Below are positions 1 through 64,000 of a stretch of DNA of 64,000 nt, in pieces. The stretch is taken from contig JBPFDX010000094.1 of assembly GCA_051061385.1 (NCBI GenBank), positions 7,252-71,251 on the forward strand, in the 5' to 3' direction. The notes beneath the pieces are model-generated. The model saw nothing but the letters and a program-made list of their open reading frames with translations. It did not search any database and was not told where the DNA came from. This stretch comes from Methylocystis sp. GTDB taxonomy: Bacteria; Pseudomonadota; Alphaproteobacteria; Rhizobiales; Beijerinckiaceae. Both the position numbers and the translations under genes were made by a program. Numbering within the stretch: position 1 is the stretch's first letter; every line of letters begins with the position of its first letter.

Positions 1-43
1 ATGAAAATCACGTCATCCGTCATCATTTCGAGCACGGCCGTAA

Positions 44-66
44 GGTCGCCAGTTTTGCTGGCGACC
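44..66. repeat. Palindromic hairpin GGTCGCCAG-TTTTG-CTGGCGACC within a degenerate REP-like stretch downstream of ugd
   Basis: Perfect 9-bp inverted repeat, flanked by GTCATCC-type motifs typical of rhizobial REP elements. Confidence 0.45.
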
Positions 67-137
67 ATCCATGCTTCGATCAGTTCGCGAATGGCGCTTT
101 CGTCGTTTGTCATCCTGCGCGCTCCGCGTCATCCATC

Positions 138-1442
138 TCAAACTCTTCCGACGCTCACATAGGTGAAGCCGCGCTTGCGCACGTCGCCGGGACGATAGAC
201 GTTGCGCAGATCGACGATGATCGGCTGCTTCAAGAGGCTCCTCACCCGATCGAGATCGAGCGCGCGGAAGGCGTCCCATTCAGTGACGATGGCAAGCGCG
301 TCGGCGCCTTCCAGCGCCGAATAGGCGTTGTCGTGGAAGGTGACCTCCGGCATCAGCGGACGCGCCTGCTCCATGCTCTCCGGGTCGTAGGCATGCACCT
401 GCGCGCCGTCGCCGGCCAGCGAGGCGACGATGGCGAGCGACGGCGCGTCGCGCATGTCGTCGGTGTTGGGCTTGAAGGCCAATCCCAGGAGCGCGATCTT
501 CTTGCCGCGCACCGAACCGCCGAGCGCATGGATGACCTTGCGCGCCATCGCGCGCTTGCGGGCGTCATTGACGGCGACGACGGTTTCGACGATGCGCAGC
601 GCAGCGCCTTCGTCCTGTCCCGTCTTGATCAGCGCCAGCGTGTCCTTTGGAAAGCAGGAGCCGCCGTAGCCGGGGCCGGCGTGCAGGAATTTCGCGCCGA
701 TGCGCTTGTCGAGGCCGATGCCGCGCGCGACCTCCTGCACATCCGCGCCGACTTTTTCGCACAGATCGGCGATCTCGTTGATGAAGGTGATCTTCGTCGC
801 GAGGAAGGCGTTCGCCGCATATTTGGTGAGCTCCGACGTGCGGCGCCCGACGAAGACGAGCGGCGGCGCGTTCAGGGACAGCGGCCGGTAGATCTCCTCC
901 ATCACCTCGCGGGCGCGCGCATCTTCGACTCCGATGACGACGCGGTCCGGACGCTTGAAATCCTCGATCGCGGCGCCTTCGCGCAGGAATTCAGGATTGG
1001 AAACCACCGAGAAATCGGCGTCCGGGTTCACTTCGCGAATGATGCGCTCGACCTCGTCGCCCGTGCCGACCGGGACCGTCGATTTGTTGACGACGACGGT
1101 GAATCCTTCGAGCGCAGCGGCGATGGTTTGCGCAGCGGCGTAGACGAAGGACAGGTCCGCATGGCCGTCGCCGCGCCGCGACGGCGTTCCGACCGCGATG
1201 AACACTGCGTCCGCGCCCCTGACCGCCGGTTCGAGCTCGGTGGTGAAAGAGAGGCGGTTCTGTTCGACGTTATTGGCGACGAGTTCGTCGAGGCCAGGCT
1301 CGTAGATCGGAATGACGCCGGCCTTCAGGCGCTCGATCTTGCTCGAGTCGGCGTCGACGCAAACGACGTTATGGCCGAAGTCCGCAAAGCAAGCGCCCGA
1401 AACGAGACCTACATAGCCCGAGCCAATCATTGTGATGTTCAT
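138..1442 (-). CDS. ugd: UDP-glucose 6-dehydrogenase
   Basis: GSGYVG Rossmann motif, SNPEFLREG, GYGGSCFPKD catalytic Cys; ATG at 1442 with GAGG RBS (track start 1445 is TTG). Confidence 0.95.
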   Translation of the reverse strand: MNITMIGSGYVGLVSGACFADFGHNVVCVDADSSKIERLKAGVIPIYEPGLDELVANNVEQNRLSFTTELEPAVRGADAVFIAVGTPSRRGDGHADLSFVYAAAQTIAAALEGFTVVVNKSTVPVGTGDEVERIIREVNPDADFSVVSNPEFLREGAAIEDFKRPDRVVIGVEDARAREVMEEIYRPLSLNAPPLVFVGRRTSELTKYAANAFLATKITFINEIADLCEKVGADVQEVARGIGLDKRIGAKFLHAGPGYGGSCFPKDTLALIKTGQDEGAALRIVETVVAVNDARKRAMARKVIHALGGSVRGKKIALLGLAFKPNTDDMRDAPSLAIVASLAGDGAQVHAYDPESMEQARPLMPEVTFHDNAYSALEGADALAIVTEWDAFRALDLDRVRSLLKQPIIVDLRNVYRPGDVRKRGFTYVSVGRV

Positions 1443-1614
1443 CAATCGCCTCTTTGCTATCGGACGCGCGCCGCGCCGATCATCCCATGCTCAGGAGCGC
1501 TGGGCGGCGATCAGAAGAAAGCGTCTGGCGCTTCGCCCCGCCGCTTCGAACCCCCCAAGGAACGAAATCGCCGCGGCGGCGCGCGAGCCACTTCATTCCC
1601 GACGCAAGAACGAA

Positions 1615-3909
1615 TCAGCCCCCGACGCCAAAGGCGGCGAGCGCCGCCATATTGACGATCTCCGTATCCGTCGCGCCGAGTTGGACGATTTGGATCGGTT
1701 TGTCGAGTCCGACGATCAGCGGCCCGAGCACGGTCGCGCCGCCCAGCTCCTGTAACATTTTTGTCGAAATAGCCGCCGAATGAAACGCCGGCATGACAAG
1801 GACGTTCGCGGTGTCGGTGAGGCGCGAAAACGGATAGGCGCTCATCAGCTCTTTGTTGAGCGCGATATCGGCGCCCATCTCGCCCTCATATTCGAAATCC
1901 ACCCGCCGCTGGTCCAGCACTCTGACTGCTTGATGCACGCGCGCCGTGCGTTCGCCCGGCGGATAGCCGAAGGTCGAGAAGGCCAGCATGGCGACGCGCG
2001 GCTCGAGGCCGATGCGACGCGCCACCCCCGCCGCTTCGATGGCGATCTCGGCCAGCTCTTCGGCGTCCGGCATTTCAGTGATCGCGGTGTCGGCGACGAC
2101 GACGACGCGGCCATTGGCGAGAATGAGCGAGGCGCCGATCACGCGGTGGCCGGGCTTCGCGTCGACGACGCGACGCACGTCCTCGAGCGCATGCGAGAAA
2201 TTGCGCGTCACGCCCGTCACCATCGCGTCGGCGTCCCCCTGCGCCACCATGGCGGCGGCGAAGTGATTGCGATCCTGATTGATCAGCCGCTGGCAGTCGC
2301 GCATCAGAAAACCCTTGCGCTGCAGGCGTTCAAACAGGAATTGCGCATAGACCGCGTTACGGATGGAGAGTTTGGCGTTGTGGATTTCGATCTCCGCCGG
2401 AAGCTCGAGGCCGGCGTTCGCGGCGGCTTCTCTGACGCGATCCTCCCGCCCGACGAGCACGGCGCGTCCGAATCCCTGATGCACGAACGAGAGCGCGGCG
2501 CGGATCACCTGTTCCTCTTCGCCCTCCGCGAAGACGACGCGCTTCGGATCACGGCGCACGCGTTCGTGAATCGTCTGCATCAGGCCGGCGATTGGATCGC
2601 GGCGCGCTGAAAGCTCGGCGCGGTAGCCCTTCATGTCGACGATCGGTCGCCGCGCGACCCCGGTGTCCATCGCCGCCAGCGCCACGGCGGGCGGAATGAT
2701 GGAGATGAGGCGCGGATCGAACGGCGCGGGGATGATATAGTCGCGGCCGAAACGCGGCCGCGCGCCGCGATAGGCGTTGGCGACTTCGTCCGGCACGTCC
2801 TCCCGCGCGAGTTCGGCGAGCGCCTGCGCCGCGGCGATCTTCATCTCCATGTTGATCGTGCGCGCGCGAACGTCGAGCGCGCCGCGAAAGATATAGGGAA
2901 AGCCGAGGACGTTGTTGACCTGGTTGGGATAGTCGGAACGCCCGGTCGCGATGATCACGTCGGAACGAGTGGCGCGCGCTTCTTCAGGCGTGATCTCGGG
3001 ATCGGGATTGGCCATGGCGAAGACGATCGGATCGTCGGCCATGCTGAGAAGCATTTTTGGCGACAGGGCACCCTTGACGGAGAGGCCGTAGAAGATGTCG
3101 GCGCCTTCAAGCGCCTCGGCGAGCGTGCGCGCCTTGGTGTCCACGGCGTGCGCGCCCTTCCACTGATTCATTCCCTCTTGGCGACCGCGGTAGACGACGC
3201 CCTTGGTGTCGCACAGGATGACGTTGCGCGGATCGAATCCGAGCGCCTTCGCCAGATCAAGGCAGGCGATGCCGGCTGCGCCAGCCCCGTTGCAGACGAG
3301 TTTCGCTTCACGGATATCACGACCGGTCAGCAGCAGCGCGTTGAGAATGCCGGCGGAAGAGATGATCGCCGTTCCGTGCTGGTCGTCGTGAAAGACCGGA
3401 ATGTCCATGAGGTCGCGCAGCCGCTCCTCAATGACGAAGCATTCGGGGGCCTTGATGTCTTCGAGATTTATTCCGCCGAATGACGGTCCGAGATAGCGCA
3501 CGGCGTTGACGAATGCGTCGACGTCCTTCGCGTCGATCTCGAGATCGATCGAATCGATGTCGGCGAAGCGCTTGAACAGCGCGGCTTTGCCCTCCATCAC
3601 CGGCTTCGCCGCAAGCGCGCCGAGATCGCCAAGCCCCAGGATCGCCGTGCCATTGGTGATGACGGCGACCATATTGCCGCGCGTCGTATAGTCGAAGGCC
3701 GCAGAAGGGTCTTTTGCGATGGCGAGCACCGGCACGGCGACGCCGGGCGAATAGGCGAGCGAAAGATCGCGCTGAGTCGCCATCGGTTTCGATGCGACGA
3801 CCGCCAGCTTGCCTGGCCGGCCGCGGGAATGAAACAGCAGCGCTTCCTTGTCTGAAATAGCCGCGCGCTGCTCTCCTTCCGCGCGGCTATTCGCCATGTC
3901 GTCGGCCAT
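1615..3909 (-). CDS. maeB: NADP-dependent malic enzyme with C-terminal phosphotransacetylase-like domain
   Basis: [42 protein letters not shown] motifs plus PTA domain; start moved to ATG 3909 (AGGA RBS). Confidence 0.95.
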
Positions 3910-4020
3910 ATCTGTCCTTTTGCAGGCGTCTCCTGCTGCGATGCAACAAAGCCGACAATAACCGGAGCGTGGCCGTGTCCACAAGCGTTTCGCCATGAAG
4001 CCTCCGGCGCAAAGCGTCGC

Positions 4021-4045
4021 GGAACAATGGCGAAGCGTCAGAGTT
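4021..4045 (+). promoter_or_regulatory. Putative EcfG/SigT general-stress promoter GGAAC-N17-GTT
   Basis: GGAAC at 4021-4025 and GTT at 4043-4045, about 70 nt upstream of the small ORF at 4117. Confidence 0.5.
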
Positions 4046-4116
4046 TTAGGGCATGCGCCGCCTTCCAAGCCGCGGCTCAGTTTAGGACTGTTCAAAGCGC
4101 TGGGACGGAGGTTTCA

Positions 4117-4191
4117 ATGAATGGCATCATCTATCTCGTCGGGCTTATCGTCGTCGTCATGGCGATTTTATCCTTTGTTGGCCTCCGTTGA
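4117..4191 (+). CDS. 24-aa single-TM small protein MNGIIYLVGLIVVVMAILSFVGLR (not in ORF track)
   Basis: GGAGG RBS, ATG, fully hydrophobic helix, 12 nt upstream of the next gene. Confidence 0.75.
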   Translation: MNGIIYLVGLIVVVMAILSFVGLR

Positions 4192-4203
4192 GGGAGACGG
4201 CAG

Positions 4204-5133
4204 ATGACCGACTTTGCTGAAAGAGGCGTTGACGTCAGGGCCTCGCGCGGAGAGACAGCATCTCTGGCCGGCGTTCGAGAGGCGTCCGCGCGCTCCACGA
4301 ATACCGATTGGGCGGCGATCCTCGCCGGCGCCGCGGTCGCAGGAGCGATCTCCTTCGTGATGAGCGCGTTCGGCACGGCCATCGGGCTCTCGCTGACGTC
4401 GCCCTATGAAGGGTCGTCTTTGGCCGTGCATCTTATCGCGCTCACCCTGTGGATGTTGTGGATCACGGTTTCGAGCTTCGCGCTCGGCGGCTACGTCACG
4501 GGTCGGCTGCGACGGCGCTCGGCGGACGCTACGCCAGAGGAGGTGGAGGTGCGCGACGGGGTCCATGGTCTGGTGCTTTGGGCCGCGGCGATGGTGGTGT
4601 TCGCGCTGATCACCGGCGTTTCAATTTTCCAGCTCGCGAAGACCGGCGTTTCCGCCGTGTTGTCGGACACGGGGAGAACCGAGGCGTCCACGCTCGCGCC
4701 CGCCGTCAATCCGGCCGAGGAGCGCGTCGACTTTCTGTTGCGGGGAGACGGCGACGTGAGCGCCAGAGGCGTGAACATGCCCATGCCCGCGGAATATCCT
4801 CGCGCAATCGTCAAGCGCATCGTTGAGCGCGGCATGGCGTCAGGCGAAATCTCCGGGGAAGATCGCGCTTATCTCGTCAATGTTCTCGCTTCTCGCACCG
4901 GCCTCGCGCCGCAGGACGCGGAAAGGCGCGTCGACGCAACAGCTGAACGCCTGCGCGAAGATAACGCCAAGGCGAAGGAGACCGCGGAGACGGCGCGCAA
5001 GACAGGCATCGTTCTCGCGTTCCTTTCCGCTGCGACAATGCTCATCGGCGGGGCGGCGGCCTGGGCCGGCGCCACCCTGGGCGGACGACACCGCGATGAA
5101 AACATCGGCGTCGCATCGCTCTCTCGCTTCTAA
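4204..5133 (+). CDS. Multi-pass membrane protein of unknown function
   Basis: GGAG RBS; several hydrophobic segments flanking a soluble helical region. Confidence 0.8.
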   Translation: MTDFAERGVDVRASRGETASLAGVREASARSTNTDWAAILAGAAVAGAISFVMSAFGTAIGLSLTSPYEGSSLAVHLIALTLWMLWITVSSFALGGYVTGRLRRRSADATPEEVEVRDGVHGLVLWAAAMVVFALITGVSIFQLAKTGVSAVLSDTGRTEASTLAPAVNPAEERVDFLLRGDGDVSARGVNMPMPAEYPRAIVKRIVERGMASGEISGEDRAYLVNVLASRTGLAPQDAERRVDATAERLREDNAKAKETAETARKTGIVLAFLSAATMLIGGAAAWAGATLGGRHRDENIGVASLSRF

Positions 5134-5145
5134 CAGGAGGTCAAA

Positions 5146-5220
5146 ATGTTCCGGTCTGTCTTGCTCTGGATGCTCGGCGTGCCAATACCGCTCATCATCC
5201 TGCTGGCGCTGTGGAACTAG
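5146..5220 (+). CDS. 24-aa single-TM small protein MFRSVLLWMLGVPIPLIILLALWN (not in ORF track)
   Basis: AGGAGG RBS right after the upstream stop; followed by a terminator. Confidence 0.75.
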   Translation: MFRSVLLWMLGVPIPLIILLALWN

Positions 5221-5238
5221 GCTAGCGCGCGACAGAAG

Positions 5239-5270
5239 AAGCCCCGGAAGATCGCCTTCCGGGGCTTTGT
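5239..5270. terminator. Intrinsic terminator, probably bidirectional
   Basis: 12-bp stem AAGCCCCGGAAG/CTTCCGGGGCTT with 5-nt loop between convergent genes. Confidence 0.8.
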
Positions 5271-6311
5271 TCATGGCTTGCGAGGAATGTCGAAGACCAG
5301 CGGCGCGCCGTCCTCTCCACCGTCGGAGAGGACGAGAAGACGGTAGCGCTCAGGAGTGAGGTCAAGCAGAGCAATCGCCTCCGGCTTGATGGGTTTGTTC
5401 TTCGCGTCTCGGGGCGCATTATCCAGACTGAGAACCGCGAGTTCGCTTGCCTGCGCGACGCCTTGACGAGGCTGATCAATGCGGAAAATCGAATAGCCCG
5501 ACGCCTTCTCGTCGTCGTCCGGACCCACGAGCGCGAGGAGCGCATCGCCGGCGACTGTCAGATCGCGAATGCCGCGCTTCTCTCCTACGCGAATGCGGGA
5601 AACGCTCGGCGCGGCGTCGCCGCCTTCGAACAGCGCTTTCGCGTCAACGCCGACGATCAACGCTTCGCCGTTTGTCGCGGGGCCGCGGAAGCCAAAATAA
5701 AGTCGTCCGTTCTTGGCCGCGACTCCTTCGATGTTGACGCCTTGTCTGCCTTTTAGATGTTTCGCATCTTTCGGCGGATCGTCGCCGAGACAGGCCTGCG
5801 GACCGGCGTGACCGGCGAATTCCGGCAACCGCTCAAAGATGTTCCAGAGCTGGTTTCTGGATTCGATCGCGCGAGGCAGTCGCTTCGCCTGATCGGCGCC
5901 GAAACGAAGCACAGTCCTGTTTGCGAGATGATCCTCGCAGCTCTTTCGCTTCACGGAGTGGGATCCGACAATATAGAAAAATTCGCCGTCTGCTGCGGCG
6001 CCTTCGGCGTCGAATTCGTCGGCTGCGATCGGCAATGAAAAAGGCGCGCCGGGCGTCAATTGCCCGTCCGTCAACCGCACGAAAGCCGCCTCATGTCCTT
6101 CGTCTGTGACGGCGAGGCAGAATTCCGGCGCGTTCGGCGCACAGACAAAGCCGCTGACGTTCGCCCGCTGCTTTGGCTGGGGAAAGACAGAGGGCGAAAC
6201 GCGCCACGGATTCGGCGATTCAGGCGCGACCCGCTCGGTGGCGAAAGCGGCGAAACAAAGCCCGCCGGCCGTCACAGCAATTGCGACAATGCGATTGATG
6301 ATGGAAATCAT
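5271..6311 (-). CDS. Secreted DUF3616-like protein
   Basis: Signal peptide MISIINRIVAIAVTAGGLCFAAFA; YIVGSHSxKR, NIEGVA and GFRGP motifs; only the 3' end of the 1004-aa track ORF is real. Confidence 0.7.
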   Translation of the reverse strand: MISIINRIVAIAVTAGGLCFAAFATERVAPESPNPWRVSPSVFPQPKQRANVSGFVCAPNAPEFCLAVTDEGHEAAFVRLTDGQLTPGAPFSLPIAADEFDAEGAAADGEFFYIVGSHSVKRKSCEDHLANRTVLRFGADQAKRLPRAIESRNQLWNIFERLPEFAGHAGPQACLGDDPPKDAKHLKGRQGVNIEGVAAKNGRLYFGFRGPATNGEALIVGVDAKALFEGGDAAPSVSRIRVGEKRGIRDLTVAGDALLALVGPDDDEKASGYSIFRIDQPRQGVAQASELAVLSLDNAPRDAKNKPIKPEAIALLDLTPERYRLLVLSDGGEDGAPLVFDIPRKP

Positions 6312-6434
6312 CGAAACCTCCAATAAAAATTTGGCAGAGCAACAGGCGAATCTAACCTCATGCAGGCGCGTCGTCCACATGCAAGAGGCCGCGCCGCGTG
6401 GCGCTCGCGCCGCGGGGCCGTTAAACTGGCGGAG

Positions 6435-9107
6435 ATGAAGCACGCCGCGCCCGCCTCCGCCGAAACGCCCCAGGACAGAGCGCTGACGCGCGCGACCCCG
6501 ATGATCGCGCAATATATCGAGATCAAGGCGGCGAACGCCGATTGCCTGCTCTTCTATCGCATGGGCGATTTTTACGAACTGTTTTTCGAAGACGCGCAGA
6601 CGGCGTCGCGCGCGCTCGGCATCATGCTCACCAAGCGCGGCAAGCATCTTGGCGAAGACATTCCGATGTGCGGCGTGCCGGTGGAGCGCGCCAACGACTA
6701 CCTGCAAAAGCTCATTGCGCTCGGCCATCGCGTCGCCGTCTGCGAGCAGATCGAAGATCCTGCGGAAGCAAAAAAGCGCGGCGCAAAATCTGTCGTGCGA
6801 CGCGACGTCGTGCGGCTCGTCACGCCTGGCACGATCACCGAGGACGCGCTGCTCGATCCGGCGAGGCCCAACGCCTTTCTGGCGATCGCGCGCCTGCGCG
6901 GGGAAGACAGCCGCTGGCGATACGGACTTGCCAGCGTCGATATATCGACAGGCGCCTTCACGGTCTGTGCGTGCGAAGAGACCGTGCTTAACGCCGAGAT
7001 CGCGCGGCTGGAGCCGCGCGAGATCGTCGCTGCTGACGCGCTCTGCAGGGACTCTTCGCTTTCGGCGATCTTCGAAGCGACGGGCGTTCCCGTCGCGCCG
7101 ATCGGCCGCGATATTGGCGACGGCGCCGACGCCGCGCGACGTCTCATGGATTTTTACGCCGTTGCGACTCTCGACGGCTTCGGCGCTCTCAGTGACTGCC
7201 AGCTTGCGGCGGCCGCGACGGCGATTCTCTACGTCGAGCGCACGCAAAAAGGACAGCGCCCGGCGCTTTCGCGTCCGACGAACCTGCGCGAGCTGACGAC
7301 GCTCGATATCGATGCGGCGACGCGCGCCAATCTCGAACTGACGCGGACGCTCTCCGGCGCGCGCGAGGGTTCGCTGTTGTCGGTGGTCGACCTCACGGTG
7401 ACGCCGGCCGGCGCCAGGCTGCTGGCGGAGCGGATTGCGGCCCCCCTGACGGACGCGCGAGCGATCGCGGCGCGGCTCGACGCGATCGCCTTCTTTTTCG
7501 AATGGCCTGATCTGCGGGGGGCGCTGCGCGCAAGGCTTGCGCGCGCGCCGGATCTCTCCCGCGCGCTGTCGCGGCTTTCTCTCGAGCGCGGCGGACCGCG
7601 CGATCTTGCAAGCGTCGGCGTCGCGCTGGAGGCCGCAACGGGTATCGCCGCTCTCTTTGCGCAATGTGATCCGCCATCGGAAATCGCGAATGAGATTCGC
7701 ACGCTGTCTCAGGCGGATGTCGCGCTCGCCGGCGAAATCGCCGCAAGCTTGAAAGACAATCTGCCGCTGGACAAGCGCAATGGCGATTTCATTCGCGAGG
7801 GCCGCGACTCGGAGTTGGACGACGCGCGGCGCCTTCGCGACGCAAGCCGGAAGGTGATCGCCGAGCTGCAGGGCCGCTATGCCGAGCTCACCGAAACAAG
7901 GCTCAAGATCAAACACAATAATTTCCTCGGCTTCTTTCTCGAAGTGTCGCTGGCGCATGGCGAGAAGCTGCTGCGGCCGCCGTTTGACGCGACTTTCACG
8001 CACCGCCAGACCATGGCCGATGCGATGCGCTTTTCGACGCGCGAACTCGTCGAGCTGGAAGCCAAGATCGCTTCCGCCGCCGACCGCGCCGTCGCGCGGG
8101 AATTGGCGATGTTCGACGCGCTGGTCGCCGAGGTTTGCGCGCGCGCCGAAGATTTGCAGCGGCTCGCCGAAGCTTTCGCGCGGCTCGATTTCTATAGCGC
8201 GCTTGCCGAAGTCGCGGAGAAGCGCGGCTGGACGCGCCCGGCGATCGACGCTTCGCTGGACTTCGAGATCATCGGCGGCCGACATCCGGTCGTCGAAGCC
8301 TCGCTACAGTCGCAGGGCAAAGCCTTCGCCGCGAATGACTGCGAGCTCGACGGCGGCCGGATCGCTGTCGTCACCGGGCCGAACATGGCCGGCAAGTCGA
8401 CCTATCTGCGCCAGAACGCGCTCATCGCCCTCCTCGCGCAGGCAGGCTCTTACGTGCCCGCCCAGTCGGCCCGCATCGGCGTCATCGACAGGCTGTTCTC
8501 TCGCGTCGGCGCCTCGGACGATCTCGCCCGCGGACGCTCGACCTTCATGGTCGAGATGGTCGAGACCGCGGCGATCCTGAACTGCGCGACGCCGCGCTCT
8601 CTCGTCATTCTCGACGAGATCGGTCGCGGCACGGCGACATTCGACGGCCTGTCGATCGCCTGGGCGACGATCGAACATCTGCATGAAATCAACCGCTCGC
8701 GCGCGATCTTCGCCACCCATTTCCACGAGTTGACCCAGCTTGCGAAGAGACTGCCGCGCCTCGTCAATTTGACGATGAAGGTGACGGATCACGCGGGCGA
8801 GGTGGTGTTTCTGCATGAGGTGATCAAAGGCGCCGCGGACCGTTCCTATGGCGTGCATGTCGCGCAGCTTGCCGGTTTGCCCGGAAGCGTCGTCGCGCGT
8901 GCGCACGCCATTCTCGCGGAGTTGGAAGCGGCCGATCGTCGCGCCCCTGTCGAGACATTGATCGATGATCTGCCGCTCTTTGCGCGCGTCGCCGACAAGC
9001 CGTCGCCGAAGGATGGCTTGCGCGACGCTCTTAAGGAAATCGATCCGGATCAAATGACGCCGCGTGAAGCGTTGGCGGCGCTCTATGAATTGAAGAAGAA
9101 ACTCTAG
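6435..9107 (+). CDS. mutS: DNA mismatch repair protein MutS
   Basis: [19 protein letters not shown], Walker [26 protein letters not shown]; GGAG RBS before ATG 6435. Confidence 0.97.
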
Positions 9108-9145
9108 CGGCGTCCTTTCTGCTCTGGAGCGACGCTTCGCAAGCC

Positions 9146-9158
9146 GTGACTAAGTCGC
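9146..9158. promoter_or_regulatory. Palindromic motif GTGAC-TAA-GTCGC (copy 1 of 4)
   Basis: Identical to the copy upstream of sqr (22105); intergenic, upstream of ORF 9348. Confidence 0.5.
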
Positions 9159-9347
9159 AGACCTTGTCGCGTTTGGCGCACACAATCCCGTCAATCGAGC
9201 CTCGTTGCGTTCTTGCGTCGACGCCAAGCGACGTCGAACGAAAACGCAAGAATCGGCTGTACGCCGTCGCCGTTTGCGGCATTTGCGAAGCATGTCGGTC
9301 TCTCATCCGGCGGCGCCAACAAACTCCTCTGACATCGGAGAAGGGTC

Positions 9348-9770
9348 ATGATTCTCGTGTTGATTTTCGTCGGCGTCGCCTTGGCGACAGTCGGCGTGCT
9401 TTCACTGCTCGACGTGCAGTTCAGAATAAGCAGAGTGACGGCCGTTGCGGCGTTCCTCGGCGGATTGGCGATGGTCGTCGGCGCCGAAGCGGGTTTGATC
9501 GGCTCCAGCTCGTCCTTCTACAAGGCGCAGCAGATTCAGACATCGGCCTGCGAGTTGGATGGTGAATCGGCATATCCGCAAAATCGTCGCCTGGATCCGG
9601 ATCGCCTGATTCGCAAATACATTACGGGCTGCATGGCGCAGGCGGGTTACGCCTGGACGACCGATCACGAGCACTGCAGGGAAGCGCCGCTCGCGACAAA
9701 TCCGCTATGCTATTTGCCCACGAGCCTGTTCGATCGCGCAGTGACGAAAGTTCAGGTCGCCTTCGAATAA
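9348..9770 (+). CDS. Hypothetical membrane protein: N-terminal TM hairpin plus 4-Cys exported domain
   Basis: AAGGG RBS; two hydrophobic helices, then CELD, GCMA, HCRE, LCYL. Confidence 0.75.
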   Translation: MILVLIFVGVALATVGVLSLLDVQFRISRVTAVAAFLGGLAMVVGAEAGLIGSSSSFYKAQQIQTSACELDGESAYPQNRRLDPDRLIRKYITGCMAQAGYAWTTDHEHCREAPLATNPLCYLPTSLFDRAVTKVQVAFE

Positions 9771-9796
9771 GGCGTGAAGCCGCGTTCTGACGAACG

Positions 9797-10354
9797 CTAG
9801 GCGGCGTAGCGCGCGAAGACGAATTGCGTGTCGCCGTAGCGGCGTTCGTCTTCGCGCAGCAGGGGCGGCGGCAAATCGATTTGCGCCTTCGCGTGCTCTT
9901 CGATGACGACGACGGCGCCCGGCGCAAGCCATCCACCTTCTACAAGCGCGGCAAGCGCGGGCGTCGCGAGATCCTTGCCATAGGGCGGATCGAGAAAGGC
10001 GAGCGAAAATTGTTCGCCGGGCGGCGCGGCGCCGAGCTTCGTCGCGTCCCGGCGGAAGACGCGGGTGACGCCGCCCAGTCCAAGCGCTTCGATATTGGCG
10101 CGCAGCAAGGCGCGGGCCTCAGCGCCGTCATCGACAAAAAGCGCGCGCGCGGCGCCGCGCGACAAGGCTTCTAGCCCGAGCGCGCCGGCCCCGGCGAAGA
10201 GATCGATGACATTGGCGCCCGAAGCCGGATCGCCAAAGCGATGCGCGAGAATGTCGAAGACGGATTCGCGCAGGCGCTCGGAGGTTGGCCGGATCGCCTG
10301 CGAGCGCGGCGCGGAAAGCGACCGACCGCGCAGGGCGCCGCCGACAATGCGCAT
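9797..10354 (-). CDS. rsmD: 16S rRNA (guanine966-N2) methyltransferase
   Basis: MRIVGG, IRPTSERLRESVF, DLFAGAGALGLEALSRGA, DPPY. Confidence 0.95.
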   Translation of the reverse strand: MRIVGGALRGRSLSAPRSQAIRPTSERLRESVFDILAHRFGDPASGANVIDLFAGAGALGLEALSRGAARALFVDDGAEARALLRANIEALGLGGVTRVFRRDATKLGAAPPGEQFSLAFLDPPYGKDLATPALAALVEGGWLAPGAVVVIEEHAKAQIDLPPPLLREDERRYGDTQFVFARYAA

Positions 10355-10357
10355 CGC

Positions 10358-12244
10358 TTATGCGCCGCGCGGCTTGCGCGGTCCCTTCGGCGGGCCCTTT
10401 CGCGGTCCCTTGCGCGGCGCGCCTCGGCCGCCAGCCGGACCTTTGCCTGGTCCACTGCGCGCGCCTTTGTGGGGGCCCTTATGCGTTCCGCCGCCTCGAG
10501 GGGGCCGCGCGTCTCCTGCGGCGCGCGGCCGATCGAATTTGCGCGCCCCGGACGGTCGGTCGCCGGGCCAGAATTCGCGCTCGCCGCGCGGCCTGTCGAA
10601 TTCCCGCGGCCGCTCCTGGCGCGTCGCGACCGCGCCGCGCGTATCGCGTCGCGCCTCGTCGCCGTCGCGGCGCGGCGGGCGCCTCTCGAAACGTGCGTCC
10701 TCACGATCGGGCGTTCGATAATTTTTGCGACTGCTCGCGCGGTCGTCCGGCCGTTGCTCGAATCTTTGCGTGTCGCGTGAACGTTCGTCGCGACTCTGCG
10801 GGCCGCGCGCGCCCGGCGCACGTGGGGCCCTCGCGCCGCTCTGTTCGTCGAAGCGCGGCGGCCGACGCGACCCGGTCGCAGCCCGCTCGCCGCGGGGCCT
10901 CTCGTCGCGAAGGAAACGCTCCCCGCGCGGCCTGCCTTCATCCGAGGGATGCTCGGACCGCGGGCTTCTCCGCGGCGCGCCATCCCCGCGCATCGATTCG
11001 AAGCGCCGAGCATTGCGCGATCGATTCTCCTCCTGCGCCGCCTTGCGTTGAACAGGCGTCACGCGCTCGACCGCGACCGCGCGACCCTTGCGGTCGGCGA
11101 CGGCGCCGCGCGTCACGCGCGCGCGCGGACCGGCGTCGCGACGCTCATCTCGCTCCTTGCGCAGCGTCGAGACATGTTTGCGCGCGCGCTTTTCGATGCG
11201 TTCCCGCATTTCCTGTTGTTCGGCTGGCGCCTTCTCGCGCAGCGGCGTCGCGAAATCCGCGCCGGCCAGTTCGGCGAGCGATTTGCCCAATTGTTCGCGC
11301 AGCGTTTTCAGACGAACTTCCTCGACCGCGCCTTCCGCAAGATCGCCGAGCTGGAACGGCCCGTAGGACACGCGGATCAGCCGCGTCACGTCGAGCCCGA
11401 GATGCGCCATGACGCGCTTGATCTCGCGGTTCTTGCCCTCGGTGAGGCTCATCGCGATCCAGGCGTTGGCGCCTTGCTCGCGCTCGAGTCGCGCTTCGAT
11501 CGGCGCATAATTGACGCCCTCGATCGTCACGCCGTTGCGCAGCGAATCGAGCTGCGCCTGATCGATGTCGCCGTGGGCCCGCACGCGGTAGCGCCGGGTC
11601 CAGCCGGTGGCCGGCAGTTCGAGCGTGCGCGCGAGGCCGCCGTCATTGGTGAGCAGCAGCAGCCCTTCGGTGTTGATGTCGAGCCGGCCGACGCTGACGA
11701 GACGCGGCAGATCGGGGTGGCGCTCCTCGAGAAAAGAGAACACCGTGGGGCGGCCTTCTTCGTCGCGCGCGGTGGTGACATAGCCCGCGGGCTTGTGGAA
11801 GAGAAAGAGCCGCGTGCGCTCGCGCGCCTGCATCGGCGCGCCGTCGATCGTGATCTTGTCGCTTTCCTGCACATTGAACGCGGGACTTGTCAGCACGCGG
11901 CCGTTGACGGCGACGCGGCCTTCCGCGATCCAGTGCTCTGCGTCGCGGCGCGAACAGACTCCCGCGCGCGCCATGACCTTGGCGATCCGCTCGCCCTCGA
12001 AGGCCTTTGCTTGCGGGGCGGGCGCAGGCTCGGCGCCGCGCTTCTTTACGGGTCGCTTGGCGCGCGCGCCTTCGGGGCCGTGCGAACCGGCTTTGTCGAA
12101 GCGCGGCTTGTCGAAGCGCGGCTTTGTTGGCCTTGCGTCTTTGCGCCCGACGGCGTTCGGCGCAGGCGCTTCCTTGGCGCGACGTCGCATGGGCCGGTCG
12201 CCGTCTTTTTGCGCCGGTCTTTCGTTGCGGTTCTTTTCTTTCAT
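10358..12244 (-). CDS. rluB: Ribosomal large-subunit pseudouridine synthase (RluB type) with S4 domain and long Arg-rich tails
   Basis: RIAKVMARAGVCSRR S4 domain, VGRLDINTEGLLL catalytic Asp; start at ATG 12244. Confidence 0.9.
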   Translation of the reverse strand: MKEKNRNERPAQKDGDRPMRRRAKEAPAPNAVGRKDARPTKPRFDKPRFDKAGSHGPEGARAKRPVKKRGAEPAPAPQAKAFEGERIAKVMARAGVCSRRDAEHWIAEGRVAVNGRVLTSPAFNVQESDKITIDGAPMQARERTRLFLFHKPAGYVTTARDEEGRPTVFSFLEERHPDLPRLVSVGRLDINTEGLLLLTNDGGLARTLELPATGWTRRYRVRAHGDIDQAQLDSLRNGVTIEGVNYAPIEARLEREQGANAWIAMSLTEGKNREIKRVMAHLGLDVTRLIRVSYGPFQLGDLAEGAVEEVRLKTLREQLGKSLAELAGADFATPLREKAPAEQQEMRERIEKRARKHVSTLRKERDERRDAGPRARVTRGAVADRKGRAVAVERVTPVQRKAAQEENRSRNARRFESMRGDGAPRRSPRSEHPSDEGRPRGERFLRDERPRGERAATGSRRPPRFDEQSGARAPRAPGARGPQSRDERSRDTQRFEQRPDDRASSRKNYRTPDREDARFERRPPRRDGDEARRDTRGAVATRQERPREFDRPRGEREFWPGDRPSGARKFDRPRAAGDARPPRGGGTHKGPHKGARSGPGKGPAGGRGAPRKGPRKGPPKGPRKPRGA

Positions 12245-12303
12245 GGGTTCTGATAGCAGGCGGGCAGCGCGCTTTGAAGCGCCATTGCGCAAGAGAGACG
12301 GGA

Positions 12304-12750
12304 ATGAACGGCAAGGATCCTTTCAGCGCCGCCTTCGACCAGGCGCGCGCCGCTGCGGCGGCGGGCGAAGTTCCGGTCGGCGCGGCGCTTATGCGCAACG
12401 GCGCCGTCATCGCCGCAGCAGGAAACCGAACGCTGCGCGACCGTGATCCGACCGCGCATGCTGAAATGCTCGTCATCCGCGAAGCCTGCGTCGCGATCGG
12501 CTCGGAGCGTCTCGTCGACTGCGATCTCTATGTGACGCTCGAGCCCTGCGCCATGTGCGCGGCCGCGATCAGCTTCGCGCGCTTCCGGCGGCTCTATTAC
12601 GCCGCGAGCGATCCGAAGGGGGGCGCGGTGGAGCACGGGCCGAGGTTCTTCGCGCAGCCGACCTGCCATCACCGGCCGGAAGTCTATGGCGGCATTCGCG
12701 AGAGCGAGGCCGCGGCGCTGCTGCGCGACTTCTTTCAGGCGCGGCGGTGA
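12304..12750 (+). CDS. tadA: tRNA adenosine deaminase / nucleoside deaminase
   Basis: GEVPVGA, HAEM, TLEPCAMC. Confidence 0.9.
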   Translation: MNGKDPFSAAFDQARAAAAAGEVPVGAALMRNGAVIAAAGNRTLRDRDPTAHAEMLVIREACVAIGSERLVDCDLYVTLEPCAMCAAAISFARFRRLYYAASDPKGGAVEHGPRFFAQPTCHHRPEVYGGIRESEAAALLRDFFQARR

Positions 12751-13595
12751 GCTTCCAGCCGTAGCGCGGCCTGCGCCAGCCCGTGACGCAGCGTATCGCG
12801 ACAGGCGTCTCCGGCGGCGAAGATGCGCGAGGCCTTGAAGAGGTCGAGCGCGAGATATTGATGCACCTCGGGCCGGATCAGGACGTCTGGCGGGCGCTCG
12901 GCGATCATGCGCGAGCTGATCGCGTTCATCATGATCTGGCTCGCGACGATCATCGTCTCGAAAGCGGACGGCGGCCCCTTGCCGGTCTCGACGCCGAAAT
13001 TGCCGGAGACGTCGACGGCGATGACGATGTCGGCAAGCCCCCAGAGGTGATCGTAGGGGAGCGGATTGACCAGGCCGCCATCGACGAAATAGCCGTGATC
13101 GCTCTGGGCGGCGCGCACGACGCCAGGGATCGCCATGGACCCCGCGACGGCCGGACGCAAGGGGCCTGTCGCGAAAACCGCCTCGACGCGTCGGCGAAAA
13201 TCCGTGGCGACGACCTGCAGCGGAATGCTCAATTCTTCGAAACGATCAGGCATGCCGTGGGGCCAAAAGGCCTGAAGAAAGCGTTCGCCGTCGAACAGCA
13301 GCGGATGCGCGACGCGGGAAAGAAGCCGCTTGCGTCCGCGCGCCCGCGCATGCAGCAGCCGGCGCGCGAGTCCGATGCGGTTCTTGAGGATGGCTTGCGT
13401 GTGGGCGCGCAGCTCCGCGCCGGAAAAGCCAGCCGCATAGGCGGCGCCGACGATGGCGCCGATCGAGGCGCCGGCGATGGCGACGGGCCGCACCCCCAGA
13501 TCGTCGAGTGCTTCAAGCACGCAAATATGCGCGAGTCCGCGGGCGCCGCCGCCGCCGAGCGCGAGCGCGACTGTTTTCCCGCGATAGAGGCTCAC
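12735..13595 (-). CDS. Patatin-like phospholipase
   Basis: GGGGARG, GASIG nucleophile, DGG motif; GTG start overlaps the upstream stop. Confidence 0.9.
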   Translation of the reverse strand: MSLYRGKTVALALGGGGARGLAHICVLEALDDLGVRPVAIAGASIGAIVGAAYAAGFSGAELRAHTQAILKNRIGLARRLLHARARGRKRLLSRVAHPLLFDGERFLQAFWPHGMPDRFEELSIPLQVVATDFRRRVEAVFATGPLRPAVAGSMAIPGVVRAAQSDHGYFVDGGLVNPLPYDHLWGLADIVIAVDVSGNFGVETGKGPPSAFETMIVASQIMMNAISSRMIAERPPDVLIRPEVHQYLALDLFKASRIFAAGDACRDTLRHGLAQAALRLEAHRRA

Positions 13596-14476
13596 AGGAA
13601 TTTCTCCAAGGCGGCGAGCGTCTCCGCCGGCGCCTCCTCCATTGGATAAAGTCCGGAGTCGACGCGCGCCTCGGCGATGTCGTCGCCCCATTCGCGCCAG
13701 GCGGCGACGAGGGAAGGGCCATTTGCGGGGAATGTCGCATCGCCCGCGACGATCAGCGTCGGCATCGCGAGTTTCCTGCCTTCGGCTTTGTCGGCGGCAA
13801 GCTGCTCGCGGTCGAAGGTCGCCCCGGCGCGAAAATCCTCGCAGAAAGCGTGGATACGCGCCGGATCGTTGAAGGCCTGACGATAGGCGGCGAGCGCGTC
13901 CGCGCAAAATACGTCCAGCGACTTCGCTTTCGTCGCGTTCATCAGCGCATCGTCGAGAAAGCCGACGGGATCGAGGCCGATCAGCTCTTCCGGCTTGGGC
14001 GCGTCAGCAGCGAGGAAGCGCGCGCGTCCGACGCGCTGCAGATCGCCATCGCCGAAATCATCGTCAACCGGCGCGATATTGATGAGCGCAATCTTGTCGA
14101 GCCGGCCGGGCTGGTCGAGCGCGAGGCGCTGGCCGACGCGCGCGCCCCTGTCGTGCCCGACGAGCGCGAAGCGCGCATGACCGAGCGATTCCATAACCAA
14201 CACGACGTCGGCGGCCATCTCCCGCTTCGTGTAATGCTCGCCCTTTTCGCTCGCGGGGACGGACGACCATCCGTAGCCGCGAAGATCCATTGCGACGACC
14301 GTGAACCGTTTCGCGAGCGTCGACGCGATCTTATGCCAGGCGACATGGGTTTCGCCGAACCCGTGTAACAGGATCACCGGCGAGCCCTCGCCACGGACGC
14401 GGGCGAATATTTTTCCAGCCGGCGCGTCGATCCAATGCGAAGCAAAACCCGGGAACAGATGCGCGTGATCGGACAT
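13592..14476 (-). CDS. Alpha/beta hydrolase of the fluoroacetate/haloacetate dehalogenase family with substituted catalytic residues
   Basis: LLHGF, DLRGYG, GHDRGARV retained; SGLY in place of SGHF. Confidence 0.85.
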   Translation of the reverse strand: MSDHAHLFPGFASHWIDAPAGKIFARVRGEGSPVILLHGFGETHVAWHKIASTLAKRFTVVAMDLRGYGWSSVPASEKGEHYTKREMAADVVLVMESLGHARFALVGHDRGARVGQRLALDQPGRLDKIALINIAPVDDDFGDGDLQRVGRARFLAADAPKPEELIGLDPVGFLDDALMNATKAKSLDVFCADALAAYRQAFNDPARIHAFCEDFRAGATFDREQLAADKAEGRKLAMPTLIVAGDATFPANGPSLVAAWREWGDDIAEARVDSGLYPMEEAPAETLAALEKFL

Positions 14477-14573
14477 TTTTTAAAACCATCTCCTACGGCG
14501 TGCGAGAGCGTTCGCGTGAATGTTATACAGTATCAGCTCCATCGCTCTCGAAATATATATCGCGGACCGTCAA

Positions 14574-14586
14574 GCGACTATGTCAC
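14574..14586. promoter_or_regulatory. Palindromic motif (reverse orientation) GTGAC-ATA-GTCGC (copy 2 of 4)
   Basis: Plus strand reads GCGACTATGTCAC, in the divergent promoter region between the hydrolase and the carbonic anhydrase. Confidence 0.55.
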
Positions 14587-14689
14587 GAAGATCGCGCTGT
14601 TCCTCTGCTTGAAAAGCAAGCTGAAGCGCTTCAATGTTGAGGCAGGTCAAAAAAATTTAGAAGCAACGAACGCAACAAGGGAGAGAGAG

Positions 14690-15274
14690 ATGGCTAGCCA
14701 GATCGTCAACGAAGTTGTCTCCGCAAACAACGCTTACGCCGCCGATTTCGGTAAGAAGAGCGAACTCGCGCTGCCGCCGGCGCGCGGGTTCGCAATCCTG
14801 ACCTGCATGGACGCGCGTCTTGATCCGGCAAAATACGCCGGCCTTTCGGAAGGCGACGCGCATGTGATCCGCAACGCCGGCGGTCGCGCGTCGGACGACG
14901 CGATTCGCTCGCTGGTGATTTCTCACAAGCTGCTCGGCACCAAGGAGTGGTTCGTCATTCACCACACCAATTGCGGCATGGAGCTCTTCTGCGACGAGAT
15001 CATGAGCGACCTGCTGGACGACAGCCTCGCCACGGCGAGTTTCGACGGCAAGAACTGGTCGAACCCGCAACATGGCGGCGGCTGCGCGGCCGGCCACTTC
15101 ATCAAACGGCACACGATCAAGAATCAGGAGGAGAGCGTCGCGCAGGACGTCGCGCGCATCCGTTCGCATCCGCTGGTGCCGAAGAACATCCCGATCTACG
15201 GCTACGTCTATGATGTGAAGACCGGCAAGATCAACGAGGTCTCGGAAGCGACCAAGGTCGGCAAGGCGGCGTAG
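14690..15274 (+). CDS. Beta-class carbonic anhydrase, clade D (COS/CS2-hydrolase-like)
   Basis: TCMDARL, HVIRNAGG and HHTNCG Zn ligands; start ATG 14690 after GGGAG. Confidence 0.9.
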   Translation: MASQIVNEVVSANNAYAADFGKKSELALPPARGFAILTCMDARLDPAKYAGLSEGDAHVIRNAGGRASDDAIRSLVISHKLLGTKEWFVIHHTNCGMELFCDEIMSDLLDDSLATASFDGKNWSNPQHGGGCAAGHFIKRHTIKNQEESVAQDVARIRSHPLVPKNIPIYGYVYDVKTGKINEVSEATKVGKAA

Positions 15275-15319
15275 CGCTTCGCGACGCGAATGCGCGGTTC
15301 GTGATCAGCCGCGTTCAGG

Positions 15320-15344
15320 ATCCCCGACGCGCAGCGTCGGGGAT
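15320..15344. terminator. GC-rich hairpin between convergent genes
   Basis: ATCCCCGACGC-GCA-GCGTCGGGGAT, 11-bp stem. Confidence 0.55.
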
Positions 15345-15377
15345 GAGAGAGGTCTCTAAAACGCTCGGCGTGGCTTG

Positions 15378-15719
15378 TCACTCCACCGCGCCGCCGCGGG
15401 CGCGCCAGCCGCCGGTGCCCGGCGCATAATGGCGAATGTCGTTTCGGCCGACGTTTTGCGCCTGCGCAAGCGCCTTGGCCGATCGCCCGCCCGCCTGGCA
15501 GATCAGAACCACGTCGCCCTTCGGAAGCTTCGTCGGATCGAAGCTCGAGAGCGGCATGTTCTTGGCGCCCGGCACATGGCCGGCGCCATATTCGTGCGGC
15601 TCGCGCACGTCAACGACGGCGCAGGACTTGTCCGCCACGACGCGGCAGAAATCGTCATGCTCGATAGTCGGCGCCGAGCCGCCGCCGGCGAGTTTCGACA
15701 GGAGAGAGCCCAGAGTCAT
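15378..15719 (-). CDS. Single-domain rhodanese (sulfurtransferase)
   Basis: VVDVREPHEY, GHVPGA, active-site loop CQAGGRS, GGW. Confidence 0.9.
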   Translation of the reverse strand: MTLGSLLSKLAGGGSAPTIEHDDFCRVVADKSCAVVDVREPHEYGAGHVPGAKNMPLSSFDPTKLPKGDVVLICQAGGRSAKALAQAQNVGRNDIRHYAPGTGGWRARGGAVE

Positions 15720-15735
15720 TTTCGTTCCTTTCGTC

Positions 15736-16089
15736 TCAGGCTTGCTTTTCGGCGTCGAACTGGGAGAAGGCGGCGAGCGCATGGCTCGCATACATCACCG
15801 ACGGTCCGGCGCCCATGTAGATGCTCATGGCGAGCGTCTCCATCACCTCCTCGCGCGTGGCGCCGCGCTGCGACGCGGCTTTGGCGTGAAAGGCGATGCA
15901 ATCGTCGCAGCGCACTGCGACGCTGACCGCAAGCGCGATCAGTTCCTTTGTCTTGGCGTCGAGCGCGCCTTGCGCGCCCGCCGAGATCGCCATCGCCGAA
16001 AAGGCTTTCATCACCTCGGGCGAGCCGACCCGCAATTCGCGGATGTCGGCGGAAAGCTTCTTGGCGAGGGCCGCCCAGTCTTCGGTCAT
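15736..16089 (-). CDS. Carboxymuconolactone decarboxylase/AhpD-family protein
   Basis: GALDAKTKELIALAV, RCDDCIAFH (CxxC); ATGA overlap with the RND permease stop. Confidence 0.88.
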   Translation of the reverse strand: MTEDWAALAKKLSADIRELRVGSPEVMKAFSAMAISAGAQGALDAKTKELIALAVSVAVRCDDCIAFHAKAASQRGATREEVMETLAMSIYMGAGPSVMYASHALAAFSQFDAEKQA

Positions 16090-19000
16090 GAGGCGCTCCT
16101 TGGCGTTTCGTCGTCGCGCAGAACGACATAGATCGCGGGGATGACGAGCAGGGTGAGCGCCGTCGACGAGGCGAGGCCAAAGACGAGCGAAATGGCGAGA
16201 CCCTGAAAGATCGGATCGGTGAGAATAAAGGCCGCGCCGATGATCGCCGCGGCGGCGGTGAGAAAGATGGGCTTGAAGCGCACCGCGCCCGCCTCGATCA
16301 GCGCGGCGCGCAGCGTCATGCCGCGCGCCCGTAAATGCCGGATGAAGTCGACGAGCAGGATGGAATTGCGCACGACGATTCCGGCGAGCGCGATAAAGCC
16401 GATCATCGATGTCGCGGTGAAGGCGGCGTTGAACAAGATGTGGCCGATGACGATGCCGACGAGCGTCAGCGGCACCGGCGCCAGGATGACCAGCGGCAGT
16501 TTGAACGAGCCGAACTGCGCGACGACGAGAAGGTAGATGCCGAGCAGCGCCACCATGAAGGCTGCGCCCATGTCGCGGAAGGTGACATAGGTCACTTCCC
16601 ACTCGCCGTCCCAGAGCAGCGTCGGCTGCGAATCGTCGAGCGGCTGGCCGTGATATTTGATCGTCGGCGGTCCCGAAGGTCCCCAGTCCATCTTGTCGAT
16701 CGCGTCTTCGACCGCGAGCATGCCATAGATCGGCGCTTCCAAACGGCCGGCGACCTCGGCGCTGACCATTTCGGCGAAGCGGCCATTGTGACGGAAGATC
16801 GGGTAGGAGCCGAGTTCGCGCGTCGCCTTGACGACGTCGCCGAGTTCGACATTGGCGCCCTGGCGCTCGGTGCCGCCGGCGGGCAGCGGCGTTGACAGGA
16901 TTCCTTCGCCGGGCGTCATCGCCGAGCGCGGCAGCGCCACCGTTATGTCGACAGGCTTGGCGCCGCCGCCCTTTTGCGAAAAGCCGATCTTGACGCCGCC
17001 GACCAGGGCGCCGATCGTGTCGTAGACGGCGCGCTCCTCGACGCCGTGATACTCGAGCGCCTCCTGATCGATCTCGAAGCGCAGGCGCTCGGCGCGCTGA
17101 CCGTAGCTGTCGTCGGTGTCGACGACGAAATCGACGGCGTCGAAAGCCTTGCGCACCTTCGCTGCGAGATCGCGCCGCGATTGCGCGTCCGGACCATAGA
17201 CCTCGGCGAGCAGCGTCGACAGCACGGGCGGGCCCGGCGGCACTTCGACGACCTTGATCGCAGTGTGTTCGGGCGCCGGCAGTCCCTCGAGCTTCTTGCG
17301 AATATCGAGCGCAATCGCATGGCTCGCGCGGCTGCGCTCGCCTTTCGGCTGGAGATTGATCGCCAGATCGCCCATCTCGGGCGCGTTGCGCATGTAATAG
17401 TGCCGCACGAGGCCGTTGAAGTTGAAGGGCGCGGCGGCGCCCGCATAGGACTGAATGGAGGTCAGTTCCGGAATGTCCTTGAGGCGTTCCGCCGCCGCCG
17501 TCAGCACCCGGTCCGTTTCTTCGAGCGAAGCGCCGCGCGGCAGATCGACGACGACGGCGATCTCCGACTTGTTGTCGAAGGGCAGCAGTTTCACGCGCAC
17601 GGTCTTCGTTGCGAAGAGCGTCATTGAGAGAAGCGTCGCGAGGCCGACCGCCGTAAGAAACCACTGCGAGCGCTTGCGGCCTTTCAGCAACGGCGTCGCC
17701 ACGCGCACGTAGAAATTGCCCATGGCGCCGCGTTCATGCGCATGATCGACGCCGTCGCCGCGCTCCTGCGCGAAACGCTTGCCGGCGACCTTGAGCAGGA
17801 GCCAAGGCGTAATCGTCATGGCGACGAAGAAGGAGAAGATCATCGCAAGCGAAGCGTTCGCGGGAATGGGGCTCATATAGGGCCCCATCAGACCTGAGAC
17901 GAACATCATTGGCAGCAGGGCGGCGACGATCGTGAGCGTCGCGACGATCGTCGGATTGCCGACTTCCGCCACCGCCTCGACGGCCGTGTCGATCAGGCTG
18001 CGCGAGCCGCGCATATGCCAGTGGCGCACGATGTTCTCGACGACGACGATGGCGTCGTCGACGAGAATGCCGATCGAGAAGATAAGCGCGAAAAGGCTGA
18101 CGCGATTGATCGTATAGCCCATCAGCCAGGAGGCGAAGAGCGTGAGCAGAATCGTCGTCGGGATGATGACGAAGACGACGACGCCCTCGCGCCAGCCGAC
18201 CATCACGACGATGAGCGCCACGATCGAGACGGTCGCCAGCGCGAGATGGAACAGCAGCTCATTGGCCTTCTCGGTCGCCGTCTCGCCATAGTCGCGGGTC
18301 ACCGCGATCTCGATGTCGTCAGGAACGATGCGGCCTTTGACGGCCTCGAGCCGATGCATGATCTCATCGGCGACGACGACGGCGTTAGCGCCCTTGCGCT
18401 TGGCGATCGCGATGCTGACGGCGGGGCGCTTGTCGAGGCCGCCGGCGGCGTTGCGCGTCATGGTCCAGCTGCGCCGGTCGGGCTCGGCGGCGCCGACGCG
18501 CACCTCGGCCACGTCCTTCACATAGACCGGGCGGCCGTCTCTTGTGGTCAGCAGCAGCTGGCCGACGTCGGGGACGCCCTGCAGCGTCTGGCCGGCGACG
18601 ACAGGCACGGCGCGATTGCCCTCGCGGAACGCGCCGACGAGAAAGGAACGGTTGGCGTTGGTCAGCTTGTCGATCAGCTGATTGAGCGTCACGCCATATT
18701 GCGACAGGCGTTCGGGATCGGGCTCGACGCGGATCTGATTAGGGCTGCCGCCGACGATGTAGCTTAAGCCGACGTCATTGACCTTGGTGAGGTCGTGCTG
18801 CAATTCCTCGGCGACCTGATAGAGGCCATTGTCGGTCCAGCGATCGGCGCGCTCGGGCTTCGCCGAAAGCGTCAGCACGACGATCGCGACGTCGTCTATG
18901 CCGCGGCCAACGATCAGCGGCTCGGGAATGCCCTTCGGCAGATCGCTGATGTTGGCGCGCATCTTGTCGTGGATGCGCAGGACGGCGTTGTCCTGCGACG

Positions 19001-19322
19001 TGCCGACGTAAAAGCGCGCCGTGACCACCACATTGTCGTCGCGCGTCTGCGAATAGACGTGCTCGACGCCGTTGACGCCCTTGATGATGTCCTCGAGCGG
19101 GCGCGTGATGAGTTCGATCGCGTCTTCCGCCTTATAGCCATTGGCCGACACCATGATGTCGACCATCGGCACGGAGATCTGCGGCTCCTCCTCGCGCGGC
19201 AGCGAGCGCAGCGCGATCAGTCCGACAAGAATCGAAGCGAGCAGGAGGAGCGGCGTCAGCGGCGAATTGATGAAAGCGCGCGTCAGCGTGCCGGAAATGC
19301 CCGGACGAAATTCATCGCTCAT
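16086..19322 (-). CDS. RND efflux permease (AcrB/AcrD/AcrF family)
   Basis: PREEEPQI, GILVDDAIVVVENI, RNSILLVDF, RFKPIFLT; 1078 aa. Confidence 0.93.
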   Translation of the reverse strand: MSDEFRPGISGTLTRAFINSPLTPLLLLASILVGLIALRSLPREEEPQISVPMVDIMVSANGYKAEDAIELITRPLEDIIKGVNGVEHVYSQTRDDNVVVTARFYVGTSQDNAVLRIHDKMRANISDLPKGIPEPLIVGRGIDDVAIVVLTLSAKPERADRWTDNGLYQVAEELQHDLTKVNDVGLSYIVGGSPNQIRVEPDPERLSQYGVTLNQLIDKLTNANRSFLVGAFREGNRAVPVVAGQTLQGVPDVGQLLLTTRDGRPVYVKDVAEVRVGAAEPDRRSWTMTRNAAGGLDKRPAVSIAIAKRKGANAVVVADEIMHRLEAVKGRIVPDDIEIAVTRDYGETATEKANELLFHLALATVSIVALIVVMVGWREGVVVFVIIPTTILLTLFASWLMGYTINRVSLFALIFSIGILVDDAIVVVENIVRHWHMRGSRSLIDTAVEAVAEVGNPTIVATLTIVAALLPMMFVSGLMGPYMSPIPANASLAMIFSFFVAMTITPWLLLKVAGKRFAQERGDGVDHAHERGAMGNFYVRVATPLLKGRKRSQWFLTAVGLATLLSMTLFATKTVRVKLLPFDNKSEIAVVVDLPRGASLEETDRVLTAAAERLKDIPELTSIQSYAGAAAPFNFNGLVRHYYMRNAPEMGDLAINLQPKGERSRASHAIALDIRKKLEGLPAPEHTAIKVVEVPPGPPVLSTLLAEVYGPDAQSRRDLAAKVRKAFDAVDFVVDTDDSYGQRAERLRFEIDQEALEYHGVEERAVYDTIGALVGGVKIGFSQKGGGAKPVDITVALPRSAMTPGEGILSTPLPAGGTERQGANVELGDVVKATRELGSYPIFRHNGRFAEMVSAEVAGRLEAPIYGMLAVEDAIDKMDWGPSGPPTIKYHGQPLDDSQPTLLWDGEWEVTYVTFRDMGAAFMVALLGIYLLVVAQFGSFKLPLVILAPVPLTLVGIVIGHILFNAAFTATSMIGFIALAGIVVRNSILLVDFIRHLRARGMTLRAALIEAGAVRFKPIFLTAAAAIIGAAFILTDPIFQGLAISLVFGLASSTALTLLVIPAIYVVLRDDETPRSAS

Positions 19323-20308
19323 GGCGTCGACACCACGTCGCCGTCATGGAGACCGGAAAGAATTTCGACGCCGTCGCCATGCGCTTCGCCAGGCTGAACG
19401 ACGATCTCCTCGCCGGAGGCAAGGCGGACGAAATCCACGCCGGCGCGTCGATAGACGGCGGCGCGCGGGATGATGATCGTGTCGCGCTTGCCCGTCGTGA
19501 CGTAAACGCGGGCCCGTTCGCCGACGAAATAGTCGCCGAGCCCTACGACATCGACGTCGGCGATGACGCGGCCGCCCTGAATTTCGGGATAGACGATGCG
19601 CACGCGCCCCTGCTTGCGCTCACCGCCCGCTTCTTCGTGCAGGCCGCGCGCGCCGATCTCGACCTTGTCGCCGGCGCGCATGAACCGCGCGTGGCGCTCC
19701 GGCAGTTGCAGGCGCAGAATGTATTTGTCCTCGGCGATCGTCGCGATGGTTTCGCCGGGCATCACCACGCGGCCGACGGAGACAGGAATGGTGAGGATGC
19801 GTCCTGGCCCCGGCGCGCGCACCGAGCCCTCCGCCGCCTGTTGTTCGATCACGCTGCGATCCGAGCGCAGCGCGGCGAGGTTGCGGTCGGCGACGTCGAG
19901 CGCGGTCTTCGCGTGATCGAACAGCGCCTTCGTATAGACGCCGCGGCGGAAAAGCTCCTGCGCGCGGTCGAAGTCGGACTGCGCCTTGTCGCGCTGGGCC
20001 TGCTGCGAGCGGATGCGCTGGTCGAGCGCCTGCATCTGCAAAAACAGCTTCTGGTCGACGACCGAGGCGATCTCGGCGCCGCCGGCGACGTCGTCGCCCT
20101 CTTTAATCTTGAGCGCGCTCACCGTCCCGCCGATTCGTGCCCTAGCCGTCAGTTGATGCGCAGGCTCCACGGAAGCGACGACGGCCTTGAGGTCCTCGAC
20201 CGGGGCGACCCGGATCGTGACCTCTCCGGCCTTGGCGCCCAAGGAGAAGGCGAGCGCGGCGAGGAGCGCCGTCGTCGGCGAAAAATGGAGGCGGCGCATT
20301 TGTCTCAT
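19319..20308 (-). CDS. RND periplasmic adaptor (membrane fusion protein)
   Basis: Signal peptide, ARIGG lipoyl half-motifs flanking a coiled coil, C-terminal SGLHDGD. Confidence 0.9.
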   Translation of the reverse strand: MRQMRRLHFSPTTALLAALAFSLGAKAGEVTIRVAPVEDLKAVVASVEPAHQLTARARIGGTVSALKIKEGDDVAGGAEIASVVDQKLFLQMQALDQRIRSQQAQRDKAQSDFDRAQELFRRGVYTKALFDHAKTALDVADRNLAALRSDRSVIEQQAAEGSVRAPGPGRILTIPVSVGRVVMPGETIATIAEDKYILRLQLPERHARFMRAGDKVEIGARGLHEEAGGERKQGRVRIVYPEIQGGRVIADVDVVGLGDYFVGERARVYVTTGKRDTIIIPRAAVYRRAGVDFVRLASGEEIVVQPGEAHGDGVEILSGLHDGDVVSTP

Positions 20309-20321
20309 GCAGCCCAGTTAT

Positions 20322-20352
20322 ATGCAGAAAACGTAAATTAGCAATAGCGAAT
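20322..20352. promoter_or_regulatory. Putative SqrR/BigR tandem operator A
   Basis: ATGC-N8-TAAATTA-N8-GAAT, 13 bp upstream of the RND adaptor start. Confidence 0.65.
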
Positions 20353-20413
20353 TTAAGATCAGGAAAGGAAAGGACAGGGCGGCGCGGCGCCGCCCGACTT
20401 TCCTTCAGTGGCG

Positions 20414-20650
20414 TCAGCCCCAGAGATTGCACCAGCCGCGCGCGCTGACGGGCCCGCTCACCACGCCGCAGCCCGATGGCGGGTTGAACCAGGAGCAGTT
20501 GGCGCAGCTTTGCCGGCCGTTCGGCGCGCCGCGATAGTCGGCCGCCGATTTGCTCGACTTCGCTTGCGCCGTCGTCGCAGAAAGTCCAGCGGCGGCCGCG
20601 CCCAACAACAACATCAAGGAGCGGCGCGTCGGCGCGCGAAATTCCACCAT
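20414..20650 (-). CDS. High-potential iron-sulfur protein (HiPIP) with Tat signal
   Basis: TRRSLML twin-Arg motif; CANC-x8-C-x12-C with GWC; GGGAGG RBS. Confidence 0.88.
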   Translation of the reverse strand: MVEFRAPTRRSLMLLLGAAAAGLSATTAQAKSSKSAADYRGAPNGRQSCANCSWFNPPSGCGVVSGPVSARGWCNLWG

Positions 20651-20681
20651 TTCAACCTCCCTTGGCAATTCATCCGTTGCC

Positions 20682-20712
20682 GGACGATTCCATTAAATTA
20701 GATGAACGTAAT
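20682..20712. promoter_or_regulatory. Putative SqrR/BigR operator B (one good half)
   Basis: GGAC-N8-TAAATTA-N8-TAAT upstream of the HiPIP gene. Confidence 0.45.
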
Positions 20713-20774
20713 ATACCGTGTTCGCGCCGGCATGAATGCGACATAACGCTCTTTCACGCCTGCGATACGCTCGC

Positions 20775-20803
20775 TTGACAATTATATTCAATAATCATAA
20801 TTT
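20775..20803 (+). promoter_or_regulatory. Sigma70 promoter of the sqrR operon
   Basis: TTGACA-N17-TAATTT. Confidence 0.6.
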
Positions 20804-20816
20804 AGAAAACATGAAT
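20786..20816. promoter_or_regulatory. Putative SqrR/BigR tandem operator C (autoregulatory)
   Basis: ATTC-N8-TAATTTA-N8-GAAT covering the -10 box and start codon. Confidence 0.7.
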
Positions 20817-21170
20817 GTAAAAGCGATTGAGCTCGCGCCGAAAGCTGCGGAGGCCGAGAGCTTTCTAAAGGCTCTGGCCAACCGTCATCGGCTGATGGTG
20901 CTGTGCCAGCTCCACGCGGGCGAGCTGTCGGTGACAAAGCTGCAGGAGGCGATCGGGCTGAGCCAATCGTCGCTGTCGCAGCATCTCGCGCGGCTGCGCG
21001 AGGACAAGCTCGTCAAGACCCGCCGCGAATCCCAGACGATCTACTATTCCCTGGCCGACGGTAACGTCTCACGAATCATCGGACTGCTTTACGAGATGTT
21101 TTGCGCCGAGGAGTGCGGCAAGCCGGCCAAACCGCGCGCGCGCGCAAAATCAAAGGAACTCACGTCATGA
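20811..21170 (+). CDS. sqrR: ArsR-family persulfide-sensing repressor (SqrR/BigR type)
   Basis: LKALANRHRLMVLC (helix-2 Cys), SQSSLSQHLARLR, LYEMFC (helix-5 Cys). Confidence 0.85.
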   Translation: MNVKAIELAPKAAEAESFLKALANRHRLMVLCQLHAGELSVTKLQEAIGLSQSSLSQHLARLREDKLVKTRRESQTIYYSLADGNVSRIIGLLYEMFCAEECGKPAKPRARAKSKELTS

Positions 21171-21367
21171 GCATTGATCGCATCGTTATGGCCTTCGCAG
21201 GCGCCATGATCCTTTTGAGCCTGCTCCTGGCGCAGTTGTTCAGCCCATGGTGGCTCTTGCTTACGGCTTTCGTCGGCGTCAATCTGCTGCAGGCGGCGTT
21301 TACCGGACTCTGCCCGTTAGCGATGGCGCTGAAACGGTTCGGCGCCAGATCAGGCGCCGCTTTCTAG
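21167..21367 (+). CDS. DUF2892 (YgaP-like) membrane protein
   Basis: FVGVNLLQAAFTGLCP motif; ATGA overlap with sqrR. Confidence 0.88.
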   Translation: MSIDRIVMAFAGAMILLSLLLAQLFSPWWLLLTAFVGVNLLQAAFTGLCPLAMALKRFGARSGAAF

Positions 21368-21443
21368 GATTCATCAGCGTGTGCGCACAGGGCGCAGCGC
21401 GCACTTGGCTGGGCCTTTGATCGTTAGCGACGAAGAGCAGACG

Positions 21444-22112
21444 ATGCCTTTCGATTGGGTCGACGAAACGCCGTCCTTGCGCAGCCTCGACGCCGCGACG
21501 AAGACCCTTCTGCGCGACTCCGCCGTTCGCAAGCAAATCCCGCGCGGCGCCGTGCTGTTTCGGCCGGGCGACCAATGCGCGCAGTTCCCGCTGATCGTCT
21601 CGGGCACTGTGCGCGTGCAGCGGGTGACCGAGTCGGGCAGGGAAATCGTGCTCTATCGAGTCGGCGAGAATGAAACCTGCATTCTGACCACGGCGTCGCT
21701 GCTTTCGGACGACGCCTACGCCGCTGAAGGCGTCGCCGAGACTGACGTGATCGCCTATGTCGTCCCCGCCGATCGTTTCAACGCGCTGATGAATGCTTCC
21801 GAAAGCTTTCGCGCGCTGGTGTTCAACGGCTACAGCAAGCGTCTCGCGACCTTGATGTCGCGCATCGAGGAAATCGTCTGCACGCGCATCAATGTTCGTT
21901 TGGCGGAACGCCTTCTCGCGCTGCGCGACGCCGGCGACAAGATCGCCGCCACGCAGCAGGCGCTCGCCGCGGATCTCGGCACGGCGCGCGAAGTCGTCGG
22001 CCGCACGCTGAAAGCGTTCGAGCGTTCTGGCTGGGTAAAATTGTCGCGCGGCGGCGCCGAGATCGTCAATCCCGCGGCGTTGCGTTCGCTGTGCGCCGCA
22101 CAGCGTGACTAA
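21444..22112 (+). CDS. Crp/Fnr-family transcriptional regulator
   Basis: cNMP-like domain (GREIVLYRV, GETCILT) and HTH (TQQALAADLGTAREVVGRTL). Confidence 0.92.
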   Translation: MPFDWVDETPSLRSLDAATKTLLRDSAVRKQIPRGAVLFRPGDQCAQFPLIVSGTVRVQRVTESGREIVLYRVGENETCILTTASLLSDDAYAAEGVAETDVIAYVVPADRFNALMNASESFRALVFNGYSKRLATLMSRIEEIVCTRINVRLAERLLALRDAGDKIAATQQALAADLGTAREVVGRTLKAFERSGWVKLSRGGAEIVNPAALRSLCAAQRD

Positions 22113-22117
22113 GTCGC
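22105..22117. promoter_or_regulatory. Palindromic motif GTGAC-TAA-GTCGC (copy 3 of 4)
   Basis: Centred on the Crp/Fnr stop codon, 90 nt upstream of sqr. Confidence 0.6.
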
Positions 22118-22207
22118 GGACATGCGCGCGACAAGCGTGCATGTCGTGACAAAATGAGCGCAACCGTCAGCGCAAACTTTGTGCGCGCAAGCGCATGGGA
22201 GGATTGA

Positions 22208-23491
22208 ATGGCTCACATCGTTATCATGGGCGCCGGGATCGGCGGCGTCGCCGCCGCGATCGAAGTTCGCGAGGGACTCTCGAAGCAACATCAGGTCACG
22301 GTCGTCTCTGACCTTGAGAATTTTCAGTTCACGCCGTCCAATCCGTGGCTCGCGGTGCAATGGCGCAAGCCCGAGGAGCTCAAGGTTCCGCTCGCGCCGG
22401 TGTTCAAGAAGAAGAACATCGGCTTCATTCCGGTCGGCGCGAAGCGCGTTATGCCCGAAGAGAACCGCCTCGAGCTCGCGAATGGCGAGAGCGTCGCCTA
22501 CGACTATCTCGTCATCGCCACCGGACCGAAGCTCGCGTTCGAAGAATTGCCCGGACTTGGACCTCACGGCGGGCACACGCATTCGATCTGCACGCTGCAG
22601 CATGCCGAGATCGCGTCGAAGGCCTATGAGGAGTTCTGCAAGAATCCCGGCCCGATCATCATCGGCGCGGCGCCCGGCGTCTCATGCTTTGGTCCGGCGT
22701 ATGAATACGCCATGATTCTTTCCACCGATCTGCGTCGCCGCGGCATCCGCGACAAGGTGCCGATGACCTACATCACGTCCGAGCCCTATATTGGGCATCT
22801 TGGTTTGGGCGGCGTCGGCGACACCAAGGGTATGCTCGAATCGGCGTTCCGCGACCGCGACATCAAATGGATCGTCAACGCCAAGACGACCGCGATCGAA
22901 CCCGGGCTGCTCAAATGCGCCGAGCTCGACGACCAGGGGCAGGTCAAGAAGGAGCACGAAGTGCCCTTCAAATTCGCCATGGTGATGCCCGCCTTCAAAG
23001 GCGTCGATGCGCTGATGGGCGTCGAGGGGCTGGTCAATCCTCGCGGCTTCGTCATCATCGACAAGAATCAGCGCAATCCGAAATATCCGAATGTGTTCGG
23101 CGTCGGCGTCTGCGTCGCGATCCCGCCCGTCGAGGCGACGCCGGTGCCCACCGGCACGCCGAAGACCGGCTATATGATCGAGTCCATGGTGACCGCCACG
23201 GCGCATAACATCGCCGCGCTGATCGCCGGGCGTGAAGCCAAGGAAGAAGGCACGTGGAACGCGGTTTGCTTGGCGGATTTCGGCGACAAGGGCGTCGCCT
23301 TCGTCGCCAAACCGCAGATTCCGCCGCGTAACGTCAATTGGTCAAGCGAAGGGCGTTGGGTGCATCTCGCGAAGATCGCCTATGAGAAATACTTCCTTCG
23401 CAAGGTTCGTAAGGGGCAGAGCGAGCCTGTATATGAGCGGTACATCATGAAGCTGCTCGGCATCGAACGACTGCGCCGCGCTCTGTCATAA
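22208..23491 (+). CDS. sqr: Sulfide:quinone oxidoreductase, type I (SqrA-like)
   Basis: GAGIGG FAD motif, FTPSNPW, SICT, SCFGPAYE, CVAIPP...PKTGYMIESM, AVCLADFG (three conserved Cys). Confidence 0.93.
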   Translation: MAHIVIMGAGIGGVAAAIEVREGLSKQHQVTVVSDLENFQFTPSNPWLAVQWRKPEELKVPLAPVFKKKNIGFIPVGAKRVMPEENRLELANGESVAYDYLVIATGPKLAFEELPGLGPHGGHTHSICTLQHAEIASKAYEEFCKNPGPIIIGAAPGVSCFGPAYEYAMILSTDLRRRGIRDKVPMTYITSEPYIGHLGLGGVGDTKGMLESAFRDRDIKWIVNAKTTAIEPGLLKCAELDDQGQVKKEHEVPFKFAMVMPAFKGVDALMGVEGLVNPRGFVIIDKNQRNPKYPNVFGVGVCVAIPPVEATPVPTGTPKTGYMIESMVTATAHNIAALIAGREAKEEGTWNAVCLADFGDKGVAFVAKPQIPPRNVNWSSEGRWVHLAKIAYEKYFLRKVRKGQSEPVYERYIMKLLGIERLRRALS

Positions 23492-23528
23492 CAGGGCCCC
23501 GCCGCCATGCAATGCTGGAGGAGAGTCG

Positions 23529-23687
23529 ATGCGGACTAGGCCGTTAAGGCGCGAGATCCTCCTCGCGCTGGCGTTTAAATTGCTGGCGCTCATCGCGCTC
23601 TACGTCCTGTTTTTCGGCCCCGCGCATCGTATCAAGGTGACGCCGGCGCAGATGGCGGAAGCGCTTTCCGCCGCCGCGCCGCGCTGA
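23529..23687 (+). CDS. cydP: Cytochrome bd small subunit CydP-like, 52 aa (not in ORF track)
   Basis: MRTRPLRREILLALAFKLLALIALYVLFFGP; GGAGGAG RBS; directly precedes cydA. Confidence 0.75.
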   Translation: MRTRPLRREILLALAFKLLALIALYVLFFGPAHRIKVTPAQMAEALSAAAPR

Positions 23688-23720
23688 CGCCCGTCAGCTG
23701 ACTTCTGTCAGGAGCCCAAT

Positions 23721-25295
23721 ATGTTCGAACTCGACGTCGTCACCCTCTCGCGCCTGCAATTTGCGCTGACGGCGCTGTATCACTTCCTCTTCGTGCCGCT
23801 GACGCTGGGTCTCGCGCTGCTGCTCGCGATCATGGAAAGCGTCTATGTGATGACGGGTCGAACCGTCTGGCGCGATGCGACGCAGTTCTGGGGCACGCTG
23901 TTTGGCATCAACTTCGCCATGGGCGTCGCCACCGGCGTCACGATGGAGTTCCAGTTCGGCACCAACTGGGCCTATTACTCGCATTACGTCGGCGACATCT
24001 TCGGCGCGCCGCTCGCCATCGAGGGCCTGATGGCCTTCTTCCTCGAGGCGACCTTCGTCGGCCTGTTCTTCTTTGGCTGGAAACGACTGAGCAAGGTGCA
24101 GCATCTCGCTGTCACCTGGCTCGTCGCGCTCGGCGCCAATTTCTCGGCGCTGTGGATTCTCGTCGCGAACGCCTGGATGCAGAATCCGGTCGGCGCGGCG
24201 TTCAATCCACAGACGATGCGCATGGAGCTGACGTCCTTCACCGAGGTGCTGTTCAATCCCGTGGCGCAATCGAAATTCGTGCACACGGTGAGCGCCGGCT
24301 ATGTCACGGGCGCGATGTTCGTCATGTCGATTGGCGCCTATTTCCTTTTGAACCGCCGCCACGTCGACATCGCCCGCCGCTCGCTGACGGTGGCGGCGAG
24401 CTTCGGGCTCGCCTCAGCGCTTTCGGTCGTCGTGCTCGGCGATGAGAGCGGCTATACGGCGGGCGAGAACCAGAAGATGAAGATCGCCGCGATCGAGGCC
24501 ATGTGGGAGACGGAGCCGCCGCCCGCGTCTTTCACGCTCTTTGGTTTCCCCGATCTCAAGAGCGAAACGACGAAAGACGAGATCAGAATACCGTGGATCC
24601 TGGGGCTGATCGCCACACGCTCGCTCGATAAGCCCGTCGAAGGCGTGAAGGCGCTCGTCCAACGTTCCGAGGAGCGTATCCGCAACGGCATGGCCGGCTA
24701 TCAGTGGCTCGCGAAGGAAGGCGGCCATCCGAACGCCGTCGTTCCGCCGGAACTCGAGGCGTCGATGCGCGACGTCGGCCATTCGCTGCTCGTCAAGCGC
24801 ATCCGGCCGGACATCGAGAACGCCACCGACGCGCAGATCCACGAAGCGGCGATGTCGACGATCCCCGACGTGCCGGTGTTGTTCTGGTCGTTCCGAATCA
24901 TGGTGGCGCTGGGCTTCTATTTCATCGCGCTCTTCGCCATCGCGTTTTATCTGTCGAGCCGGCGACGCTGCGGCAGGCCCTGGTTCCTGCGCATGGTCAT
25001 GTATAGCCTGCCCTTGCCCTGGGTCGCCGCCGAACTCGGTTGGATCGTCGCTGAATACGGCCGGCAGCCGTGGATCATCGACGGAACGATGCCGACATTC
25101 CTCGGCGTCTCGAACATCCCTGCATCGAATGTCGCGGCGAGCCTCGCGGCCTTCGTGCTGTTCTACAGCGCGCTCGCCATTATCGATGTCGCGCTCATCG
25201 TCAAATATGTGCGCATCGGACCGCGTTCGGAGGCTGAGCCCCAGACCACCGGCGCGCCGGTGCTCCCCGCGCCTGCGCCGGCGCAAACGCGATAG
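23721..25295 (+). CDS. cydA: Cytochrome bd ubiquinol oxidase subunit I
   Basis: ALYHFLFVP heme His, FQFGTNW, QKMKIAAIEAMW Q-loop, EYGRQPW. Confidence 0.97.
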   Translation: MFELDVVTLSRLQFALTALYHFLFVPLTLGLALLLAIMESVYVMTGRTVWRDATQFWGTLFGINFAMGVATGVTMEFQFGTNWAYYSHYVGDIFGAPLAIEGLMAFFLEATFVGLFFFGWKRLSKVQHLAVTWLVALGANFSALWILVANAWMQNPVGAAFNPQTMRMELTSFTEVLFNPVAQSKFVHTVSAGYVTGAMFVMSIGAYFLLNRRHVDIARRSLTVAASFGLASALSVVVLGDESGYTAGENQKMKIAAIEAMWETEPPPASFTLFGFPDLKSETTKDEIRIPWILGLIATRSLDKPVEGVKALVQRSEERIRNGMAGYQWLAKEGGHPNAVVPPELEASMRDVGHSLLVKRIRPDIENATDAQIHEAAMSTIPDVPVLFWSFRIMVALGFYFIALFAIAFYLSSRRRCGRPWFLRMVMYSLPLPWVAAELGWIVAEYGRQPWIIDGTMPTFLGVSNIPASNVAASLAAFVLFYSALAIIDVALIVKYVRIGPRSEAEPQTTGAPVLPAPAPAQTR

Positions 25296-25309
25296 GAAAG
25301 GCGACAGCG

Positions 25310-26449
25310 ATGTTCGACTATATGACGCTTCGCCTCATCTGGTGGGCGCTGCTGGGCGTTCTGCTCGTAGGCTTCGCCGTCCTCGACGGTTTCGACATCG
25401 GCGTCGCCATGCTGCATCCCTTCGTCGCCCGCAACGACACGCAGCGGCGCGTGACGCTCAATACGATCGGCCCCGTGTGGGAAGGCAATCAGGTCTGGTT
25501 CATCCTCGGCGGCGGCGCCGCCTTCGCGGCCTGGCCGCCGCTTTACGCGGTGTCCTTCTCCGGCTTCTACCTCGCGATGCTGCTGGTGCTGATCGGCCTC
25601 ATTTTGCGGCCGGTGGCGATCACCTTCCGCGACAAAAGACCGGAGAGCGGCTGGCGCGAGACCTGGGACTGGCTCTTCTTCGCTTCGGGCGCCGTGCCCG
25701 CGCTGATCTTCGGCGTCGCCTTCGGCAATCTTCTGCAGGGCGTTCCCTTTCATTTCGATCAGCAGCTGCGCGCCACTTATGAGGGCGGCCTCCTCGGCCT
25801 GCTCAACCCCTTCGCCTTGCTCTGCGGCCTCGTCAGCGTGACGATGCTCGCGATGCAGGGCGCCGCCTGGCTGAGCGTGAAGAGCGAGGGCGAGGTCGCC
25901 GTCCGAGCCCGGCGATATGGCGCCGTCGCGGCGATCCTGCTGGTTCTGCTCATCTCCGGCGCCGGAATTTGGACGATGCTCGGGGTGGAGGGATTCCGGA
26001 TAGACGGCGTCATCGAACATGCCGGCCCGTCCAATCCGCTCGCCAAGACGGTGACGCGAGAAACTGGCGCCTGGTTCGATAATTACCGGGCCTACCCCTG
26101 GATGATCGCGGCCCCGGCCGCCGCCTACATCGGCGCTCTGATCGCGGCGCTGGCCCTCGCGCTTTCGGCGAGAAGGATCGCGCTTCTCGCCAGCAGCCTT
26201 TCGGTTGCGGGGGTTGCGACCATGGCGGGCTTCAGCATGTTCCCGTTCCTGCTGCCGTCGTCGACTCACCCGAGCCAGAGCCTGACGGTCTGGGACGCTT
26301 CGTCGAGCAAAGCGACGCTCTCGCTGATGCTCGTCGCGGTGATCGTCTTTCTGCCGATCGTTCTTACCTACACGAGCTGGGTCTACTACGTGCTGCGCGG
26401 CGCCGTCAGCGAGGCGGCGATCCGTCGCGGCGACGACTATTATTATTGA
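25310..26449 (+). CDS. cydB: Cytochrome bd ubiquinol oxidase subunit II
   Basis: LDGFDIG, IGPVWEGNQVW, SLTVWDASSS. Confidence 0.97.
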   Translation: MFDYMTLRLIWWALLGVLLVGFAVLDGFDIGVAMLHPFVARNDTQRRVTLNTIGPVWEGNQVWFILGGGAAFAAWPPLYAVSFSGFYLAMLLVLIGLILRPVAITFRDKRPESGWRETWDWLFFASGAVPALIFGVAFGNLLQGVPFHFDQQLRATYEGGLLGLLNPFALLCGLVSVTMLAMQGAAWLSVKSEGEVAVRARRYGAVAAILLVLLISGAGIWTMLGVEGFRIDGVIEHAGPSNPLAKTVTRETGAWFDNYRAYPWMIAAPAAAYIGALIAALALALSARRIALLASSLSVAGVATMAGFSMFPFLLPSSTHPSQSLTVWDASSSKATLSLMLVAVIVFLPIVLTYTSWVYYVLRGAVSEAAIRRGDDYYY

Positions 26450-26466
26450 GCGGGAGAACACGAAGC

Positions 26467-26574
26467 ATGTGGTATTTTTCCTGGATATTGGGTCTGGGGC
26501 TCGCCTGCGCCTTCGCCATTCTCAACGCCATGTGGCTTGAGCTAGATGACGACGACGAGCGGCGGAAGAAATAG
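26467..26574 (+). CDS. cydX: Cytochrome bd small subunit CydX, 35 aa (not in ORF track)
   Basis: MWYFSWILGLGLACAFAILNAMWLE. Confidence 0.92.
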   Translation: MWYFSWILGLGLACAFAILNAMWLELDDDDERRKK

Positions 26575-26588
26575 GCGGCTCCCGGAGC

Positions 26589-26601
26589 GAGACATAGTCG
26601 C
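26589..26601. promoter_or_regulatory. Palindromic motif GAGAC-ATA-GTCGC (copy 4 of 4)
   Basis: Intergenic, 61 nt upstream of the second DUF2892 gene. Confidence 0.5.
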
Positions 26602-26662
26602 TGAGCGATATTGCGCGACGCGATAGGCTCGCATCGTAACCCGTCGCGGGAAGGAGACAGTC

Positions 26663-26848
26663 ATGGAAGCCAATATTGGAAGGACCGATCGCATCATCCG
26701 GATCGTCGTCGGTCTCTTGTTGCTCAGTCTCGTTTTCATCGGGCCGCAGACCTTATGGGGGCTCGTCGGCCTTATCCCGCTGACGACGGCGTTCGTGAAC
26801 TTCTGCCCCGCCTATAAGCTGCTCGGCATGGATACGCTCGGCAAATAG
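26663..26848 (+). CDS. DUF2892 (YgaP-like) membrane protein
   Basis: NIGRTDRIIRIVVG...FCPAYKLLG; GGAG RBS. Confidence 0.88.
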   Translation: MEANIGRTDRIIRIVVGLLLLSLVFIGPQTLWGLVGLIPLTTAFVNFCPAYKLLGMDTLGK

Positions 26849-26936
26849 TCGGCGCGCGCGGGAATACGCAAAGACGGTCGACGCTTGGGGGCGCCGACCG
26901 CTGTAAGACGCTGAGCGGCGAAGCGTTCCACGTTAA

Positions 26937-28553
26937 ATGCACGAAACGGCGATCACCTTTCACGCCCGCGGCATGCATTGTCACGGCTGCGAACATGTCA
27001 TCGAAGCGGCGATCAAGAAGCTCGCCGGCGTGCGCAGCGTCTCGGCGAGCTATCCGACGGAAACGGTCGTCGTCGACTATGACGCTGACGCCACGAATTT
27101 CCGCGCGATCCGCGAAAGGGTCGAGCAGAACGGCTACCGCGTCGTTCTAACCGAGGAGGCGAAGCGCCGCCGTTCGCCGCTCGTGCGACTGGCGATCATC
27201 GTCGCGGCGCTCGCCGGGCTCGCCGGTTTGATTCTCTTCGATACGCGCTGGATCAGCGCCGAGGGCGAACCCGACATCGCCCAGCATATGAGTCTCGGCC
27301 TTCTGTTCCTGCTGGGGCTCCTGACAGGCTTCCACTGCGTCGGCATGTGCGGCGCTTTCGTCGTGAGCTATGCGGCGGCCGATGCGCGCGCCGGACGCTC
27401 GTCCTTCGTGTCGCACCTCGCCTATGGCGCCGGAAAGACGCTGTCCTACACGGCGATCGGCGCAGCCTTCGGCTGGCTCGGCGCTTTCATCGCCTTCACG
27501 CCGATGCTGCGCGGCGTCGCCGGAGTCGCCGCAGGCGCGTTCCTCATCATCTTCGGCCTCAACATGCTTGGGCTCTTCGCGCCGCTGCGCCGCTTCCGGC
27601 TCGGCCTGCCGGGGCCGCTGCAGAACTGGGTCAATCGCGAGGCCGGCGGCGCGCGCCATCGGCCGTTCGTGATCGGCCTTCTCAACGGGCTGATGATCGC
27701 CTGCGGTCCGTTGCAGGCGATGTATGTGATGGCGGCGGGGACAGGCAGCCCCATCGAAGGCGCGAAGACGCTCTTCGTCTTCGGCCTTGGAACCTTGCCG
27801 GTGATGCTCGCCTTCGGCGCGCTGACGACGGTGCTTTCGGGCGCCGTCACCCATCGATTGCTGACGGCCTCTGGCGTGATCGTCGTCGCGCTCGGCGCGG
27901 TGATGATCAATCGTGGTCTCATTCTCACGGGTTCAGGCGCCGATCTCGCGTCGGTGATGACCAGCTGGCGGCATTCGGCGCCCGTTGAACTTGCGCAGAC
28001 GTCGCAGGATGCGACTGTCGCGCCGCAAACGCAAACAATCGAGATGGAAGCCAATGGGCTGGGATTCACGCCGAGCCGCTTCACGCTTCTGCGCGGCGTG
28101 CCGGTCAAATGGGTGATCAACGCCACGGAAGTGACGACCTGCAACAATCGAATCGTCGTTCCATCGATGAACCTCGAATTCGACGTCAAACCGGGGCGGC
28201 AGACGATCGAGTTCACGCCCGAGAAAACCGGCGTCATTCCGTGGAGCTGCTGGATGGGCATGTTGCGCGGCGAGTTTGTCGTCGTAGACGCGAAGTCCGG
28301 GCAGGCCTCGCAGCCTGCACAGCCAGCCGCGCCCGCTTCGGACGTTCAGGCCACGCCTGGGGCGACGCCGAGCGCCCCGCCAGCCGCAAAGACCTACACG
28401 GCGCGCCGCGGCGACACGCTGCGTTCGATCGCGAAGCGACTCTATGGCGACGAAAAGCGCTGGCGCGACATTGCCGCCGCCAACCCTGCGCTGAATCCCA
28501 AGAAGCTGCGGCAAGGACAAATCATCAATTTGCCAGTCATCGCGCAGCCGTGA
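26937..28553 (+). CDS. Fusion protein: HMA domain + DsbD_2/TauE-like membrane domain + cupredoxin + LysM
   Basis: GMHCHGC; GFHCVGMCG and ACGPLQAMY; TCNNRI...WSCWMGM; YTARRGDTLRSIAKRLYG...ANP...LRQGQIINLP. Confidence 0.85.
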   Translation: MHETAITFHARGMHCHGCEHVIEAAIKKLAGVRSVSASYPTETVVVDYDADATNFRAIRERVEQNGYRVVLTEEAKRRRSPLVRLAIIVAALAGLAGLILFDTRWISAEGEPDIAQHMSLGLLFLLGLLTGFHCVGMCGAFVVSYAAADARAGRSSFVSHLAYGAGKTLSYTAIGAAFGWLGAFIAFTPMLRGVAGVAAGAFLIIFGLNMLGLFAPLRRFRLGLPGPLQNWVNREAGGARHRPFVIGLLNGLMIACGPLQAMYVMAAGTGSPIEGAKTLFVFGLGTLPVMLAFGALTTVLSGAVTHRLLTASGVIVVALGAVMINRGLILTGSGADLASVMTSWRHSAPVELAQTSQDATVAPQTQTIEMEANGLGFTPSRFTLLRGVPVKWVINATEVTTCNNRIVVPSMNLEFDVKPGRQTIEFTPEKTGVIPWSCWMGMLRGEFVVVDAKSGQASQPAQPAAPASDVQATPGATPSAPPAAKTYTARRGDTLRSIAKRLYGDEKRWRDIAAANPALNPKKLRQGQIINLPVIAQP

Positions 28554-28617
28554 CGATTCGTCTCGTTCGCGACGCCACGTTGCGCGCTACGCTAGTCTTG
28601 GAACAGAGGGGGAGGCC

Positions 28618-29166
28618 ATGATCAAAAAATTCCTGTTCGCCGCGGCTTGCGGGCTGTCGCTATTCGCCGGCGCCGCCGCCTTCGCCGAGGACGATGACGA
28701 TGATCAGGGCGAGCACATGATGCACGAGCAGCATATGAAGATGTCGCCGAAGATGGGCGACACGCGCCAGGAGGTCGATGTTCCATCGCCGATGCGCACG
28801 CAAATGCTCTCTCACATGCGCGGCCACGCCGAGGCGATCGCCGAGATCCTCGCCGCGCTCGGCAAGGGCGACGGCGCGGCGGCGGCCAAAGTCGCCGACG
28901 CGCGCCTCGGCATGGCGTCTTCGGGCGCAGCGGCGTGCAAGCCGAACGCCAAGAGCGGCGAACTCGGCGATATGCCGGCGATGATGGCGCGACACATGCC
29001 CGACGAGATGCGCGCGCTCGGTCTGACGATGCACGAACAGGCGAGCAAATTCGCCCAGGAGGCGGCCAAGATCGGGCCCGGCGGCGACATGCGTCCCGCG
29101 CTTGCCGAATTGTCGCAAGTCGTGCAAGCCTGCAACGCCTGTCACGCCGCCTATCGCCTCGATTAG
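28618..29166 (+). CDS. Periplasmic class II (c'-type) cytochrome c with acidic and His/Met-rich N-terminus
   Basis: Signal peptide; C-terminal CNACH; helical body. Confidence 0.8.
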   Translation: MIKKFLFAAACGLSLFAGAAAFAEDDDDDQGEHMMHEQHMKMSPKMGDTRQEVDVPSPMRTQMLSHMRGHAEAIAEILAALGKGDGAAAAKVADARLGMASSGAAACKPNAKSGELGDMPAMMARHMPDEMRALGLTMHEQASKFAQEAAKIGPGGDMRPALAELSQVVQACNACHAAYRLD

Positions 29167-29257
29167 CGCTCGCGTGCGGCGCTCTAAATTATGTGAACGA
29201 TCACGTCATCTGGATTTGGGCGATTCGCCCAAATCCAGCGTGATCTAGGAGCCGACC

Positions 29258-30043
29258 GTGCGCATCGCGACCTGGAACGTCAATTCCGTAAGGCAGCGTC
29301 TCGCGCCGCTTCTCGCCTTTCTGCGGGACGCTGCGCCTGACGCGCTCTGCCTGCAGGAAACCAAGTGCGAGGATCACGCTTTCCCGCGGCTTGAGATCGA
29401 AGACGCGGGATATAACGTCGCCGTCCACGGGCAGAAGGGGTTCAACGGCGTCGCGATCCTGTCGGAGTCGCCGCTGCAGGACGTCGTCCTCGGCCTGCCA
29501 GGCTTCGACGGCGAGGCGCAGTCGCGCTACATCGAGGCGGTTCTCGCCGACGGCGCCGGCGGCGTGATGCGCGTCGCGTCCATCTATGCGCCAAACGGCA
29601 ATCCGCCGGATACGCAGAAATACTCTTACAAACTCGCCTTCATGGAGGCGCTGACGCGACATGCCGACGCGCTGCTGCGTCTCGAAGAGCCGACGGTTCT
29701 CGCCGGCGACTACAACGTCATTCCCGATGCGCGCGACGTCTATGAAGCCTCGGCGTGGCTTGGCGACGCATTATTTTTGCCGCAGACTCGCGCGGCCTAT
29801 CAGCGCCTGATCAATCTCGGCTACGCCGATGCGCTGCGGGCGACGTCGGACGAAGGCGGGCTCTACACGTTCTGGGATTATCAGGCCGGCGCCTGGCAGA
29901 AGAACAAGGGCCTTCGCATCGACCACCTTCTGCTCTCGCCGCGCGCAGCGGATCGGCTGGCGCGCGTGGAGATCGTCAAGTCGATGCGCGCCGGCGACAA
30001 GCCCTCCGATCACGTCGCGATCTACGCCGATTTCGCTGCGTGA
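29258..30043 (+). CDS. xth: Exodeoxyribonuclease III
   Basis: IATWNVNS, LQETK, GDYN, RIDHLL, SDH; GTG start. Confidence 0.95.
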   Translation: MRIATWNVNSVRQRLAPLLAFLRDAAPDALCLQETKCEDHAFPRLEIEDAGYNVAVHGQKGFNGVAILSESPLQDVVLGLPGFDGEAQSRYIEAVLADGAGGVMRVASIYAPNGNPPDTQKYSYKLAFMEALTRHADALLRLEEPTVLAGDYNVIPDARDVYEASAWLGDALFLPQTRAAYQRLINLGYADALRATSDEGGLYTFWDYQAGAWQKNKGLRIDHLLLSPRAADRLARVEIVKSMRAGDKPSDHVAIYADFAA

Positions 30044-30837
30044 TCGAAAAGCCCAAGCGCGCCGCCGCTGCGCCAGAGCACATAGAGCGCCACCGCGAAG
30101 ACCACCGTGGCGAAGACGGCGCTCAGCGCGCCGCGCATTTTCGACAGTCGCCGCGCCACCGCGGCGCCGATCAGCCCGCCGAACGCGCCGCCGATCACCA
30201 GCGTTCCGGCAAGCTCCCATTCGACGAGGTCTGAATAGGCGTAGTTCGCCGCCGTCGTGACCGCAAAGGCGGCGACGGCGACGAGCGACGAGCCGATGGC
30301 GTTCAGGATCGGCATGTCGGAAGCGAACATCAGCCCGGGCACGATCAGGAAGCCGCCGCCGATCCCGAAGAAGCCGGAAAGCGCGCCCGCCGTCACGCCG
30401 GCGCCCGCGAGCCGCGGAAAATTCTCGCGGTTGAGTCTTACCGAGGGATATCCCAAGGAGCCCCGACGGCGCAGCATGAGATAGGACACGACGATCATCA
30501 GCAGCGCGAAGAGCGCGAGCAGCTTCTCGCCATTGATGATCTTGCCGAGCGTCGATCCTGCGAAGGCGCCGCCGATGCCGAAAAGCGCGAAAACGGAAGC
30601 GCAGCGCCATTTGATAGTGCGCGCGCGCGCATGATTGGCGAGACTCATCAGCGCATTGACCGCGACCGCCGCCGCGCTCGAGCCGATCGCGACATGCGGA
30701 TTCGGCACGCCAACGAAATAGACGAGAAGCGGCACGGCAAGCACCGAGCCGCCGCCGCCGACCAGGCCGAGCGTAAAGCCGACGAGGGCGCCGGAGATCA
30801 GGCCGAGCACGGCGTCGAGGGGAAGAGCCGTCAGCAT
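30022..30837 (-). CDS. TauE/SafE sulfite exporter
   Basis: GLVGGGGSVLAVP, GFFGIGGGFLIVP repeats. Confidence 0.9.
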   Translation of the reverse strand: MLTALPLDAVLGLISGALVGFTLGLVGGGGSVLAVPLLVYFVGVPNPHVAIGSSAAAVAVNALMSLANHARARTIKWRCASVFALFGIGGAFAGSTLGKIINGEKLLALFALLMIVVSYLMLRRRGSLGYPSVRLNRENFPRLAGAGVTAGALSGFFGIGGGFLIVPGLMFASDMPILNAIGSSLVAVAAFAVTTAANYAYSDLVEWELAGTLVIGGAFGGLIGAAVARRLSKMRGALSAVFATVVFAVALYVLWRSGGALGLFDHAAKSA

Positions 30838-30867
30838 GTCAGCATGTCGCTCCTTCGCGCGTGTAAT

Positions 30868-30898
30868 ATTAGCACTTGCTTATTTAGCTATAGCGCAT
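30868..30898. promoter_or_regulatory. Putative SqrR/BigR tandem operator D
   Basis: ATTA-N8-TTATTTA-N8-GCAT in the divergent tauE/pdo promoter region. Confidence 0.65.
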
Positions 30899-30977
30899 AT
30901 ATCTGACGGCGCAAGCACGAAAGGCGAAAGCACGAAGGAAGAGAAGCGCTTGAGCGCTGCACTTGAAGGAGAGATCG

Positions 30978-31865
30978 ATGTCGCAGGCGCCGTCAGTGAG
31001 GGCCTTCTTCGACGAGCCCACCAATACGATCACCTATATTGTCAGCGATCCCGCCACTAAGCGTGCGGCGATCGTCGACCCCGTGCTCGACTATGACCCG
31101 GCGAGCGGCGTCGCAGATTCGCATTCCGTCGACGCCATCCTCGCCGAGGCGGCGCGGGAGGGTTTGACAATCGACTGGGTGCTTGAGACCCACGCGCACG
31201 CCGACCACCTTTCCGCCGCCCAGATCGTCAAGGCGGCGACGGGGGCGAAGATCGGCATCGGCGAACACATCGACAAGGTCCAGAAGCTCTTCAAGCCGGT
31301 GTTCGGCGCTGACGACCTGAAGGCCGACGGCGGCTGCTTCGACCACCTCTTCAAGGACGGCGAGCGGTTCAAGATCGGCGAGATCGAGGCCGAAACGATC
31401 TACACGCCCGGCCACACGCCGGCCGACGTCGCCTACAGGATCGGCGATGCGGTGTTTGTCGGCGACACGCTGTTCATGCCTGACTATGGGACGGCGCGCG
31501 CGGATTTCCCGGGCGGCGACGCGCATGCGCTCTATCGGTCGATCCGGCGAATTCTCTCGCTGCCGCCGCAGACGCGGCTCTTCATGTGCCACGACTACAA
31601 GGCGCCGGGACGCGACGCCTACGCCTGGGAGACGACGGTCGCGGAGCAGCGCGCCAAGAACGTGCAGATCAGAGACGGCGTCAGCGAAGAGGAATTCGTG
31701 GCCCAGCGCCAGAAGCGGGACAAGGGGCTCGCCGCCCCGCGTCTGCTGCTGCCGTCGATTCAAGTGAACATTCGCGCCGGCAAGTTTCCGCCGCCGCAGG
31801 AGGGCGGCGCGCGCTTCCTCCGCATCCCGGTGAAGTTCACGGGCGCCGCGGCGCGCGCCGGCTGA
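30978..31865 (+). CDS. Persulfide dioxygenase (MBL fold, Blh/SdoA type)
   Basis: DPVLDYD, ETHAHADHLS, TPGHTPA, GDTLFMPDYGTARADFPGG, CHDY, LLLPSIQVN. Confidence 0.92.
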   Translation: MSQAPSVRAFFDEPTNTITYIVSDPATKRAAIVDPVLDYDPASGVADSHSVDAILAEAAREGLTIDWVLETHAHADHLSAAQIVKAATGAKIGIGEHIDKVQKLFKPVFGADDLKADGGCFDHLFKDGERFKIGEIEAETIYTPGHTPADVAYRIGDAVFVGDTLFMPDYGTARADFPGGDAHALYRSIRRILSLPPQTRLFMCHDYKAPGRDAYAWETTVAEQRAKNVQIRDGVSEEEFVAQRQKRDKGLAAPRLLLPSIQVNIRAGKFPPPQEGGARFLRIPVKFTGAAARAG

Positions 31866-31878
31866 CGCTCGAAATCGC

Positions 31879-32766
31879 TTAGTTGCGTTCGCGCAGATAG
31901 CCTTCGAGCATGGCGCCGGCGGCTCTGCGGTCGGCCTCGCTCGCGGAGCTCAGCGCTTCGGCGTGCAGATCGGCGATCCATTGATCGCGCGCCGCGCCGC
32001 CCGCCCCGTCGCGCGCCAGCGTCAGATACATCAGGCCGCGGGCGCGTTCCGGTTCGCCGCTCGCTTCGCCGGTGAACATCATCCGGCCGAGCATCGCCTG
32101 CGCCTGCGGATGGCCCTTGCGCGCCGCAAGCTCCAGCCAGTTCACGCCCTGGCGGACGTTCTTCTTCACGCCGGCGCCTTCGAGATACATGCGCGCCAGA
32201 TTGTATTGAGCGTCGGCGTTGCGGAAATAGGTCGCGGCGTAGCGGAACAGATCGAAGGCGCGATCGAGATCGGGCCGGATCTTTGCGCTTGGAACGCCGT
32301 CGCGCAGATAGATCCCCACCGCCACGAAGGCGCTCGCCGCCATCGACCGTTCGCGCGGATCCGGCTCGTCGTCGGCGTAATGGTCGACAATCTCCGAGAA
32401 ATATTCATACGCCTTGGCGTCGTCGCGCGCGACGCCGTCGCCTTCGGCATACATCCGGCCGAGCTTCCACTTCGCGAGCGGCTCGCCGCCTTCGGCGGCG
32501 TAGCGCAGTGCGGCGACTGACGTGGCGGGGTCGCCCGCGTGGTAGCTTTCGAGCCCGGCGCGCAAAGCGGCGCGCGGATCCTTGAACATCGGCAGCGGTT
32601 GCGTATCGGCGCGCGCCGATGTTCGCGGCGCGTCCAGCGCCGGCGCCGGCGCGACAAAGGCCGTCACGAGCATGCCCAGGCTCGTCGCGAAAAGGCAGAC
32701 CGGCAACGTCGCGCGCCTATTGCCCCTAACGGCGGGAGCCAAGCCCATCTGAACGCCTGCGACCAT
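31879..32766 (-). CDS. exoR: Sel1-repeat periplasmic protein, ExoR-like
   Basis: Sel1 repeats (WKLGRMYAEGDGV, AQYNLARMYLEG) resembling rhizobial ExoR; near xth; start uncertain. Confidence 0.7.
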   Translation of the reverse strand: MVAGVQMGLAPAVRGNRRATLPVCLFATSLGMLVTAFVAPAPALDAPRTSARADTQPLPMFKDPRAALRAGLESYHAGDPATSVAALRYAAEGGEPLAKWKLGRMYAEGDGVARDDAKAYEYFSEIVDHYADDEPDPRERSMAASAFVAVGIYLRDGVPSAKIRPDLDRAFDLFRYAATYFRNADAQYNLARMYLEGAGVKKNVRQGVNWLELAARKGHPQAQAMLGRMMFTGEASGEPERARGLMYLTLARDGAGGAARDQWIADLHAEALSSASEADRRAAGAMLEGYLRERN

Positions 32767-33149
32767 AATATTCCGACTTTCCTCACCTAGAAGACGCCCG
32801 ACGTCTTTAAGGCCATACGCCAGCCGTCACCGCCGATCAGCGAGAGGGAAAGAAGGAACCTGCGGCCGAAAGCGAAATCTTCCGGCGCATGTCTCCGCAT
32901 CTCGAATGAGCTTGTGACACGATCACCTTAGCGTAGGCTTTGTGTCTGAAAAGGGGCTTGGCAGGCGACAATAGTGGGCAAGATGCTAATCTGTTGAACT
33001 GTTGCAATTAGAACACAGAGCTGTTGCAGAAATGCCGCAACCACGCTTGGCGCCGGCTCAAAATCTCGCGCAAACGACCTGATATCCAGCGGCCCGCGCT
33101 TGTGCTTTCATGCGGGCGAATCGACGACCAGCGCTTGAAGGAAAACTAC

Positions 33150-33527
33150 ATGCAGTTTCGCCGCTTGATGCTCGCAACGTCCCTCGTCGGCGCGAGCACC
33201 GTATTCACAACCGCCGCCCTGGCGGCCGGCGACGCTCAGCGCGGGGCGATCATTGCGAAGCGTTGGTGCGCGTCCTGCCACGTGGTGACGTCGGACCAGG
33301 CCAGCGCCTCCGCCGACGTGCCGTCTTTCTTCGACATCGCCGGGCGGCGGACGGACAGGAAGAAGCTTGGCCATTTCCTGATGGATCCGCATCCGCCGAT
33401 GCCCGACATGCACCTCTCGCGCAAGGAGATCGACGACATCGTCTCCTATATCCGCAGCCTCGATCCGCGCCCGCAGCCCCCGCCGGAGCCCGACGGAAAG
33501 GACAAGGAGCTGCCGAAGAACGGGTAA
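33150..33527 (+). CDS. Monoheme class I cytochrome c
   Basis: Signal peptide, CASCH, HPPMP distal Met. Confidence 0.88.
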   Translation: MQFRRLMLATSLVGASTVFTTAALAAGDAQRGAIIAKRWCASCHVVTSDQASASADVPSFFDIAGRRTDRKKLGHFLMDPHPPMPDMHLSRKEIDDIVSYIRSLDPRPQPPPEPDGKDKELPKNG

Positions 33528-33572
33528 GCCAGTCCCGCTTTACGCCGCAGGGCGTCCGCGCTAGAGCGGGCA

Positions 33573-34205
33573 ATGGCCTACATCGTCAAGGAAGCCTTCA
33601 AAACGCTGCAGGGCGAGGGCGTTAACGCGGGTCGCGCCGCGGTGTTCTGCCGCTTCGCCGGGTGCAATCTGTGGAGTGGGCGCGAAGAGGATCGCGCCGC
33701 CGCGCAGTGCCAGTTTTGCGACACGGACTTCGTCGGCTTCGAGGGCGAAGGCGGCGGCAAGTTCTCGGACGCGACGGCGCTTGCCGGACATCTGGCGCGG
33801 CTCTGGGGGGAGGCCCCTGAGCGGCGCTTCGCCGTGCTGACCGGCGGCGAGCCGATGCTGCAGATCGATGAGGCGCTGATCGCGGCGCTTCACGCGCAGG
33901 GGTTCGAGATCGCCATCGAGACCAAGGGCACACTGCCGGTCCCCTCCGGGATCGACTGGATCTGCGTGTCGCCCAAGGGCGGCGCGCCGCTCGTCCAGAC
34001 CCGCGGCGCGGAATTGAAGCTGGTCTTCCCGCAGCAGGGGGTCGACCCCGCCGCCTATGAGGGCCTCGACTTTCAGCATTTTCTGCTGCAGCCCATGGAC
34101 GGCCCGGATGTTTCGCGCAATACGGAGGCCGCGGTCAGCTACTGCCTGGCGCATCCGCGCTGGCGTCTGTCCCTGCAGACCCACAAGGCGATCGGGGTGA
34201 AGTAA
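33573..34205 (+). CDS. queE: 7-carboxy-7-deazaguanine synthase (Cx14CxxC radical SAM)
   Basis: TLQGEG, FCRFAGCNLW...CQFCDTDF, TGGEP, SLQTHK. Confidence 0.95.
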   Translation: MAYIVKEAFKTLQGEGVNAGRAAVFCRFAGCNLWSGREEDRAAAQCQFCDTDFVGFEGEGGGKFSDATALAGHLARLWGEAPERRFAVLTGGEPMLQIDEALIAALHAQGFEIAIETKGTLPVPSGIDWICVSPKGGAPLVQTRGAELKLVFPQQGVDPAAYEGLDFQHFLLQPMDGPDVSRNTEAAVSYCLAHPRWRLSLQTHKAIGVK

Positions 34206-34208
34206 GAC

Positions 34209-34583
34209 GTGTCGACGTTCGAGGTCTTTCGCGAATTCTATTTCGAGGCGGCGCACGCCCTTTATGACCCGGAGGCTCCAGAGGGCGGCAAATACCGCAA
34301 TCTGCACGGGCATTCCTTTCGCGTGCGCGTCACCCTGCGTGGCGAGCGCCGCGTCGAAGAGCAGTGGGTGATCGACCTCGGCAAGCTTGGCCGCAGGCTC
34401 GCCGAGCTGCGCGAAACTCTCGACCACTCTTTTCTCAATGATCTCGAAGGGCTGGGAAAGCCGACGCTCGAAAATCTGTGCGCCTATATCTGGCGCGACC
34501 TCTCGCCGACGCTGCCCGGCCTCGCCGAAGTTGGGGTCTTTCGCGACAGCTGTTTCGAGGGCTGCGTCTACCGCGGCGACTGA
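34209..34583 (+). CDS. queD: 6-carboxytetrahydropterin synthase
   Basis: FEAAH, LHGHSF, LDHSFLN, PTLEN; GTG start. Confidence 0.9.
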   Translation: MSTFEVFREFYFEAAHALYDPEAPEGGKYRNLHGHSFRVRVTLRGERRVEEQWVIDLGKLGRRLAELRETLDHSFLNDLEGLGKPTLENLCAYIWRDLSPTLPGLAEVGVFRDSCFEGCVYRGD

Positions 34584-34760
34584 CCGCCATTCTCCAGCGC
34601 GTTTGCGGGGTTTGCGGCCGGTCTGCGGCGCAAAGCCGCTATTGCGCAAGGGCGGCGCGGTCTCTACGGTTGAGCGCTCATTTTGTGCAGAACGCCCACC
34701 AGCGCGGCGACGTCAACGGCCCGTAGGGAGAAGAGTGGGGAGCGAGGGCACCCTGAGGAC

Positions 34761-36722
34761 ATGGCGAACAACAAAGTCATTACCGCCGACGAGGCGATTG
34801 CGCTCATTCGCGACAATGACGTCGTAACCACCACGGGCTTCGTCCAGAGCTGTATCCCCGAAGCCTTGCACGCCGCCTTGGAAAAGCGCTTCGTCGAGAC
34901 TCAGCATCCGCGCGACCTCACGCTGATCATGACCGCGGGCGCCGGCGACTCCAAGGGCCTCGGCACCGGGCGTTTCCATCACGAAGGATTGTTGCGCCGG
35001 GTCATCGCGGCGAACTTCGGCCGCATGCCGAAGGTCGCCCAGGCCGCGCAGGAAAATAAAATCTGCGGCTACAATCTCCCGCAGGGCGTCATCTCGCAGC
35101 TCTATCGCGCCTGCGCCTCGGGCCAGCCGGGGCTCTTCTCCAAAGTCGGCCTCTACACCTATGTCGATCCGCGCTTTGGCGGCGGCAAGGTGAATGACCG
35201 CACCAAGGAGGACATGGTCAAATACCACAACATCATGGGCGAGGAGTGGCTCTTCTACATCGCCACGAAGATCGACGTCGCCTTCATCCGCGGCACCTCG
35301 GCCGACCCCTCCGGCAATATTTCAATGGAGCGCGAGGCGCTCGTGCTCGACAACCTCGCTCAGGCGATGGCCGCGCATAACAATGGCGGGCTCGTCATCG
35401 CGCAGGTCGAGCGCATCGTCGAGCAGGGGTCGATCAAGCCGAAGGACGTGCATGTGCCGGGCATTCTCGTCTCGGCCGTCGTCGTCGCCGATCCGCCGGA
35501 AATGCACCGGATGAATTACGGCGTGATCCATAATCCCGCGCTTGCGGGCGAGATCCGCGTGCCGGTCGAGAAGTTCGCCAAGATGCCGCTCGACGAGCGC
35601 AAGGTCATCGCCCGTCGCGCCAGCTTCGAGCTGCCGCCGAACGGCGTCGTCAATCTCGGCGTCGGCGCGCCGGAAGGCATCGCCGCGGTCGCCAATGAAG
35701 AAAAGATGACGCCCTACATCACGCTGACGACGGAAGCCGGCGCGATCGGCGGCGTGCTGGCGTCCGGTTCGAGCTTCGGCGCGGCGACCAACGCCGACGC
35801 AATCATCCAGCAGAACCAGCAGTTCGACTTCTATGACGGCGGCGGTCTCGACATGACCTGTCTCGGCATGGCCGAATGCGATCTGCAGGGCAACGTCAAC
35901 ACGTCGAAATTCGGCGGACGGCTCAACGGCTGCGGCGGCTTCATCAATATCAGCCAGAATGCGCGGCTCGTCGTTTACGCCGGCACTTTCACCAATGGCG
36001 GGCTGCGCGTCGAGATCGCCGACGGGAAGGTGAATATCCTGCAGGAAGGCCGGAACAAGAAGTTCCTGAACGCCGTCGAGCAGATCACCTTCTCGGGCAA
36101 ATTCGCGCTAAAGCGCAAGCAGCCAGTCTATTACGTGACCGAGCGCTGCGTGTTCAAACTCGCCGACAAGGGGCTCGAACTGATCGAGGTCGCGCCTGGC
36201 GTCGATATCGACCGGGACATCCTGGCGCATATGGAATTCAAGCCGATCGTCGATCATCCCGAATTGATGGATAAGCGCATCTTCATCGACGAACCGATGG
36301 GGCTGCTCGCGGATCTCATCAACCTCAACATGTCGGATCGCGTCACCTATGACGCCGACCGCAACATCCTGTTCGTCAATCTCGAAGGCTGGCACGCGCG
36401 CACGAAGAAGGACATCGACGATCTGCGCAAGACGCTGATCGAGGCGTCGGAAAAGGTCGGCAAGCGCGTCAACTCCGTCGTCAATCACGACGGCTGGAAG
36501 ATCAATGAGGCGCTCTACGACGATTACGCCGAAATGATCGACTATATGAGCCAGCACTACTATCTGACGACGACGCGCTATGCGACGAGCGCTTTCGCGC
36601 GGCTGAAGATGAAGGAGGCGCTCTCCAAGCGCGGTCTGCAGCCGCATGTGTTCGAGCGGCGCGAGGCGGCGGAGACCTTCCTCGAGGTCGTCAGCAAGGA
36701 AGAGGAGAAGGCGCCGGCGTAA
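34761..36722 (+). CDS. Acyl-CoA:acetate/propionate CoA-transferase (YdiF/Pct type) with extra C-terminal domain
   Basis: Fused alpha/beta CoA-transferase, VNLGVG, TTEAG catalytic Glu, VYYVTERCVF; ~120-aa extension. Confidence 0.88.
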   Translation: MANNKVITADEAIALIRDNDVVTTTGFVQSCIPEALHAALEKRFVETQHPRDLTLIMTAGAGDSKGLGTGRFHHEGLLRRVIAANFGRMPKVAQAAQENKICGYNLPQGVISQLYRACASGQPGLFSKVGLYTYVDPRFGGGKVNDRTKEDMVKYHNIMGEEWLFYIATKIDVAFIRGTSADPSGNISMEREALVLDNLAQAMAAHNNGGLVIAQVERIVEQGSIKPKDVHVPGILVSAVVVADPPEMHRMNYGVIHNPALAGEIRVPVEKFAKMPLDERKVIARRASFELPPNGVVNLGVGAPEGIAAVANEEKMTPYITLTTEAGAIGGVLASGSSFGAATNADAIIQQNQQFDFYDGGGLDMTCLGMAECDLQGNVNTSKFGGRLNGCGGFINISQNARLVVYAGTFTNGGLRVEIADGKVNILQEGRNKKFLNAVEQITFSGKFALKRKQPVYYVTERCVFKLADKGLELIEVAPGVDIDRDILAHMEFKPIVDHPELMDKRIFIDEPMGLLADLINLNMSDRVTYDADRNILFVNLEGWHARTKKDIDDLRKTLIEASEKVGKRVNSVVNHDGWKINEALYDDYAEMIDYMSQHYYLTTTRYATSAFARLKMKEALSKRGLQPHVFERREAAETFLEVVSKEEEKAPA

Positions 36723-36787
36723 GCCAGGCGGCGACTCGGATCCGGCGCTGCCGCACAGCGCCGGTCGTCCTTCAATCGGCTCGCAAT

Positions 36788-36830
36788 AAAACAGGCCCCG
36801 TGGCGCGGAAGCTCACGGGGCCTTTTGCTT
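36788..36830. terminator. Bidirectional intrinsic terminator
   Basis: AAAAC-AGGCCCCGTG...CACGGGGCCT-TTTG: 10-bp stem with T-runs on both strands. Confidence 0.85.
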
Positions 36831-37145
36831 CTCAGGTCGAAGCAAGCCTGGATTGTCCAGTCTGGGGTCGGGCGTCCGATGCTTGGCCTTTGCGTTCGGC
36901 CGCCCGGAAGGATGTCAAATGTCTTCAGAAGATGGACGGACCAAGCAGCTGTTCTTGACCGCCCAGTGACCGGAACGAAACGCCGGTCAAATGGAATGAC
37001 CCGGTGGCGTCATGCTCCTCTCGCAACTTAGTTGCCCGGTTCGGCCCACAACAGGGGTTTTGCAGGCCTTCCATAATCGCCTTCGCATCGAGGTCCCGCC
37101 CGAGCGAGCCTGCCGACCATGCTGCCAGATCGACAAGTGCGATGT
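36789..37145 (-). ncRNA. Candidate large structured ncRNA of unrecognised class
   Basis: Nested long-range helices closing 37121 onto 36833, many internal hairpins, upstream TTGACC-N17-CATCCT and downstream terminator; no credible ORF. Confidence 0.55.
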
Positions 37146-37152
37146 ATCGAAA

Positions 37153-37181
37153 AGGATGAACCCGGTTTCGGATTCGGTCAA
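37153..37181 (-). promoter_or_regulatory. Putative sigma70 promoter for the ncRNA candidate
   Basis: Minus strand TTGACC (37181-37176), 17 nt, CATCCT (37158-37153). Confidence 0.4.
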
Positions 37182-37230
37182 GAGCGTTCCGCTCTCAAAA
37201 AAGCGGCAAGCACGGTTGCGCACAGAGCAT

Positions 37231-37255
37231 TTGACGTATATAGATATCTTTATAT
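37231..37255 (+). promoter_or_regulatory. sahR promoter -35 (TTGACG) and SahR operator GTATATAG-ATAT-CTTTATAT
   Basis: 20-bp AT-rich near-palindrome (37236-37255) matching the recalled alphaproteobacterial SahR box, just upstream of sahR-metF-metH. Confidence 0.75.
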
Positions 37256-37277
37256 CTCACGGAGCAACCATAAGGCC

Positions 37278-38279
37278 GTGGCCAAATTGTCCCTCGAACC
37301 GACGCTCGCGGCCCTGAACGCCGCCGGAGAGGAGACGCGCCTGCGGCTCCTGGCGCTGCTCGCCCAATCGGAACTGACGGTGAGCGAGGTCGTGGCGATC
37401 CTGGGCCAGTCTCAGCCGCGTGTTTCACGGCATCTCAAACTCCTCTTCGAGGCGGGCCTCGTCGAGCGCCGCCGGGAGGGGGCCTGGGCCTTCTTTCGCC
37501 TGTCGCCCGCGGGGCCCGCCGGCGCGCTCGCGCGGGCGATCGTCGGCTGGCTCGAGGCTGACGACGCGCTGCTCGCCGGCGACCGCGCGCGGCTCGCGCA
37601 GGTGCGCCAGGCGCGCGCCGAGAACGCCGCCCGCTACTTCGCCGCCCATGCCGAGGAGTGGGATCACATCCGCGCGCTGCACGTCCCCGAGGAGCGCGTC
37701 GAAGACGCCATGCGCGAAGTCGTCGGCGACAAGCCGGTGCGCAGCCTGCTCGATCTTGGCGCCGGCGCCGGCCGTATGCTGGAGCTGTTCGCGCCTCTGG
37801 CTGAACGCGCCGTCGGCGTCGATCTGTCCTCCGCCATGCTCGGCGTCGCGCGCGGCCGTCTCGAAGAGACCGGCTTCGACAATGTGCAGCTGCGCCAGGG
37901 CGACATCTATGCCCTGCCGATCGAGCGCAACTCGATCGACCTCGCGATCATGCATCAGGTTCTGCACTTTCTCGACGATCCGGGACGCGCCCTGCGCGAG
38001 GCGGCCCGTGTGCTCGCGCCCGGCGGGCGGCTCCTCGTCGTCGACTTCGCGCCCCATCATGAAGAGGCGCTGCGCGACACGCATGCGCATCGCCGCCTCG
38101 GCTTCTCGGATGCTGAGGTCACCGGGCTGCTGACGCAGGCGGGGCTCGAAGTCGTCCAGCGCCGCGAACTCGCGCCTGACGCCAACGAAGGCGCCAAGCT
38201 CACCGTGTCCTTATGGCTTGCGCGCGATCCTCGCGTCATCGCCGATCCCATTCCCGCAACATCATATGAGACAGCCTGA
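37278..38279 (+). CDS. sahR: ArsR-HTH + SAM-methyltransferase-fold methionine-cycle regulator
   Basis: RLRLLALL...SQPRVSRHLKLL HTH, LDLGAGAG SAM motif; heads metF-metH; GTG start. Confidence 0.88.
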   Translation: MAKLSLEPTLAALNAAGEETRLRLLALLAQSELTVSEVVAILGQSQPRVSRHLKLLFEAGLVERRREGAWAFFRLSPAGPAGALARAIVGWLEADDALLAGDRARLAQVRQARAENAARYFAAHAEEWDHIRALHVPEERVEDAMREVVGDKPVRSLLDLGAGAGRMLELFAPLAERAVGVDLSSAMLGVARGRLEETGFDNVQLRQGDIYALPIERNSIDLAIMHQVLHFLDDPGRALREAARVLAPGGRLLVVDFAPHHEEALRDTHAHRRLGFSDAEVTGLLTQAGLEVVQRRELAPDANEGAKLTVSLWLARDPRVIADPIPATSYETA

Positions 38280-39178
38280 TGTTTAACGCTCTTCATCCCA
38301 CAGCTTCGCAGAATCAGTTTGCGATCTCCTATGAATTCTTCCCGCCCAAGACGCCGGAGATGGAGACGCAGCTCTGGCAGTCGATCAAACGGCTTGCGGC
38401 GCTTAAGCCGCATTTCGTCTCGGTCACCTATGGCGCGGGCGGCACCACCCGGGAGCGCACCCATTCGATCGTGGCGCGGATCGTGCGCGAGACGGACATG
38501 AAGCCCGCCGCGCATCTCACCTGCGTCTCCTCGCCGCGCGAGGAGATCGACTCCATTCTGCGCGACTATTGGGAGGCTGGCGTCCGCCATATTGTCGCGC
38601 TGCGCGGCGACCCGCCGACGGGCGTCGGCACGAGATTCGAGCCGCATCCCAAGGGCTACGCCACCTCGACGGATCTCGTGAGCGGCATTCGCCGGATCGG
38701 CGATTTCGAGATTTCGGTCTCGACCTATCCCGAAGGCCATCCCGAAAGCGCATCCATCGAACAGGACCTCGACGCGCTGCAGGCGAAGGTCGACGCCGGC
38801 GCGACGCGGGCGATCACCCAATTCTTCTTCGACAATGACATCTACTTCAGGTTCCTCGACAAGGCGCGAGGCCGGGGAATGACGATTCCGATTGTGCCCG
38901 GCATCATGCCGATCCGCAATTTCAAGCAGGTCGCGGGCTTCGCGCAAAAGGCGGGGGCGAGCGTGCCGCGCTGGCTCGCCGAGCGCTTCGACGGACTGGA
39001 CGAAGATCCCGAGACCCGCGCGCTCATCGCCGCGACGACCGCCGTGGAACAGGTGATGAGCCTGGCGCGCGCCGGCGTCAGTGAATTCCACTTCTACACC
39101 AACAATCGCGCCGATCTCGTCTTCGCCATTTGCCATCTGCTCGGCGTTCGTCCCCTGCGTGAAAAGGCCCTTGCATGA
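38279..39178 (+). CDS. metF: Methylenetetrahydrofolate reductase
   Basis: [37 protein letters not shown]. Confidence 0.96.
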
Positions 39179-42100
39179 CCTTTGCAACATCTCACGGCCC
39201 CAACATTTTGAAGGCTCTTGAAGAGGCGGCTTCGCGTCGCATCCTCATTCTCGACGGCGCCATGGGCACCATGATCCAGCGCCACAAGTTCGAGGAGGCG
39301 GATTTCCGCGGCGCGCGTTTCAAGGATCACGCCAAGGACCTGCGCGGCAACAACGACCTGCTGATCCTGACGCAGCCCGAAGCGATCAAGGCGATCCATG
39401 TCGCCTATCTCGAAGCCGGCGCCGACATCATCGAGACGAACACTTTTTCGTCGACGACGATCGCGCAAGCCGACTACGGGCTCGAGCATCTCGCTTTCGA
39501 ACTCAATCGCGAAGGCGCACGGCTGGCGCGCGCGGCGGCCGACGAAGTCGCGGCGAAGACCGGCGTGCGCAGATTCGTCGCGGGCTCGATGGGACCGACC
39601 AATCGCACCGCCTCGATCTCGCCCGACGTGTCGAATCCAGGTTTCCGCGCCGTCACCTTCGACGAGCTGCGCGCGGCCTATAAGGAAGCCGCGCTCGGCC
39701 TGATCGAAGGCGGCGCCGACATTCTGCTTGTTGAAACCATTTTCGACACGCTGAACGCCAAGGCGGCGCTTTACGCGCTCGAAGACGCCTTCGATGAGGT
39801 CGGGACCCGCTTCCCGATCATGATTTCCGGCACCATCACCGATCTTTCCGGCAGGACGCTCTCCGGTCAGACGGCCGTCGCCTTCTGGAATTCGCTCGCC
39901 CACGCGAAGCCTTTCTCGATCGGCTTCAACTGCGCGCTCGGCGCGCGGGAGATGCGTCAACACATCGCCGACATCGGCCGCGTCGCCGACACGCGCGTGT
40001 GCGCCTTCCCCAACGCCGGCCTGCCAAACGAATTCGGGCTCTATGACGAAAGCCCGGAATATATGGCCGAGCTCGTCGGCGAATTCGCGACCGCGGGCCT
40101 CGTCAATGTTCTCGGCGGCTGCTGCGGCACGACGCCCGATCATATCGCCGCGATCGCGGGCGCCGTGAAGGGCGTCGCGCCGCGTGCGATTCCGACGATC
40201 GAGCCGATGCTGCGTCTTTCCGGACTGGAGCCCTTCACGTTGACGAAGGATATACCCTTCGTCAACGTCGGCGAGCGCACCAACGTCACCGGTTCGGCGA
40301 AGTTTCGCAAGCTCATCACAAACGGCGATTACGCCGCGGCGCTCGACGTCGCGCGCGATCAGGTGGCGAACGGCGCGCAGGTGATCGACGTCAATATGGA
40401 CGAAGGCCTGCTCGATTCCGAGCGCGCCATGGTGGAGTTCCTTAATCTCGTCGCCGCCGAACCCGATATCGCGCGCGCGCCGATCATGGTCGACAGCTCC
40501 AAATTCGACGTGATCGAAGCGGGGCTCAAATGCCTGCAGGGCAAGGGCGTCGTTAATTCAATTTCTCTCAAGGAAGGCGAGGAGAAGTTCATCGCCGACG
40601 CCCGCAAGGTGCGCCGCTACGGCGCGGCCGTCGTGGTCATGGCCTTCGACGAAAAAGGCCAGGCCGACACTTTCGCCCGCAAGACGGAAATATGCGCCCG
40701 CGCCTATAAAATCCTGACCGAGATCGTCGGCTTCCCGCCGCAGGACATCATCTTCGATCCCAATATTTTTGCCGTCGCGACCGGCATCGAGGAACATGAG
40801 AATTACGGGGTCGATTTCATCGAGGCCGCGCGGGTCATCAAGCGCGATCTGCCGCATGTGCATGTGTCCGGCGGCGTCTCGAACCTTTCCTTCTCGTTCC
40901 GCGGCAACGAGCCGGTGCGCGAGGCGATGCATTCGGTGTTCCTCTATCACGCCATTCAGGCCGGGATGGACATGGGCATCGTCAACGCCGGACAGCTCGC
41001 GGTCTATGCCGAGATCAATCCCGAGCTGCGCGAGCTTTGCGAAGACGTGGTCTTGAACCGCCGCAAGGACGCCACGGAGCGGCTCGTCGAACTTGCGGAA
41101 AAGTTCAAGGGCGCCGCCGGCAAGACTCAGGAGAAGGACGCCGCCTGGCGTGAGAACACTGTCGAGAAGCGTCTCGAATATGCGCTTGTGAACGGCGTCA
41201 CCGACTATGTCGAAGCGGATGTGGAAGAAGCGCGCCAGCGCTCCACGCGCCCGCTCGACGTGATCGAAGGGCCGCTGATGGCCGGCATGAATGTCGTCGG
41301 CGATCTTTTCGGCTCGGGCAAGATGTTCCTGCCGCAGGTCGTCAAATCGGCGCGCGTGATGAAACAGGCCGTGGCCTATCTCATGCCGTTCATGGAGGCC
41401 GACAAGAGCGAACGCTCCACCGCCGGCAAGATCCTGCTGGCGACCGTGAAGGGCGACGTGCATGACATCGGCAAGAACATCGTCGGCGTCGTCCTCGGCT
41501 GCAATAATTTCGAGGTGATCGATCTCGGCGTGATGACGCCCGCGGCGAAGATTCTCGAAACCGCGAAGAAGGAGAAGGTCGATCTCATCGGGCTTTCGGG
41601 CCTCATCACCCCCTCGCTCGACGAGATGTGCTTCGTCGCCTCGGAACTCGAGCGCGAAGGCCTCGACACGCCGCTCCTCATCGGCGGCGCAACGACGAGC
41701 CGCGTGCACACCGCGGTGAAGATCAGTCCGAACTATCGGCGCGGCCAGGCGGTCTATGTCACCGACGCGAGCCGCGCGGTCGGCGTCGCGCAGGCGCTCG
41801 TCTCCGAAAAGACCCGCCCCGATTATGTCGCGCAGACCCGCGCCGAATATGAACGGGTCGCCGAAGCCCATGCGCGCGCGCAGGCCGACAAGCTGCGGGT
41901 GCCGCTGGCGCAGGCGCGCGCCAACGGCTTCAAGATCGACTGGGCGAGCTATGATCCCGTGCGTCCCTCCTTCGCCGGCGCGCGCGCCTTTGCGAGCTAC
42001 GACGTCGGAGAACTCGTTCCCTACATCGACTGGACGCCCTTCTTCCAGACCTGGGAATTCAGGGGGCGCTATCCGTCGCTGCTCGACGATCCCGAGCGCG

Positions 42101-42897
42101 GCGAAGCGGCGCGCACGCTTTATGAAGACGCCCGCGCGATGCTGAAGCGCATCGTCGAAGAGCGCTGGTTCACGCCGAAGGCCGTTATCGGCTTCTGGCC
42201 GGCGAATTCGATTGGCGACGACATCGCGCTTTACAGCGGCGAGTCGCGCAACGAGCGGATCGCGACCCTGCATACGCTGCGTCAGCAACTGCCGAAGCGC
42301 GACGGCAAGGCCAATCTCGCGCTCGCAGACTTCGTCGCGCCCGCGGAGAGCGGCATAGCCGATTACATCGGCGCCTTCGTCGTCACCGCCGGCGCGGAGG
42401 AAGAAAAGATCGCCGCGCGCTACGCCCGCGCCAATGACGACTATGGTTCGATCATGGTCAAGGCGCTCGCGGATCGCATCGCCGAGGCCTTCGCCGAGCG
42501 CATGCATGAACGCGCGCGCAAGGAATTCTGGGGCTATGCGCGTGAAGAGAATTTCACGCCGGAAGGGCTGGTCGGCGAGCCCTACGCCGGCATTCGCCCG
42601 GCGCCGGGCTATCCGGCGCAGCCCGATCACACCGAAAAGGCGACGATCTTCGAGCTGCTCAACGCCGAAAAGCGCACCGGCGTGAAGCTCACCGAAAGTT
42701 TCGCCATGACCCCGGCCGCTTCCGTCAGCGGACTGTATCTCGCGCATCCGAGCGCGCACTATTTCGGCGTCGCCAAGATCGAGCGCGATCAGATCGAGGA
42801 TTACGCGCGCCGCAAGGGCATCGACGCGCGCGACGCGGAACGCTGGCTCGCGCCGATCCTGAACTACGAGCCCGTCGCCGCGGAAGCGGCGGAGTGA
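39175..42897 (+). CDS. metH: Cobalamin-dependent methionine synthase
   Basis: LDGAMGT, GGCCGT, VGERTN, DVHDIG B12 motif, RPAPGYP. Confidence 0.98.
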
Positions 42898-43325
42898 CGC
42901 GAGAGGACGAAGATCCTTACGACCTCGACCGCTTCGTCGCGGCGCAGGCGCCGATCTATGCGCAGGCGGCCGCGGAGCTCGCCGCCGGGCGCAAGCGCAG
43001 CCACTGGATGTGGTTCGTCTTTCCGCAGATCGAAGGACTGGGCGCGAGCGCCATGGCGCAGCGCTACGCCATCGGCTCGCTTGCGGAGGCGCGCGCCTAT
43101 CTCGCGCATCCTCTCTTGGGCGCGCGGCTCAGGGAATGCGTCGGTCTTGTCAACAATGTCCAAGGCCGCAGCGCACATGAGATTTTCGGCTCTCCCGACG
43201 ATCTGAAGTTTCATTCGTCGATGACTCTCTTTGAGGCGGCTGCGCCCGAAGAGCCGCTGTTCGCCGAGGCGCTGCGCAAATATTTTGCCGGCCGCCGCGA
43301 TCCCTTGACCCTCGCAAAATTATAA
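42894..43325 (+). CDS. DUF1810 family protein
   Basis: [34 protein letters not shown]; GTGA overlap with metH. Confidence 0.88.
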
Positions 43326-43372
43326 GTTTCGTTGAGGCGCCGCGCGGAGAGGCGGCGTAATTCGGGGACCTT

Positions 43373-45466
43373 ATGTCGATCACAAACATTGACGGCAACC
43401 ATCGAACGCTGAGGCTGCTTCCCTGGGCGCTCGTGTTCGCCCTCGTGCTGTTCTCGCTCTACACGCTCGCGGTTTCGCGCGGCGAGCCGGTCAACGCGAT
43501 GTGGCTAGTGACCGCGGCGATCGGAACCTACGCCATCGGTTATCGCTTCTATTCGCGCTTCATCGCCGACCGGGTTCTGGGGCTCGACGCGCGCCGTCGC
43601 ACGCCGGCGCTTCGTCGCAACGACGGGCTCGACTATGTGCCGACCGACAAGTGGGTGCTGTTCGGCCATCATTTCGCGGCCATCGCCGGCGCGGGACCGC
43701 TGGTCGGCCCCGTGCTCGCGGCGCAGATGGGCTATCTGCCGGGGACATTGTGGCTGTTGACCGGCGTCATCTTCGCCGGCGCCGTGCAGGATTTTCTCGT
43801 CCTGTTCATTTCGACGCGGCGTGACGGGCGTTCGCTCGGCGATCTGATCAAGACCGAGATGGGGCGCGTGCCCGGCGTCATCGCCATGGTCGGCATTCTC
43901 ACGATCATGATCATTCTGCTGGCGGTGCTGGCGCTCGTCGTCGTCAAGGCGCTCGCCGACAGCCCCTGGGGCGCGTTCACGGTGTTCGCGACGCTGCCGA
44001 TCGCCGTCTTCATGGGCGTCTATGGCCGCTACCTGCGGCCCGGACGCATTGGCGAAATGTCGGCGATCGGCTTCGTTCTGCTGCTCGCAAGCATCGCTTT
44101 TGGGCGCACCGTGTCGGAGAGCGCGCTGCTGGCGCCGCTTTTCTCCTTCAAGGGCGAGACGCTCGCCTTCATGCTCATCGGATACGGCTTCGTCGCTTCG
44201 GTTCTGCCGGTGTGGCTGTTGCTTGCGCCGCGCGACTATCTATCGACCTTCCTCAAGATCGGGACGATCCTGTCGCTCGCGCTCGGCATTTTCATCGTCT
44301 GGCCCGATCTCCAGATGCCGGCGATCAGCCGTTTCATCGACGGCACGGGTCCGGTCTTCGCCGGCAGCGTCTTTCCGTTCCTGTTCATCACCATCGCCTG
44401 TGGCGCGGTGTCGGGCTTCCATGCGCTGGTTTCTTCCGGCACGACGCCGAAGATGATCGCCGACGAGACGCAGACGCGCTTCATCGGCTATGGCGCGATG
44501 CTGATGGAATCCTTCGTCGCCGTCATGGCGCTCATCGCCGCGAGCGTATTGGAGCCGGGCGTCTATTTCGCCATGAACAGCGCCCCCGCGCTGATCGGCG
44601 CGACGCCCGACGCCGCCGCCGCGGCGATCTCCTCATGGGGCTTTCCGGTCGCGCCGGAGACGCTCACGGGCGTCGCGGCCGAAGTTGGCGAGAAGACGAT
44701 TCTCTCGCGCACGGGCGGCGCGCCGACGCTCGCGGTCGGCATGGCGCATATTCTCTCCTCCGCCGTCGGCGGCTCGGCCATGCGCTCCTTCTGGTATCAC
44801 TTCGCCATTCTGTTCGAGGCGCTCTTCATCCTCACCACGATCGACGCGGGCACGCGCGTCGCACGCTTCATGATCCAGGATCTCTTCGGCGCCTTTTTCC
44901 CCGCCTTCGGCAACACGCGCGCCTGGGCGCCGAACCTCGCCGCGACAGCCATCGCGGTGAGCGGCTGGGGCTATTTCCTCTATCAGGGCGTCATCGATCC
45001 GCTCGGCGGCATCAATACGCTATGGCCCCTCTTCGGCATCGCCAATCAGATGCTCGCCGCGATCGCGCTGACGCTCTGCGTCGTCGTGCTCTATCGCATG
45101 AAGCGCGAGCGTTACGCCTTCGTCGCCATCGCGCCGACGGCGTGGCTCTATATCTGCACGCTGACGGCGGCGTTTGAGAAGATCTTTCACGAGGACCCGC
45201 GCATCGGCTTCCTCGCGCATGCGCGAAAATTCGCGGCCGCCGCCGCGAAGGATCAACTGCTCGCGCCGGCGAAGACGCTCGCCGAAATGCAGCGCGTCAT
45301 CTTCAACGACTATGTCGACGCGACGCTTTGCGCGATCTACGTCACGCTGGTTTTGGCGATGCTCGGCTTCGCCATCCGCGCCATTCGCGCCGCGCGCGCC
45401 GCCGAGCATGTCACCACGCGGGAGACCGAAGATGAATTGCACGATCTGCAGCCTGCCCGGGCTTGA
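43373..45466 (+). CDS. cstA: Carbon starvation protein CstA (peptide/pyruvate transporter family)
   Basis: GHHFAAIAGAGPLVGP, LAPRDYLS, ACGAVSGFH, IDAGTR. Confidence 0.95.
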   Translation: MSITNIDGNHRTLRLLPWALVFALVLFSLYTLAVSRGEPVNAMWLVTAAIGTYAIGYRFYSRFIADRVLGLDARRRTPALRRNDGLDYVPTDKWVLFGHHFAAIAGAGPLVGPVLAAQMGYLPGTLWLLTGVIFAGAVQDFLVLFISTRRDGRSLGDLIKTEMGRVPGVIAMVGILTIMIILLAVLALVVVKALADSPWGAFTVFATLPIAVFMGVYGRYLRPGRIGEMSAIGFVLLLASIAFGRTVSESALLAPLFSFKGETLAFMLIGYGFVASVLPVWLLLAPRDYLSTFLKIGTILSLALGIFIVWPDLQMPAISRFIDGTGPVFAGSVFPFLFITIACGAVSGFHALVSSGTTPKMIADETQTRFIGYGAMLMESFVAVMALIAASVLEPGVYFAMNSAPALIGATPDAAAAAISSWGFPVAPETLTGVAAEVGEKTILSRTGGAPTLAVGMAHILSSAVGGSAMRSFWYHFAILFEALFILTTIDAGTRVARFMIQDLFGAFFPAFGNTRAWAPNLAATAIAVSGWGYFLYQGVIDPLGGINTLWPLFGIANQMLAAIALTLCVVVLYRMKRERYAFVAIAPTAWLYICTLTAAFEKIFHEDPRIGFLAHARKFAAAAAKDQLLAPAKTLAEMQRVIFNDYVDATLCAIYVTLVLAMLGFAIRAIRAARAAEHVTTRETEDELHDLQPARA

Positions 45467-45659
45467 TCTCAATCGTCTCGCGCAGAAGCTCCGCGACGGC
45501 GCGAAGCTGATGGTCGGCCAGGGCGATTACGACGCCTATGTCGCGCATGTGCGCGCGCGGCACGACGGCGCGCCGGTCATGACGCGCGACGAGTTTTTCC
45601 GGGCGCGCGAGAATGCGCGGTTCGGCGCCGGCGGCGCGCGCGCCTTTCGCTGCTGCTGA
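45432..45659 (+). CDS. YbdD/YjiX (DUF466) family protein
   Basis: MVGQGDYDAYVAH, MTRDEFFR, C-terminal RCC; overlaps the cstA end. Confidence 0.88.
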   Translation: MNCTICSLPGLDLNRLAQKLRDGAKLMVGQGDYDAYVAHVRARHDGAPVMTRDEFFRARENARFGAGGARAFRCC

Positions 45660-45696
45660 TCGCCTCGCGCCATGACGGCTGTCGCCGGCTGCGGTA

Positions 45697-46548
45697 ATGT
45701 CGTTCATGGCTTCGCCTCCGACGACCCAAGAACGCGCCGCGCTTCTTGCGCTTCTCGACTGGTATGTCGAGAGCGGCGTCGATCTCGCGCTCGGCGAGGC
45801 GCCGCACGACCGCTACGCGGACAGCGCGCGCGCGACTGTTGAATCGCTTCCGCAGTTGACGGAGGCTGCGACGATTCAGGCGTCGCCGCAGCCGCCGGCC
45901 GCAGAGCGCCCGCGCCGCGCCGCGGCGCCGATCGTCGCGCCGGATGAAGCCATTCGCGCCGCGGAAGAGGCGGCGGCCGGCGCGCGCGATCTCGACGACC
46001 TCGCCGTGCGTCTCGGCGATTTTCCGCCCGCACCCTTTCGCGACATGGCGCAGCATTTTCTTTTCGGCGCCGGCGCCGCCGGCGCGCGACTCATCGCCTT
46101 CGACGCCGCGCCTGGCGTGACCGAGGAAACAAGCGGCGAAGCGTTCAGCGGACTTTCGGCGAAGCTCCTCGACAATATGCTCGCAGCGATCGGCCTCGAT
46201 CGCAAAAACGCTGCGCTGGCTTACGTCTCGCCTTGGCGGCCTCCCGGCGATCGCGCGCTGACGCCGCATGAGGCGGCGATCTTCGCGCCTTTCGCGCGTC
46301 GCCGCGTGGAGCTGACGCGGCCGGATATCCTGCTGCTTTTCGGCGAAGCGCCGGCGCGCGTGATGCTCGCGACGAATGAGCCTGTCGGAAAGCTGCGCGG
46401 CAAAATTCATGAGGCGTGCTGCGGCGCGCATGTTACGCGCGCCCTTGTTTTTTCGAGTCTGGAAGCGATGCTGAAAAGTTCGGCGCTGAAGCCAGCCGCT
46501 TGGCGGGATCTGCGACGGGCGGCGGAGGCGTTGCAAGAGCATTGCTAG
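45697..46548 (+). CDS. Uracil-DNA glycosylase family 4-like protein with degenerate catalytic motifs
   Basis: LLDNMLAAIGL, PWRPPG, AWRDL scaffold retained. Confidence 0.8.
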   Translation: MSFMASPPTTQERAALLALLDWYVESGVDLALGEAPHDRYADSARATVESLPQLTEAATIQASPQPPAAERPRRAAAPIVAPDEAIRAAEEAAAGARDLDDLAVRLGDFPPAPFRDMAQHFLFGAGAAGARLIAFDAAPGVTEETSGEAFSGLSAKLLDNMLAAIGLDRKNAALAYVSPWRPPGDRALTPHEAAIFAPFARRRVELTRPDILLLFGEAPARVMLATNEPVGKLRGKIHEACCGAHVTRALVFSSLEAMLKSSALKPAAWRDLRRAAEALQEHC

Positions 46549-46552
46549 TAGC

Positions 46553-46700
46553 GCCCCTCCCTGTCCCTCCCCCGCTTCGCGGGAGAGGGTACCCTAACGA
46601 TCCGCATTGCGCGAACAGGATCGCGCAGCCTTTTGCGAAACCGGGATGAAGGCGCGGCCTGCTCCCTCTCCCGCGAAGCGGGGGAGGGTTGGGGAGGGGG

Positions 46701-46701
<1 letters not shown>
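46553..46701. repeat. REP/RIME-like palindromic element
   Basis: Perfect 25-bp inverted repeats (46565-46589 and 46664-46688), each itself a hairpin, between convergent genes. Confidence 0.85.
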
Positions 46702-47999
<1,298 letters not shown>

Positions 48000-48083
48000 G
48001 GGTCGCTTCGGCGGTCGTTACGGACGCCGATAGGTCGCCCGTAACGGCCGCGAGGTCAAGCGCCGCTCGCCCCAAGGGTTGGG

Positions 48084-48485
48084 CTACGCGTGCGGCGTCA
48101 TCCAGGCGACCATGGCGCCGCCCGGCTCCTGCAGCACCGCCATGCGGCCGACGCCGGGGATGTCGAAGGCGTCCTTGCAGATCGTCGCGCCGGCGGCCTT
48201 GGCCTTCTTTAACCGCGCGTCGACGTCATCGACGCCGATGTAGGTCAGCCAGTGTTCCGCAACGCCCTCGAACTCCGGGCCTTTCATCTCGAACAGGCCG
48301 CCGACCCGCGCGCCTTCGGAGCTGATGAGCCAGTACGTGAAGCCTTGCATCGGCATGCCCTCGAAACTCCAGCCGAGGGATTGGCTGTAAAAGTTTTTCG
48401 CCCGCTCGACGTCGCGGACATTGAGCTCGTTCCAGCAAACCGCGCCATGCTTCGGCGGGGCGCCACAATCATCGGCGTTGGACAT
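48084..48485 (-). CDS. VOC/glyoxalase family protein
   Basis: CWNELNVRDVERAKNFY, WLTYIGVDDVD, DIPGVGRMAVLQEPGGA. Confidence 0.88.
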   Translation of the reverse strand: MSNADDCGAPPKHGAVCWNELNVRDVERAKNFYSQSLGWSFEGMPMQGFTYWLISSEGARVGGLFEMKGPEFEGVAEHWLTYIGVDDVDARLKKAKAAGATICKDAFDIPGVGRMAVLQEPGGAMVAWMTPHA

Positions 48486-48529
48486 CGCCTCCTCCTCTCA
48501 GCTCAACAGTATTTGGTTGAATCAACGTT

Positions 48530-49396
48530 TTACGACGCAGGCGGCTGTTTCGGCAGCAGTCGGAGCCGGCGCGCGGTCAGCCAGTCGATGAGCCGCGCCG
48601 GCAACAGGCTGCGCAGCGTGTAATCGGTGAGGCGATTCCTGACGACGGGAATGCGGACGGGCGGCCGCGGCGCGGTCACCGCCTGCAGCGCCGCCCTTGC
48701 GACCACCTCGGGCCCGGGCGCTTGGCGGCCCTCTTCGACAAGCCAATTCAGCATTCTCCGGCCCGGATCGGCATAAACCGTGCCTGCGAACATGCCGAGA
48801 TCGGTCTCCTCGGCCTTGTCCCAGATCGGCGTTGCGATCATTCCCGGCTCGATCAGGACGACGTCGACGCCATAGACCATCAGCTCGCGGCGCAGCGCGT
48901 CCGACATGCCCTCCAACCCGAATTTCGAGGCGTTGTAGGCGCCAAGGAAGGGCGCCGCGAAACGGCCCGCGACCGAACTCATGTTGACGATGCGGCCGGG
49001 CGGGCCTCGCCGCTCTTCGCCCGCGCCGAGCAGTGGCGCAAAGGCCTGAACGACCCGAAGCTGGCCGATAAGATTGATCTCGAGCTGGCGCCGGAAGTCG
49101 TCGATCGGCAGATGCAGCAGCGGGCCTGGGACGGCGACGCCGGCGTTGTTGACGAGGCCCGCGAGCGTTTGGCCGTCGAGACGCGCCTCGACCTCCCGCG
49201 CCGCGGCCAGGATGGCCTCGCCGTCGGTCACGTCGAAGAGGAGCGGCGCGACGGCGGCGCCGTAGCGCGCGACAAGCTCGGCGGCGTCGGACTCCTTGCG
49301 GACCGACGGGAAAACCAGAAAGCCCTTTTCCACCAAAAGGTCGACGCAGGCCGCGCCAATGCCGGTCGAAGCGCCGGTGACGACGACGGCCCTCAT
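48530..49396 (-). CDS. SDR-family oxidoreductase
   Basis: TGASTGIG, NNAG, YNASK. Confidence 0.92.
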   Translation of the reverse strand: MRAVVVTGASTGIGAACVDLLVEKGFLVFPSVRKESDAAELVARYGAAVAPLLFDVTDGEAILAAAREVEARLDGQTLAGLVNNAGVAVPGPLLHLPIDDFRRQLEINLIGQLRVVQAFAPLLGAGEERRGPPGRIVNMSSVAGRFAAPFLGAYNASKFGLEGMSDALRRELMVYGVDVVLIEPGMIATPIWDKAEETDLGMFAGTVYADPGRRMLNWLVEEGRQAPGPEVVARAALQAVTAPRPPVRIPVVRNRLTDYTLRSLLPARLIDWLTARRLRLLPKQPPAS

Positions 49397-50763
49397 ACGC
49401 GTTCTCCCAGCGCCGCGACAAGCTGGGCGAGCGCCACGCGCGTCTCGCCGTCGGCGCGGCCGTCGACCTTCGCGCGTCGGAAGTGGCGCTGAAACGCCTC
49501 GACCGCCAGGACCGTCTGCGCGTCATAGACGCCGGTCGCATCGACGCGATAGCCGTAGGCGGCGAGATCGCGCTGGAGGGAGGCGACCTTGGCGCCTTCG
49601 TCGCCGAGGGAGACCGTCGTCGCGCCGATGCCCGGGTTTTCCTCCGCGACCCGCCCGACGCCCCGCTGGGCGAGCTCGTCCCAGGGGAAGAATTCGCCGG
49701 GATCGCGCTTGCGGCCGGGCGCGATGTCGGAATGGGCCAGCACGCGTTCCGGCGGTATGGCGCGGCGCCGGGAGATGTCCCTGGCGAGCGCCGCCGTCGC
49801 CTCGATCTGCGCCGCCGGATAGGGCCGCGGGTCGTCGTGGCCAGGGTGAACGATTTCGACGCCGATCGAGGCGGAGTTCATGTCGGTTTCGCCCGCCCAG
49901 AAGCTCTTCCCGGCGTGCCATGCGCGGCGCGACTCCGGCACGAGCTGCAGCACGCGTCCGTCCTCCTCGACGAAATAATGCGCCGAAACCTCAGAGCGCG
50001 GATTGCAGAGCAGGGCGAGCGCCGATTCCGATGTTGGCATGCCCGTGTAATGCAGCACGAGAGACGAGATCGGCCGCAGGCGTTCGCCGTGATTGGGCGA
50101 GGGGCAGACCCTCGCCCCGGCGTAGTCCGGCTCGAAGAAACCCTGGCCGTTGCGCCAGGGCTGCGTCGCGGAAAGCCATTCCCGCGTGCGCGCCTCGGGC
50201 TCCGAGCTGCGCAAAATGTCGGTGACGACGCAGGCGCTGTCGGCGCCGGCGGCGAGCGCGGCGATCGCGCGCTCGGGCGTCAGCCCGCCGATCGCGACAA
50301 GCGGCGTCTCGCCGATCCGCGCCTTCCAGTCGCCGATCCGGGCGAGCCCCTGCGGCGCAAAAGCCATCTGTTTCAGCAGCGTCGGATAGATCGGCCCGAG
50401 CGCGACATAGTCGGCCGCAAGAGAGAGCGCCCGGTCGAATTCGGCCTGGTCGTGCGTCGAAACGCCGATCCTGACGCCGGCGCGGCGCAGCGCTGGAACA
50501 TCGGCCGAATCGAGATCGCCCTGACCGAGATGCACGAAGTCGCAGCCTTCTTCGATCGCGAGCCGCCAGTAGTCGTTGACGACGAGTTGCGCGCCATATC
50601 GCGCGCAGATATCCCGCGCGCTCGCGATCTGCGCGCGCACGTCAGTTTCGGCGCGATCCTTCACCCGCAGCTGCACGAGTTTGACGCCCTGCGGCAGCAG
50701 GCGGGACAGCCAGTCAGCGTCGTCGACGATGAGATAGAAGGGATCGAGCTTCAGCGCCGCCAT
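49393..50763 (-). CDS. thiE: Thiamine-phosphate synthase fused to Zn N-acetylmuramoyl-L-alanine amidase (Amidase_2) and PG-binding domain
   Basis: ThiE motifs QLRVK, VNDY, HLGQ, PTLLK, AIGG; then SPNHGER, LHYT, SAHY, AWHAG, GVEI, HSDIAPGRKRDPG, AFQRHFR. Confidence 0.9.
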   Translation of the reverse strand: MAALKLDPFYLIVDDADWLSRLLPQGVKLVQLRVKDRAETDVRAQIASARDICARYGAQLVVNDYWRLAIEEGCDFVHLGQGDLDSADVPALRRAGVRIGVSTHDQAEFDRALSLAADYVALGPIYPTLLKQMAFAPQGLARIGDWKARIGETPLVAIGGLTPERAIAALAAGADSACVVTDILRSSEPEARTREWLSATQPWRNGQGFFEPDYAGARVCPSPNHGERLRPISSLVLHYTGMPTSESALALLCNPRSEVSAHYFVEEDGRVLQLVPESRRAWHAGKSFWAGETDMNSASIGVEIVHPGHDDPRPYPAAQIEATAALARDISRRRAIPPERVLAHSDIAPGRKRDPGEFFPWDELAQRGVGRVAEENPGIGATTVSLGDEGAKVASLQRDLAAYGYRVDATGVYDAQTVLAVEAFQRHFRRAKVDGRADGETRVALAQLVAALGERV

Positions 50764-50767
50764 CGGC

Positions 50768-51556
50768 TCAGGCCAGCCTGTCGAAGGGCCGGCCGATCAC
50801 CGGCGTCGATGGCTCCGCCATGTCGCGCGGCGTCATCGGCTGGGCTCTGTACCCCGCGCGGCCCGCTTCGATCGCGAGGGCGAAGGCGCGCGCCATCAGC
50901 ACCGGGTCGCCGGCGCGCGAGACGGCGGTGTTGAGCAGCACAGCGTCGTAGCCCATCTCCATCACCAGCGCGGCGTGGGACGGCGCGCCGAGCCCGGCGT
51001 CGACGATGAGCGGCGTGTCGGGAAAATGCGCGCGCAGCGCTCTCAAGGCGAAGGCGTCGTTGACGCCGCGACCGGAGCCGATCGGCGCGGCCCAAGGCAT
51101 CAGCACGCGGCAGCCGGCGTCGAGCAGCTTCTCCGCCACCACGAGATCGTCCGTCGTATAGGGAAAGACTTTGAAACCGTCGTCCGCCAGCGCGCGGGCC
51201 GCTTCGACGAGCCCGAAAACGTCGGGCTGCAGCGTGTCCTCCTCGCCGATCACCTCGAGCTTGATCCAGTCGGTCGCGAAAACTTCGCGCGCCATCTGGG
51301 CGGTGGCGATCGCTTCCTTCGCCGTGCGGCAGCCGGCCGTGTTCGGCAGCACGCGCACGCCGATGTCGCGGATCAGGCTCCAGAAGCTCTCGCCCCCGCG
51401 CGCGCCGCCGGCTTCGCGGCGCAGCGATACGGTGACGATCTCGCAGCCTGACGCGCGAATCGCCTCGGCGAGAATGGCCGGCGACGGATAGCGCGCGGTG
51501 CCGAGCAGCAGCCGCGACGACAGCGCGACGTCGTAAAGCGTCACCCGATCATTCAT
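50768..51556 (-). CDS. thiG: Thiazole synthase
   Basis: [41 protein letters not shown]. Confidence 0.96.
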
Positions 51557-51568
51557 TCGCCAACTCGC

Positions 51569-51766
51569 TCACCCGCCCTGCCGCGGCGTCACGATCTCGA
51601 CCGCGTCGCCCTCGCGCAGCGGCGTCTCGGCGCGATCCTTGGCGCGCACGAACTCCTGGTTCAGAGCGGTGCCGACCGTCTTTTCGTCATATCCCAGTTC
51701 GAGCAGCAGCGTTTGCAACGTCGTCGCGCGGACATCCTGCGGGCGGCCGTTGATTTGAATCATCAT
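51569..51766 (-). CDS. thiS: Thiamine sulfur-carrier protein
   Basis: 65 aa ubiquitin-like fold ending PRQGG. Confidence 0.93.
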   Translation of the reverse strand: MMIQINGRPQDVRATTLQTLLLELGYDEKTVGTALNQEFVRAKDRAETPLREGDAVEIVTPRQGG

Positions 51767-52745
51767 CCATCACCTCTGGGAAATATGCGTCGCTCACGAC
51801 GACCTCCGCCGCGCGGCGCGCCAGCGCCGGCGCAAGCAGGAACCCGTGGCGGTAGAAGCCATTGATATAGAGTGTGCGACCGCGCTTCAAAAGGCGCGGC
51901 AGATTGTCCGCGAAGGCGGGTCGCAGGTCCGAGCCCATCTCGACGATCTCGGCTTCCGCGAAAGCCGGGTGGATCGCGAAGGCCGAATTGACGAGTTCGA
52001 CGACCGAGCGCGCTGTGACCCGCGCGCGCTCCTCATTCTCGATCATCGTCGCGCCGATCATGAACAGCCCGTCGCCGCGAGGCACGACATAAACCGGTCG
52101 TCGCGGATGCAGCATGCGCACCGGGCGCGCCAGGGAAATCTCCTCGCTGCGCAGGATCAGCATTTCGCCCTTCACGCCGCGCAAGCCGGGAAGCGCGTCG
52201 CGCGCCGCGAAGCCGCGGCAGTCGATGGTCCAGTCGGGGATCGTCGCCAGCGCCGCGGCGTCCTGCTGAAAATGCAGCGTCACATTCGGCGCCTTCGCGA
52301 GACGCTGCGTCAGCGCGGCAAGCGCCGCGCGTGGATCGAGATGCGCTTCTTGCGGGAAAAAAAGCGCCGCGTCGAAGCGCCCCGCCAGATCCGGCTCAAG
52401 CGCCGCGATTGCGTTGCCATCCAGCGCCTCGAAATGGCGCGTGCGCCGCGCGAAGTCGGCGAGTTCGGCGCGCTCGCGGGCGGGCGCGACGACGAGGCTG
52501 CCGGCGACCGTGGCGACGCTGAGCTCGCGCGACCAGAAGTCGAGCGCCTCTTCGCCGAGAGTCGCGACCAGCGGCTCGGCGCTTTCCAGTTCGCACCAGG
52601 GCGCGATCATGCCGCCGGCGAAGCGCGAGCAGCCGAGGCCGGCGGCCGGCTCGCGTTCGACGATCTCGACGTCGACGCCCTTTCGCGCGAGGGCGTCGGC
52701 CGCGCAAAGGCCGGCGACGCCGGCGCCGATTACGCGCGCCAGCAC
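51687..52745 (-). CDS. thiO: Glycine oxidase
   Basis: GAGVAG, AGGMIAP, RGVKGE, GATM, RPAFADNLP, NGFYRHG. Confidence 0.92.
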   Translation of the reverse strand: MLARVIGAGVAGLCAADALARKGVDVEIVEREPAAGLGCSRFAGGMIAPWCELESAEPLVATLGEEALDFWSRELSVATVAGSLVVAPARERAELADFARRTRHFEALDGNAIAALEPDLAGRFDAALFFPQEAHLDPRAALAALTQRLAKAPNVTLHFQQDAAALATIPDWTIDCRGFAARDALPGLRGVKGEMLILRSEEISLARPVRMLHPRRPVYVVPRGDGLFMIGATMIENEERARVTARSVVELVNSAFAIHPAFAEAEIVEMGSDLRPAFADNLPRLLKRGRTLYINGFYRHGFLLAPALARRAAEVVVSDAYFPEVMDDDSNQRPPAGCPRDDVANAAARTGI

Positions 52746-52775
52746 GAACGGCGCCTTTCTGCGATATGCGCTGAC

Positions 52776-52906
52776 ACCATCCCTCCGCCAGTCTCAACTG
52801 GATCAGGTTCGAAGGGTCGCCGCGCCCGCGCCTCGCGGCGCTTTCTGCGGCCTCTCAGCCCCTTGGCGGCGCATAGCGGCGCGCCTCCGGCAGGGCTCCC
52901 CCGGCC
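52776..52906 (-). promoter_or_regulatory. TPP riboswitch
   Basis: GGGGAGCCC...GGCTGAGA...GACCCTTCGAACCTGATCCAGTTGAGACTGGCGGAGGGA upstream of thiO. Confidence 0.95.
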
Positions 52907-53058
52907 CGCCTAGGCTCGCGCGAAAGAACGGCGCCAGTCAAGCGCGGCGCAGGGTTTTCCGCGCGCAAGGGAGCGCCGGGACTTGCCAGACATCAAGCGA
53001 TGGCTCAGTTTGCCATCAGAACAGTGCGCGAAAAGCGCGGTTTCCAGGGAGAGAAATC

Positions 53059-53616
53059 ATGGCCTTCATTCGCCGTGCGGCGAGCGTCCGCACGTTGCTC
53101 ATCGGCTCCGTTTTCGCCGCCGCGCTCGGCTGCGCAGGCTGGACGGCGCCAGCCGAGGCCGCGCCGCTCGGCCAATATTTCCCCATTCCGAATTCCTTGA
53201 CCCTCAGCGGCGTGGCGCGCGACTCGCTCATCAAAATTCAGACGAAATGGCTGCAGAACGGCCTCGACAATCTCAAGAAGGCGCGCGCCGAGGCGGAAAC
53301 GGCCGGCTCCGAGGAAAACGTAAAGAAGTTCGATGCGATGATCGCGGAGACTCAGGAAGAGCTGGCGCTATCGGAAAACAATGATTCGTCGCACGAGATT
53401 CAGCGCGAGCGCAAACGCAAGTTGATGCTCAACCTCAATCAATGGATCAACGAACTCAATCGCCTCGCCACCGAGCAGATGAAGATCGCGATCTTGAAGG
53501 ACGGCGCCGAGGCGATGGCGGCTCAAAACCGCAACTACCAACTGTCGGAACAGGCGGACAATCTCGAAAAGGCCAAGCGCGATCCGAGCATCGAGGACTG
53601 GGGCGAGACGAAGTAA
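53059..53616 (+). CDS. Secreted all-helical hypothetical protein
   Basis: Signal peptide ending AEA-A; GGGAG RBS; coiled-coil-like body; only the 3' end of the 400-aa track ORF. Confidence 0.8.
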   Translation: MAFIRRAASVRTLLIGSVFAAALGCAGWTAPAEAAPLGQYFPIPNSLTLSGVARDSLIKIQTKWLQNGLDNLKKARAEAETAGSEENVKKFDAMIAETQEELALSENNDSSHEIQRERKRKLMLNLNQWINELNRLATEQMKIAILKDGAEAMAAQNRNYQLSEQADNLEKAKRDPSIEDWGETK

Positions 53617-53631
53617 GACCGCGTTGACGGT

Positions 53632-54015
53632 CTAGAAAATCCCGTCCGGCGACGCGGCGGGCTGGGACAGCTCGCCGTTGAGCTTCACGATCCGGCGCGT
53701 GGCGTCCGCGAGCGCCTGGGCCGCGCGCGCCGACAGCGAGTCGTTCGCCTTGCGTGCGGCTTCGAGTTCGGCGCGCAGCGCAGCGATCTCGGCGTCCTTC
53801 GATATCGCTTTTGCGCGGGCCTCCTTCGCTTCGTCGGCGATGGTGAGCGCCGCCATGACGATGATGCGCTGCTCGCCGATCTCGCCGAAGCTCTCGCGCA
53901 TCGACTGAATCTTGCTTTCGACGAACTGGGCGAGCTCTTCGATGCGCTGCTCCTCGCCGTCGTCGCAAGACATGCGATAGGTGCGGCCGGCGATGGAGAC
54001 GACGACGGCGGCCAT
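53632..54015 (-). CDS. zapA: Cell division protein ZapA
   Basis: VSIAGRTYRMSCDDGEE, VMAALTIADE. Confidence 0.9.
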   Translation of the reverse strand: MAAVVVSIAGRTYRMSCDDGEEQRIEELAQFVESKIQSMRESFGEIGEQRIIVMAALTIADEAKEARAKAISKDAEIAALRAELEAARKANDSLSARAAQALADATRRIVKLNGELSQPAASPDGIF

Positions 54016-54016
54016 G

Positions 54017-54340
54017 TCAGTCCTCTTGAGTAGGGGCGACGCCCGCCGCGCCGAGGGCGGCGGCGACGCCTTCGCTCGCCGTTTCGAGGCGACGCAGCAC
54101 CTCGTCGCGGCTCTTTTCCAGCGCGTTCTGCCGCGTGAGCGCTGCATCCAGATCGAGCGCGAGGCGCGATCGGTCGTCCTGCATGATGGCGAGTTCTTCT
54201 TCGAGCTCGGCGCTGGAGACTTCGTCTTCGAGCTTTGCGGCGACGGTTCGCTCCAGCTGCGCGAGCGCTGTCTGCAGCTCGGCTACCGAGGCCTCCAGCC
54301 TCTTGGCGTTTTCGTCGTCGCGCTTATCTGAATGGTTCAT
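54017..54340 (-). CDS. DUF4164 coiled-coil protein
   Basis: EEELAIMQDDRSRLA; typical position upstream of zapA. Confidence 0.75.
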   Translation of the reverse strand: MNHSDKRDDENAKRLEASVAELQTALAQLERTVAAKLEDEVSSAELEEELAIMQDDRSRLALDLDAALTRQNALEKSRDEVLRRLETASEGVAAALGAAGVAPTQED

Positions 54341-54463
54341 CGCCGGTCGCGGGAGTTGCATGGCTTTCGGGCGCGGCGAACGCGCCGGGCGATTCGCTTG
54401 CCAGCCTGTTCCTAGCATGAATCGCGCAAATCCAAACCGCGCCAAATCGCGCGGCGGCCCGCG

Positions 54464-54491
54464 TTGACAGGGGGGCGCGAGGTGCTATCAC
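54464..54491 (+). promoter_or_regulatory. Sigma70 promoter of gap-pgk
   Basis: TTGACA-N16-TATCAC with extended TG. Confidence 0.5.
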
Positions 54492-54563
54492 ACGCTCGCA
54501 GCTAGGGCCGCAGGCTTGACGGGCGGGGGCCGACAATTCCGGCGCCGCAAGGAGATTTTCCAA

Positions 54564-55571
54564 ATGAGCGTGAGAGTGGCGATCAATGGGTTCGGGCGCA
54601 TCGGCCGGAACATCCTGCGCTATATCATCGAGACCGGACGCACGGACCTCGAAGTCGTCGCTATCAACGATCTGGGCCCTGTCGAGACCAATGCGCATCT
54701 TCTTCGCTATGATTCCGTGCATGGCCGCTTCCCGCATGAGGTGAAAGTCGCCGGCGACACGATCGACGTCGGCCGCGGGCCGATCAAAGTGACCGCCATC
54801 AAGAATCCGGCGGAGCTTCCTTACAAGGACCTCAATATCGACGTTGCGCTGGAATGCACCGGCCTTTTCACCGCGCGCGACAAGGCGAAGCTGCTGCTCG
54901 ATGCGGGCGCGAAGCGCGTGCTCGTCTCGGCGCCCGCGGACGGCGCCGACATTACGGTCGTCTACGGCGTCAATCACGACAAGATCACGAAGGACCATCT
55001 CGTCATCTCCAACGCGTCCTGCACGACGAACTGCCTCGCGCCGGTCGCCAAGGTGCTGCATGAAGCGATTGGCATCGAGAAGGGGATCATGACGACGATC
55101 CACTCCTATACGGGCGATCAGCCGACACTCGACACGATGCACAAGGATCTCTATCGCGCCCGCGCGGCGGCGCTGTCGATGATCCCGACGTCGACGGGCG
55201 CGGCGAAAGCCGTCGGACTCGTGCTGCCGGAGCTCAACGGCAAACTCGACGGCTACGCCATCCGCGTGCCGACTCCAAATGTCTCGGCCGTGGATCTGAA
55301 ATTCGTGGCCAAGCGCCCAACGACGAAGGACGAGGTGCACGCCGCGATCAAGGCGGCGGCCGACGGTCCGCTCAAGGGCGTGCTCGGCTATACGAACGAG
55401 AAGCTCGTTTCGATCGACTTCAACCACAACCCGCTGTCTTCCTGCTTCCATCTCGACCAGACCAAGGTCCTTGACGGCAATCTCGTGTCGATCCTGTCCT
55501 GGTACGACAATGAGTGGGGATTCTCCGGCCGCATGAGTGATGTGGCGAGCGTGATCGGAAAGCTCCTCTAA
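54564..55571 (+). CDS. gap: Glyceraldehyde-3-phosphate dehydrogenase
   Basis: [25 protein letters not shown]. Confidence 0.98.
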
Positions 55572-55644
55572 GCTCACCGCAATCATTGTGACGCGGGCCT
55601 CACGGTCCGCGTCTCTTTTTCAAGCTGTGATTGGAACGTCTGCT

Positions 55645-56850
55645 ATGACCGCCTTCCGCACACTCGACGACGCCGACGTCAGGGGCAAGCGCGTGCTGTT
55701 GCGCGTCGATCTCAACGTGCCGATGGAGGAAGGCCGCGTCACCGACGCGACGCGCATCGAGCGCGCGCTTCCGACGATCAATGAGATCGCGGAAAAAGGC
55801 GGCAGGATCATTCTGCTGTCGCATTTCGGGCGGCCGAAGGGACAGCGCGTCGACGAGGACTCGCTGCGCCATGTCGTCCCGGCCCTTGAACATTATCTCA
55901 AACGCAAGATCGCCTTCGCTGAAGATTGCGTTGGAGAGGACGCCGCGCGCATCGTCGGCGCGCTCAAGGACGGCGACGTCGCGCTGCTCGAGAACACGCG
56001 CTTTCATAAAGGCGAAGAAAAGAACGCCGAGGAATTCGCGCAGGCGCTCGCGAAGAATGGCGACATCTTCGTCAGCGACGCCTTTTCGGCGGCGCATCGC
56101 GCCCACGCCTCCACGGAGGGCATAACGCACAAACTGCCGGCCTTCGCCGGGCGCGCCATGCAGGCGGAGCTCGAAGCGCTGCAATCGGCGCTCGCCAGCC
56201 CGCAGCGGCCTGTAATGGCGATCGTTGGCGGCGCGAAAGTCTCGACGAAGCTCGAACTCCTGGGCAATCTCGTCGAGAAGGTCGATTACCTCGTCATTGG
56301 CGGCGGCATGGCGAACACCTTCCTCGCCGCGCAAGGCAAGGCCGTCGGCAAGTCGCTGTGCGAACATGATCTCGCCGGGGCCGCGCGCGACATACTCGCC
56401 AAGGCCGAGAAGGTGGGCTGCAAGATCGTTCTGCCGATCGACGCCACGGTGGCGCAGAAGTTCGAGGCGCACGCGCCCTCGCACATCGTCTCGGTCGATC
56501 ACGTCGGCGAAAACGACATGATCCTGGACGTGGGCCCGAAGTCGATCGCCCATGTCGAGTCGCTGCTCGCCAAGTGCAAGACGCTCGTTTGGAACGGTCC
56601 GTTCGGCGCGTTCGAACTGCCGCCCTTCGATGAGGGCACGAACGCCGTTGCGCAGACGGCGGCGCGGCTCACCGTTGAAGGCAAGCTGCTCTCGATCGCC
56701 GGCGGCGGCGACACGGTCGCGGCGCTCAATCAGGCGCATGCCGCGCAGGAATTTTCCTATGTGTCGACGGCCGGCGGCGCTTTCCTTGAATGGCTCGAGG
56801 GCAAGACGCTGCCTGGCGTCGCGGCGCTCACGCAATCTGCGCAACGCTGA
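55645..56850 (+). CDS. pgk: Phosphoglycerate kinase
   Basis: [39 protein letters not shown]. Confidence 0.98.
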
Positions 56851-56920
56851 GCCGGTCGCCGCGAAGAGAGGCCGCGGACGCGGACGCGCCAATAGGCGAA
56901 CGTCCGCGTCTCAGGGCGAG

Positions 56921-57406
56921 CTAGAGACGGGCGAGCGTCGCTTCGGCCGTGGACACCGTCGCCTCGCCTGAATTGTCCTCGACATTGATCCATTTGACGA
57001 CGCCGTCGTCGATCAGCGCCGAGTAGCGCTTGCCGCGCACGCCCAGTCCGGGCTCGGTGAGATCGAGTTCGAGCCCGAGCGCCTTGGCGAAGGTCGCCGA
57101 GCCGTCCGCGAGCGCGTCGATCTTGCCGCCGCCGCCAGACTCCTTGAGCCATGCGTCCAGCGCGAAGATGTCGTTGACCGCCGTGACCGCCACGGCGTCG
57201 ACGCCCTTCGATTTGATTTCATCCGCCTTGGCGATGAAGCCCGGCAGATGTTTCTTATGGCAGGTCGGCGTATAAGCTCCGGGAACGCTGAAGAGCGCCA
57301 CCCGGCGTCCGGCGAAATAGTCCTTTGTGTTAACCGACTCGGGCCCATTCTTGCCCATCACGGTCAGCTTTACGTCGGGAAGTCGGTCTCCAGCTTTAAT
57401 GGTCAT
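56921..57406 (-). CDS. Peroxiredoxin (Prx5/redoxin type)
   Basis: PGAYTPTC peroxidatic Cys, KRYSAL. Confidence 0.93.
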   Translation of the reverse strand: MTIKAGDRLPDVKLTVMGKNGPESVNTKDYFAGRRVALFSVPGAYTPTCHKKHLPGFIAKADEIKSKGVDAVAVTAVNDIFALDAWLKESGGGGKIDALADGSATFAKALGLELDLTEPGLGVRGKRYSALIDDGVVKWINVEDNSGEATVSTAEATLARL

Positions 57407-57571
57407 GCCAATCTCGCTCTCGATGAAGGTAAGGCTCAGTCTAGATAGCGCGCTTTTCGCGGCCGTGTCGCGTTGACCGACGTGTTTGCAACCGCACTTG
57501 TGAGGCTCGCGACCGCGAGTCAACATGACGCGAGCGGCTGGCGCAGACAATCGTCTTTGGAGGAGGGGCCA

Positions 57572-58099
57572 ATGTCGGATTCTCGAAATGATGGAAGCGG
57601 CGAGACGCCGCCCGCCGCGTGGGTATGGAGCCAGTATCGCGGCGTTAACCCGGATTCGCCTGGGCGCCGGCCGCCTCTCCTCACGAAGAAAAGCGTGCAG
57701 ACGCCGCCGCCCCGGCCCGCAGCCGATCCGCCACCGCCGCGGCGCGCCGGTGGAGGCGGCGGCGGCGGGGGCATCGCATTCCTGGTCGCGCTCGCGATCC
57801 TGACGCTGGCGGCCGCGTCATGGTGGCTCGCCGCCTCGCGCTCGCCGCCGCCCGCGCCGGACGCGCAGCCGGTCGAAGAGAGCGGTGCGCCGGGCGCGCC
57901 GCCGTCAGAACCTGAACCAACGGCGCCGCCGCCCCAATCAGACGCCGCGCCGCCGCCGCCGCAGGAAGCCGCCCCGCCCGCGCCGCCGCCAGCTGCGCCG
58001 GTCGCGACGCCCCCGTCCGATCAGCGCGCGACGCCCACCAGCAGGGCCACGGAGCCCCGCTCGACGCGGAAGAAGCAGAAGAAGCCGCGTCGCCAATAG
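57572..58099 (+). CDS. Proline-rich single-pass membrane protein
   Basis: GGAGGAGG RBS; TM helix IAFLVALAILTLAAASWWLA; Pro-rich tail. Confidence 0.7.
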   Translation: MSDSRNDGSGETPPAAWVWSQYRGVNPDSPGRRPPLLTKKSVQTPPPRPAADPPPPRRAGGGGGGGGIAFLVALAILTLAAASWWLAASRSPPPAPDAQPVEESGAPGAPPSEPEPTAPPPQSDAAPPPPQEAAPPAPPPAAPVATPPSDQRATPTSRATEPRSTRKKQKKPRRQ

Positions 58100-58106
58100 G
58101 CGCCGG

Positions 58107-58541
58107 TCAGGTGCGCCAGGGATGCTCAGGCAGGTCGCAGACCCCGAGCGTCTCGACGCCCGCCTGCGCGACCGCATGATCATTTTCCACTGAGGAGCCG
58201 CTGACCCCTATGGCGCCGATCATGACGCCGTCAGCGTCGACGATGGGGAGTCCGCCGGGGAAAGTGATGAGCCCGTCGTTCGAATGCTCGATGCCGTAGA
58301 GCGGGCCGCCGGGCTGCGAGAGCTTGCCGATCTGGCCGGTCGGCATGCCGAAGAAGACGGCGGTCTTCGCCTTTTTCATCGCGATGTCGATGCTGCCGAC
58401 CCAGGCGTCGTCCATCCGTTCGAAGGCTTTGAGAACGCCGCCGGAGTCGACGACGGCGATGCACATCTGGGTTTTCAGCTCGATCGCCTTCCGGCGCGCG
58501 GCGGCGATCGCTTTGTCCGCCTGGTCAATCGAAACATGCAT
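58107..58541 (-). CDS. Heme-binding GlcG/HbpS-family protein
   Basis: [30 protein letters not shown]. Confidence 0.9.
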
Positions 58542-58630
58542 TCGCCGATCTCCCCTTTTTTGAAAACAGCCGTATCGGCCTCCGCACGAAGCTAGAGCGC
58601 TAGCCCGCGGCGGGGATGCCGACGTGACGA

Positions 58631-59359
58631 TTAATTCGGAGCTGACTCCAGCGCGCGCGAGATCAGCGCCTTGGCCTCGGGACTGTCCCAGGCGGCGGGA
58701 CCGTTCATCAGCCCGATCTGGCACCCGTCAGGGCCGATCAGCAGCGTGGTCGGCAGGCCCAGGGCTTTGCCCGCCTGCTTCATCTCGAAGAAAATATTGG
58801 CCTTCGGATCGCCGTAAAAGGTCAGCGACTTGACGCCGGTCTCAGCGAGAAAAGCCTTCGGCCGTTCGAGGCGTGACGTGTCGACGTTCACCGCGACCAC
58901 TTGGAAGTTCTGACCGGCGAAGGCTTCCTGCAGCCGGTCGAGCGCCGGCATCTCGGCGCGGCAGGGCACGCACCAGGTGGCCCAGATGTTGAGGAGCGCC
59001 GTCTTGCCTTTGAACGAGCCGAGCGACACCGGCGCGCCGTCGGGCCCCTCGAAGGCGTAATCGGTCAGCGGCTGCGGCTTTGTGGCGATGGTCATCGCCG
59101 CGACTTCGCCCTTCGCAAGATCTTTCACATTGGCCGCGATCCTGGCCGATGTCGCGCAGGCGGCGCTGACGTCGGGCGCCGGAGCCGCGCTCTGATCGGC
59201 CGTTCCGGCGGGCGCGCCTTCCTTGATGGCGCTTGCAGGCGGTTTCTTGCCGCCCATGCTGCCGATCACGTATAGAAGCGCCACGCCCGCCGCCATGGTT
59301 ATCAAGGCCGCCTTCGCGACAAACAGGAACGATCGCTTCGGCGGCGGCGGTTTCGGCAT
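58631..59359 (-). CDS. tlpA: TlpA-type thiol:disulfide interchange protein
   Basis: [21 protein letters not shown]; N-terminal TM anchor; divergent from argH. Confidence 0.9.
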
Positions 59360-59383
59360 GAGGCGCAGGCTCCGGGGCTAAAA

Positions 59384-60769
59384 ATGACGAGCAAGATATG
59401 GGGCGGACGCTTCCAAAGCGCAACCGATGCGGTTCTGGAGGCGATCAACGTCTCAATCGACTTCGACAAGCGCCTCGGACTGCAGGACGTCCGCGGCTCG
59501 CTGGCGCATGTCGCGATGCTGGGCGAAACGGGAATCGTTTCGCGCGACGACGCGGCGAAGATCGCCGATGGACTGGAGCGGGTCAAAGCGGAAATCGAGA
59601 GCGAGCGCTTCGAATTTTCCCGCGCGCTCGAAGACATTCACATGAACGTCGAGTCGCGCCTTGCCGAACTCATCGGTCCGGCTGCCGGCCGTTTGCACAC
59701 CGCGCGCTCCCGTAACGACCAGGTCGCCACGGATTTCCGCCTTTACATCCGCGATCAGATTGACACGCTCGACCTCGAGCTCGCCGATCTGCAGCTGGCG
59801 CTTGCGACGCGCGCGCTGGAGGAGGCGGCGAGCGTTATGCCGGGCTTCACGCATCTGCAGTCGGCGCAGCCGGTGACGCTCGGCCATCATCTCCTCGCCT
59901 ATGTCGAAATGATCGCGCGCGACCGCGGGCGGCTGCACGACGCGCGCGCGCGCCTTAACGAATGTCCGCTCGGCGCCGCGGCGCTCGCCGGAACGAGCTT
60001 TCCGATCGATCGGGCGAAGACGGCGCAAGCGCTCGGCTTCGATAGACCGACCGCGAATTCGCTCGACAGCGTCTCGGATCGCGACTTCGTCCTGGAGACG
60101 CTGAGCGCGGCGGCGATCTGCGCCACGCATCTGTCGCGCTTCGCCGAAGAGATCGTGCTTTGGACCACGCCGCAATTCGGCTTCATCGCGCTCTCCGACA
60201 AATTCACCACCGGCTCGTCGATCATGCCGCAGAAGCGCAATCCCGACGCCGCCGAACTCGCGCGCGGCAAATCCGGCCGCGTCATCGGCGCGCTCGTCGC
60301 GCTGCTCGTCGTCATGAAGGGACTGCCGCTCGCCTATTCGAAGGACATGCAGGAAGACAAGGAAGGCGCCTTCGACGCGCTCGACACGCTGTCGATCTGC
60401 ATCGCCGCCGTCGCCGGCATGGTGCGCGACATGCGCGTCGATCGCGCGCGGATGAGGGCCGCCGCCGGCGCCGGCTACGCCACCGCGACCGATCTCGCCG
60501 ACTGGCTTGTGCGCGCGCTGTCGCTGCCGTTCCGCGAGGCGCACCATGTCACAGGGCGCATCGTCGCGCTCGCCGAAGCGCGCGGCGCAGGCCTCGAGGA
60601 TCTGTCGCTCGAAGAGATGCAGAGCGTCGAGCCGCGCATCAGCGCCGAGGTGTTCGAAGTGCTGGGGGTGGAGAATTCTGTGCAGAGCCGCAGGAGCTAC
60701 GGCGGCACGGCGCCGGACAATGTGCGCGCGGCCGCGCAAGCCTGGCTCGACAGGTTGAAGGACAAATGA
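59384..60769 (+). CDS. argH: Argininosuccinate lyase
   Basis: [33 protein letters not shown]. Confidence 0.98.
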
Positions 60770-61377
60770 ACGACATTTCTGCGCGACTCTACCTCGCGAC
60801 CCCGCTGCTTGCCGATGCGGCGGCCTTTGCGCCTGCGCTCGACGAGGCGCTCGGGGCCGGCGACGTCGCGAGCCTGCTCATTCGTTTCGCGGATGGCGAC
60901 GAACGCGGCCAGGAAGCGATCGTGCGCGCACTGGCGCCCGCCGCGCAAGAAAAAGGCGTCGCGGTGCTCGTCGCGGCGGCGCCCAATGTCGCGCTTCGGG
61001 CCGGGGCCGACGGGGCGCATGTCGCCGGCTCCGGCGAAGCGCTCGCCGACGCCATCAAGAAATTGTCGCCGCGCTATATCGTCGGCGCCGGCGATCTCGA
61101 CACGCGTGACGACGCCATGCGCGCTGGCGAGCTAAGCGCCGACTATGTGATGTTTTCGGATCTTGACCACGAAGCGCTCGTTGAGCGCGTCGCCTGGTGG
61201 GCGGAGCTTTTCAACACGCCCTGCGTCGCCCGCGCCGCGACGCTCGACGATGTGGCGACGCTCGCCGAAGCGGGCGCCGACTTCGTTCTGCTCGACGATG
61301 CGGTCTGGAGCGACGCGCGCGGACCTGCGGCCGCCGTGGCGGATGCGCAGAAGCGGCTTAAGGGAGGGCAGGAATGA
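60766..61377 (+). CDS. ThiE/TenI-like TIM-barrel paralogue
   Basis: [30 protein letters not shown]; lacks the canonical ND and HLGQ motifs. Confidence 0.75.
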
Positions 61378-62402
61378 TCGGCGGGCGATCGAGTGAAAGG
61401 CTTCCTCATCCTGAGGAGACCACGGAGGGGTCGTCTCGAAGGACGAGGAAGCCGCTCATTATTTTTGCTCAATTCGCCCTCGTCCTTCGAGGCTCGCTTC
61501 GCTCGCGCCTCAGGATGAGGGCGAAGACTGAACGCTTCCTCGCGACGCTCGCCATCATCGCCATTCTGGCGCCTGCCGCGCTCGCCGCCAATGCGCCGGC
61601 GCCCGATCTCGCCTTTGGCGCCTATCAGCGCGGCGACTATTCCGCCGCGATGAAGGAGGCGAGGAAGCGCATCGCCGCCAATCCCAAGGACGCGGCGGCG
61701 CTGACCCTGGTCGGCCAGCTTTATCTCGAAGGCGCCGGCGTGGGGCGCGATCTCTCCGCCGCGATGGAGTGGTTCAAGAAAGGCGCGGACGCCGGCGACA
61801 CGGAAGCGGCCTATCTCTACGGCGCCGCGGCGCTCAACGGCGCCGGCGCGCCGAAGAACCGCGTAACCGCCCGCGCCTATCTCGAAAAGGCGGCGGCGCA
61901 GGATCATCCCGCCGCTCTTCATCTCCTCGGCGAGCTTGCGCTAGAAAACGAGGGCGCGCCATCGGACTTCGGCAAAGCGGCGGACTATTTCCGCCGCGCG
62001 GGGGCGAAGGGCGACGCGGACTCGCTCTACGCGCTGGGCGTGCTCTTCAAGACTGGTCGAGGCGTTCCCAAGGACGAGCGCGAAGCCGCGGAGTGGTTCA
62101 AGCGCGCCGCCGAACTCGACTTCGCGCCGGCGATGGTCGAATACGCGGTTCTCCAGTTCAATGGCGTGGGGGTGACGCGCGATCCCGCCGCCGCCGTGCA
62201 ATGGTTTCGAAAGGCGGCGGCGAAGGGCAACGCCGTGGCGCAGAACCGTCTTGCGCATATTCTCGCCCAAGGGCTCGGTGTCGACGCCAATCCCACCGAG
62301 GCGCGGGAGTGGCGCGACAAGTCGCGGGAAGCGGGGCTGAACGATCCCTCGCTCGACTATCTCGGCGCATCCGAGTCGCCGAAGCCAGCCGCGGGCAAAT
62401 GA
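61374..62402 (+). CDS. Sel1-repeat secreted protein (start 61374 or 61515)
   Basis: Multiple Sel1 repeats (GQLYLEGAGV, LGVLFKTGRGV); signal peptide after M at 61515. Confidence 0.88.
   Translation: MIGGRSSERLPHPEETTEGSSRRTRKPLIIFAQFALVLRGSLRSRLRMRAKTERFLATLAIIAILAPAALAANAPAPDLAFGAYQRGDYSAAMKEARKRIAANPKDAAALTLVGQLYLEGAGVGRDLSAAMEWFKKGADAGDTEAAYLYGAAALNGAGAPKNRVTARAYLEKAAAQDHPAALHLLGELALENEGAPSDFGKAADYFRRAGAKGDADSLYALGVLFKTGRGVPKDEREAAEWFKRAAELDFAPAMVEYAVLQFNGVGVTRDPAAAVQWFRKAAAKGNAVAQNRLAHILAQGLGVDANPTEAREWRDKSREAGLNDPSLDYLGASESPKPAAGK
61404..61520. repeat. REP-like palindromic element (CCTCATCCTGAGG...TCGAAGGACGAGG / CCTCGTCCTTCGA...CCTCAGGATGAGG)
   Basis: Two pairs of 13-bp inverted repeats arranged as one long hairpin. 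Confidence 0.85.
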
Positions 62403-63298
62403 CCGGCGGCGCGAGCGCCGCGACGCGGCGGACAGCCGCATTCCTTCGCCGCTTCGTCAAGCCGCGAGTCCTGTCGCTGACGGCGCCGCTGCGCCGCCTC
62501 CAGTCGCTCGTCGAAGCGATCTCTCCCGAACGCCGCGCGCCTTTCGCGCCGCAGATTTCCGGCGACTGGCTGCCTTGCGCGGGGGCCTCAGCCGTCGCGA
62601 CTTTGTTCTATCTTCACGGCGGCGCCTTTCTCATCGGTTCGCCGCGGCTCTTTCGCTACGCCGCGCGAGAGTTCGCCCGCGCGGGATTCGACGTGTTCAC
62701 GCCGGCCTATCGGCTCGCGCCCGAACATGTCTTTCCCGCCGCGCTGGAGGACGTCCTGCGCGCCTATCGGAGCCTCATAGAGGCGCGGCCGGGGTCCGTC
62801 GTCATCGTCGGCGATTCCGCTGGCGGCGGCCTTGCGGTGTCGCTGATGCTGCGCATACGCGACGAAGGCTTGCGGCCGCCGGTCGCCGCGGCGCTGTCCT
62901 CGCCATGGGTCGATCTCGCCGCGACCGGCGCCTCGGCGCGCGAGAACGAAGAGCGCGACCCCCTATTTACGCGCAAGGACATTCTGCTCGGCGCCCGCGC
63001 GGCGCTCGGCCGGCAGAGCGCCAGAAATCCGCTCGCGTCGCCGATCTACGCGGACCTTTCCGGCCTGCCGCCGATGCTCGTTCACGTCGGCGCGGACGAG
63101 GCGCTGAGGGACGATTCGACGCGGCTCGTGGCGCGTGCGCGAGCGGCGGGGGTCGACGCGCGGCTCGAGACCTGGCCCTGCGTCCCTCACGCGTGGCAGC
63201 TGATGAGTTTTCTTCCCGAGGCGCGCCAGTCGCGAATGAAGGCGATCGAATTCCTGAAGGCGCGCGTCGCTCAGGCGGCTTCCAGCGCCGCCGGATGA
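62399..63298 (+). CDS. HSL-family alpha/beta esterase
   Basis: HGGAF, YRLAPEH, GDSAGG, SPWVD, D and HAW catalytic residues. Confidence 0.9.
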   Translation: MTGGASAATRRTAAFLRRFVKPRVLSLTAPLRRLQSLVEAISPERRAPFAPQISGDWLPCAGASAVATLFYLHGGAFLIGSPRLFRYAAREFARAGFDVFTPAYRLAPEHVFPAALEDVLRAYRSLIEARPGSVVIVGDSAGGGLAVSLMLRIRDEGLRPPVAAALSSPWVDLAATGASARENEERDPLFTRKDILLGARAALGRQSARNPLASPIYADLSGLPPMLVHVGADEALRDDSTRLVARARAAGVDARLETWPCVPHAWQLMSFLPEARQSRMKAIEFLKARVAQAASSAAG

Positions 63299-64000
63299 TC
63301 AGCGTCTTGCGCCCCACGGACCACGCGGCGGCCAGAGCGGCGTGCGTCCGTTCTTCGGCAGGAAGGACGCGTCAGCCGCGCGGGGGGCGTCGATCGCGAC
63401 GGGTTCTTCTCCAGCAAGCGACGCGACGGCAACGTCGCGGCCTCCGGCGAATTTGACGAGAGCCGCGACGCGCGCGTCGACGCTCGGATGGGTCGCGAGC
63501 CAGCCGGACGCGGGGTGGACCGCCGGCGACTCAATGAAGAAATATTGCATGCGCGATGGCATGGTGGGGATCGTCGCGCGCGCTTCGATCTTGCGCAAGG
63601 CGGAGATCATCGCGTCGGGGTTCTTGGTCAATTCGACGCTGCCGGCGTCGGCCAAAAATTCGCGCGAGCGCGACAGCGCGAAGCGGATCAGCACCGAGGC
63701 GCCCCAGCTCAGCGCGATGATGAAGAGCGCGATCAGAATGGCGAGCGCCGCGCCGCCATTGCCTCTCCGGCCGTCGTCCCGCTCAGGACGATGCGGCGAG
63801 AAGCCGAAAGGGAAATCCCAGCGGCGGATCGTCAGATCAGCGACGAAGGCGAAGATGCCGGCGAAGATCACGGCGATCACCAGCAATTGAACGTCGCGGT
63901 TGCGGATGTGAGTCAGTTCATGCGCGAGCACGGCCTCAAGCTCGGCGTCGGTCAGATATCGCGTCAGACCGCGGGTCACCGCGATCTTGTATTGTCCTTC
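63299..64000 (-). CDS. htpX: M48-family Zn metalloprotease HtpX (5' end outside window)
   Basis: VLAHELTH, SRSREFLAD, ALRKI, LATHPS. Confidence 0.9.
   Translation of the reverse strand, partial: EGQYKIAVTRGLTRYLTDAELEAVLAHELTHIRNRDVQLLVIAVIFAGIFAFVADLTIRRWDFPFGFSPHRPERDDGRRGNGGAALAILIALFIIALSWGASVLIRFALSRSREFLADAGSVELTKNPDAMISALRKIEARATIPTMPSRMQYFFIESPAVHPASGWLATHPSVDARVAALVKFAGGRDVAVASLAGEEPVAIDAPRAADASFLPKNGRTPLWPPRGPWGARR

What the first reader, a model, noticed from the sequence alone, without database searches (positions are those of the whole stretch)
9146..26601. A 13-bp palindrome (GWGAC-WWA-GTCGC) in four intergenic regions defines a candidate regulon of the adjacent Crp/Fnr regulator
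Seen: GTGAC-TAA-GTCGC at 9146 and 22105 (identical), GTGAC-ATA-GTCGC on the minus strand at 14574-14586, and GAGAC-ATA-GTCGC at 26589. All four are non-coding or at a stop codon. They lie upstream of the 9348 membrane protein, the carbonic anhydrase/dehalogenase-like divergent pair, sqr, and the DUF2892-HMA fusion-cytochrome c' genes. The GTGA-N5-TCRC core resembles a CRP box (GTGA-N6-TCAC) shortened by one base. Inference: this is the site of the Crp/Fnr protein at 21444-22112, forming a second control layer that links genes outside the obvious sulfur cluster to sulfide metabolism.
Basis: partly seen in the sequence, partly recalled or inferred. Interest (0 to 1): 0.75.

Follow-up and report, generated by a model that had tools for sequence, protein, structure and literature searches.

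The report
Operator of an uncharacterised sulfide-linked Crp/Fnr regulator
The four 13-bp palindromes are real, almost unique to this stretch of a Methylocystis genome, and conserved across species. They are very probably the binding sites of the neighbouring Crp/Fnr-type regulator, a widespread unstudied subfamily that sits next to sulfide-detoxification genes in many Alphaproteobacteria.

Summary
Observation confirmed. There are four exact matches to GWGACWWAGTCGC, against 0.01 expected. They are 4 of only 5 matches in the 3.49-Mb genome, and all four are intergenic.

Interpretation supported by comparative genomics, not by experiment.
- Each site is a conserved island upstream of the same orthologous genes in up to 14 Methylocystis species.
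- A fifth conserved site lies outside the window, upstream of a SoxYZ-like sulfur-carrier gene.
- Where gene order differs, the motif follows the Crp/Fnr gene and not the ArsR/BigR-like gene.
- In 41 of 74 loci from other genera (regulator 42-54% identical), a GTGAY-N3-RTCAC palindrome lies within 300 bp after the regulator's stop codon. That is about 170-fold enrichment.
- The genes downstream there are sulfide-oxidation genes: DUF2892, YeeE/YedE, persulfide dioxygenase, and a sulfurtransferase-SQR fusion.

The protein keeps CRP's three base-contacting residues (R-E-x-x-G/S-R), which fits the GNGA half-sites. The half-sites are 1 bp closer together than in CRP or FNR boxes.

A TAnnnT element lies exactly 29 bp from the dyad. 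This puts the site at about -41, the class II activator geometry.

The cAMP-contact residues are absent. Cys79 is invariant, and a second Cys is present at position 85, or at 146 in Methylocystis. This suggests a thiol-based sulfide/persulfide sensor. The effector, actual binding and the sign of regulation are inferred, not shown.

The parts
9146..9158 (+). Site 1, GTGACTAAGTCGC, upstream of the 140-aa membrane protein
   Evidence: GTGACTAAGTCGCAGACC is identical in all 6 species that have the mutS-site-mem140 arrangement. It is absent where mem140 is absent.
9181..9186 (+). Predicted -10 hexamer CACAAT, 29 bp from the site 1 dyad
   Evidence: The geometry is inferred from the family-wide +29 peak. 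The TSS is not mapped.
9348..9770 (+). Target gene mem140: two N-terminal TM helices and a 4-Cys domain, no Pfam or NCBIfam hit
   Evidence: In more distant Methylocystis species it lies directly after the regulator and its site, and before cydAB.
13592..14476 (-). alpha/beta-hydrolase, divergent from beta-CA. Possible target of site 2.
   Evidence: Pfam Abhydrolase_1, 1.2e-27.
14574..14586 (-). Site 2, GTGACATAGTCGC (read on the minus strand), in the hydrolase/beta-CA divergent region
   Evidence: The island TCAAGCGACTWTGTCACGAAGA is conserved in 14 species within otherwise variable spacer. It does not show the +29 geometry in either direction.
14690..15274 (+). beta-class carbonic anhydrase (start corrected to ATG 14690, preceded by GGGAGAGAGAG)
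   Evidence: Pfam Pro_CA; start codon analysis.
21444..22112 (+). Crp/Fnr-family regulator, 222 aa, the proposed binder
   Evidence: PF00027 and PF13545. Below the cut-off of every named NCBIfam subfamily. Recognition residues R182/E183/R187; Cys79 and Cys146. AF2 model pLDDT 89.6 with a Crp/Fnr fold.
22105..22117 (+). Site 3, GTGACTAAGTCGC, containing the regulator's TAA stop codon, upstream of sqr
   Evidence: AGCGTGACTAAGTCGC is invariant in 13 species. It is degenerate but present in the 59-65%-identity orthologues. It has decayed to GGGATTAGAACG in G007, where no target gene follows.
22208..26574 (+). sqr-cydP-cydA-cydB-cydX, the probable operon downstream of site 3
   Evidence: Pfam Pyr_redox_2, Cyt_bd_oxida_I and Cyt_bd_oxida_II. 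Small ORFs cydP 23529-23687 and cydX 26467-26574 translated. Gaps between genes are 15-38 bp.
26589..26601 (+). Site 4, GAGACATAGTCGC, upstream of DUF2892 / HMA fusion / cytochrome c'
   Evidence: Present at the same place in 11 of 13 related loci.
26624..26629 (+). Predicted -10 hexamer TAGGCT, 29 bp from the site 4 dyad
   Evidence: TAGGCT, TAGCCT, TAGTTT, TAGCTT or TAGTCT at the same offset in 8 of 12 species. Same offset as the family-wide peak.
26663..29166 (+). Target operon: YgaP-like_TM (DUF2892) 26663-26848, HMA-DsbD_2-cupredoxin-LysM 26937-28553, cytochrome c' 28618-29166
   Evidence: Pfam. A DUF2892 gene is the most frequent first gene after the site across the whole regulator family.
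20736..21170 (+). ArsR/BigR-like regulator (the rival binder), followed by a second DUF2892 gene (about 21167-21367)
   Evidence: NCBIfam BigR 92 bits, below the 155 cut-off. Its own AT-rich TAAATTA boxes lie at 20334, 20694, 20798 and 29185.

Best explanation
The 13-bp palindrome G-N-GAC-WWW-GTC-N-C is the operator of the adjacent 222-aa Crp/Fnr-family protein. Its family consensus is T-GTGAC-NNN-GTCAC-A.

A dimer of the protein reads two CRP-type GNGA half-sites with conserved Arg-Glu-x-x-Gly/Ser-Arg recognition helices. These half-sites are one base pair closer together than in CRP or FNR boxes.

The site most likely sits at about -41 of sigma-70-type promoters, so that the protein acts as a class II activator.

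In this Methylocystis genome it would switch on five transcription units:
- mem140
- the beta-CA/hydrolase pair
- sqr-cydPABX
- DUF2892 / HMA-DsbD-cupredoxin-LysM / cytochrome c'
- a SoxYZ-like carrier gene, outside the window

The likely signal is sulfide or sulfane sulfur, sensed by a cysteine pair in and near the former cAMP pocket. That pair is Cys79 with Cys85 in most of the family, and Cys79 with Cys146 in Methylocystis.

What is shown and what is inferred:
- Shown: the existence, specificity and conservation of the sites; their co-location with the regulator family; the protein features; the phased -10-like element.
- Inferred: binding, activation, and the effector.
For: Specificity
- 4 matches against 0.01 expected.
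- 4 of 5 genome-wide matches are here, and the other high scorers are in coding sequence.

Footprints
- Conserved islands upstream of orthologous sqr, beta-CA/hydrolase, DUF2892 and mem140.
- A fifth site upstream of the SoxYZ-like gene in 10 of 16 species.

The motif tracks the regulator
- In L045 and L047 the order is crp-site-mem140-cydAB, while arsR-sqr lies 2 kb away without the motif.
- The site decays in G007, where nothing follows crp.

Family-wide
- 41 of 74 loci from other genera carry GTGAY-N3-RTCAC between -10 and +300 of the stop codon: 1.79 per kb against 0.0106 per kb elsewhere.
- In complete genomes of other genera, only the copy next to the regulator is intergenic, in 10 sampled sites.

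Protein
- R180, E181 and R185 of CRP are invariant.

Geometry
- TAnnnT falls at exactly +29 from the dyad in 13 of 41 loci ('TA' at +29 or +30 in 27 of 41), and in 2 or fewer at any other offset from 8 to 49.
- The flank C-n-GAC fits positions -33 to -31 of a -35 element.
- The same offset holds at window sites 1 and 4 and at the SoxYZ sites.

Function
- The neighbours are DUF2892, YeeE/YedE, the Blh-type dioxygenase, and a TIGR01244 sulfurtransferase-SQR fusion.

Sensor
- Cys79 is present in 110 of 110 sequences. Cys85 with Phe146 occurs in 77; Ser/Ala/Gly85 with Cys146 in 29; both together never.
- Cys79 and position 85 map to the phosphate-binding cassette, and position 146 to the hinge.
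Against: - There is no binding or expression data. The public metatranscriptome contigs were uninformative, so the TSSs are unmapped and the -41 position rests on a -10-like consensus alone.
- Site 2 does not fit the +29 geometry in either direction.
- Site 3 has a poor hexamer, CATGTC.
- Genome G013 keeps the SoxYZ site but has no family member (best hit 28% identity), no sqr and no beta-CA. Either the island was lost or missed, or another protein can use the site.
- 33 of 74 loci from other genera lack a strict match.
- An operator overlapping the -35 is equally compatible with repression, and all known dithiol persulfide sensors except FisR are repressors.
- The Cys85 to Cys146 switch is a single lineage event, so it is weak as statistics.
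- To my knowledge (from memory) an odd-spaced operator is unprecedented in this family. This is either the interesting point or a warning.
Confidence: 0.6

Rival explanations
1. Same binder, opposite sign. The Crp/Fnr protein is a repressor that occludes the -35 region in its thiol state. It is released when sulfane sulfur bridges its cysteines, as in CstR, SqrR and BigR.
For: The site overlaps the inferred -35, where C-n-GAC is conserved. The promoters keep a recognisable -10 and part of a -35, so they might fire without help. Reviews describe dithiol RSS sensors mostly as repressors (PMC9774590, PMC13467558).
Against: A dyad at about -41 is the hallmark position of class II activation by CRP/FNR-family proteins (established knowledge). 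The TT of the -35 hexamer is missing. The family fold is built for ligand-induced gain of DNA binding.
Confidence: 0.25
2. Another transcription factor encoded elsewhere binds the palindrome, for example a different Crp/Fnr paralogue or an unrelated dimer. The adjacent Crp/Fnr gene would then be only a co-regulated neighbour.
For: G013 retains a well-formed site with TAAAGT at +29 upstream of its SoxYZ-like gene, although it lacks any family member. The genome holds several other Crp/Fnr-like candidates (10 first-look candidates).
Against: The palindrome lies next to this specific regulator family across many genera, with about 170-fold local enrichment. No other DNA-binding gene is consistently present. 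The half-site matches the family's invariant recognition residues. G013 also lacks sqr and beta-CA, so the whole island is probably lost or unassembled.
Confidence: 0.1
3. The ArsR/BigR-like protein at 20736-21170 binds the palindrome.
For: It is the classical regulator type for sqr. It lies 270 bp upstream of the Crp/Fnr gene. NCBIfam's best hit is BigR.
Against: - In L045-L047 and L049, arsR-sqr are adjacent with no palindrome, while the palindrome stays with crp.
- L048 and L050 have crp, a site and mem140 with no arsR within 20 kb.
- Loci from other genera rarely contain an ArsR gene.
- A separate AT-rich TAAATTA box clusters around arsR and its divergent partner in 13 species.
Confidence: 0.03
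4. The element is not a protein operator: a chance repeat, a REP-like element, or an RNA hairpin or terminator.
For: At site 3 the right arm can pair into a strong RNA hairpin after the crp stop codon (dG -33.4 kcal/mol, z -3.75).
Against: - There are only 5 copies per genome.
- A 5-bp stem with a 3-nt loop is too weak to terminate transcription.
- The sites occur upstream of unlinked genes, with a phased -10 element.
- The hairpin exists only at site 3 and only in the closest clade.
Confidence: 0.02

Closest known systems
E. coli CRP (CAP)
   Same: - Two-domain fold: beta-roll, long C-helix, winged HTH.
- The three base-contacting residues R180, E181 and R185 are invariant, matching a G-N-G-A half-site.
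- The inferred dyad is near -41, as at class II CRP promoters.
   Different: - The cAMP-contact residues E72, R82, S83, T127 and S128 are T, Y, A, L and M here.
- The score is 44 bits against the 266-bit equivalog cut-off.
- The half-sites are GTGA-N5-TCAC, not GTGA-N6-TCAC, so the dyad passes through a base pair.
- The regulon is small and local, not global.
FNR / FixK / Dnr-NnrR class II activators
   Same: Crp/Fnr fold. A palindromic box is centred about 41 bp upstream of the TSS. The targets are respiratory: cytochrome bd and cytochrome c'.
   Different: - There is no N-terminal Cys cluster: no Cys in the first 44 residues.
- FNR 17.8 bits against a 228-bit cut-off; FixK 17.7 bits against 300.
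- The half-site is GTGAC, not TTGAT, and the spacing is 1 bp shorter.
Dedicated persulfide/RSS sensors: SqrR/BigR/YgaV (ArsR family), CstR (CsoR family), FisR (sigma-54 activator)
   Same: - Encoded next to sqr, persulfide dioxygenase, sulfurtransferase and YeeE/YedE genes.
- Carries a conserved cysteine pair.
- Controls a small sulfide-detoxification regulon.
   Different: The fold and DNA-binding mode are entirely different. The 2022 and 2026 reviews list the CsoR, ArsR and Fis families as primary sensors, and the 2026 review adds a MarR-family factor, SscR. Persulfide reactivity has not been tested here.
FLP of Lactobacillus casei and CprK (thiol/disulfide-switched Crp/Fnr proteins); CooA (Cys75 haem ligand)
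   Same: Recalled from memory, so a lead and not a test. These are precedents for cysteine chemistry controlling Crp/Fnr proteins. Cys79 here lies within one residue of where CooA's Cys75 would align.
   Different: The cysteine positions, operators and regulons differ. No CooA or FLP structure appeared among the PDB sequence hits at E<=0.001. No haem-binding His is conserved.
PDB 3dv8 (Eubacterium rectale Crp/Fnr-family protein, structural genomics)
   Same: Best sequence hit (6.3e-23) and best Foldseek hit (2.5e-17, 27% identity).
   Different: No known function, ligand or operator. It is not from a sulfide-oxidation context.

Membership tests
Crp/Fnr superfamily | N-terminal cNMP-binding-like beta-roll plus C-terminal Crp-type HTH | tested here: met
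   PF00027 at 3.7e-16 and PF13545 at 1.3e-13. AF2 model pLDDT 89.6, with all top Foldseek hits being Crp/Fnr proteins.
Crp/Fnr superfamily | Recognition-helix motif R-E-x-x-x-R (CRP type) or E-x-x-S-R (FNR type) | tested here: met
   TAREVVGR in Methylocystis and TAREV[VI]SR elsewhere. R181, E182 and R186 of the CRP precursor numbering are invariant in alignment A2. The motif classes are as described in PMC3590769.
Crp/Fnr superfamily | Operator with xTGA-N6-TCAx geometry (CRP TGTGA-N6-TCACA; FNR TTGAT-N4-ATCAA) | tested here: not met
   All four window sites and 41 sites from other genera are GTGA-N5-TCAC, with the dyad on the central base. This feature concerns the operator, not the protein fold.
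CRP proper (cAMP receptor) | cAMP-contact residues E72, R82, S83, T127, S128; NCBIfam equivalog score | tested here: not met
   The aligned residues are T82, Y92, A93, L137 and M138. NF008732 scores 44.1 bits against a 266-bit cut-off.
FNR (O2-sensing [4Fe-4S]) | N-terminal Cys cluster plus a central Cys; NCBIfam score | tested here: not met
   No Cys before residue 45. NF008365 scores 17.8 bits against a 228-bit cut-off.
Class II CRP/FNR-dependent promoter | Operator dyad about 41.5 bp upstream of the TSS, overlapping the -35 | tested here: inconclusive
   A -10-like TAnnnT is phased exactly 29 bp from the dyad (13 of 41 exact; 27 of 41 'TA'; no other offset exceeds 2), and GAC falls at the positions expected for -33 to -31. 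No TSS is mapped. Site 2 does not fit.
Dithiol persulfide (RSS) sensors (functional class) | Conserved cysteine pair and location beside sulfide-oxidation genes | tested here: met
   Cys79 in 110 of 110 sequences; a second Cys at position 85 or 146 in 107 of 110. DUF2892, PDO, sulfurtransferase-SQR or YeeE/YedE lie downstream in most of 64 loci.
Dithiol persulfide (RSS) sensors (functional class) | Formation of di- to tetrasulfide links with sulfane-sulfur donors that change DNA binding | not testable with these tools
   This needs purified protein, mass spectrometry and EMSA.
SqrR/BigR (ArsR family) | ArsR-type winged-helix fold | tested here: not met
   The proposed binder has the Crp/Fnr fold. 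The ArsR-type protein is a separate gene at 20736-21170.
REP / dispersed intergenic repeat | Tens to hundreds of copies spread over the genome | tested here: not met
   5 strict matches in 3.49 Mb, 4 of them within 17.5 kb.

The most novel reading that the evidence does not exclude
This is the founding example of a further structural class of dedicated sulfide/sulfane-sulfur sensor, besides the CsoR, ArsR and Fis families. It would be a Crp/Fnr-fold protein in which a cysteine pair has replaced cAMP as the switch. The pair sits in the old phosphate-binding cassette (Cys79/Cys85), or has been relocated to the hinge (Cys79/Cys146) in Methylocystis. The protein would activate sulfide-oxidation and sulfide-insensitive-respiration promoters from a -41 operator whose half-sites are 1 bp closer than in any characterised family member. 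The subfamily is widespread in Alphaproteobacteria, and its regulon grew from one operon to five promoters in Methylocystis.
Probability: 0.4. Interest if true: 0.85.

Novelty: new variant of a known kind. Interest (0 to 1): 0.72.

Why it matters
Sulfide poisons haem-copper oxidases and methane oxidation. How methanotrophs and other Alphaproteobacteria switch on SQR, persulfide dioxygenase and the sulfide-insensitive cytochrome bd is known only for ArsR-, CsoR- and Fis-type sensors.

If this reading holds, there are three consequences:
- A large unannotated Crp/Fnr subfamily gains a function, an operator and a testable sensing mechanism. More than 550 genomic hits were found and 1362 proteins at E<=1e-20.
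- Regulon prediction by motif becomes possible in hundreds of genomes.
- The CRP/FNR field gets a natural case of a dimer that reads half-sites spaced one base pair closer than usual.

It would also explain how genes outside the obvious sulfur cluster are tied to sulfide stress in Methylocystis. These are beta-CA, a 4-Cys membrane protein, the SoxYZ-like carrier, cytochrome c' and a metal-handling fusion protein.

Tried and rejected
- Sigma-70 consensus scans of the four intergenic regions found no credible promoter. The anchored family alignment was used instead.
- Public RNA data: one metatranscriptome holds 90% of the stretch, but only as fragmented contigs with no direction and probably with DNA carry-over. 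It gave no TSS or operon information.
- The generic repeat finder did not recover the ArsR-type operator. The boxes were found by hand and by k-mer.
- The pattern search GNGACWWWGTCNC over 41 genomes was too noisy, because GAC-AWT-GTC is common in coding sequence. It was replaced by locus-based footprinting.
- Literature: no paper holds the motif string. No Crp/Fnr-type sulfide sensor appears in two reviews or in three full-text searches. RedB of R. capsulatus is a different subgroup with an AT-rich non-palindromic motif.
- G013 as a natural knockout was inconclusive. It lacks the regulator, sqr and beta-CA together, yet keeps the SoxYZ site.
- The ORF 15436-16131 (+) looks spurious: Arg-rich, with no family hit. 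It was dropped from the regulon.
- The REP, terminator and ArsR-operator readings were rejected (see the rival explanations).


Full report
OBSERVATION

The pattern GWGACWWAGTCGC occurs exactly four times in the window. The positions are 9146 (+), 14574 (-), 22105 (+) and 26589 (+). The expectation from 100 dinucleotide-preserving shuffles is 0.01.

The window is C94:7252-71251 of a 3.49-Mb, 63% G+C assembly. The whole genome has only five matches, and the fifth lies inside a 339-codon ORF. I trained a PWM on 37 genus-level sites. It ranks the window sites 1, 2, 3 and 8 in the genome. Every other hit at or above 17.6 bits lies inside a long ORF, where GAC-AWT-GTC is ordinary coding sequence. 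So the element is not a REP and not chance.

GENE MAP (Pfam and NCBIfam)
- mutS, 6360-9107
- [site 1]
- mem140, 9348-9770: 2 TM helices and a 4-Cys domain, no family hit
- rsmD-like, rluB-like and patatin genes on the minus strand
- alpha/beta-hydrolase, 13592-14476 (-)
- [site 2]
- beta-carbonic anhydrase, 14690-15274
- RND pump (AcrB plus membrane-fusion protein) on the minus strand
- ArsR/BigR-like gene, 20736-21170, followed by a DUF2892 gene
- Crp/Fnr gene, 21444-22112
- [site 3, containing its TAA stop codon]
- sqr-cydP-cydA-cydB-cydX, 22208-26574
- [site 4]
- DUF2892, 26663-26848
- HMA-DsbD_2-cupredoxin-LysM fusion, 26937-28553
- cytochrome c', 28618-29166

Record titles of close relatives name the genus Methylocystis.

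CONSERVATION WITHIN THE GENUS

Orthologues of the regulator exist in 23 of 24 congeneric genomes. I took 20-kb contexts, mapped the genes by tblastn and marked the motif.

- Site 3. AGCGTGACTAAGTCGC is invariant in 13 species, while the rest of the crp-sqr spacer diverges. The left arm is the codons Arg-Asp-stop, and the right arm is non-coding. In the 59-65%-identity orthologues the site is degenerate but present: GGGACTAAGTCGC, GCGACTTAGTCGC, GGGACTAAATCCC, GAGACTAAGTCGT. In G007 the regulator is followed by no target gene. There the same Arg-Asp-stop is spelled GGGATTAG and the right arm is gone, so coding constraint alone does not explain the site.
- Site 2. TCAAGCGACTWTGTCACGAAGA is an island of identity in 14 species. 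A variant, GTGAC-TAA-GTCCG, precedes beta-CA in three more distant species.
- Site 1. It is identical in the six species that have mutS-site-mem140. It is absent in the four species that lack mem140 there.
- Site 4. It is present in 11 of 13 loci.
- A fifth site class lies outside the window. In the same genome, C83:8661 reads GGGACTATGTCAC. It is 76 bp upstream of a quinoprotein-dehydrogenase-associated SoxYZ-like carrier gene (TIGR04557, 271 bits). Ten of 16 species carry GTGACTTTGTCTC-type sites upstream of the orthologue.

WHICH REGULATOR?

Two regulator genes are adjacent, so I looked at where synteny breaks.

- In L045 to L047 and L049, arsR and sqr are neighbours and have no palindrome. 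The palindrome stays at the stop codon of crp, 2 kb away. There it is followed by mem140 (and by cydAB in L045 and L047).
- L048 and L050 have crp, a site and mem140, with no arsR in 20 kb.
- The ArsR-type protein has its own candidate operator. AT-rich TAAATTA/TAATTTA boxes cluster around arsR and its divergent partner in 13 species.
- In five species such a box also sits between the palindrome and sqr, so both control layers meet at that promoter.

BEYOND THE GENUS

A profile of the regulator recovered 80 loci from named genomes. Of these, 74 are from other genera. They include Rhodobacteraceae, Paracoccus, Azospirillum, Thalassospira, Hyphomicrobiaceae, Bradyrhizobium denitrificans and a few non-alphaproteobacterial MAGs, at 42-54% identity.

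In 41 of the 74, GTGAY-N3-RTCAC lies between -10 and +300 bp of the regulator's stop codon. That is 1.79 per kb there against 0.0106 per kb in the remaining 1.14 Mb of the same loci, about 170-fold.

Three complete genomes of other genera hold about 9 perfect palindromes each, where the reversed control gives 0-2. Of 10 sampled copies, only the two beside the regulator are intergenic. When the target operon is divergent, the site lies upstream of the regulator instead.

The co-oriented downstream genes are the following:
- YgaP-like_TM/DUF2892, in 31 of 64 loci with the window's own DUF2892 protein as query and 19 of 64 with a Roseobacter one
- an MBL persulfide dioxygenase, corresponding to the dioxygenase part of Blh (31 loci)
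- a fusion of a TIGR01244 sulfurtransferase with an SQR-like flavoprotein (26 loci)
- YeeE/YedE (19 loci)

An ArsR gene is rarely present. So the palindrome co-travels with this regulator family, and the ancestral regulon is a sulfide-oxidation operon.

THE PROTEIN

It has the cNMP-binding-like and HTH_Crp_2 domains. It is far below the cut-off of every named NCBIfam subfamily. Public sources give only generic names.

Aligned with E. coli CRP:
- The three base-contacting residues are invariant: R180, E181 and R185 in mature numbering. Family-wide the helix reads TAREV[VI][SG]R. This is the CRP-type motif (PMC3590769). It fits the pattern seen in the sites: G, variable, G, A.
- The cAMP ligands E72, R82, S83, T127 and S128 are T, Y, A, L and M.

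Cys79 is present in 110 of 110 sequences and sits at the start of the phosphate-binding-cassette helix. Position 85, inside that helix, is Cys in 78 sequences, 77 of them with Phe at position 146. The Methylocystis clade instead has Ser, Ala or Gly at 85 and Cys at 146, the equivalent of CRP hinge residue F136. That accounts for 29 sequences. No sequence has both, and 3 of 110 have neither. This looks like relocation of the partner cysteine. It is one lineage event, so it is suggestive only.

An AF2 model (pLDDT 89.6) has the family fold, with helix 80-88 and a continuous helix 120-160. The best TM-scores are to T. thermophilus CAP, HcpR and DNR.

PROMOTER GEOMETRY

I anchored 41 sites from other genera on the dyad. 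A TAnnnT hexamer then starts exactly 29 bp from the dyad in 13 loci, and 'TA' starts at +29 or +30 in 27. Every other offset from 8 to 49 has 2 or fewer. The flank after the right arm is C-n-G-A-C/A.

If the hexamer occupies -12 to -7, the dyad is at -41. G-A-C then falls at -33 to -31 of a partial -35 element, with a 17-bp spacer. This is the class II geometry of CRP/FNR activators.

In Methylocystis:
- Site 4 has TAGGCT/TAGCCT/TAGTTT at +29 in 8 of 12 species, with a start codon about 27 nt after the implied TSS.
- Site 1 has CACAAT/CACACT.
- Five of the SoxYZ sites have TAATCT, TATGCT or TAAAGT at +29; three others have weaker hexamers.
- Site 3 has a poor CATGTC.
- Site 2 fits in neither direction. 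A conserved TTGAAA 22 nt away would put it near -64 of the beta-CA promoter.

SPACING

CRP reads GTGA-N6-TCAC, and FNR reads TTGA-N6-TCAA. Here it is GTGA-N5-TCAC, with the dyad on a base pair, in every site. I know of no characterised family member with this spacing. That statement is from memory. No paper in the library holds the motif string.

KNOWN OR NEW?

Reviews from 2022 and August 2026 list the dedicated RSS sensors as CsoR-, ArsR- and Fis-family proteins. The 2026 review adds a MarR-family factor, SscR (PMC9774590, PMC13467558). Full-text searches combining the Crp/Fnr family with sulfide, persulfide or sqr found nothing relevant. RedB of R. capsulatus is another subgroup with a different motif. 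That paper notes that many Crp/Fnr subgroups remain uncharacterised. The search covers open-access literature only.

CAVEATS

- There are no binding, expression or TSS data.
- G013, a close relative, keeps a well-formed SoxYZ site. Yet it lacks the regulator (best hit 28% identity), sqr and beta-CA. Either the island was lost or is unassembled, or another factor can use the site.
- 33 of 74 loci from other genera lack a strict match.
- A -35-overlapping operator also suits a repressor.
- The effector is inferred only from the neighbouring genes and the cysteines. Haem, NO or oxidants are not excluded.

VERDICT

It also generalises to a widespread, uncharacterised, sulfide-linked Crp/Fnr subfamily with an unusual operator.

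Noticed in passing
outside the window: own genome contig C83:8661-8673 (locus L178): A fifth motif copy, GGGACTATGTCAC, lies 76 bp upstream of a quinoprotein-dehydrogenase-associated SoxYZ-like carrier gene (TIGR04557). It is conserved upstream of the orthologue in 10 of 16 Methylocystis species, most with a -10-like hexamer at +29. In this genome a low-G+C (36%) insertion with an unknown membrane ORF lies just upstream.
   Followed up: yes
window 14521-14535: A second conserved palindrome, TGTTATACAGTATCA (consensus TGTTAYA-NN-GTAACA), lies between site 2 and the alpha/beta-hydrolase start. It is present in all 14 aligned species. It is probably the operator of another, unidentified regulator.
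   Followed up: no
window 22113-22151: A G+C-rich inverted repeat (GGACATGCGC ... GTGCATGTC) lies right after the regulator's stop codon. It folds as RNA with dG -33.4 kcal/mol (z -3.75), has no U-tract, and occurs only in the closest clade. In five other species the same place holds an AT-rich CTAATTTAG box.
   Followed up: partly
window 20334, 20694, 20798, 29185: AT-rich TAAATTA/TAATTTA boxes lie around the ArsR/BigR-like gene, its divergent RND operon, and after cytochrome c'. They are conserved around arsR in 13 species and are a candidate ArsR-type operator.
   Followed up: partly
Crp/Fnr protein, residues 79, 85, 146 (window 21444-22112): Complementary cysteine pattern: Cys85 with Phe146 in 77 sequences and Ser/Ala/Gly85 with Cys146 in 29, never both. 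The Methylocystis lineage seems to have moved the partner cysteine from the phosphate-binding cassette to the hinge.
   Followed up: yes
L138 (G007:C28:150868-153880): This Methylocystis species has no site next to its regulator. Instead, GTGACTTTGTCTC lies midway between a persulfide dioxygenase / sulfurtransferase-SQR operon and a divergent peroxiredoxin-ArsR pair. The canonical family target is therefore kept at a distance.
   Followed up: partly
window 9159-9347: If the TSS is near 9193, mem140 has a leader of about 155 nt. The leader has blocks conserved in six species and several inverted repeats, so it may be a structured 5' UTR.
   Followed up: no
window 15436-16131 (+): The 231-codon plus-strand ORF is Arg-rich with no family hit, and looks like a shadow of minus-strand genes.
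   Followed up: no
window 21167-21367 and 26663-26848: Two YgaP-like_TM (DUF2892) genes. One is apparently translationally coupled to the ArsR gene (an ATGA overlap, as in E. coli ygaV-ygaP). The other is the first gene after site 4.
   Followed up: partly

Follow-up and report, generated by a model that had tools for sequence, protein, structure and literature searches.

A beta-carbonic anhydrase of the Cab-type or clade-D family, here called CA, is encoded in Methylocystis immediately beside an island of sulfide-oxidation genes, which it adjoins rather than forming a part of it. Its promoter region carries a palindrome, motif B, that also precedes sqr, and since the island's own CRP-like regulator most probably uses this palindrome as its operator, CA is probably induced together with sulfide oxidation and the cytochrome bd oxidase. 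The reading we favour, tentatively and with a probability of about 0.45, is that CA interconverts CO2 and bicarbonate under the inducing condition of this regulon, that is, with sulfide around, while a conversion of COS to H2S by the same enzyme would be real but secondary. All coordinates (Table 1) are those of the window, by which we mean the whole stretch of 64,000 nucleotides that was analysed.

Table 1. Features of the CA locus and of the neighbouring sulfide island, in coordinates of the window
Feature	Position	Strand	Basis
CA gene, Cab-type/clade-D beta-carbonic-anhydrase family, 194 aa (P0001)	14690..15274	+	ORF, profile, structure and alignment comparisons
Motif A, palindrome-like, TGTTATACAGTATCA	14521..14535	.	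locus comparison
Motif B, GCGACTATGTCAC, in the divergent promoter region of hydrolase and CA	14574..14586	.	palindrome search, locus comparison
Conserved box TGCTTGAAAAG between motif B and CA start	14605..14615	+	16 aligned loci
Alpha/beta-hydrolase gene, followed by patatin-like gene; divergent from CA, with the motif-B region in common	13592..14476	-	profiles, locus comparison
GC-rich hairpin CCCCGACGC-GCA-GCGTCGGGG in the CA/rhodanese gap, likely two-way transcription stop	15322..15342	.	folding
Rhodanese gene, last of the sulfide island, convergent with CA	15378..15791	-	profile match
Crp/Fnr-family regulator gene, candidate binder of motif B	21381..22112	+	ORF, profiles, context comparison
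Motif B copy, GTGACTAAGTCGC, upstream of sqr and cydAB	22105..22117	.	palindrome search
sqr, followed by cydAB	22208-23491 (sqr)
One-mismatch copy of motif B, GAGACATAGTCGC, 62 nt ahead of the DUF2892 gene and HMA-DsbD gene	26589..26601	.	palindrome search
DUF2892 small gene, with HMA-DsbD gene	26663-26848
Motif B copy, GTGACTAAGTCGC, just after mutS, 190 nt before ORF 9348	9146..9158	.	palindrome search
ORF 9348, unannotated, 140 aa	9348-9770

The reading frame of CA opens at 14435, and the ATG at 14690, right after GGGAGAGAGAG, is its likely start, which gives a product of 194 residues, in line with the close homologues, most of which have 192-197. A preliminary description of this DNA had placed the start at 14574, where there is no start codon and where instead the first base of the palindrome lies; its account of a short beta-carbonic anhydrase with the motifs CMDARL and HHTNCG was accurate, the gene being intact and the motifs occupying residues 39-44 and 91-96, respectively. 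The Pfam profile Pro_CA (PF00484) covers residues 35-181 with 51.2 bits (cut-off 25.7), a score far lower than the 117-174 bits of the four canonical beta-carbonic anhydrases encoded by the same genome. The zinc ligands (C39, H92 and C95) and the dyad D41/R43 are all present and align in sequence with the corresponding positions of solved carbonic anhydrases; in 41 aligned relatives the ligands are invariant and the dyad residues at least 90% conserved. The AlphaFold model has a pLDDT of 92.8, and an insertion characteristic of the subfamily is found at about residues 113-141. Residue 140 is R in the protein of the window, the common form having W.

Sequence and fold searches alike support the earlier assignment of CA to the clade-D kind, in that the nearest characterised relatives are clade-D or Cab-type enzymes, and the plant-type and bacterial type-II carbonic anhydrases are remote, with only 14-19% identity in the fold search. 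The carbonyl sulfide hydrolase (COSase), the CS2 hydrolase, CafC, Rv1284 and Cab are all within the ten sequence matches of CA. The best solved relatives are 5ZTP from Glaciozyma (135.6 bits), CafC (125.3), 3LAS from S. mutans (125.1) and Rv1284 (122.3), whereas COSase (101.6 bits) and CS2 hydrolase (91.5 bits) score lower in the same search. The target-normalised TM-scores of the CA model fall in the same order, with 0.83-0.92 for the true carbonic anhydrases overall (3LAS 0.92, Rv1284 0.86) and 0.85 for CafC, whereas COSase reaches 0.59-0.60 and CS2 hydrolase 0.55-0.60; on neither measure is COSase nearer to CA than the true carbonic anhydrases are.

The middle segment, from the HxxC helix to the C-terminal helix, has 34 residues in CA (118 to 152), about 50 in COSase (123 to 173), about 42 in CS2 hydrolase, 16 in Rv1284 and 12 in 3LAS. 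Rv1284 (MtCA1 of M. tuberculosis, PDB 1YLK) and 3LAS have the fold, the Cys-His-Cys zinc site and the Asp-Arg dyad of CA at 37-40% identity, but CA is about 18-22 residues longer in this segment and has Leu at the position of CafC Leu25, where they have Met. CafC (A. fumigatus, PDB 6JQC; 164 residues) is 43% identical to CA and is without the inserted segment; its gatekeeper pair L25/L78 is matched in the alignment by L28/L82 of CA. The COSase of Thiobacillus thioparus THI115 (PDB 3VQJ), at 219 residues longer than CA, belongs to the same family, has the same zinc site and carries extra residues in the corresponding segment. A similarly long segment is found in the CS2 hydrolase of Acidianus A1-3 (PDB 3TEN), also of this family and 27-28% identical to CA, with which its C-terminal helix-strand part aligns (28.8 bits, last 97 residues). 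CS2 hydrolases as a class are marked by hydrolysis of CS2 without carbonic anhydrase activity and by a closed oligomer with a single tunnel. Comparison of the segments detected no sequence similarity between the extra residues of CA and those of COSase or CS2 hydrolase.

Published work constrains how far such likenesses bear on the substrate. CafC is a clade-D enzyme of very low CO2 activity, which its gatekeeper pair reduces, and a relative of the fungal COS hydrolases, while Rv1284 is an active CO2 hydratase with high carbonic anhydrase activity (PMC12035519). COSase is defined kinetically, by high COS hydrolysis and low CO2 hydration, and its tunnel-narrowing loop, Gly150-Pro158, lies inside the extra segment; the fungal COSases are without this loop, and loop and gatekeeper residues do not account for the preference for COS or CO2 (PMC12035519). 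No sequence feature of CA is therefore diagnostic of COS use, although the L28/L82 pair and the long segment both lean towards it. The characterised COS and CS2 hydrolases are all clade-D beta-carbonic anhydrases (PMC8209446, PMC13098186), membership of clade D is no guide to the substrate (PMC12035519, PMC7143076), and Cab-type enzymes can be fast carbonic anhydrases that are weakly inhibited by hydrogensulfide, CAS3 for example having a kcat of 7.9e5 per s and a low millimolar KI for this anion (PMC7143076).

CA is a core chromosomal gene of Methylocystis: 53 of the 61 genomes have it, as do 41 of the 42 high-quality ones, and in the genome G059, with the order tadA-CA-unknown-xth, it is found at a locus from which the island is absent. 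It falls in a widespread long-loop subfamily, the members of which are 62-69% identical across many phyla; the genome scan returned long-loop relatives only (62-81% identity), and we found no characterised member of this subfamily. Outside Methylocystis, a neighbour belonging to a sulfur/respiration panel was present at 7 of 78 CA loci and absent from 71, a sulfide-oxidation set stood beside CA at only one, and clustering of 416 neighbour ORFs from these other taxa yielded no family in more than 5 of the 78 loci. The sulfur-gene neighbourhoods that do occur, within the genus and beyond it, vary in layout. In the genome G155, CA is followed by TauE-rhodanese-AhpD-RND and then by BigR-SQR, and G129 has a second, differently organised sulfur cluster with a CA copy at its edge, where CA-crp adjoins PDO, the YeeE halves, an SQR-like gene, TauE, AhpD and DsrE. 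A Methylococcales MAG has CA-TauE-SQR-like-PDO, all on one strand, and a Chromatiales MAG has CA ahead of an SBP56 (methanethiol-oxidase family)-SCO1/MauG set; Cys/Met PLP enzymes adjoin CA in 3 loci. Directly before the regulator gene and on its strand, CA is found in G128 (gap of about 45 nt), in the second copy of G129 and in G139.

In the window, a profile search found the sulfur cluster described earlier to be complete (SQR, rhodanese, PDO-like dioxygenase and TauE), and CA does abut its rhodanese end, but tail to tail on the opposite strand. The gap of 103 nt contains a strong hairpin (-50.3 kcal/mol, z -2.81), and from this together with the tail-to-tail arrangement it follows that CA is a separate transcription unit. 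RNA contigs from two pure-culture studies both break at 15273 and 15378-15380; being assembled contigs, they show that relatives transcribe the region, and their uncovered stretches carry no meaning. CA is not in an operon with the sulfur cluster, which is an indel that flanks a core gene.

The palindrome claimed for both CA and sqr also held up on closer analysis, GCGACTATGTCAC and GTGACTAAGTCGC, read on opposite strands, agreeing at 11 of 13 bases. The 13-bp pattern GYGACWWWGTCRC (GYGAC-WWW-GTCRC) has 3 exact matches in the window as against 0.03 expected, a number reached in 0 of 100 shuffles, and of its 4 sites in the whole 3.49-Mb genome the only one outside the window lies inside long ORFs. 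The centre of motif B is about 110 nt before the ATG of CA and about 104 nt before that of the hydrolase, and the copy before sqr, 91 nt from the sqr ATG, overlaps the stop codon of the Crp/Fnr gene. Upstream of orthologues, the motif is kept at all three promoters in the relatives examined (L016, L017, L075). The shared 8-mers TCGCGGAC and TGTCACGA, considered as a common element, are near chance level and were dropped for the 13-bp palindrome.

As to the protein that may act on this site, the genome G128 has Crp/Fnr, is without BigR and keeps two motif B sites, whereas G155 has BigR and SQR, no Crp/Fnr at the locus and no motif B; motif B thus tracks the regulator and not BigR. Likewise, every genome with a motif-bearing CA has a Crp/Fnr orthologue that is 77% identical or more, the others having one of 52-66% or none. 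The regulator has a recognition helix of CRP-like type (R-E-x-x-x-R) and a sensor domain of the cNMP-binding type, without the cysteine cluster of FNR, and the BigR-like ArsR protein encoded here matches NF040642 at 92 bits, under the cut-off of 155. The arrangement resembles the SqrR/BigR-type sulfide regulons of Rhodobacter, Xylella and Acinetobacter, where likewise a local regulator is set over sqr and genes for PDO-like, rhodanese, TauE and DUF2892 proteins, but differs in that the palindrome common to CA and sqr follows the CRP-like regulator instead of BigR. We know of no CA gene in regulons of this type.

Motif B sits between divergently transcribed genes and follows the hydrolase/patatin operon without exception, being present at 34 of 34 loci with this operon and at 0 of 16 without it, which is at least as well as it tracks CA, so that CA may not be its target; the orientation points the same way, as GTGAC...GTCGC directed towards the gene agrees with the sites at sqr, DUF2892 and ORF 9348 only when motif B is read towards the hydrolase. 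In a quick tree the motif-bearing loci are confined to two clades of one genus, and thus few independent events are represented. The stretch upstream of CA-crp-cydAB in G128 has a single site with at most one mismatch, and this is motif B. Motif A, for which no second copy was found in the window, is upstream of CA at 35 of the 50 Methylocystis loci, among them some without motif B, hydrolase operon or island. The TGCTTGAAAAG box keeps a constant spacing to motif B across 16 aligned loci and could act as a -35-like element in the promoter of CA. A consensus promoter scan returned 0 sigma-70-like sites in 14380-15480, and neither -35/-10 boxes placed by eye nor a sigma-54 reading of TGCTTGAAAAG gave a consistent result.

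The next most likely reading after the favoured one, plausible but on balance doubtful, is that CA is a dedicated hydrolase of COS, perhaps also of CS2, co-induced with sqr by way of the palindrome, so that its H2S would pass to SQR, rhodanese, the PDO-like dioxygenase and TauE. This is essentially the route put forward in the preliminary description, of which the downstream set, the shared palindrome and the sulfur-gene adjacency stand, while nothing shows a preference for COS or CS2. The clade-D identity of the COS and CS2 hydrolases so far characterised (PMC8209446, PMC13098186) would accord with it, as would the gatekeeper pair and an insertion placed in the very segment that holds the COSase loop and the extra residues of CS2 hydrolase; CO2 hydration is already covered by four canonical enzymes, and adjacency to sulfur genes recurs in differing layouts (the window type, G155, the second copy of G129 and two MAGs), as does the company of the Cys/Met PLP enzymes. 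True carbonic anhydrases are nevertheless nearer to CA by sequence and fold, the inserted segments are dissimilar in sequence, and CA is convergent with the island, separately transcribed, present where the island is missing and seldom near panel genes outside the genus. Nothing indicates CS2, and no internal source of COS was found in the genome, where the sole match to the nitrile/thiocyanate-hydratase family (NHase_alpha) is a truncated remnant. At the very low ambient level of COS, about 500 pptv (PMC8209446), COS as an energy feed would be tiny.

That the adjacency is meaningless, with a housekeeping enzyme at a conserved spot, an island inserted there by chance and a palindrome controlling only the hydrolase-patatin operon, would explain why a nearly universal backbone gene flanks an indel, why motif B follows the operon in presence and orientation, why the G155 island beside CA is without the motif and why no neighbour family recurs in more than 5 of the 78 loci of other taxa. 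We consider it unlikely, as it sits poorly with the three genomes in which CA directly precedes the regulator gene, among them G128 with its single site upstream of CA-crp-cydAB, with the position of motif B, which has the CA-specific motif A before it and the conserved box and the CA start after it, with the edge copy in the second G129 cluster, and with the Methylococcales MAG. Very improbable, by comparison, is a role for CA in making a signal, whereby a gas would be converted into the species that switches on the regulon of the CRP-like regulator, COS becoming H2S or CO2 becoming bicarbonate; the type of sensor domain and the one-strand CA-crp pairs are compatible with it, but the basis is the gene order in just 3 of the 53 CA-holding genomes of one genus, the two genes are 6 kb apart in the window, and persulfide sensing is already covered by sensors of the BigR type.

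In the favoured reading, with CO2 and bicarbonate as the main reactants, the CRP-like regulator would bind the palindrome that the CA promoter region has in common with the sqr-cydAB and DUF2892-HMA promoters, and CA would probably be switched on alongside sulfide oxidation and the sulfide-proof bd oxidase. The chemistry of the family, in which a zinc-bound hydroxide attacks a linear triatomic molecule, would serve for CO2 as well as for COS, and any H2S released by the secondary reaction would be taken by the neighbouring SQR route. Against this reading, it has to be explained why a fifth beta-carbonic anhydrase would be kept for plain CO2 hydration, and the tolerance of CA to sulfide is an explanation that we infer.

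Literature on Methylocystis, carbonic anhydrase and sulfide contained nothing relevant in titles and opening lines of abstracts, that on Methylocystis, sulfide quinone and cytochrome bd yielded nothing on CA, and the SolV sulfide paper is silent on carbonic anhydrase, carbonyl sulfide and carbon disulfide. Soil uptake of atmospheric COS is attributed to clade-D beta-carbonic anhydrases, and sequence cannot yet separate COS hydrolases from carbonic anhydrases among them. The shared operator and the repeated gene order would tie a long-loop CA of methanotrophs to sulfide oxidation and a sulfide-proof oxidase, a context that fits either COS handling or function in the presence of sulfide. At stake, then, is whether CA represents a new branch that handles COS or a carbonic anhydrase tolerant of sulfide, and whether the CRP-like regulator would be a new type of switch for sulfide or respiratory stress; should neither hold, CA would be a housekeeping enzyme of the ordinary kind, next to which an island was inserted. 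More speculatively, and with rather little expectation, the long-loop clade-D enzymes could be a distinct class, of sulfide-proof carbonic anhydrases or COS hydrolases, wired by the CRP-like regulator into a 'respiratory-poison' regulon of methanotrophs together with SQR and bd oxidase; in cases where CA and the regulator gene make up a single operon, CA might even produce the signal to which the regulator responds. If so, methane oxidisers would have a built-in capacity for sensing and consuming COS or sulfide, and an enzyme currently annotated only as 'carbonic anhydrase' would be a widespread soil sink for atmospheric COS.

The reading frame of the carbonic anhydrase gene (CA) opens at 14435, and its start is convincingly placed at the ATG at 14690, immediately after GGGAGAGAGAG; the preliminary description had begun the gene at 14574, a position which holds no start codon and is the first base of a palindrome. 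The encoded protein, P0001 (194 residues; most close homologues have 192-197), is indeed a beta-carbonic anhydrase with the two motifs ascribed to it, CMDARL (residues 39-44) and HHTNCG (residues 91-96), scoring 51.2 bits against Pfam Pro_CA (cut-off 25.7) and matching NCBIfam weakly, at the family level only. Among the five beta-carbonic anhydrases of this genome it is the outlier, the four canonical ones reaching 116.8-173.9 bits to Pfam, and its best homologues are those of Methylocystis (79-96% identity).

The proposed assignment to the clade-D, or Cab-type, class holds, but within this clade the protein lies closer to the true carbonic anhydrases than to the COS and CS2 hydrolases, because both sequence scores and structural similarity exceed those for the hydrolases. 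When P0001 was compared by sequence with all solved structures, the bit scores ranked the Glaciozyma carbonic anhydrase (5ZTP, 135.6), CafC (6JQC, 125.3), the S. mutans enzyme (3LAS, 125.1) and Rv1284 (1YLK, 122.3) before COS hydrolase (3VQJ, 101.6), CS2 hydrolase (3TEN, 91.5) and Cab (1G5C, 72.8). A confident AlphaFold model (41 relatives as input, mean pLDDT 92.8) gave target-normalised TM values of 0.92 for 3LAS, 0.86 for Rv1284, 0.85 for CafC and 0.83 for 5ZTP, the hydrolases being much poorer matches (COS hydrolase 0.59-0.60, CS2 hydrolase 0.55-0.60).

Between the post-HxxC helix and the conserved C-terminal helix, as delimited by alignment end points, P0001 has about 34 residues, more than Rv1284 (16) or 3LAS (12), the same segment comprising about 42 in CS2 hydrolase and about 50 in COS hydrolase. 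The last includes the loop Gly150-Pro158, which section 21 of PMC12035519 proposes to narrow the substrate tunnel. The inserted residues of P0001, modelled with high confidence as a short hairpin and a helix, showed no similarity to either hydrolase in an alignment of the segment. The insertion recurs in numerous relatives with identities as low as about 42%, and such long-form relatives (extra segment at about residues 113-141 of P0001) occupy 80 loci in species-representative genomes (62-81% identity), distributed over Methylococcaceae, Acidobacteriota, Actinomycetota, cyanobacteria, Bacteroidota, sulfur oxidisers and one archaeon. Within the insertion, codon 140 (window 15107-15109) is CGG for Arg, whereas in 114 of 120 close homologues this position is the Trp of F-[IVL]-K-W-H (the other six did not fit this pattern), and Trp also stands here in most distant long-form relatives; Arg140 reflects either variation between strains or an error in the assembly. 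The 'gatekeeper' leucines L25 and L78 of CafC correspond to L28 and L82 of P0001 in alignments with both wild type and double mutant. According to sections 17 and 21 of PMC12035519, fungal COS hydrolases lack the loop, their low CO2 activity is not explained by gatekeeper residues, and Rv1284 is an active carbonic anhydrase; Cab-type CAS3 is described in an excerpt of PMC7143076 as a fast carbonic anhydrase inhibited by hydrogensulfide only at millimolar levels, and a part of PMC13098186 confines known COS activity to one of three subclades of clade D. On this literature, neither loop nor gatekeeper leucines nor clade membership is diagnostic of substrate.

CA is a core gene of Methylocystis, present in 53 of 61 genomes and in 41 of 42 high-quality ones; a literature search drawing on parts of papers found no published account of it in this genus. 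Elsewhere in the family only nine of 120 other genomes have it, and in other genera its neighbours are unrelated (CopCD/NadAB, EipB-like, acyl-CoA-dehydrogenase-like). At one such locus (L019 of G117, 16969-19704) CA is divergent from two tandem Acyl-CoA_dh_2-type genes of the last kind, and about 2 kb downstream of CA lie one gene of the CMD/AhpD family and one that is glyoxalase-like. In Methylocystis a rhodanese gene follows CA within about 2 kb in 30 of 50 scored loci, while G059 and three similar loci read tadA-CA-(one ORF)-xth, with neither the adjoining sulfide-oxidation gene set (the island) nor the hydrolase; CA is hence the backbone gene, and both the island and the hydrolase-patatin pair are indels around it. 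On a quick CA tree, made by a less careful method, these bare loci nest within a motif-bearing clade, which suggests that they arose by secondary loss.

Genes around CA in the window
Feature	Coordinates	Strand
Alpha/beta hydrolase	13592-14476	-
CA	14690-15274	+
Rhodanese	15378-15791	-
AhpD-like	15736-16089	-
RND pump	16086-19322	-
Membrane-fusion protein	19319-20308	-
HiPIP	20414-20668	-
BigR-like ArsR	20736-21170	+
DUF2892	21101-21367	+
Crp/Fnr	21381-22112	+
SQR	22208-23491	+
cydAB	23721-26449	+
Small DUF2892	26663-26848	+
HMA-DsbD	26937-28553	+
Cytochrome c'	28618-29166	+
xth	29258-30043	+
TauE	30022-30837	-
PDO-like	30963-31865	+

The described abutment of CA on the rhodanese end of the cluster is correct as to adjacency, yet the two genes are convergent, on opposite strands, and the 103-nt gap between them folds as a strong hairpin. 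Contigs assembled from pure-culture RNA of two related organisms (two studies) both end at 15273 and restart at 15378-15380, a weak hint of separate transcription units. Two short frames accompany cydAB: one for a CydX-like 35-aa peptide (MWYFSWILG...) after cydB (26446-26574), and a hydrophobic one between sqr and cydA (23492-23720), retained in G128, where sqr is missing.

The palindrome said to be shared by CA and sqr is real. This 13-bp motif B (GYGACWWWGTCRC) has three exact sites in the whole window (9146-9158, 14574-14586 and 22105-22117) against 0.03 expected, none of 100 shuffles reaching three. A one-mismatch site (GAGACATAGTCGC, 26589-26601) lies 62 nt ahead of the small DUF2892 gene. 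In the whole genome the motif with any spacer occurs 83 times, not above control spacings, and with an A/T-only spacer four times, three in the window and the fourth within long open reading frames. L016, L017 and L075 have motif B at the same three promoter positions, and upstream of CA orthologues it is present in 34 of 50 loci at no more than one mismatch, 31 of them exact. The site at 9146-9158 stands just after mutS, ahead of a 140-aa ORF (9348-9770) with no Pfam match; the post-mutS position in G059 holds a 65%-identical Crp/Fnr gene, and in G176 the same palindrome site falls between CA and an inverted mutS.

Which of the island's two regulators, Crp/Fnr or BigR, motif B follows can be seen from two natural variants. 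G128 has lost rhodanese, RND pump, BigR and SQR, and keeps Crp/Fnr together with motif B upstream of CA and DUF2892/HMA; G155 has TauE-rhodanese-AhpD-RND and BigR-DUF2892-SQR beside CA, no Crp/Fnr in the locus, and no motif B in 20 kb. In all genomes with the motif at CA the Crp/Fnr orthologue is at least 77% identical; in the others it is 52-66% identical or absent. This correlation spans kin genomes and is not independent evidence. The recognition helix of the regulator reads R-E-x-x-x-R, like that of CRP, and motif B, written as GYGA-N5-TCRC, can be taken for a pair of CRP-like half-sites that are unusually spaced. Crp/Fnr is the candidate to bind motif B.

Which gene the site at CA serves is answered differently by different observations. 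The two divergent genes, CA and hydrolase, are 213 nt apart, and the centre of the intervening site is about 110 nt away from the start of CA and about 104 nt away from the start of the hydrolase. Its perfect tracking with the hydrolase-patatin operon (34/34 loci with the operon, 0/16 without; one motif-less locus, L044, is hardly assessable, with just 142 nt of sequence ahead of CA), closer than with rhodanese (29/30 with, 5/20 without), and its orientation, the motif facing sqr, DUF2892 and ORF 9348 as it faces the hydrolase, point to that operon. Other features point to CA. Motif B lies between the CA start and a CA-specific element, motif A (14521-14535, TGTTAT-N3-RTAWCR), which is upstream of CA in 35 of 50 genus loci, including some without island, hydrolase operon and motif B, and was not found elsewhere in the window; a conserved TGCTTGAAAAG box follows on the CA side. 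CA is also paired with Crp/Fnr: the second CA copy of G129 (L071, 9433-10792) and the CA of G139 (L044) precede a same-strand Crp/Fnr gene (53-54% identical), which in G129 ends beside the motif-like ATGACAAAGTCAC and leads into a sulfur cluster unlike that of the window, made up of ArsR, peroxiredoxin, PDO, two YeeE halves, an SQR-like gene, TauE, AhpD and DsrE. In G128 (L072, 11934-13222) a gap of about 45 nt separates CA from the regulator gene, with cydAB next on the same strand, and upstream of cydA there is no exact or one-mismatch site besides the CA's own. CA is thus probably co-regulated with sqr.

Beyond Methylocystis, 78 long-form loci contributed 416 neighbouring ORFs, which were compared with a panel of the island proteins and a few added ones; seven loci gave a match. 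A Methylococcales MAG (L089, 6001-9717) has, on one strand, CA, TauE, an SQR-like flavoprotein (possibly split), a small ORF and a PDO-like metallo-beta-lactamase; in a Chromatiales MAG (L085, 197-3990) CA directly precedes a gene of the SBP56 family, to which methanethiol oxidase belongs, and a fused SCO1/SenC-MauG gene. The remaining matches were a Cys/Met PLP enzyme (three loci), peroxiredoxin (one) and cydB (one). Because each neighbour family is found at five of the 78 loci at most, the long-form subfamily is mostly a stand-alone gene, and the sulfur link belongs to methanotrophs and a few others, not to the subfamily. Five Methylococcaceae loci (L097, L102, L111, L112, L118) have a divergent LysR-type regulator upstream of CA, a layout reminiscent of cynR-cynT, with a TetR-type regulator beyond it in all except L102.

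The route drawn downstream of CA, from H2S through SQR to persulfide and through PDO to sulfite export, exists in the genes of the window, and since the operator is shared, CA is probably tied functionally to sulfide oxidation; that the two are merely adjacent seems to us distinctly doubtful. Carbonic anhydrases generally hydrolyse some COS, and by analogy this one very likely does too. A dedicated COS hydrolase feeding SQR would suit both the presence of that route and the motif common to CA and sqr, but no internal COS source was found, the sole nitrile/thiocyanate-hydratase-family match being a truncated remnant, and atmospheric COS is very dilute according to a part of PMC8209446. Such a feeder is unlikely, if somewhat less so than mere adjacency, and nothing picks out COS or CS2 as what the enzyme acts on in the cell. 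The remnant (contig C45 of the same genome, L156, 898-1941) joins a nitrile-hydratase beta-like C-terminus to the first ~65 alpha-subunit residues in one frame, which breaks off beside a ParA-like gene. That CA makes the regulator's signal is highly improbable.

We tentatively favour, at a probability of roughly 0.45, a co-regulated Cab-type enzyme whose main task would be CO2/bicarbonate conversion, with COS hydrolysis as a side reaction. In the logic of the island, SQR plus cytochrome bd would replace sulfide-sensitive functions, and a carbonic anhydrase still active in sulfide would fit this logic equally well, above all in a serine-cycle methanotroph with its need for CO2/bicarbonate.

What the first reader, a model, noticed from the sequence alone, without database searches (positions are those of the whole stretch)
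15378..31865. Self-contained sulfide-oxidation/reactive-sulfur cluster with its own terminal oxidase, export and metal modules
Seen in about 16.5 kb: rhodanese, AhpD-like CxxC protein, RND pump, HiPIP, two-Cys SqrR/BigR repressor, two DUF2892, Crp/Fnr, type I SQR, cydPABX, HMA-DsbD_2-cupredoxin-LysM, cytochrome c', TauE and persulfide dioxygenase. Known: SQR + rhodanese + PDO + TauE is the heterotrophic sulfide-to-sulfite/thiosulfate pathway, and bd oxidases resist sulfide. What I do not recognise as described is the full assembly with bd oxidase, HiPIP, RND and a copper-type module under two operator systems. If the host is a Methylocystis-type methanotroph (inferred), the cluster could protect Cu enzymes and respiration from H2S or supply extra reductant. 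No mobility genes flank it, so it looks resident rather than recently acquired.
Basis: partly seen in the sequence, partly recalled or inferred. Interest (0 to 1): 0.85.

Follow-up and report, generated by a model that had tools for sequence, protein, structure and literature searches.

The report
Sulfide-oxidation locus with bd oxidase
A methane-eating bacterium (Methylocystis) keeps its sulfide-oxidising enzyme, a sulfide-proof oxygen reductase, an efflux pump and sulfite-handling genes in one chromosomal locus under two conserved DNA switches, and a similar gene set recurs in unrelated iron-oxidising bacteria, so it is a real functional unit that has not been tested at the bench.

Summary
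One gene was missed: a housekeeping exonuclease III (xth) lies inside the stretch. The host is Methylocystis. The locus is resident, with no mobility genes, and has the same gene order in 42-43 of 78 Methylocystis species genomes.

It is not one operon. It is two interleaved regulons.
- **SqrR/BigR-type operator:** about 22 bp, four copies. They are the only hits scoring at least 12 of 13 in the 3.49-Mb genome. They sit at the promoters of MFP-RND-AhpD-rhodanese, HiPIP, sqrR and tauE/pdo.
- **13-bp palindrome (GWGAC-WWA-GTCGC):** it lies at the stop codon of the Crp/Fnr gene, in front of sqr-cydPABX. Further copies precede the DUF2892-HMA/DsbD_2/cupredoxin genes and a beta-carbonic anhydrase.

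One species lacks exactly the SqrR-controlled genes and keeps the rest. sqr next to cydAB, together with RND, DUF2892, rhodanese, TauE, AhpD-like, Crp-like and SqrR genes, recurs in a second alphaproteobacterial family and in Mariprofundaceae (Zetaproteobacteria). In Mariprofundaceae, SqrR-type boxes precede cydA.

The most likely function is sulfide oxidation by SQR through quinol to a sulfide-insensitive bd oxidase, with export of the sulfur products. All functional steps are inferred. This is a new variant of a known kind.

The parts
14574..14586 (.). 13-bp palindrome GCGACTATGTCAC upstream of a beta-carbonic anhydrase (likely start 14690, end 15274); possible outlying member of the Crp-type regulon
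   Evidence: one of 5 genome-wide matches to G[AT]GAC-WWA-GTCGC; conserved upstream of the CA gene in 30 related loci
15378..15719 (-). single-domain rhodanese (113 aa counted from Met25 of the 137-aa ORF; loop CQAGGRS)
   Evidence: PF00581 E 1.8e-12; last gene of the RND operon; 62-94% identical in Methylocystis loci
15736..16092 (-). AhpD-like / CMD-family protein with CxxC (RCDDCIAFH); its start overlaps the RND stop codon
   Evidence: PF02627 E 1.7e-23 and TIGR00778 E 3.6e-17; 53-58% identical copies in Mariprofundaceae clusters
16086..19322 (-). RND permease of the HAE (AcrB/Mdt-like) type, motif VDDAIVVVEN
   Evidence: PF00873 E 4e-147; sequence; found next to SQR and/or SqrR in many loci
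19319..20308 (-). periplasmic adaptor (MFP) of the RND pump
   Evidence: TIGR01730 at 115 bits, above its cut-off
20334..20355 (.). SqrR-type operator 1 (TAAATTAGCAATAGCGAATTTA) in front of MFP-RND-AhpD-rhodanese
   Evidence: 12 of 13 core positions; conserved at this place in the FULL-arrangement loci that keep HiPIP
20377..20395 (-). G+C-rich hairpin after HiPIP, terminator-like; separates HiPIP from the RND operon
   Evidence: 8 G-C pairs, loop of 3
20414..20668 (-). HiPIP with a twin-arginine-type signal (TRRSLM) and four cysteines
   Evidence: PF01355 at 22.1 bits against a cut-off of 22, borderline; NF041615 E 4.6e-10, below its cut-off; no HiPIP match above threshold in several FULL loci
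20694..20715 (.). SqrR-type operator 2 (TAAATTAGATGAACGTAATATA) on the HiPIP side of the divergent region
   Evidence: 13 of 13
20783..20804 (.). SqrR-type operator 3, lying between the -35 (TTGACA, 20775-20780) and across the -10 (TAATTT, 20798-20803) of the sqrR promoter; the ATG at 20811 implies a leaderless or very short leader
   Evidence: 13 of 13; the promoter hexamers were read from the sequence by eye
20811..21170 (+). SqrR/BigR-type two-cysteine ArsR repressor
   Evidence: best solved relative is R. capsulatus SqrR (E 4e-24), with both sensing cysteines aligned; NF040642 BigR at 92 bits, below its cut-off
21167..21367 (+). DUF2892 / YgaP-like transmembrane protein a (motif FTGLCP)
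   Evidence: PF11127 E 1.2e-12
21381..22112 (+). Crp/Fnr-family regulator without an Fe-S cysteine cluster (likely start 21444); recognition helix RE..GR
   Evidence: PF00027 and PF13545; sequence; 39% identical homologues in Mariprofundaceae clusters
22105..22117 (.). 13-bp palindrome GTGACTAAGTCGC overlapping the crp stop codon, upstream of sqr-cydPABX
   Evidence: present in 42 of 42 FULL loci; lies between crp and cydA/cydP in 3 variant-lineage loci
22119..22145 (.). inverted repeat GACATGC-N13-GCATGTC, found only in the window's sub-lineage at the place where the sister lineage has a fifth SqrR box
22208..23491 (+). type I sulfide:quinone oxidoreductase
   Evidence: E 2.6e-160 to A. ferrooxidans SQR, with three cysteines aligned; the only SQR in the genome
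23529..26574 (+). cydP-cydA-cydB-cydX, cytochrome bd quinol oxidase with a ~520-residue CydA
   Evidence: NF045611, PF01654, TIGR00203, TIGR02106; gaps of 15-38 bp between genes
26589..26601 (.). 13-bp palindrome GAGACATAGTCGC upstream of the second DUF2892 gene
   Evidence: conserved in 31 loci
26663..26848 (+). DUF2892 / YgaP-like transmembrane protein b (motif FVNFCP)
   Evidence: PF11127 E 1.9e-22
26937..28553 (+). HMA - DsbD_2 membrane domain - CupA-like cupredoxin - LysM fusion; putative Cu(I)-handling membrane protein
   Evidence: Pfam domains; the cupredoxin part matches S. pneumoniae CupA at E 4.8e-8; retained in the species that lacks sqr
28618..29166 (+). divergent class II (cytochrome c'-like) cytochrome with a Met/His-rich N-terminal stretch
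   Evidence: PF01322 at 29.6 bits; E 0.0016 to cytochrome c' structures
29258..30043 (+). exodeoxyribonuclease III (xth); a backbone housekeeping gene, not part of the system
   Evidence: TIGR00195 at 222 bits; at this place also in the sqr-less species
30022..30837 (-). TauE/SafE-family exporter
   Evidence: PF01925 E 8.5e-49
30865..30886 (.). SqrR-type operator 4 in the divergent tauE/pdo region
   Evidence: 11 of 13; conserved in nearly all FULL loci that reach this region
30963..31865 (+). type II persulfide dioxygenase (motif HAHADH); no fused sulfurtransferase domain
   Evidence: E 1.6e-96 to P. putida PDO2 (4YSK); matches only the C-terminal dioxygenase part of Blh

Best explanation
This is a resident sulfide / reactive-sulfur response and respiration locus of Methylocystis. 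It is built from two interleaved regulons on a housekeeping backbone. The first regulon is controlled by a two-cysteine SqrR/BigR-type repressor. When sulfane sulfur bridges its cysteines it should leave four AT-rich operators. That would switch on its own operon (sqrR-DUF2892a, with read-through into crp), HiPIP, MFP-RND-AhpD-rhodanese, tauE and pdo. The second regulon is marked by a 13-bp palindrome, most likely bound by the adjacent Crp/Fnr-family protein, whose signal is unknown. It sits in front of sqr-cydPABX, DUF2892b-HMA/DsbD_2/cupredoxin-cytochrome c' and a beta-carbonic anhydrase. Proposed chemistry: type I SQR oxidises H2S to sulfane sulfur and reduces quinone. The copper-free, sulfide-insensitive bd oxidase re-oxidises the quinol with O2, so this branch bypasses the six heme-copper oxidases that sulfide would poison. 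PDO and rhodanese convert thiol persulfide to sulfite and thiosulfate, and TauE exports them. The HAE-type RND pump removes a sulfur product, probably hydrophobic zero-valent sulfur or polysulfide, using an outer-membrane factor encoded elsewhere. Shown here: gene families, catalytic and sensing residues, operators, conservation, loss of the SqrR-controlled genes together in one species, and recurrence in other lineages. Inferred: every regulatory and biochemical step.
For: Families and key residues. The four SqrR boxes are the only hits of at least 12 of 13 in 3.49 Mb. They are conserved in place in related loci, and the sister lineage has a fifth box in front of sqr. Box 3 overlaps the sqrR promoter. 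The palindrome has 5 genome-wide matches, 4 of them in a 17.5-kb stretch of the window; in 1.44 Mb of related loci it lies almost only at crp/sqr, cydX/DUF2892b and the CA gene. The same arrangement is found in 42-43 of 78 Methylocystis species genomes. Genome G151 lacks exactly the SqrR-box genes and sqr at three separate places, and by the CydAB tree it is sister to a clade that carries the cluster, which points to loss. sqr lies directly before cydAB, with RND, DUF2892, rhodanese, TauE, AhpD-like and SqrR genes nearby, in alphaproteobacterial family f21 and in Mariprofundaceae. SqrR-type boxes lie upstream of cydA in four Mariprofundaceae loci (L177, L179, L180, L183), and the palindrome GTGACAATGTCAC lies upstream of DUF2892-SQR in L178 and L179. 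The genome has six heme-copper oxidase subunit I genes, a single SQR and no SoxB. Literature: bd oxidase is sulfide-insensitive and cydAB is induced by sulfide, with SQR and CydAB predicted to be linked through the quinone pool (PMC4815019, PMC7315123, PMC9774250); micromolar H2S inhibits CH4 oxidation in M. bryophila, and its authors expected a sulfide-insensitive oxidase (PMC12319191). Environmental RNA-seq contigs cover several of the genes (weak evidence).
Against: There are no expression data with and without sulfide, and no binding data for either regulator. In the window's own sub-lineage sqr and cyd have no SqrR box of their own, so their sulfide control would be indirect, through read-through from sqrR and/or higher Crp levels. 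The bd oxidase ortholog is also present in Methylocystis species without sqr and is usually the only bd oxidase, so it certainly has roles beyond sulfide. In some variant-lineage species, including M. bryophila, sqr and cyd lie far apart. A 5-3-5 palindrome has unusual spacing for a Crp/Fnr-family site. The substrate of the RND pump is a guess. The metatranscriptome that covers the locus best has flat, DNA-like depth.
Confidence: 0.7

Rival explanations
1. These are two independent neighbours. crp-cydPABX-DUF2892b-HMA/DsbD_2/cupredoxin-cytochrome c' would be a low-oxygen or copper-limitation unit (a copper-free oxidase plus a Cu(I) handler) that has nothing to do with sulfide. The SqrR-controlled genes would merely have been inserted beside and into it.
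For: G151 keeps this unit intact without any sulfide gene. The CydA ortholog is in 68 of 78 genomes and is mostly the only bd oxidase. The unit has its own operator, and in the window's lineage it has no SqrR box. The cupredoxin domain is CupA-like.
Against: sqr sits between that unit's operator and cydP in every locus with the full arrangement (42 of 42). sqr-cydAB adjacency arose again in family f21 and in Mariprofundaceae. There, SqrR-type boxes precede cydA, and the palindrome precedes DUF2892-SQR. Sulfide induces cydAB in E. coli and A. baumannii (PMC9774250, PMC7315123).
Confidence: 0.15
2. The locus serves mainly for energy conservation (mixotrophic sulfide respiration that supplements methane oxidation) rather than for detoxification.
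For: SQR feeding a bd oxidase is a complete, proton-motive-force-generating H2S:O2 chain (established bioenergetics of bd oxidases). Methylacidiphilum fixes CO2 with H2S as its energy source using SQR and a sulfide-insensitive oxidase (PMC10205796). The same set occurs in lithotrophic Mariprofundaceae.
Against: The genome has no Sox system. bd oxidase has a low energy yield. A persulfide-sensing repressor, exporters and a pump are typical of stress-response loci (PMC7315123). The two roles are not mutually exclusive.
Confidence: 0.1
3. The true inducers and substrates are other sulfur compounds, for example COS/CS2 through the neighbouring beta-carbonic anhydrase, methanethiol, or internally made persulfides, rather than environmental H2S.
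For: The beta-CA gene carries the same palindrome as sqr and abuts the cluster in most related loci. SqrR-type sensors react to sulfane sulfur, not to H2S itself (PMC12423496).
Against: No COS or CS2 hydrolase signature was tested here. The CA gene is also present in the sqr-less genome G151. SQR uses H2S.
Confidence: 0.05

Closest known systems
SqrR regulon of Rhodobacter capsulatus and BigR operons of Xylella, Agrobacterium and Acinetobacter
   Same: A two-cysteine ArsR-family persulfide sensor with both cysteines conserved; autoregulation from an AT-rich palindrome that overlaps the promoter; targets include sqr, PDO, rhodanese and TauE-type exporters. A published neighbourhood survey also lists RND pumps among the neighbours of such regulators (PMC12423496).
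   Different: Here the regulator's boxes cover an RND-AhpD-rhodanese operon and a HiPIP gene. A bd oxidase operon is embedded in the locus, and a second regulator with a different operator sits between sqrR and sqr. I could not retrieve the published operator sequences, so the similarity of the boxes to them is not verified.
Escherichia coli ygaVP and sulfide-resistant respiration by cytochrome bd
   Same: YgaV is an SqrR/BigR homologue. YgaP carries the same transmembrane domain as the DUF2892 proteins here (PF11127). cydAB transcripts rise in a ygaV mutant and with sulfide, and bd oxidase keeps respiration going in sulfide (PMC9774250, PMC4815019).
   Different: In E. coli the genes are scattered and there is no SQR. 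Here the DUF2892 proteins lack the rhodanese domain, and sqr and cydPABX are adjacent and co-directional, 38 bp apart.
Acinetobacter baumannii sulfide stimulon (FisR/BigR)
   Same: The same functional categories are induced by sulfide: SQR, PDO, TauE, CydAB, and copper import and chaperone genes. The authors proposed that SQR and CydAB are linked through the quinone pool (PMC7315123).
   Different: That is a dispersed stimulon with a sigma-54 activator (FisR) as the main sensor. Here the functions are gathered in one locus under SqrR and a Crp-like regulator.
Methylacidiphilum fumariolicum SolV: SQR plus a sulfide-insensitive terminal oxidase
   Same: A methanotroph that pairs SQR with a sulfide-insensitive oxidase to make a path from H2S to O2 (PMC10205796).
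   Different: That organism uses a type III SQR and a ba3-type heme-copper oxidase, the genes are not clustered, and it is a verrucomicrobium. Here the SQR is type I, the oxidase is a copper-free bd type, and the two are adjacent and co-directional.
Staphylococcus aureus cst operon and the Cupriavidus pinatubonensis pdo-sqr operon
   Same: The core route of SQR, PDO, rhodanese and TauE from sulfide to sulfite and thiosulfate (as summarised in PMC7315123 and PMC5702731).
   Different: Those operons contain no terminal oxidase, RND pump, AhpD-like protein, DUF2892 or HiPIP, and they use other sensors (CstR, FisR). In the recurrent core found here, PDO is dispensable: none was found near sqr in the variant Methylocystis lineage (one exception) or in the Mariprofundaceae loci.

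Membership tests
SqrR/BigR persulfide-sensing ArsR repressors | ArsR-type winged helix with the two sensing cysteines (C41 and C107 of R. capsulatus SqrR) | tested here: met
   best solved relatives are 6O8K/6O8L (SqrR, E 4e-24); LMVLCQL and YEMFCA align with the two cysteines. The NCBIfam BigR model scores 92 bits, below its equivalog cut-off of 155.
SqrR/BigR persulfide-sensing ArsR repressors | Palindromic operator at its own and its target promoters | tested here: met
   a 22-bp imperfect palindrome occurs four times. These are the only hits of at least 12 of 13 in the genome. The motif is conserved in relatives and is found next to SqrR homologues in Blastochloris and Mariprofundus. Binding itself was not tested.
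SqrR/BigR persulfide-sensing ArsR repressors | Release from DNA on formation of a polysulfide bridge | not testable with these tools
   Needs EMSA or mass spectrometry with persulfide donors.
Type I sulfide:quinone oxidoreductase | Flavoprotein fold with the three conserved cysteines of the A. ferrooxidans / A. aeolicus enzymes | tested here: met
   E 2.6e-160 over residues 2-424 to 3SZ0/3T2Z. The motifs SICT, SCFGPAYEYA and NAVC(L/F)AD align.
Type II persulfide dioxygenase | Metallo-beta-lactamase fold of about 295 aa, close to P. putida PDO2, with the metal motif HxHxDH | tested here: met
   4YSK at E 1.6e-96 and 9G8T at E 2.9e-104. HAHADH is seen in the translation. There is no fused DUF442 or rhodanese domain, so it is not a Blh equivalog (389 bits against a cut-off of 625).
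Cytochrome bd-I-type quinol oxidase | CydA, CydB and the small subunit CydX encoded together | tested here: met
   PF01654 at 574 bits, TIGR00203 at 448 bits, TIGR02106 at 70 bits; CydP (NF045611) at 56.9 bits. Heme ligands and sulfide insensitivity were not tested.
HAE-type tripartite RND efflux pump | Permease with the TM4 Asp-Asp relay, a periplasmic adaptor and an outer-membrane factor | tested here: inconclusive
   The permease (VDDAIVVVEN) and the adaptor are present. No OMF is encoded in the window. An OMF lies next to sqr in the variant Methylocystis loci, in G006 and in M. erugo. The best OMF homologue in this genome (63% identity) is on contig C3, next to PCMT and DUF2497 genes.
FNR (oxygen-sensing Fe-S member of Crp/Fnr) | N-terminal cysteine cluster that binds a [4Fe-4S] centre | tested here: not met
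   there is no cysteine before residue 66. The protein belongs to the Crp/Fnr superfamily only (PF00027 and PF13545), and every NCBIfam equivalog scores far below its cut-off.
CupA-like Cu(I)-binding cupredoxin | Cupredoxin fold with Cys ... Cys-x-Met-x-Met ligands | tested here: met
   residues 365-449 match CupA (2MRY/4F2E) at E 4.8e-8 and the CopA N-terminal domain (4F2F). The motif C...CWMGM is seen in the translation. Metal binding was not tested.
Cytochrome c' (class II cytochrome c) | Four-helix bundle with a C-terminal CxxCH | tested here: inconclusive
   CNACH is present at the C-terminus. Pfam gives 29.6 bits against 26.5, and the solved structures match only at E 0.0016. No structure was predicted.

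The most novel reading that the evidence does not exclude
The recurrent core (type I SQR, cydAB, a tripartite HAE-type RND pump, two DUF2892 membrane proteins, an AhpD-like CxxC protein, rhodanese, TauE, DUF302, a Crp-like regulator with a GTGAC-N3-GTCAC site, and SqrR) could be a PDO-independent sulfide-disposal system shared by Alpha- and Zetaproteobacteria. In it, the zero-valent sulfur or polysulfide made by SQR would be handed over by the small cysteine proteins and expelled across both membranes by the RND pump, while a dedicated bd oxidase takes the electrons. That would be a new physiological substrate class for RND pumps.
Probability: 0.3. Interest if true: 0.8.

Novelty: new variant of a known kind. 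Interest (0 to 1): 0.6.

Why it matters
Aerobic methanotrophs live where methane and H2S rise together. Micromolar sulfide blocks methane oxidation in Methylocystis (PMC12319191). How proteobacterial methanotrophs cope with sulfide has been called an open question (PMC10205796). This locus gives a concrete, genetically testable answer for a globally abundant wetland, soil and wastewater genus: named genes, two candidate regulators, and nucleotide-level operators.

The same assembly in iron-oxidising Zetaproteobacteria shows that pairing SQR with a bd oxidase and an RND pump is a general solution. It also assigns a context to several uncharacterised families: DUF2892, DUF302, an AhpD-like CxxC protein and an orphan Crp-family regulator.

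Tried and rejected
- **Recent acquisition:** rejected. The flanks are housekeeping genes, G+C is ordinary, and synteny holds across the genus.
- **RND pump as a metal exporter:** rejected, because the TM4 motif is the HAE-type VDDAIVVVEN.
- **Crp/Fnr protein as an oxygen-sensing FNR:** rejected, because it has no N-terminal cysteines.
- **A private second oxidase:** true only in part. The window genome has a second cydAB on contig C99, but in most species the cluster copy is the only one.
- **Expression evidence from public runs:** the best metatranscriptome (X2) has flat, DNA-like depth. Other RNA runs give only scattered contigs. Both show presence of transcripts at most.
- **Published operator sequences of SqrR or BigR:** I could not obtain them. 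The papers are not held, and a search for 'BigR box' found nothing. The operator assignment therefore rests on position, uniqueness and co-occurrence with SqrR homologues.
- **A paper describing an sqr-cydAB operon or this assembly:** seven full-text searches found none. This shows absence from the held library, not proof that nobody has described it.
- **The inverted repeat at 22119-22145:** it shows no compensatory changes in relatives, so I did not pursue it as an RNA element.
- **The terminator scan:** apart from the HiPIP hairpin it was no better than shuffled sequence.

Full report
**Observation**

- On the minus strand: rhodanese, an AhpD/CMD protein with RCDDC, an RND permease, its adaptor (MFP), and a HiPIP.
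- On the plus strand: an SqrR/BigR-type ArsR regulator, a DUF2892 protein, a Crp/Fnr-family regulator, SQR, cydP-cydA-cydB-cydX, a second DUF2892, an HMA-DsbD_2-cupredoxin-LysM fusion, and a weak cytochrome c'-like protein.
- Then tauE (minus strand) and pdo (plus strand) as a divergent pair.

Four corrections apply.
- A clear exodeoxyribonuclease III gene (29258-30043) lies between the cytochrome and tauE.
- The Crp/Fnr protein has no N-terminal cysteine cluster.
- The RND permease has the HAE-type motif VDDAIVVVEN rather than a heavy-metal-type one.
- No outer-membrane factor is encoded nearby.

The flanks are housekeeping genes without mobility genes. The host is Methylocystis: the SQR is 97% identical to that of M. 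silviterrae.

**Family membership**

- The SQR is 64% identical to the type I enzyme of Acidithiobacillus ferrooxidans, and the three catalytic cysteines align.
- The regulator's best solved relative is R. capsulatus SqrR, and both sensing cysteines are conserved.
- The PDO is a type II enzyme, matching P. putida PDO2 at E 1.6e-96. It carries HAHADH and has no fused sulfurtransferase domain.
- The cupredoxin domain of the fusion protein matches the Cu(I) chaperone CupA.
- The genome holds a single SQR, six heme-copper oxidase subunit I genes, a second cydAB on contig C99 (67% identical), and no SoxB.

**Two operator systems**

Alignment of orthologous intergenic regions showed a shared AT-rich imperfect palindrome, TAAATTA-N9-AATATA. 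It is read more widely as TATATTAG-N6-CTAATATA.

A scan of the whole 3.49-Mb genome found the only hits of at least 12 of 13 in this locus, plus an 11-of-13 site between tauE and pdo. The four sites are:
- 20334-20355, in front of the MFP-RND-AhpD-rhodanese operon and just after a terminator-like hairpin that closes HiPIP;
- 20694-20715, on the HiPIP side of the divergent region;
- 20783-20804, between the -35 and across the -10 of the sqrR promoter, whose ATG at 20811 leaves almost no leader;
- 30865-30886, between tauE and pdo.

The boxes are at the same places in the related loci. The sister lineage has a fifth box directly upstream of sqr, whereas the window's lineage has an unrelated inverted repeat there.

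The second element is a 13-bp palindrome, G[AT]GAC-WWA-GTCGC. It has five matches genome-wide, and four of them lie in a 17.5-kb stretch of the window:
- upstream of a 140-aa ORF with no family match (9146);
- upstream of the beta-carbonic anhydrase (14574);
- overlapping the crp stop codon in front of sqr (22105);
- in front of the second DUF2892 gene (26589).

In 1.44 Mb of related loci it occurs almost only at these places. In the variant lineage it lies between crp and cydA or cydP in three loci. Its constant position next to crp makes the Crp-like protein the obvious candidate binder. The 5-3-5 spacing is unusual for that family, and binding is untested.

**Distribution within the genus**

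Of 78 Methylocystis species genomes, 59 have the SQR. Forty-three of these have an SQR at least 82% identical, and 42 of the fetched loci show the window's arrangement, including xth and the flanking genes.

Fifteen loci of a second lineage, which includes M. heyeri and M. bryophila, show a variant: TauE-Rhod-AhpD-RND-MFP, divergent from SqrR-DUF2892-DUF2892-SQR-DUF302-OMF. In eight of these loci cydABX follows, preceded by crp in six.

One complete genome (G151) has CA-crp-cydPABX-DUF2892b-HMA fusion-cytochrome c'-xth-exoR. It lacks, at three separate places, exactly the genes that carry SqrR boxes, together with sqr. In a CydAB tree it is sister to a clade that carries the cluster, so loss is the parsimonious reading. 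This natural deletion separates the two regulons.

The bd oxidase ortholog is present in 68 of 78 genomes and is usually the only bd oxidase. It is therefore not a private extra oxidase in most species.

**Distribution beyond the genus**

SQR with DUF2892 and MFP-RND, with or without SqrR, AhpD and rhodanese, is common in other genera of the family and in Gallionellaceae. In Blastochloris tepida, SqrR and rhodanese face MFP-RND across a near-perfect copy of the operator.

In samples of 401 genomes each at order and at phylum rank, sqr directly next to cydA was found in three places.
- Methylocystis itself.
- Two genomes of another alphaproteobacterial family. One of them has TauE, DUF2892, SqrR, SQR-CydA-CydB-CydX, and Rhod-DUF2892-MFP-RND.
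- At least eight genomes of Mariprofundaceae (Zetaproteobacteria), named through.

The Mariprofundaceae loci carry SqrR, OMF-MFP-RND, two DUF2892, TauE, rhodanese, DUF302, a Crp/Fnr homologue (39% identical), SQR, CydAB and the AhpD-like protein (53-58% identical), in several different gene orders. SqrR-type boxes lie upstream of cydA in four of them (L177, L179, L180, L183). The palindrome GTGACAATGTCAC lies upstream of DUF2892-SQR in L178 and L179. PDO, HiPIP, the HMA fusion and the cytochrome were not found in these loci. Recurrence in different orders across classes is the strongest evidence here that the linkage is functional.

**Mechanism (inferred)**

- Sulfide is oxidised by SQR, and the quinol is re-oxidised by the copper-free bd oxidase. 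This oxidase type is known to resist sulfide and to be induced by it elsewhere (PMC4815019, PMC7315123, PMC9774250).
- Sulfane sulfur inactivates SqrR. That would release the pump operon, HiPIP, tauE and pdo, and also sqrR-DUF2892a. With a 14-77-bp gap and no terminator, transcription probably runs on from there into crp.
- Higher levels of the Crp-like protein could then raise sqr-cydPABX and the DUF2892b-HMA-cytochrome genes.
- PDO and rhodanese would make sulfite and thiosulfate, and TauE would export them.
- The HAE-type pump may expel zero-valent sulfur or polysulfide. The best homologue of the cluster-encoded OMF of relatives lies on contig C3 next to PCMT and DUF2497 genes. Such a pump would explain why PDO is dispensable in the recurrent core.
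- The copper-type fusion stays with the cyd unit in G151. I read it as part of a copper-sparing oxidase module. It fits the copper-homeostasis response to sulfide seen in A. baumannii (PMC7315123), but it is not shown to be sulfide-related here.

**Comparison with what is known, and novelty**

Each element has precedent:
- SqrR/BigR regulons;
- the SQR-PDO-rhodanese-TauE route;
- sulfide-resistant bd respiration;
- SQR paired with an insensitive oxidase in Methylacidiphilum (PMC10205796);
- a published neighbourhood survey that lists RND pumps and TauE among the neighbours of SqrR-like regulators (PMC12423496).

A 2025 study of M. bryophila noted its SQR and its bd oxidase separately (PMC12319191). 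In that species the two are indeed far apart. Seven full-text searches found no description of an sqr-cydAB operon or of this assembly.

I therefore class it as a new variant of a known kind. It is well supported as a genomic unit and untested as physiology. Public RNA data add only that several of the genes are transcribed in sediments and bioreactors.

Noticed in passing
window 9146-9770: The same 13-bp palindrome (GTGACTAAGTCGC, 9146-9158) lies about 190 bp upstream of a 140-aa ORF (9348-9770). The ORF has an N-terminal membrane anchor, several cysteines and no Pfam match. It may be a further member of the Crp-type regulon.
   Followed up: partly
window 14574-15274: A beta-class carbonic anhydrase (likely start 14690) abuts the rhodanese end of the cluster and carries the palindrome about 105 bp upstream. 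It is also present in the sqr-less genome G151. A COS/CS2 hydrolase role was not tested.
   Followed up: partly
window 20775-20813: The sqrR promoter hexamers end 7 bp before the ATG at 20811, and there is no Shine-Dalgarno sequence, so sqrR is probably translated from a leaderless mRNA. A divergent promoter-like site on the minus strand (20821-20794) overlaps the same operator.
   Followed up: no
genome contig C99:12393-15128: A second cydAB (CydA 67% identical). Only about 9 of 78 Methylocystis genomes have this paralogue. Its context was not examined.
   Followed up: partly
L134:10684-12614 and other variant-lineage loci: DUF302 and a TolC-like outer-membrane factor lie directly downstream of sqr in the M. 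heyeri / M. bryophila lineage. DUF302 also recurs in the Mariprofundaceae clusters.
   Followed up: partly
window 37119-38279: A fusion of an ArsR-type HTH domain with a SAM-dependent methyltransferase lies directly upstream of metF-metH.
   Followed up: no
window 22119-22145: The inverted repeat GACATGC-N13-GCATGTC between crp and sqr is unique in the genome and conserved only in the window's sub-lineage. It sits where the sister lineage has an SqrR box.
   Followed up: partly
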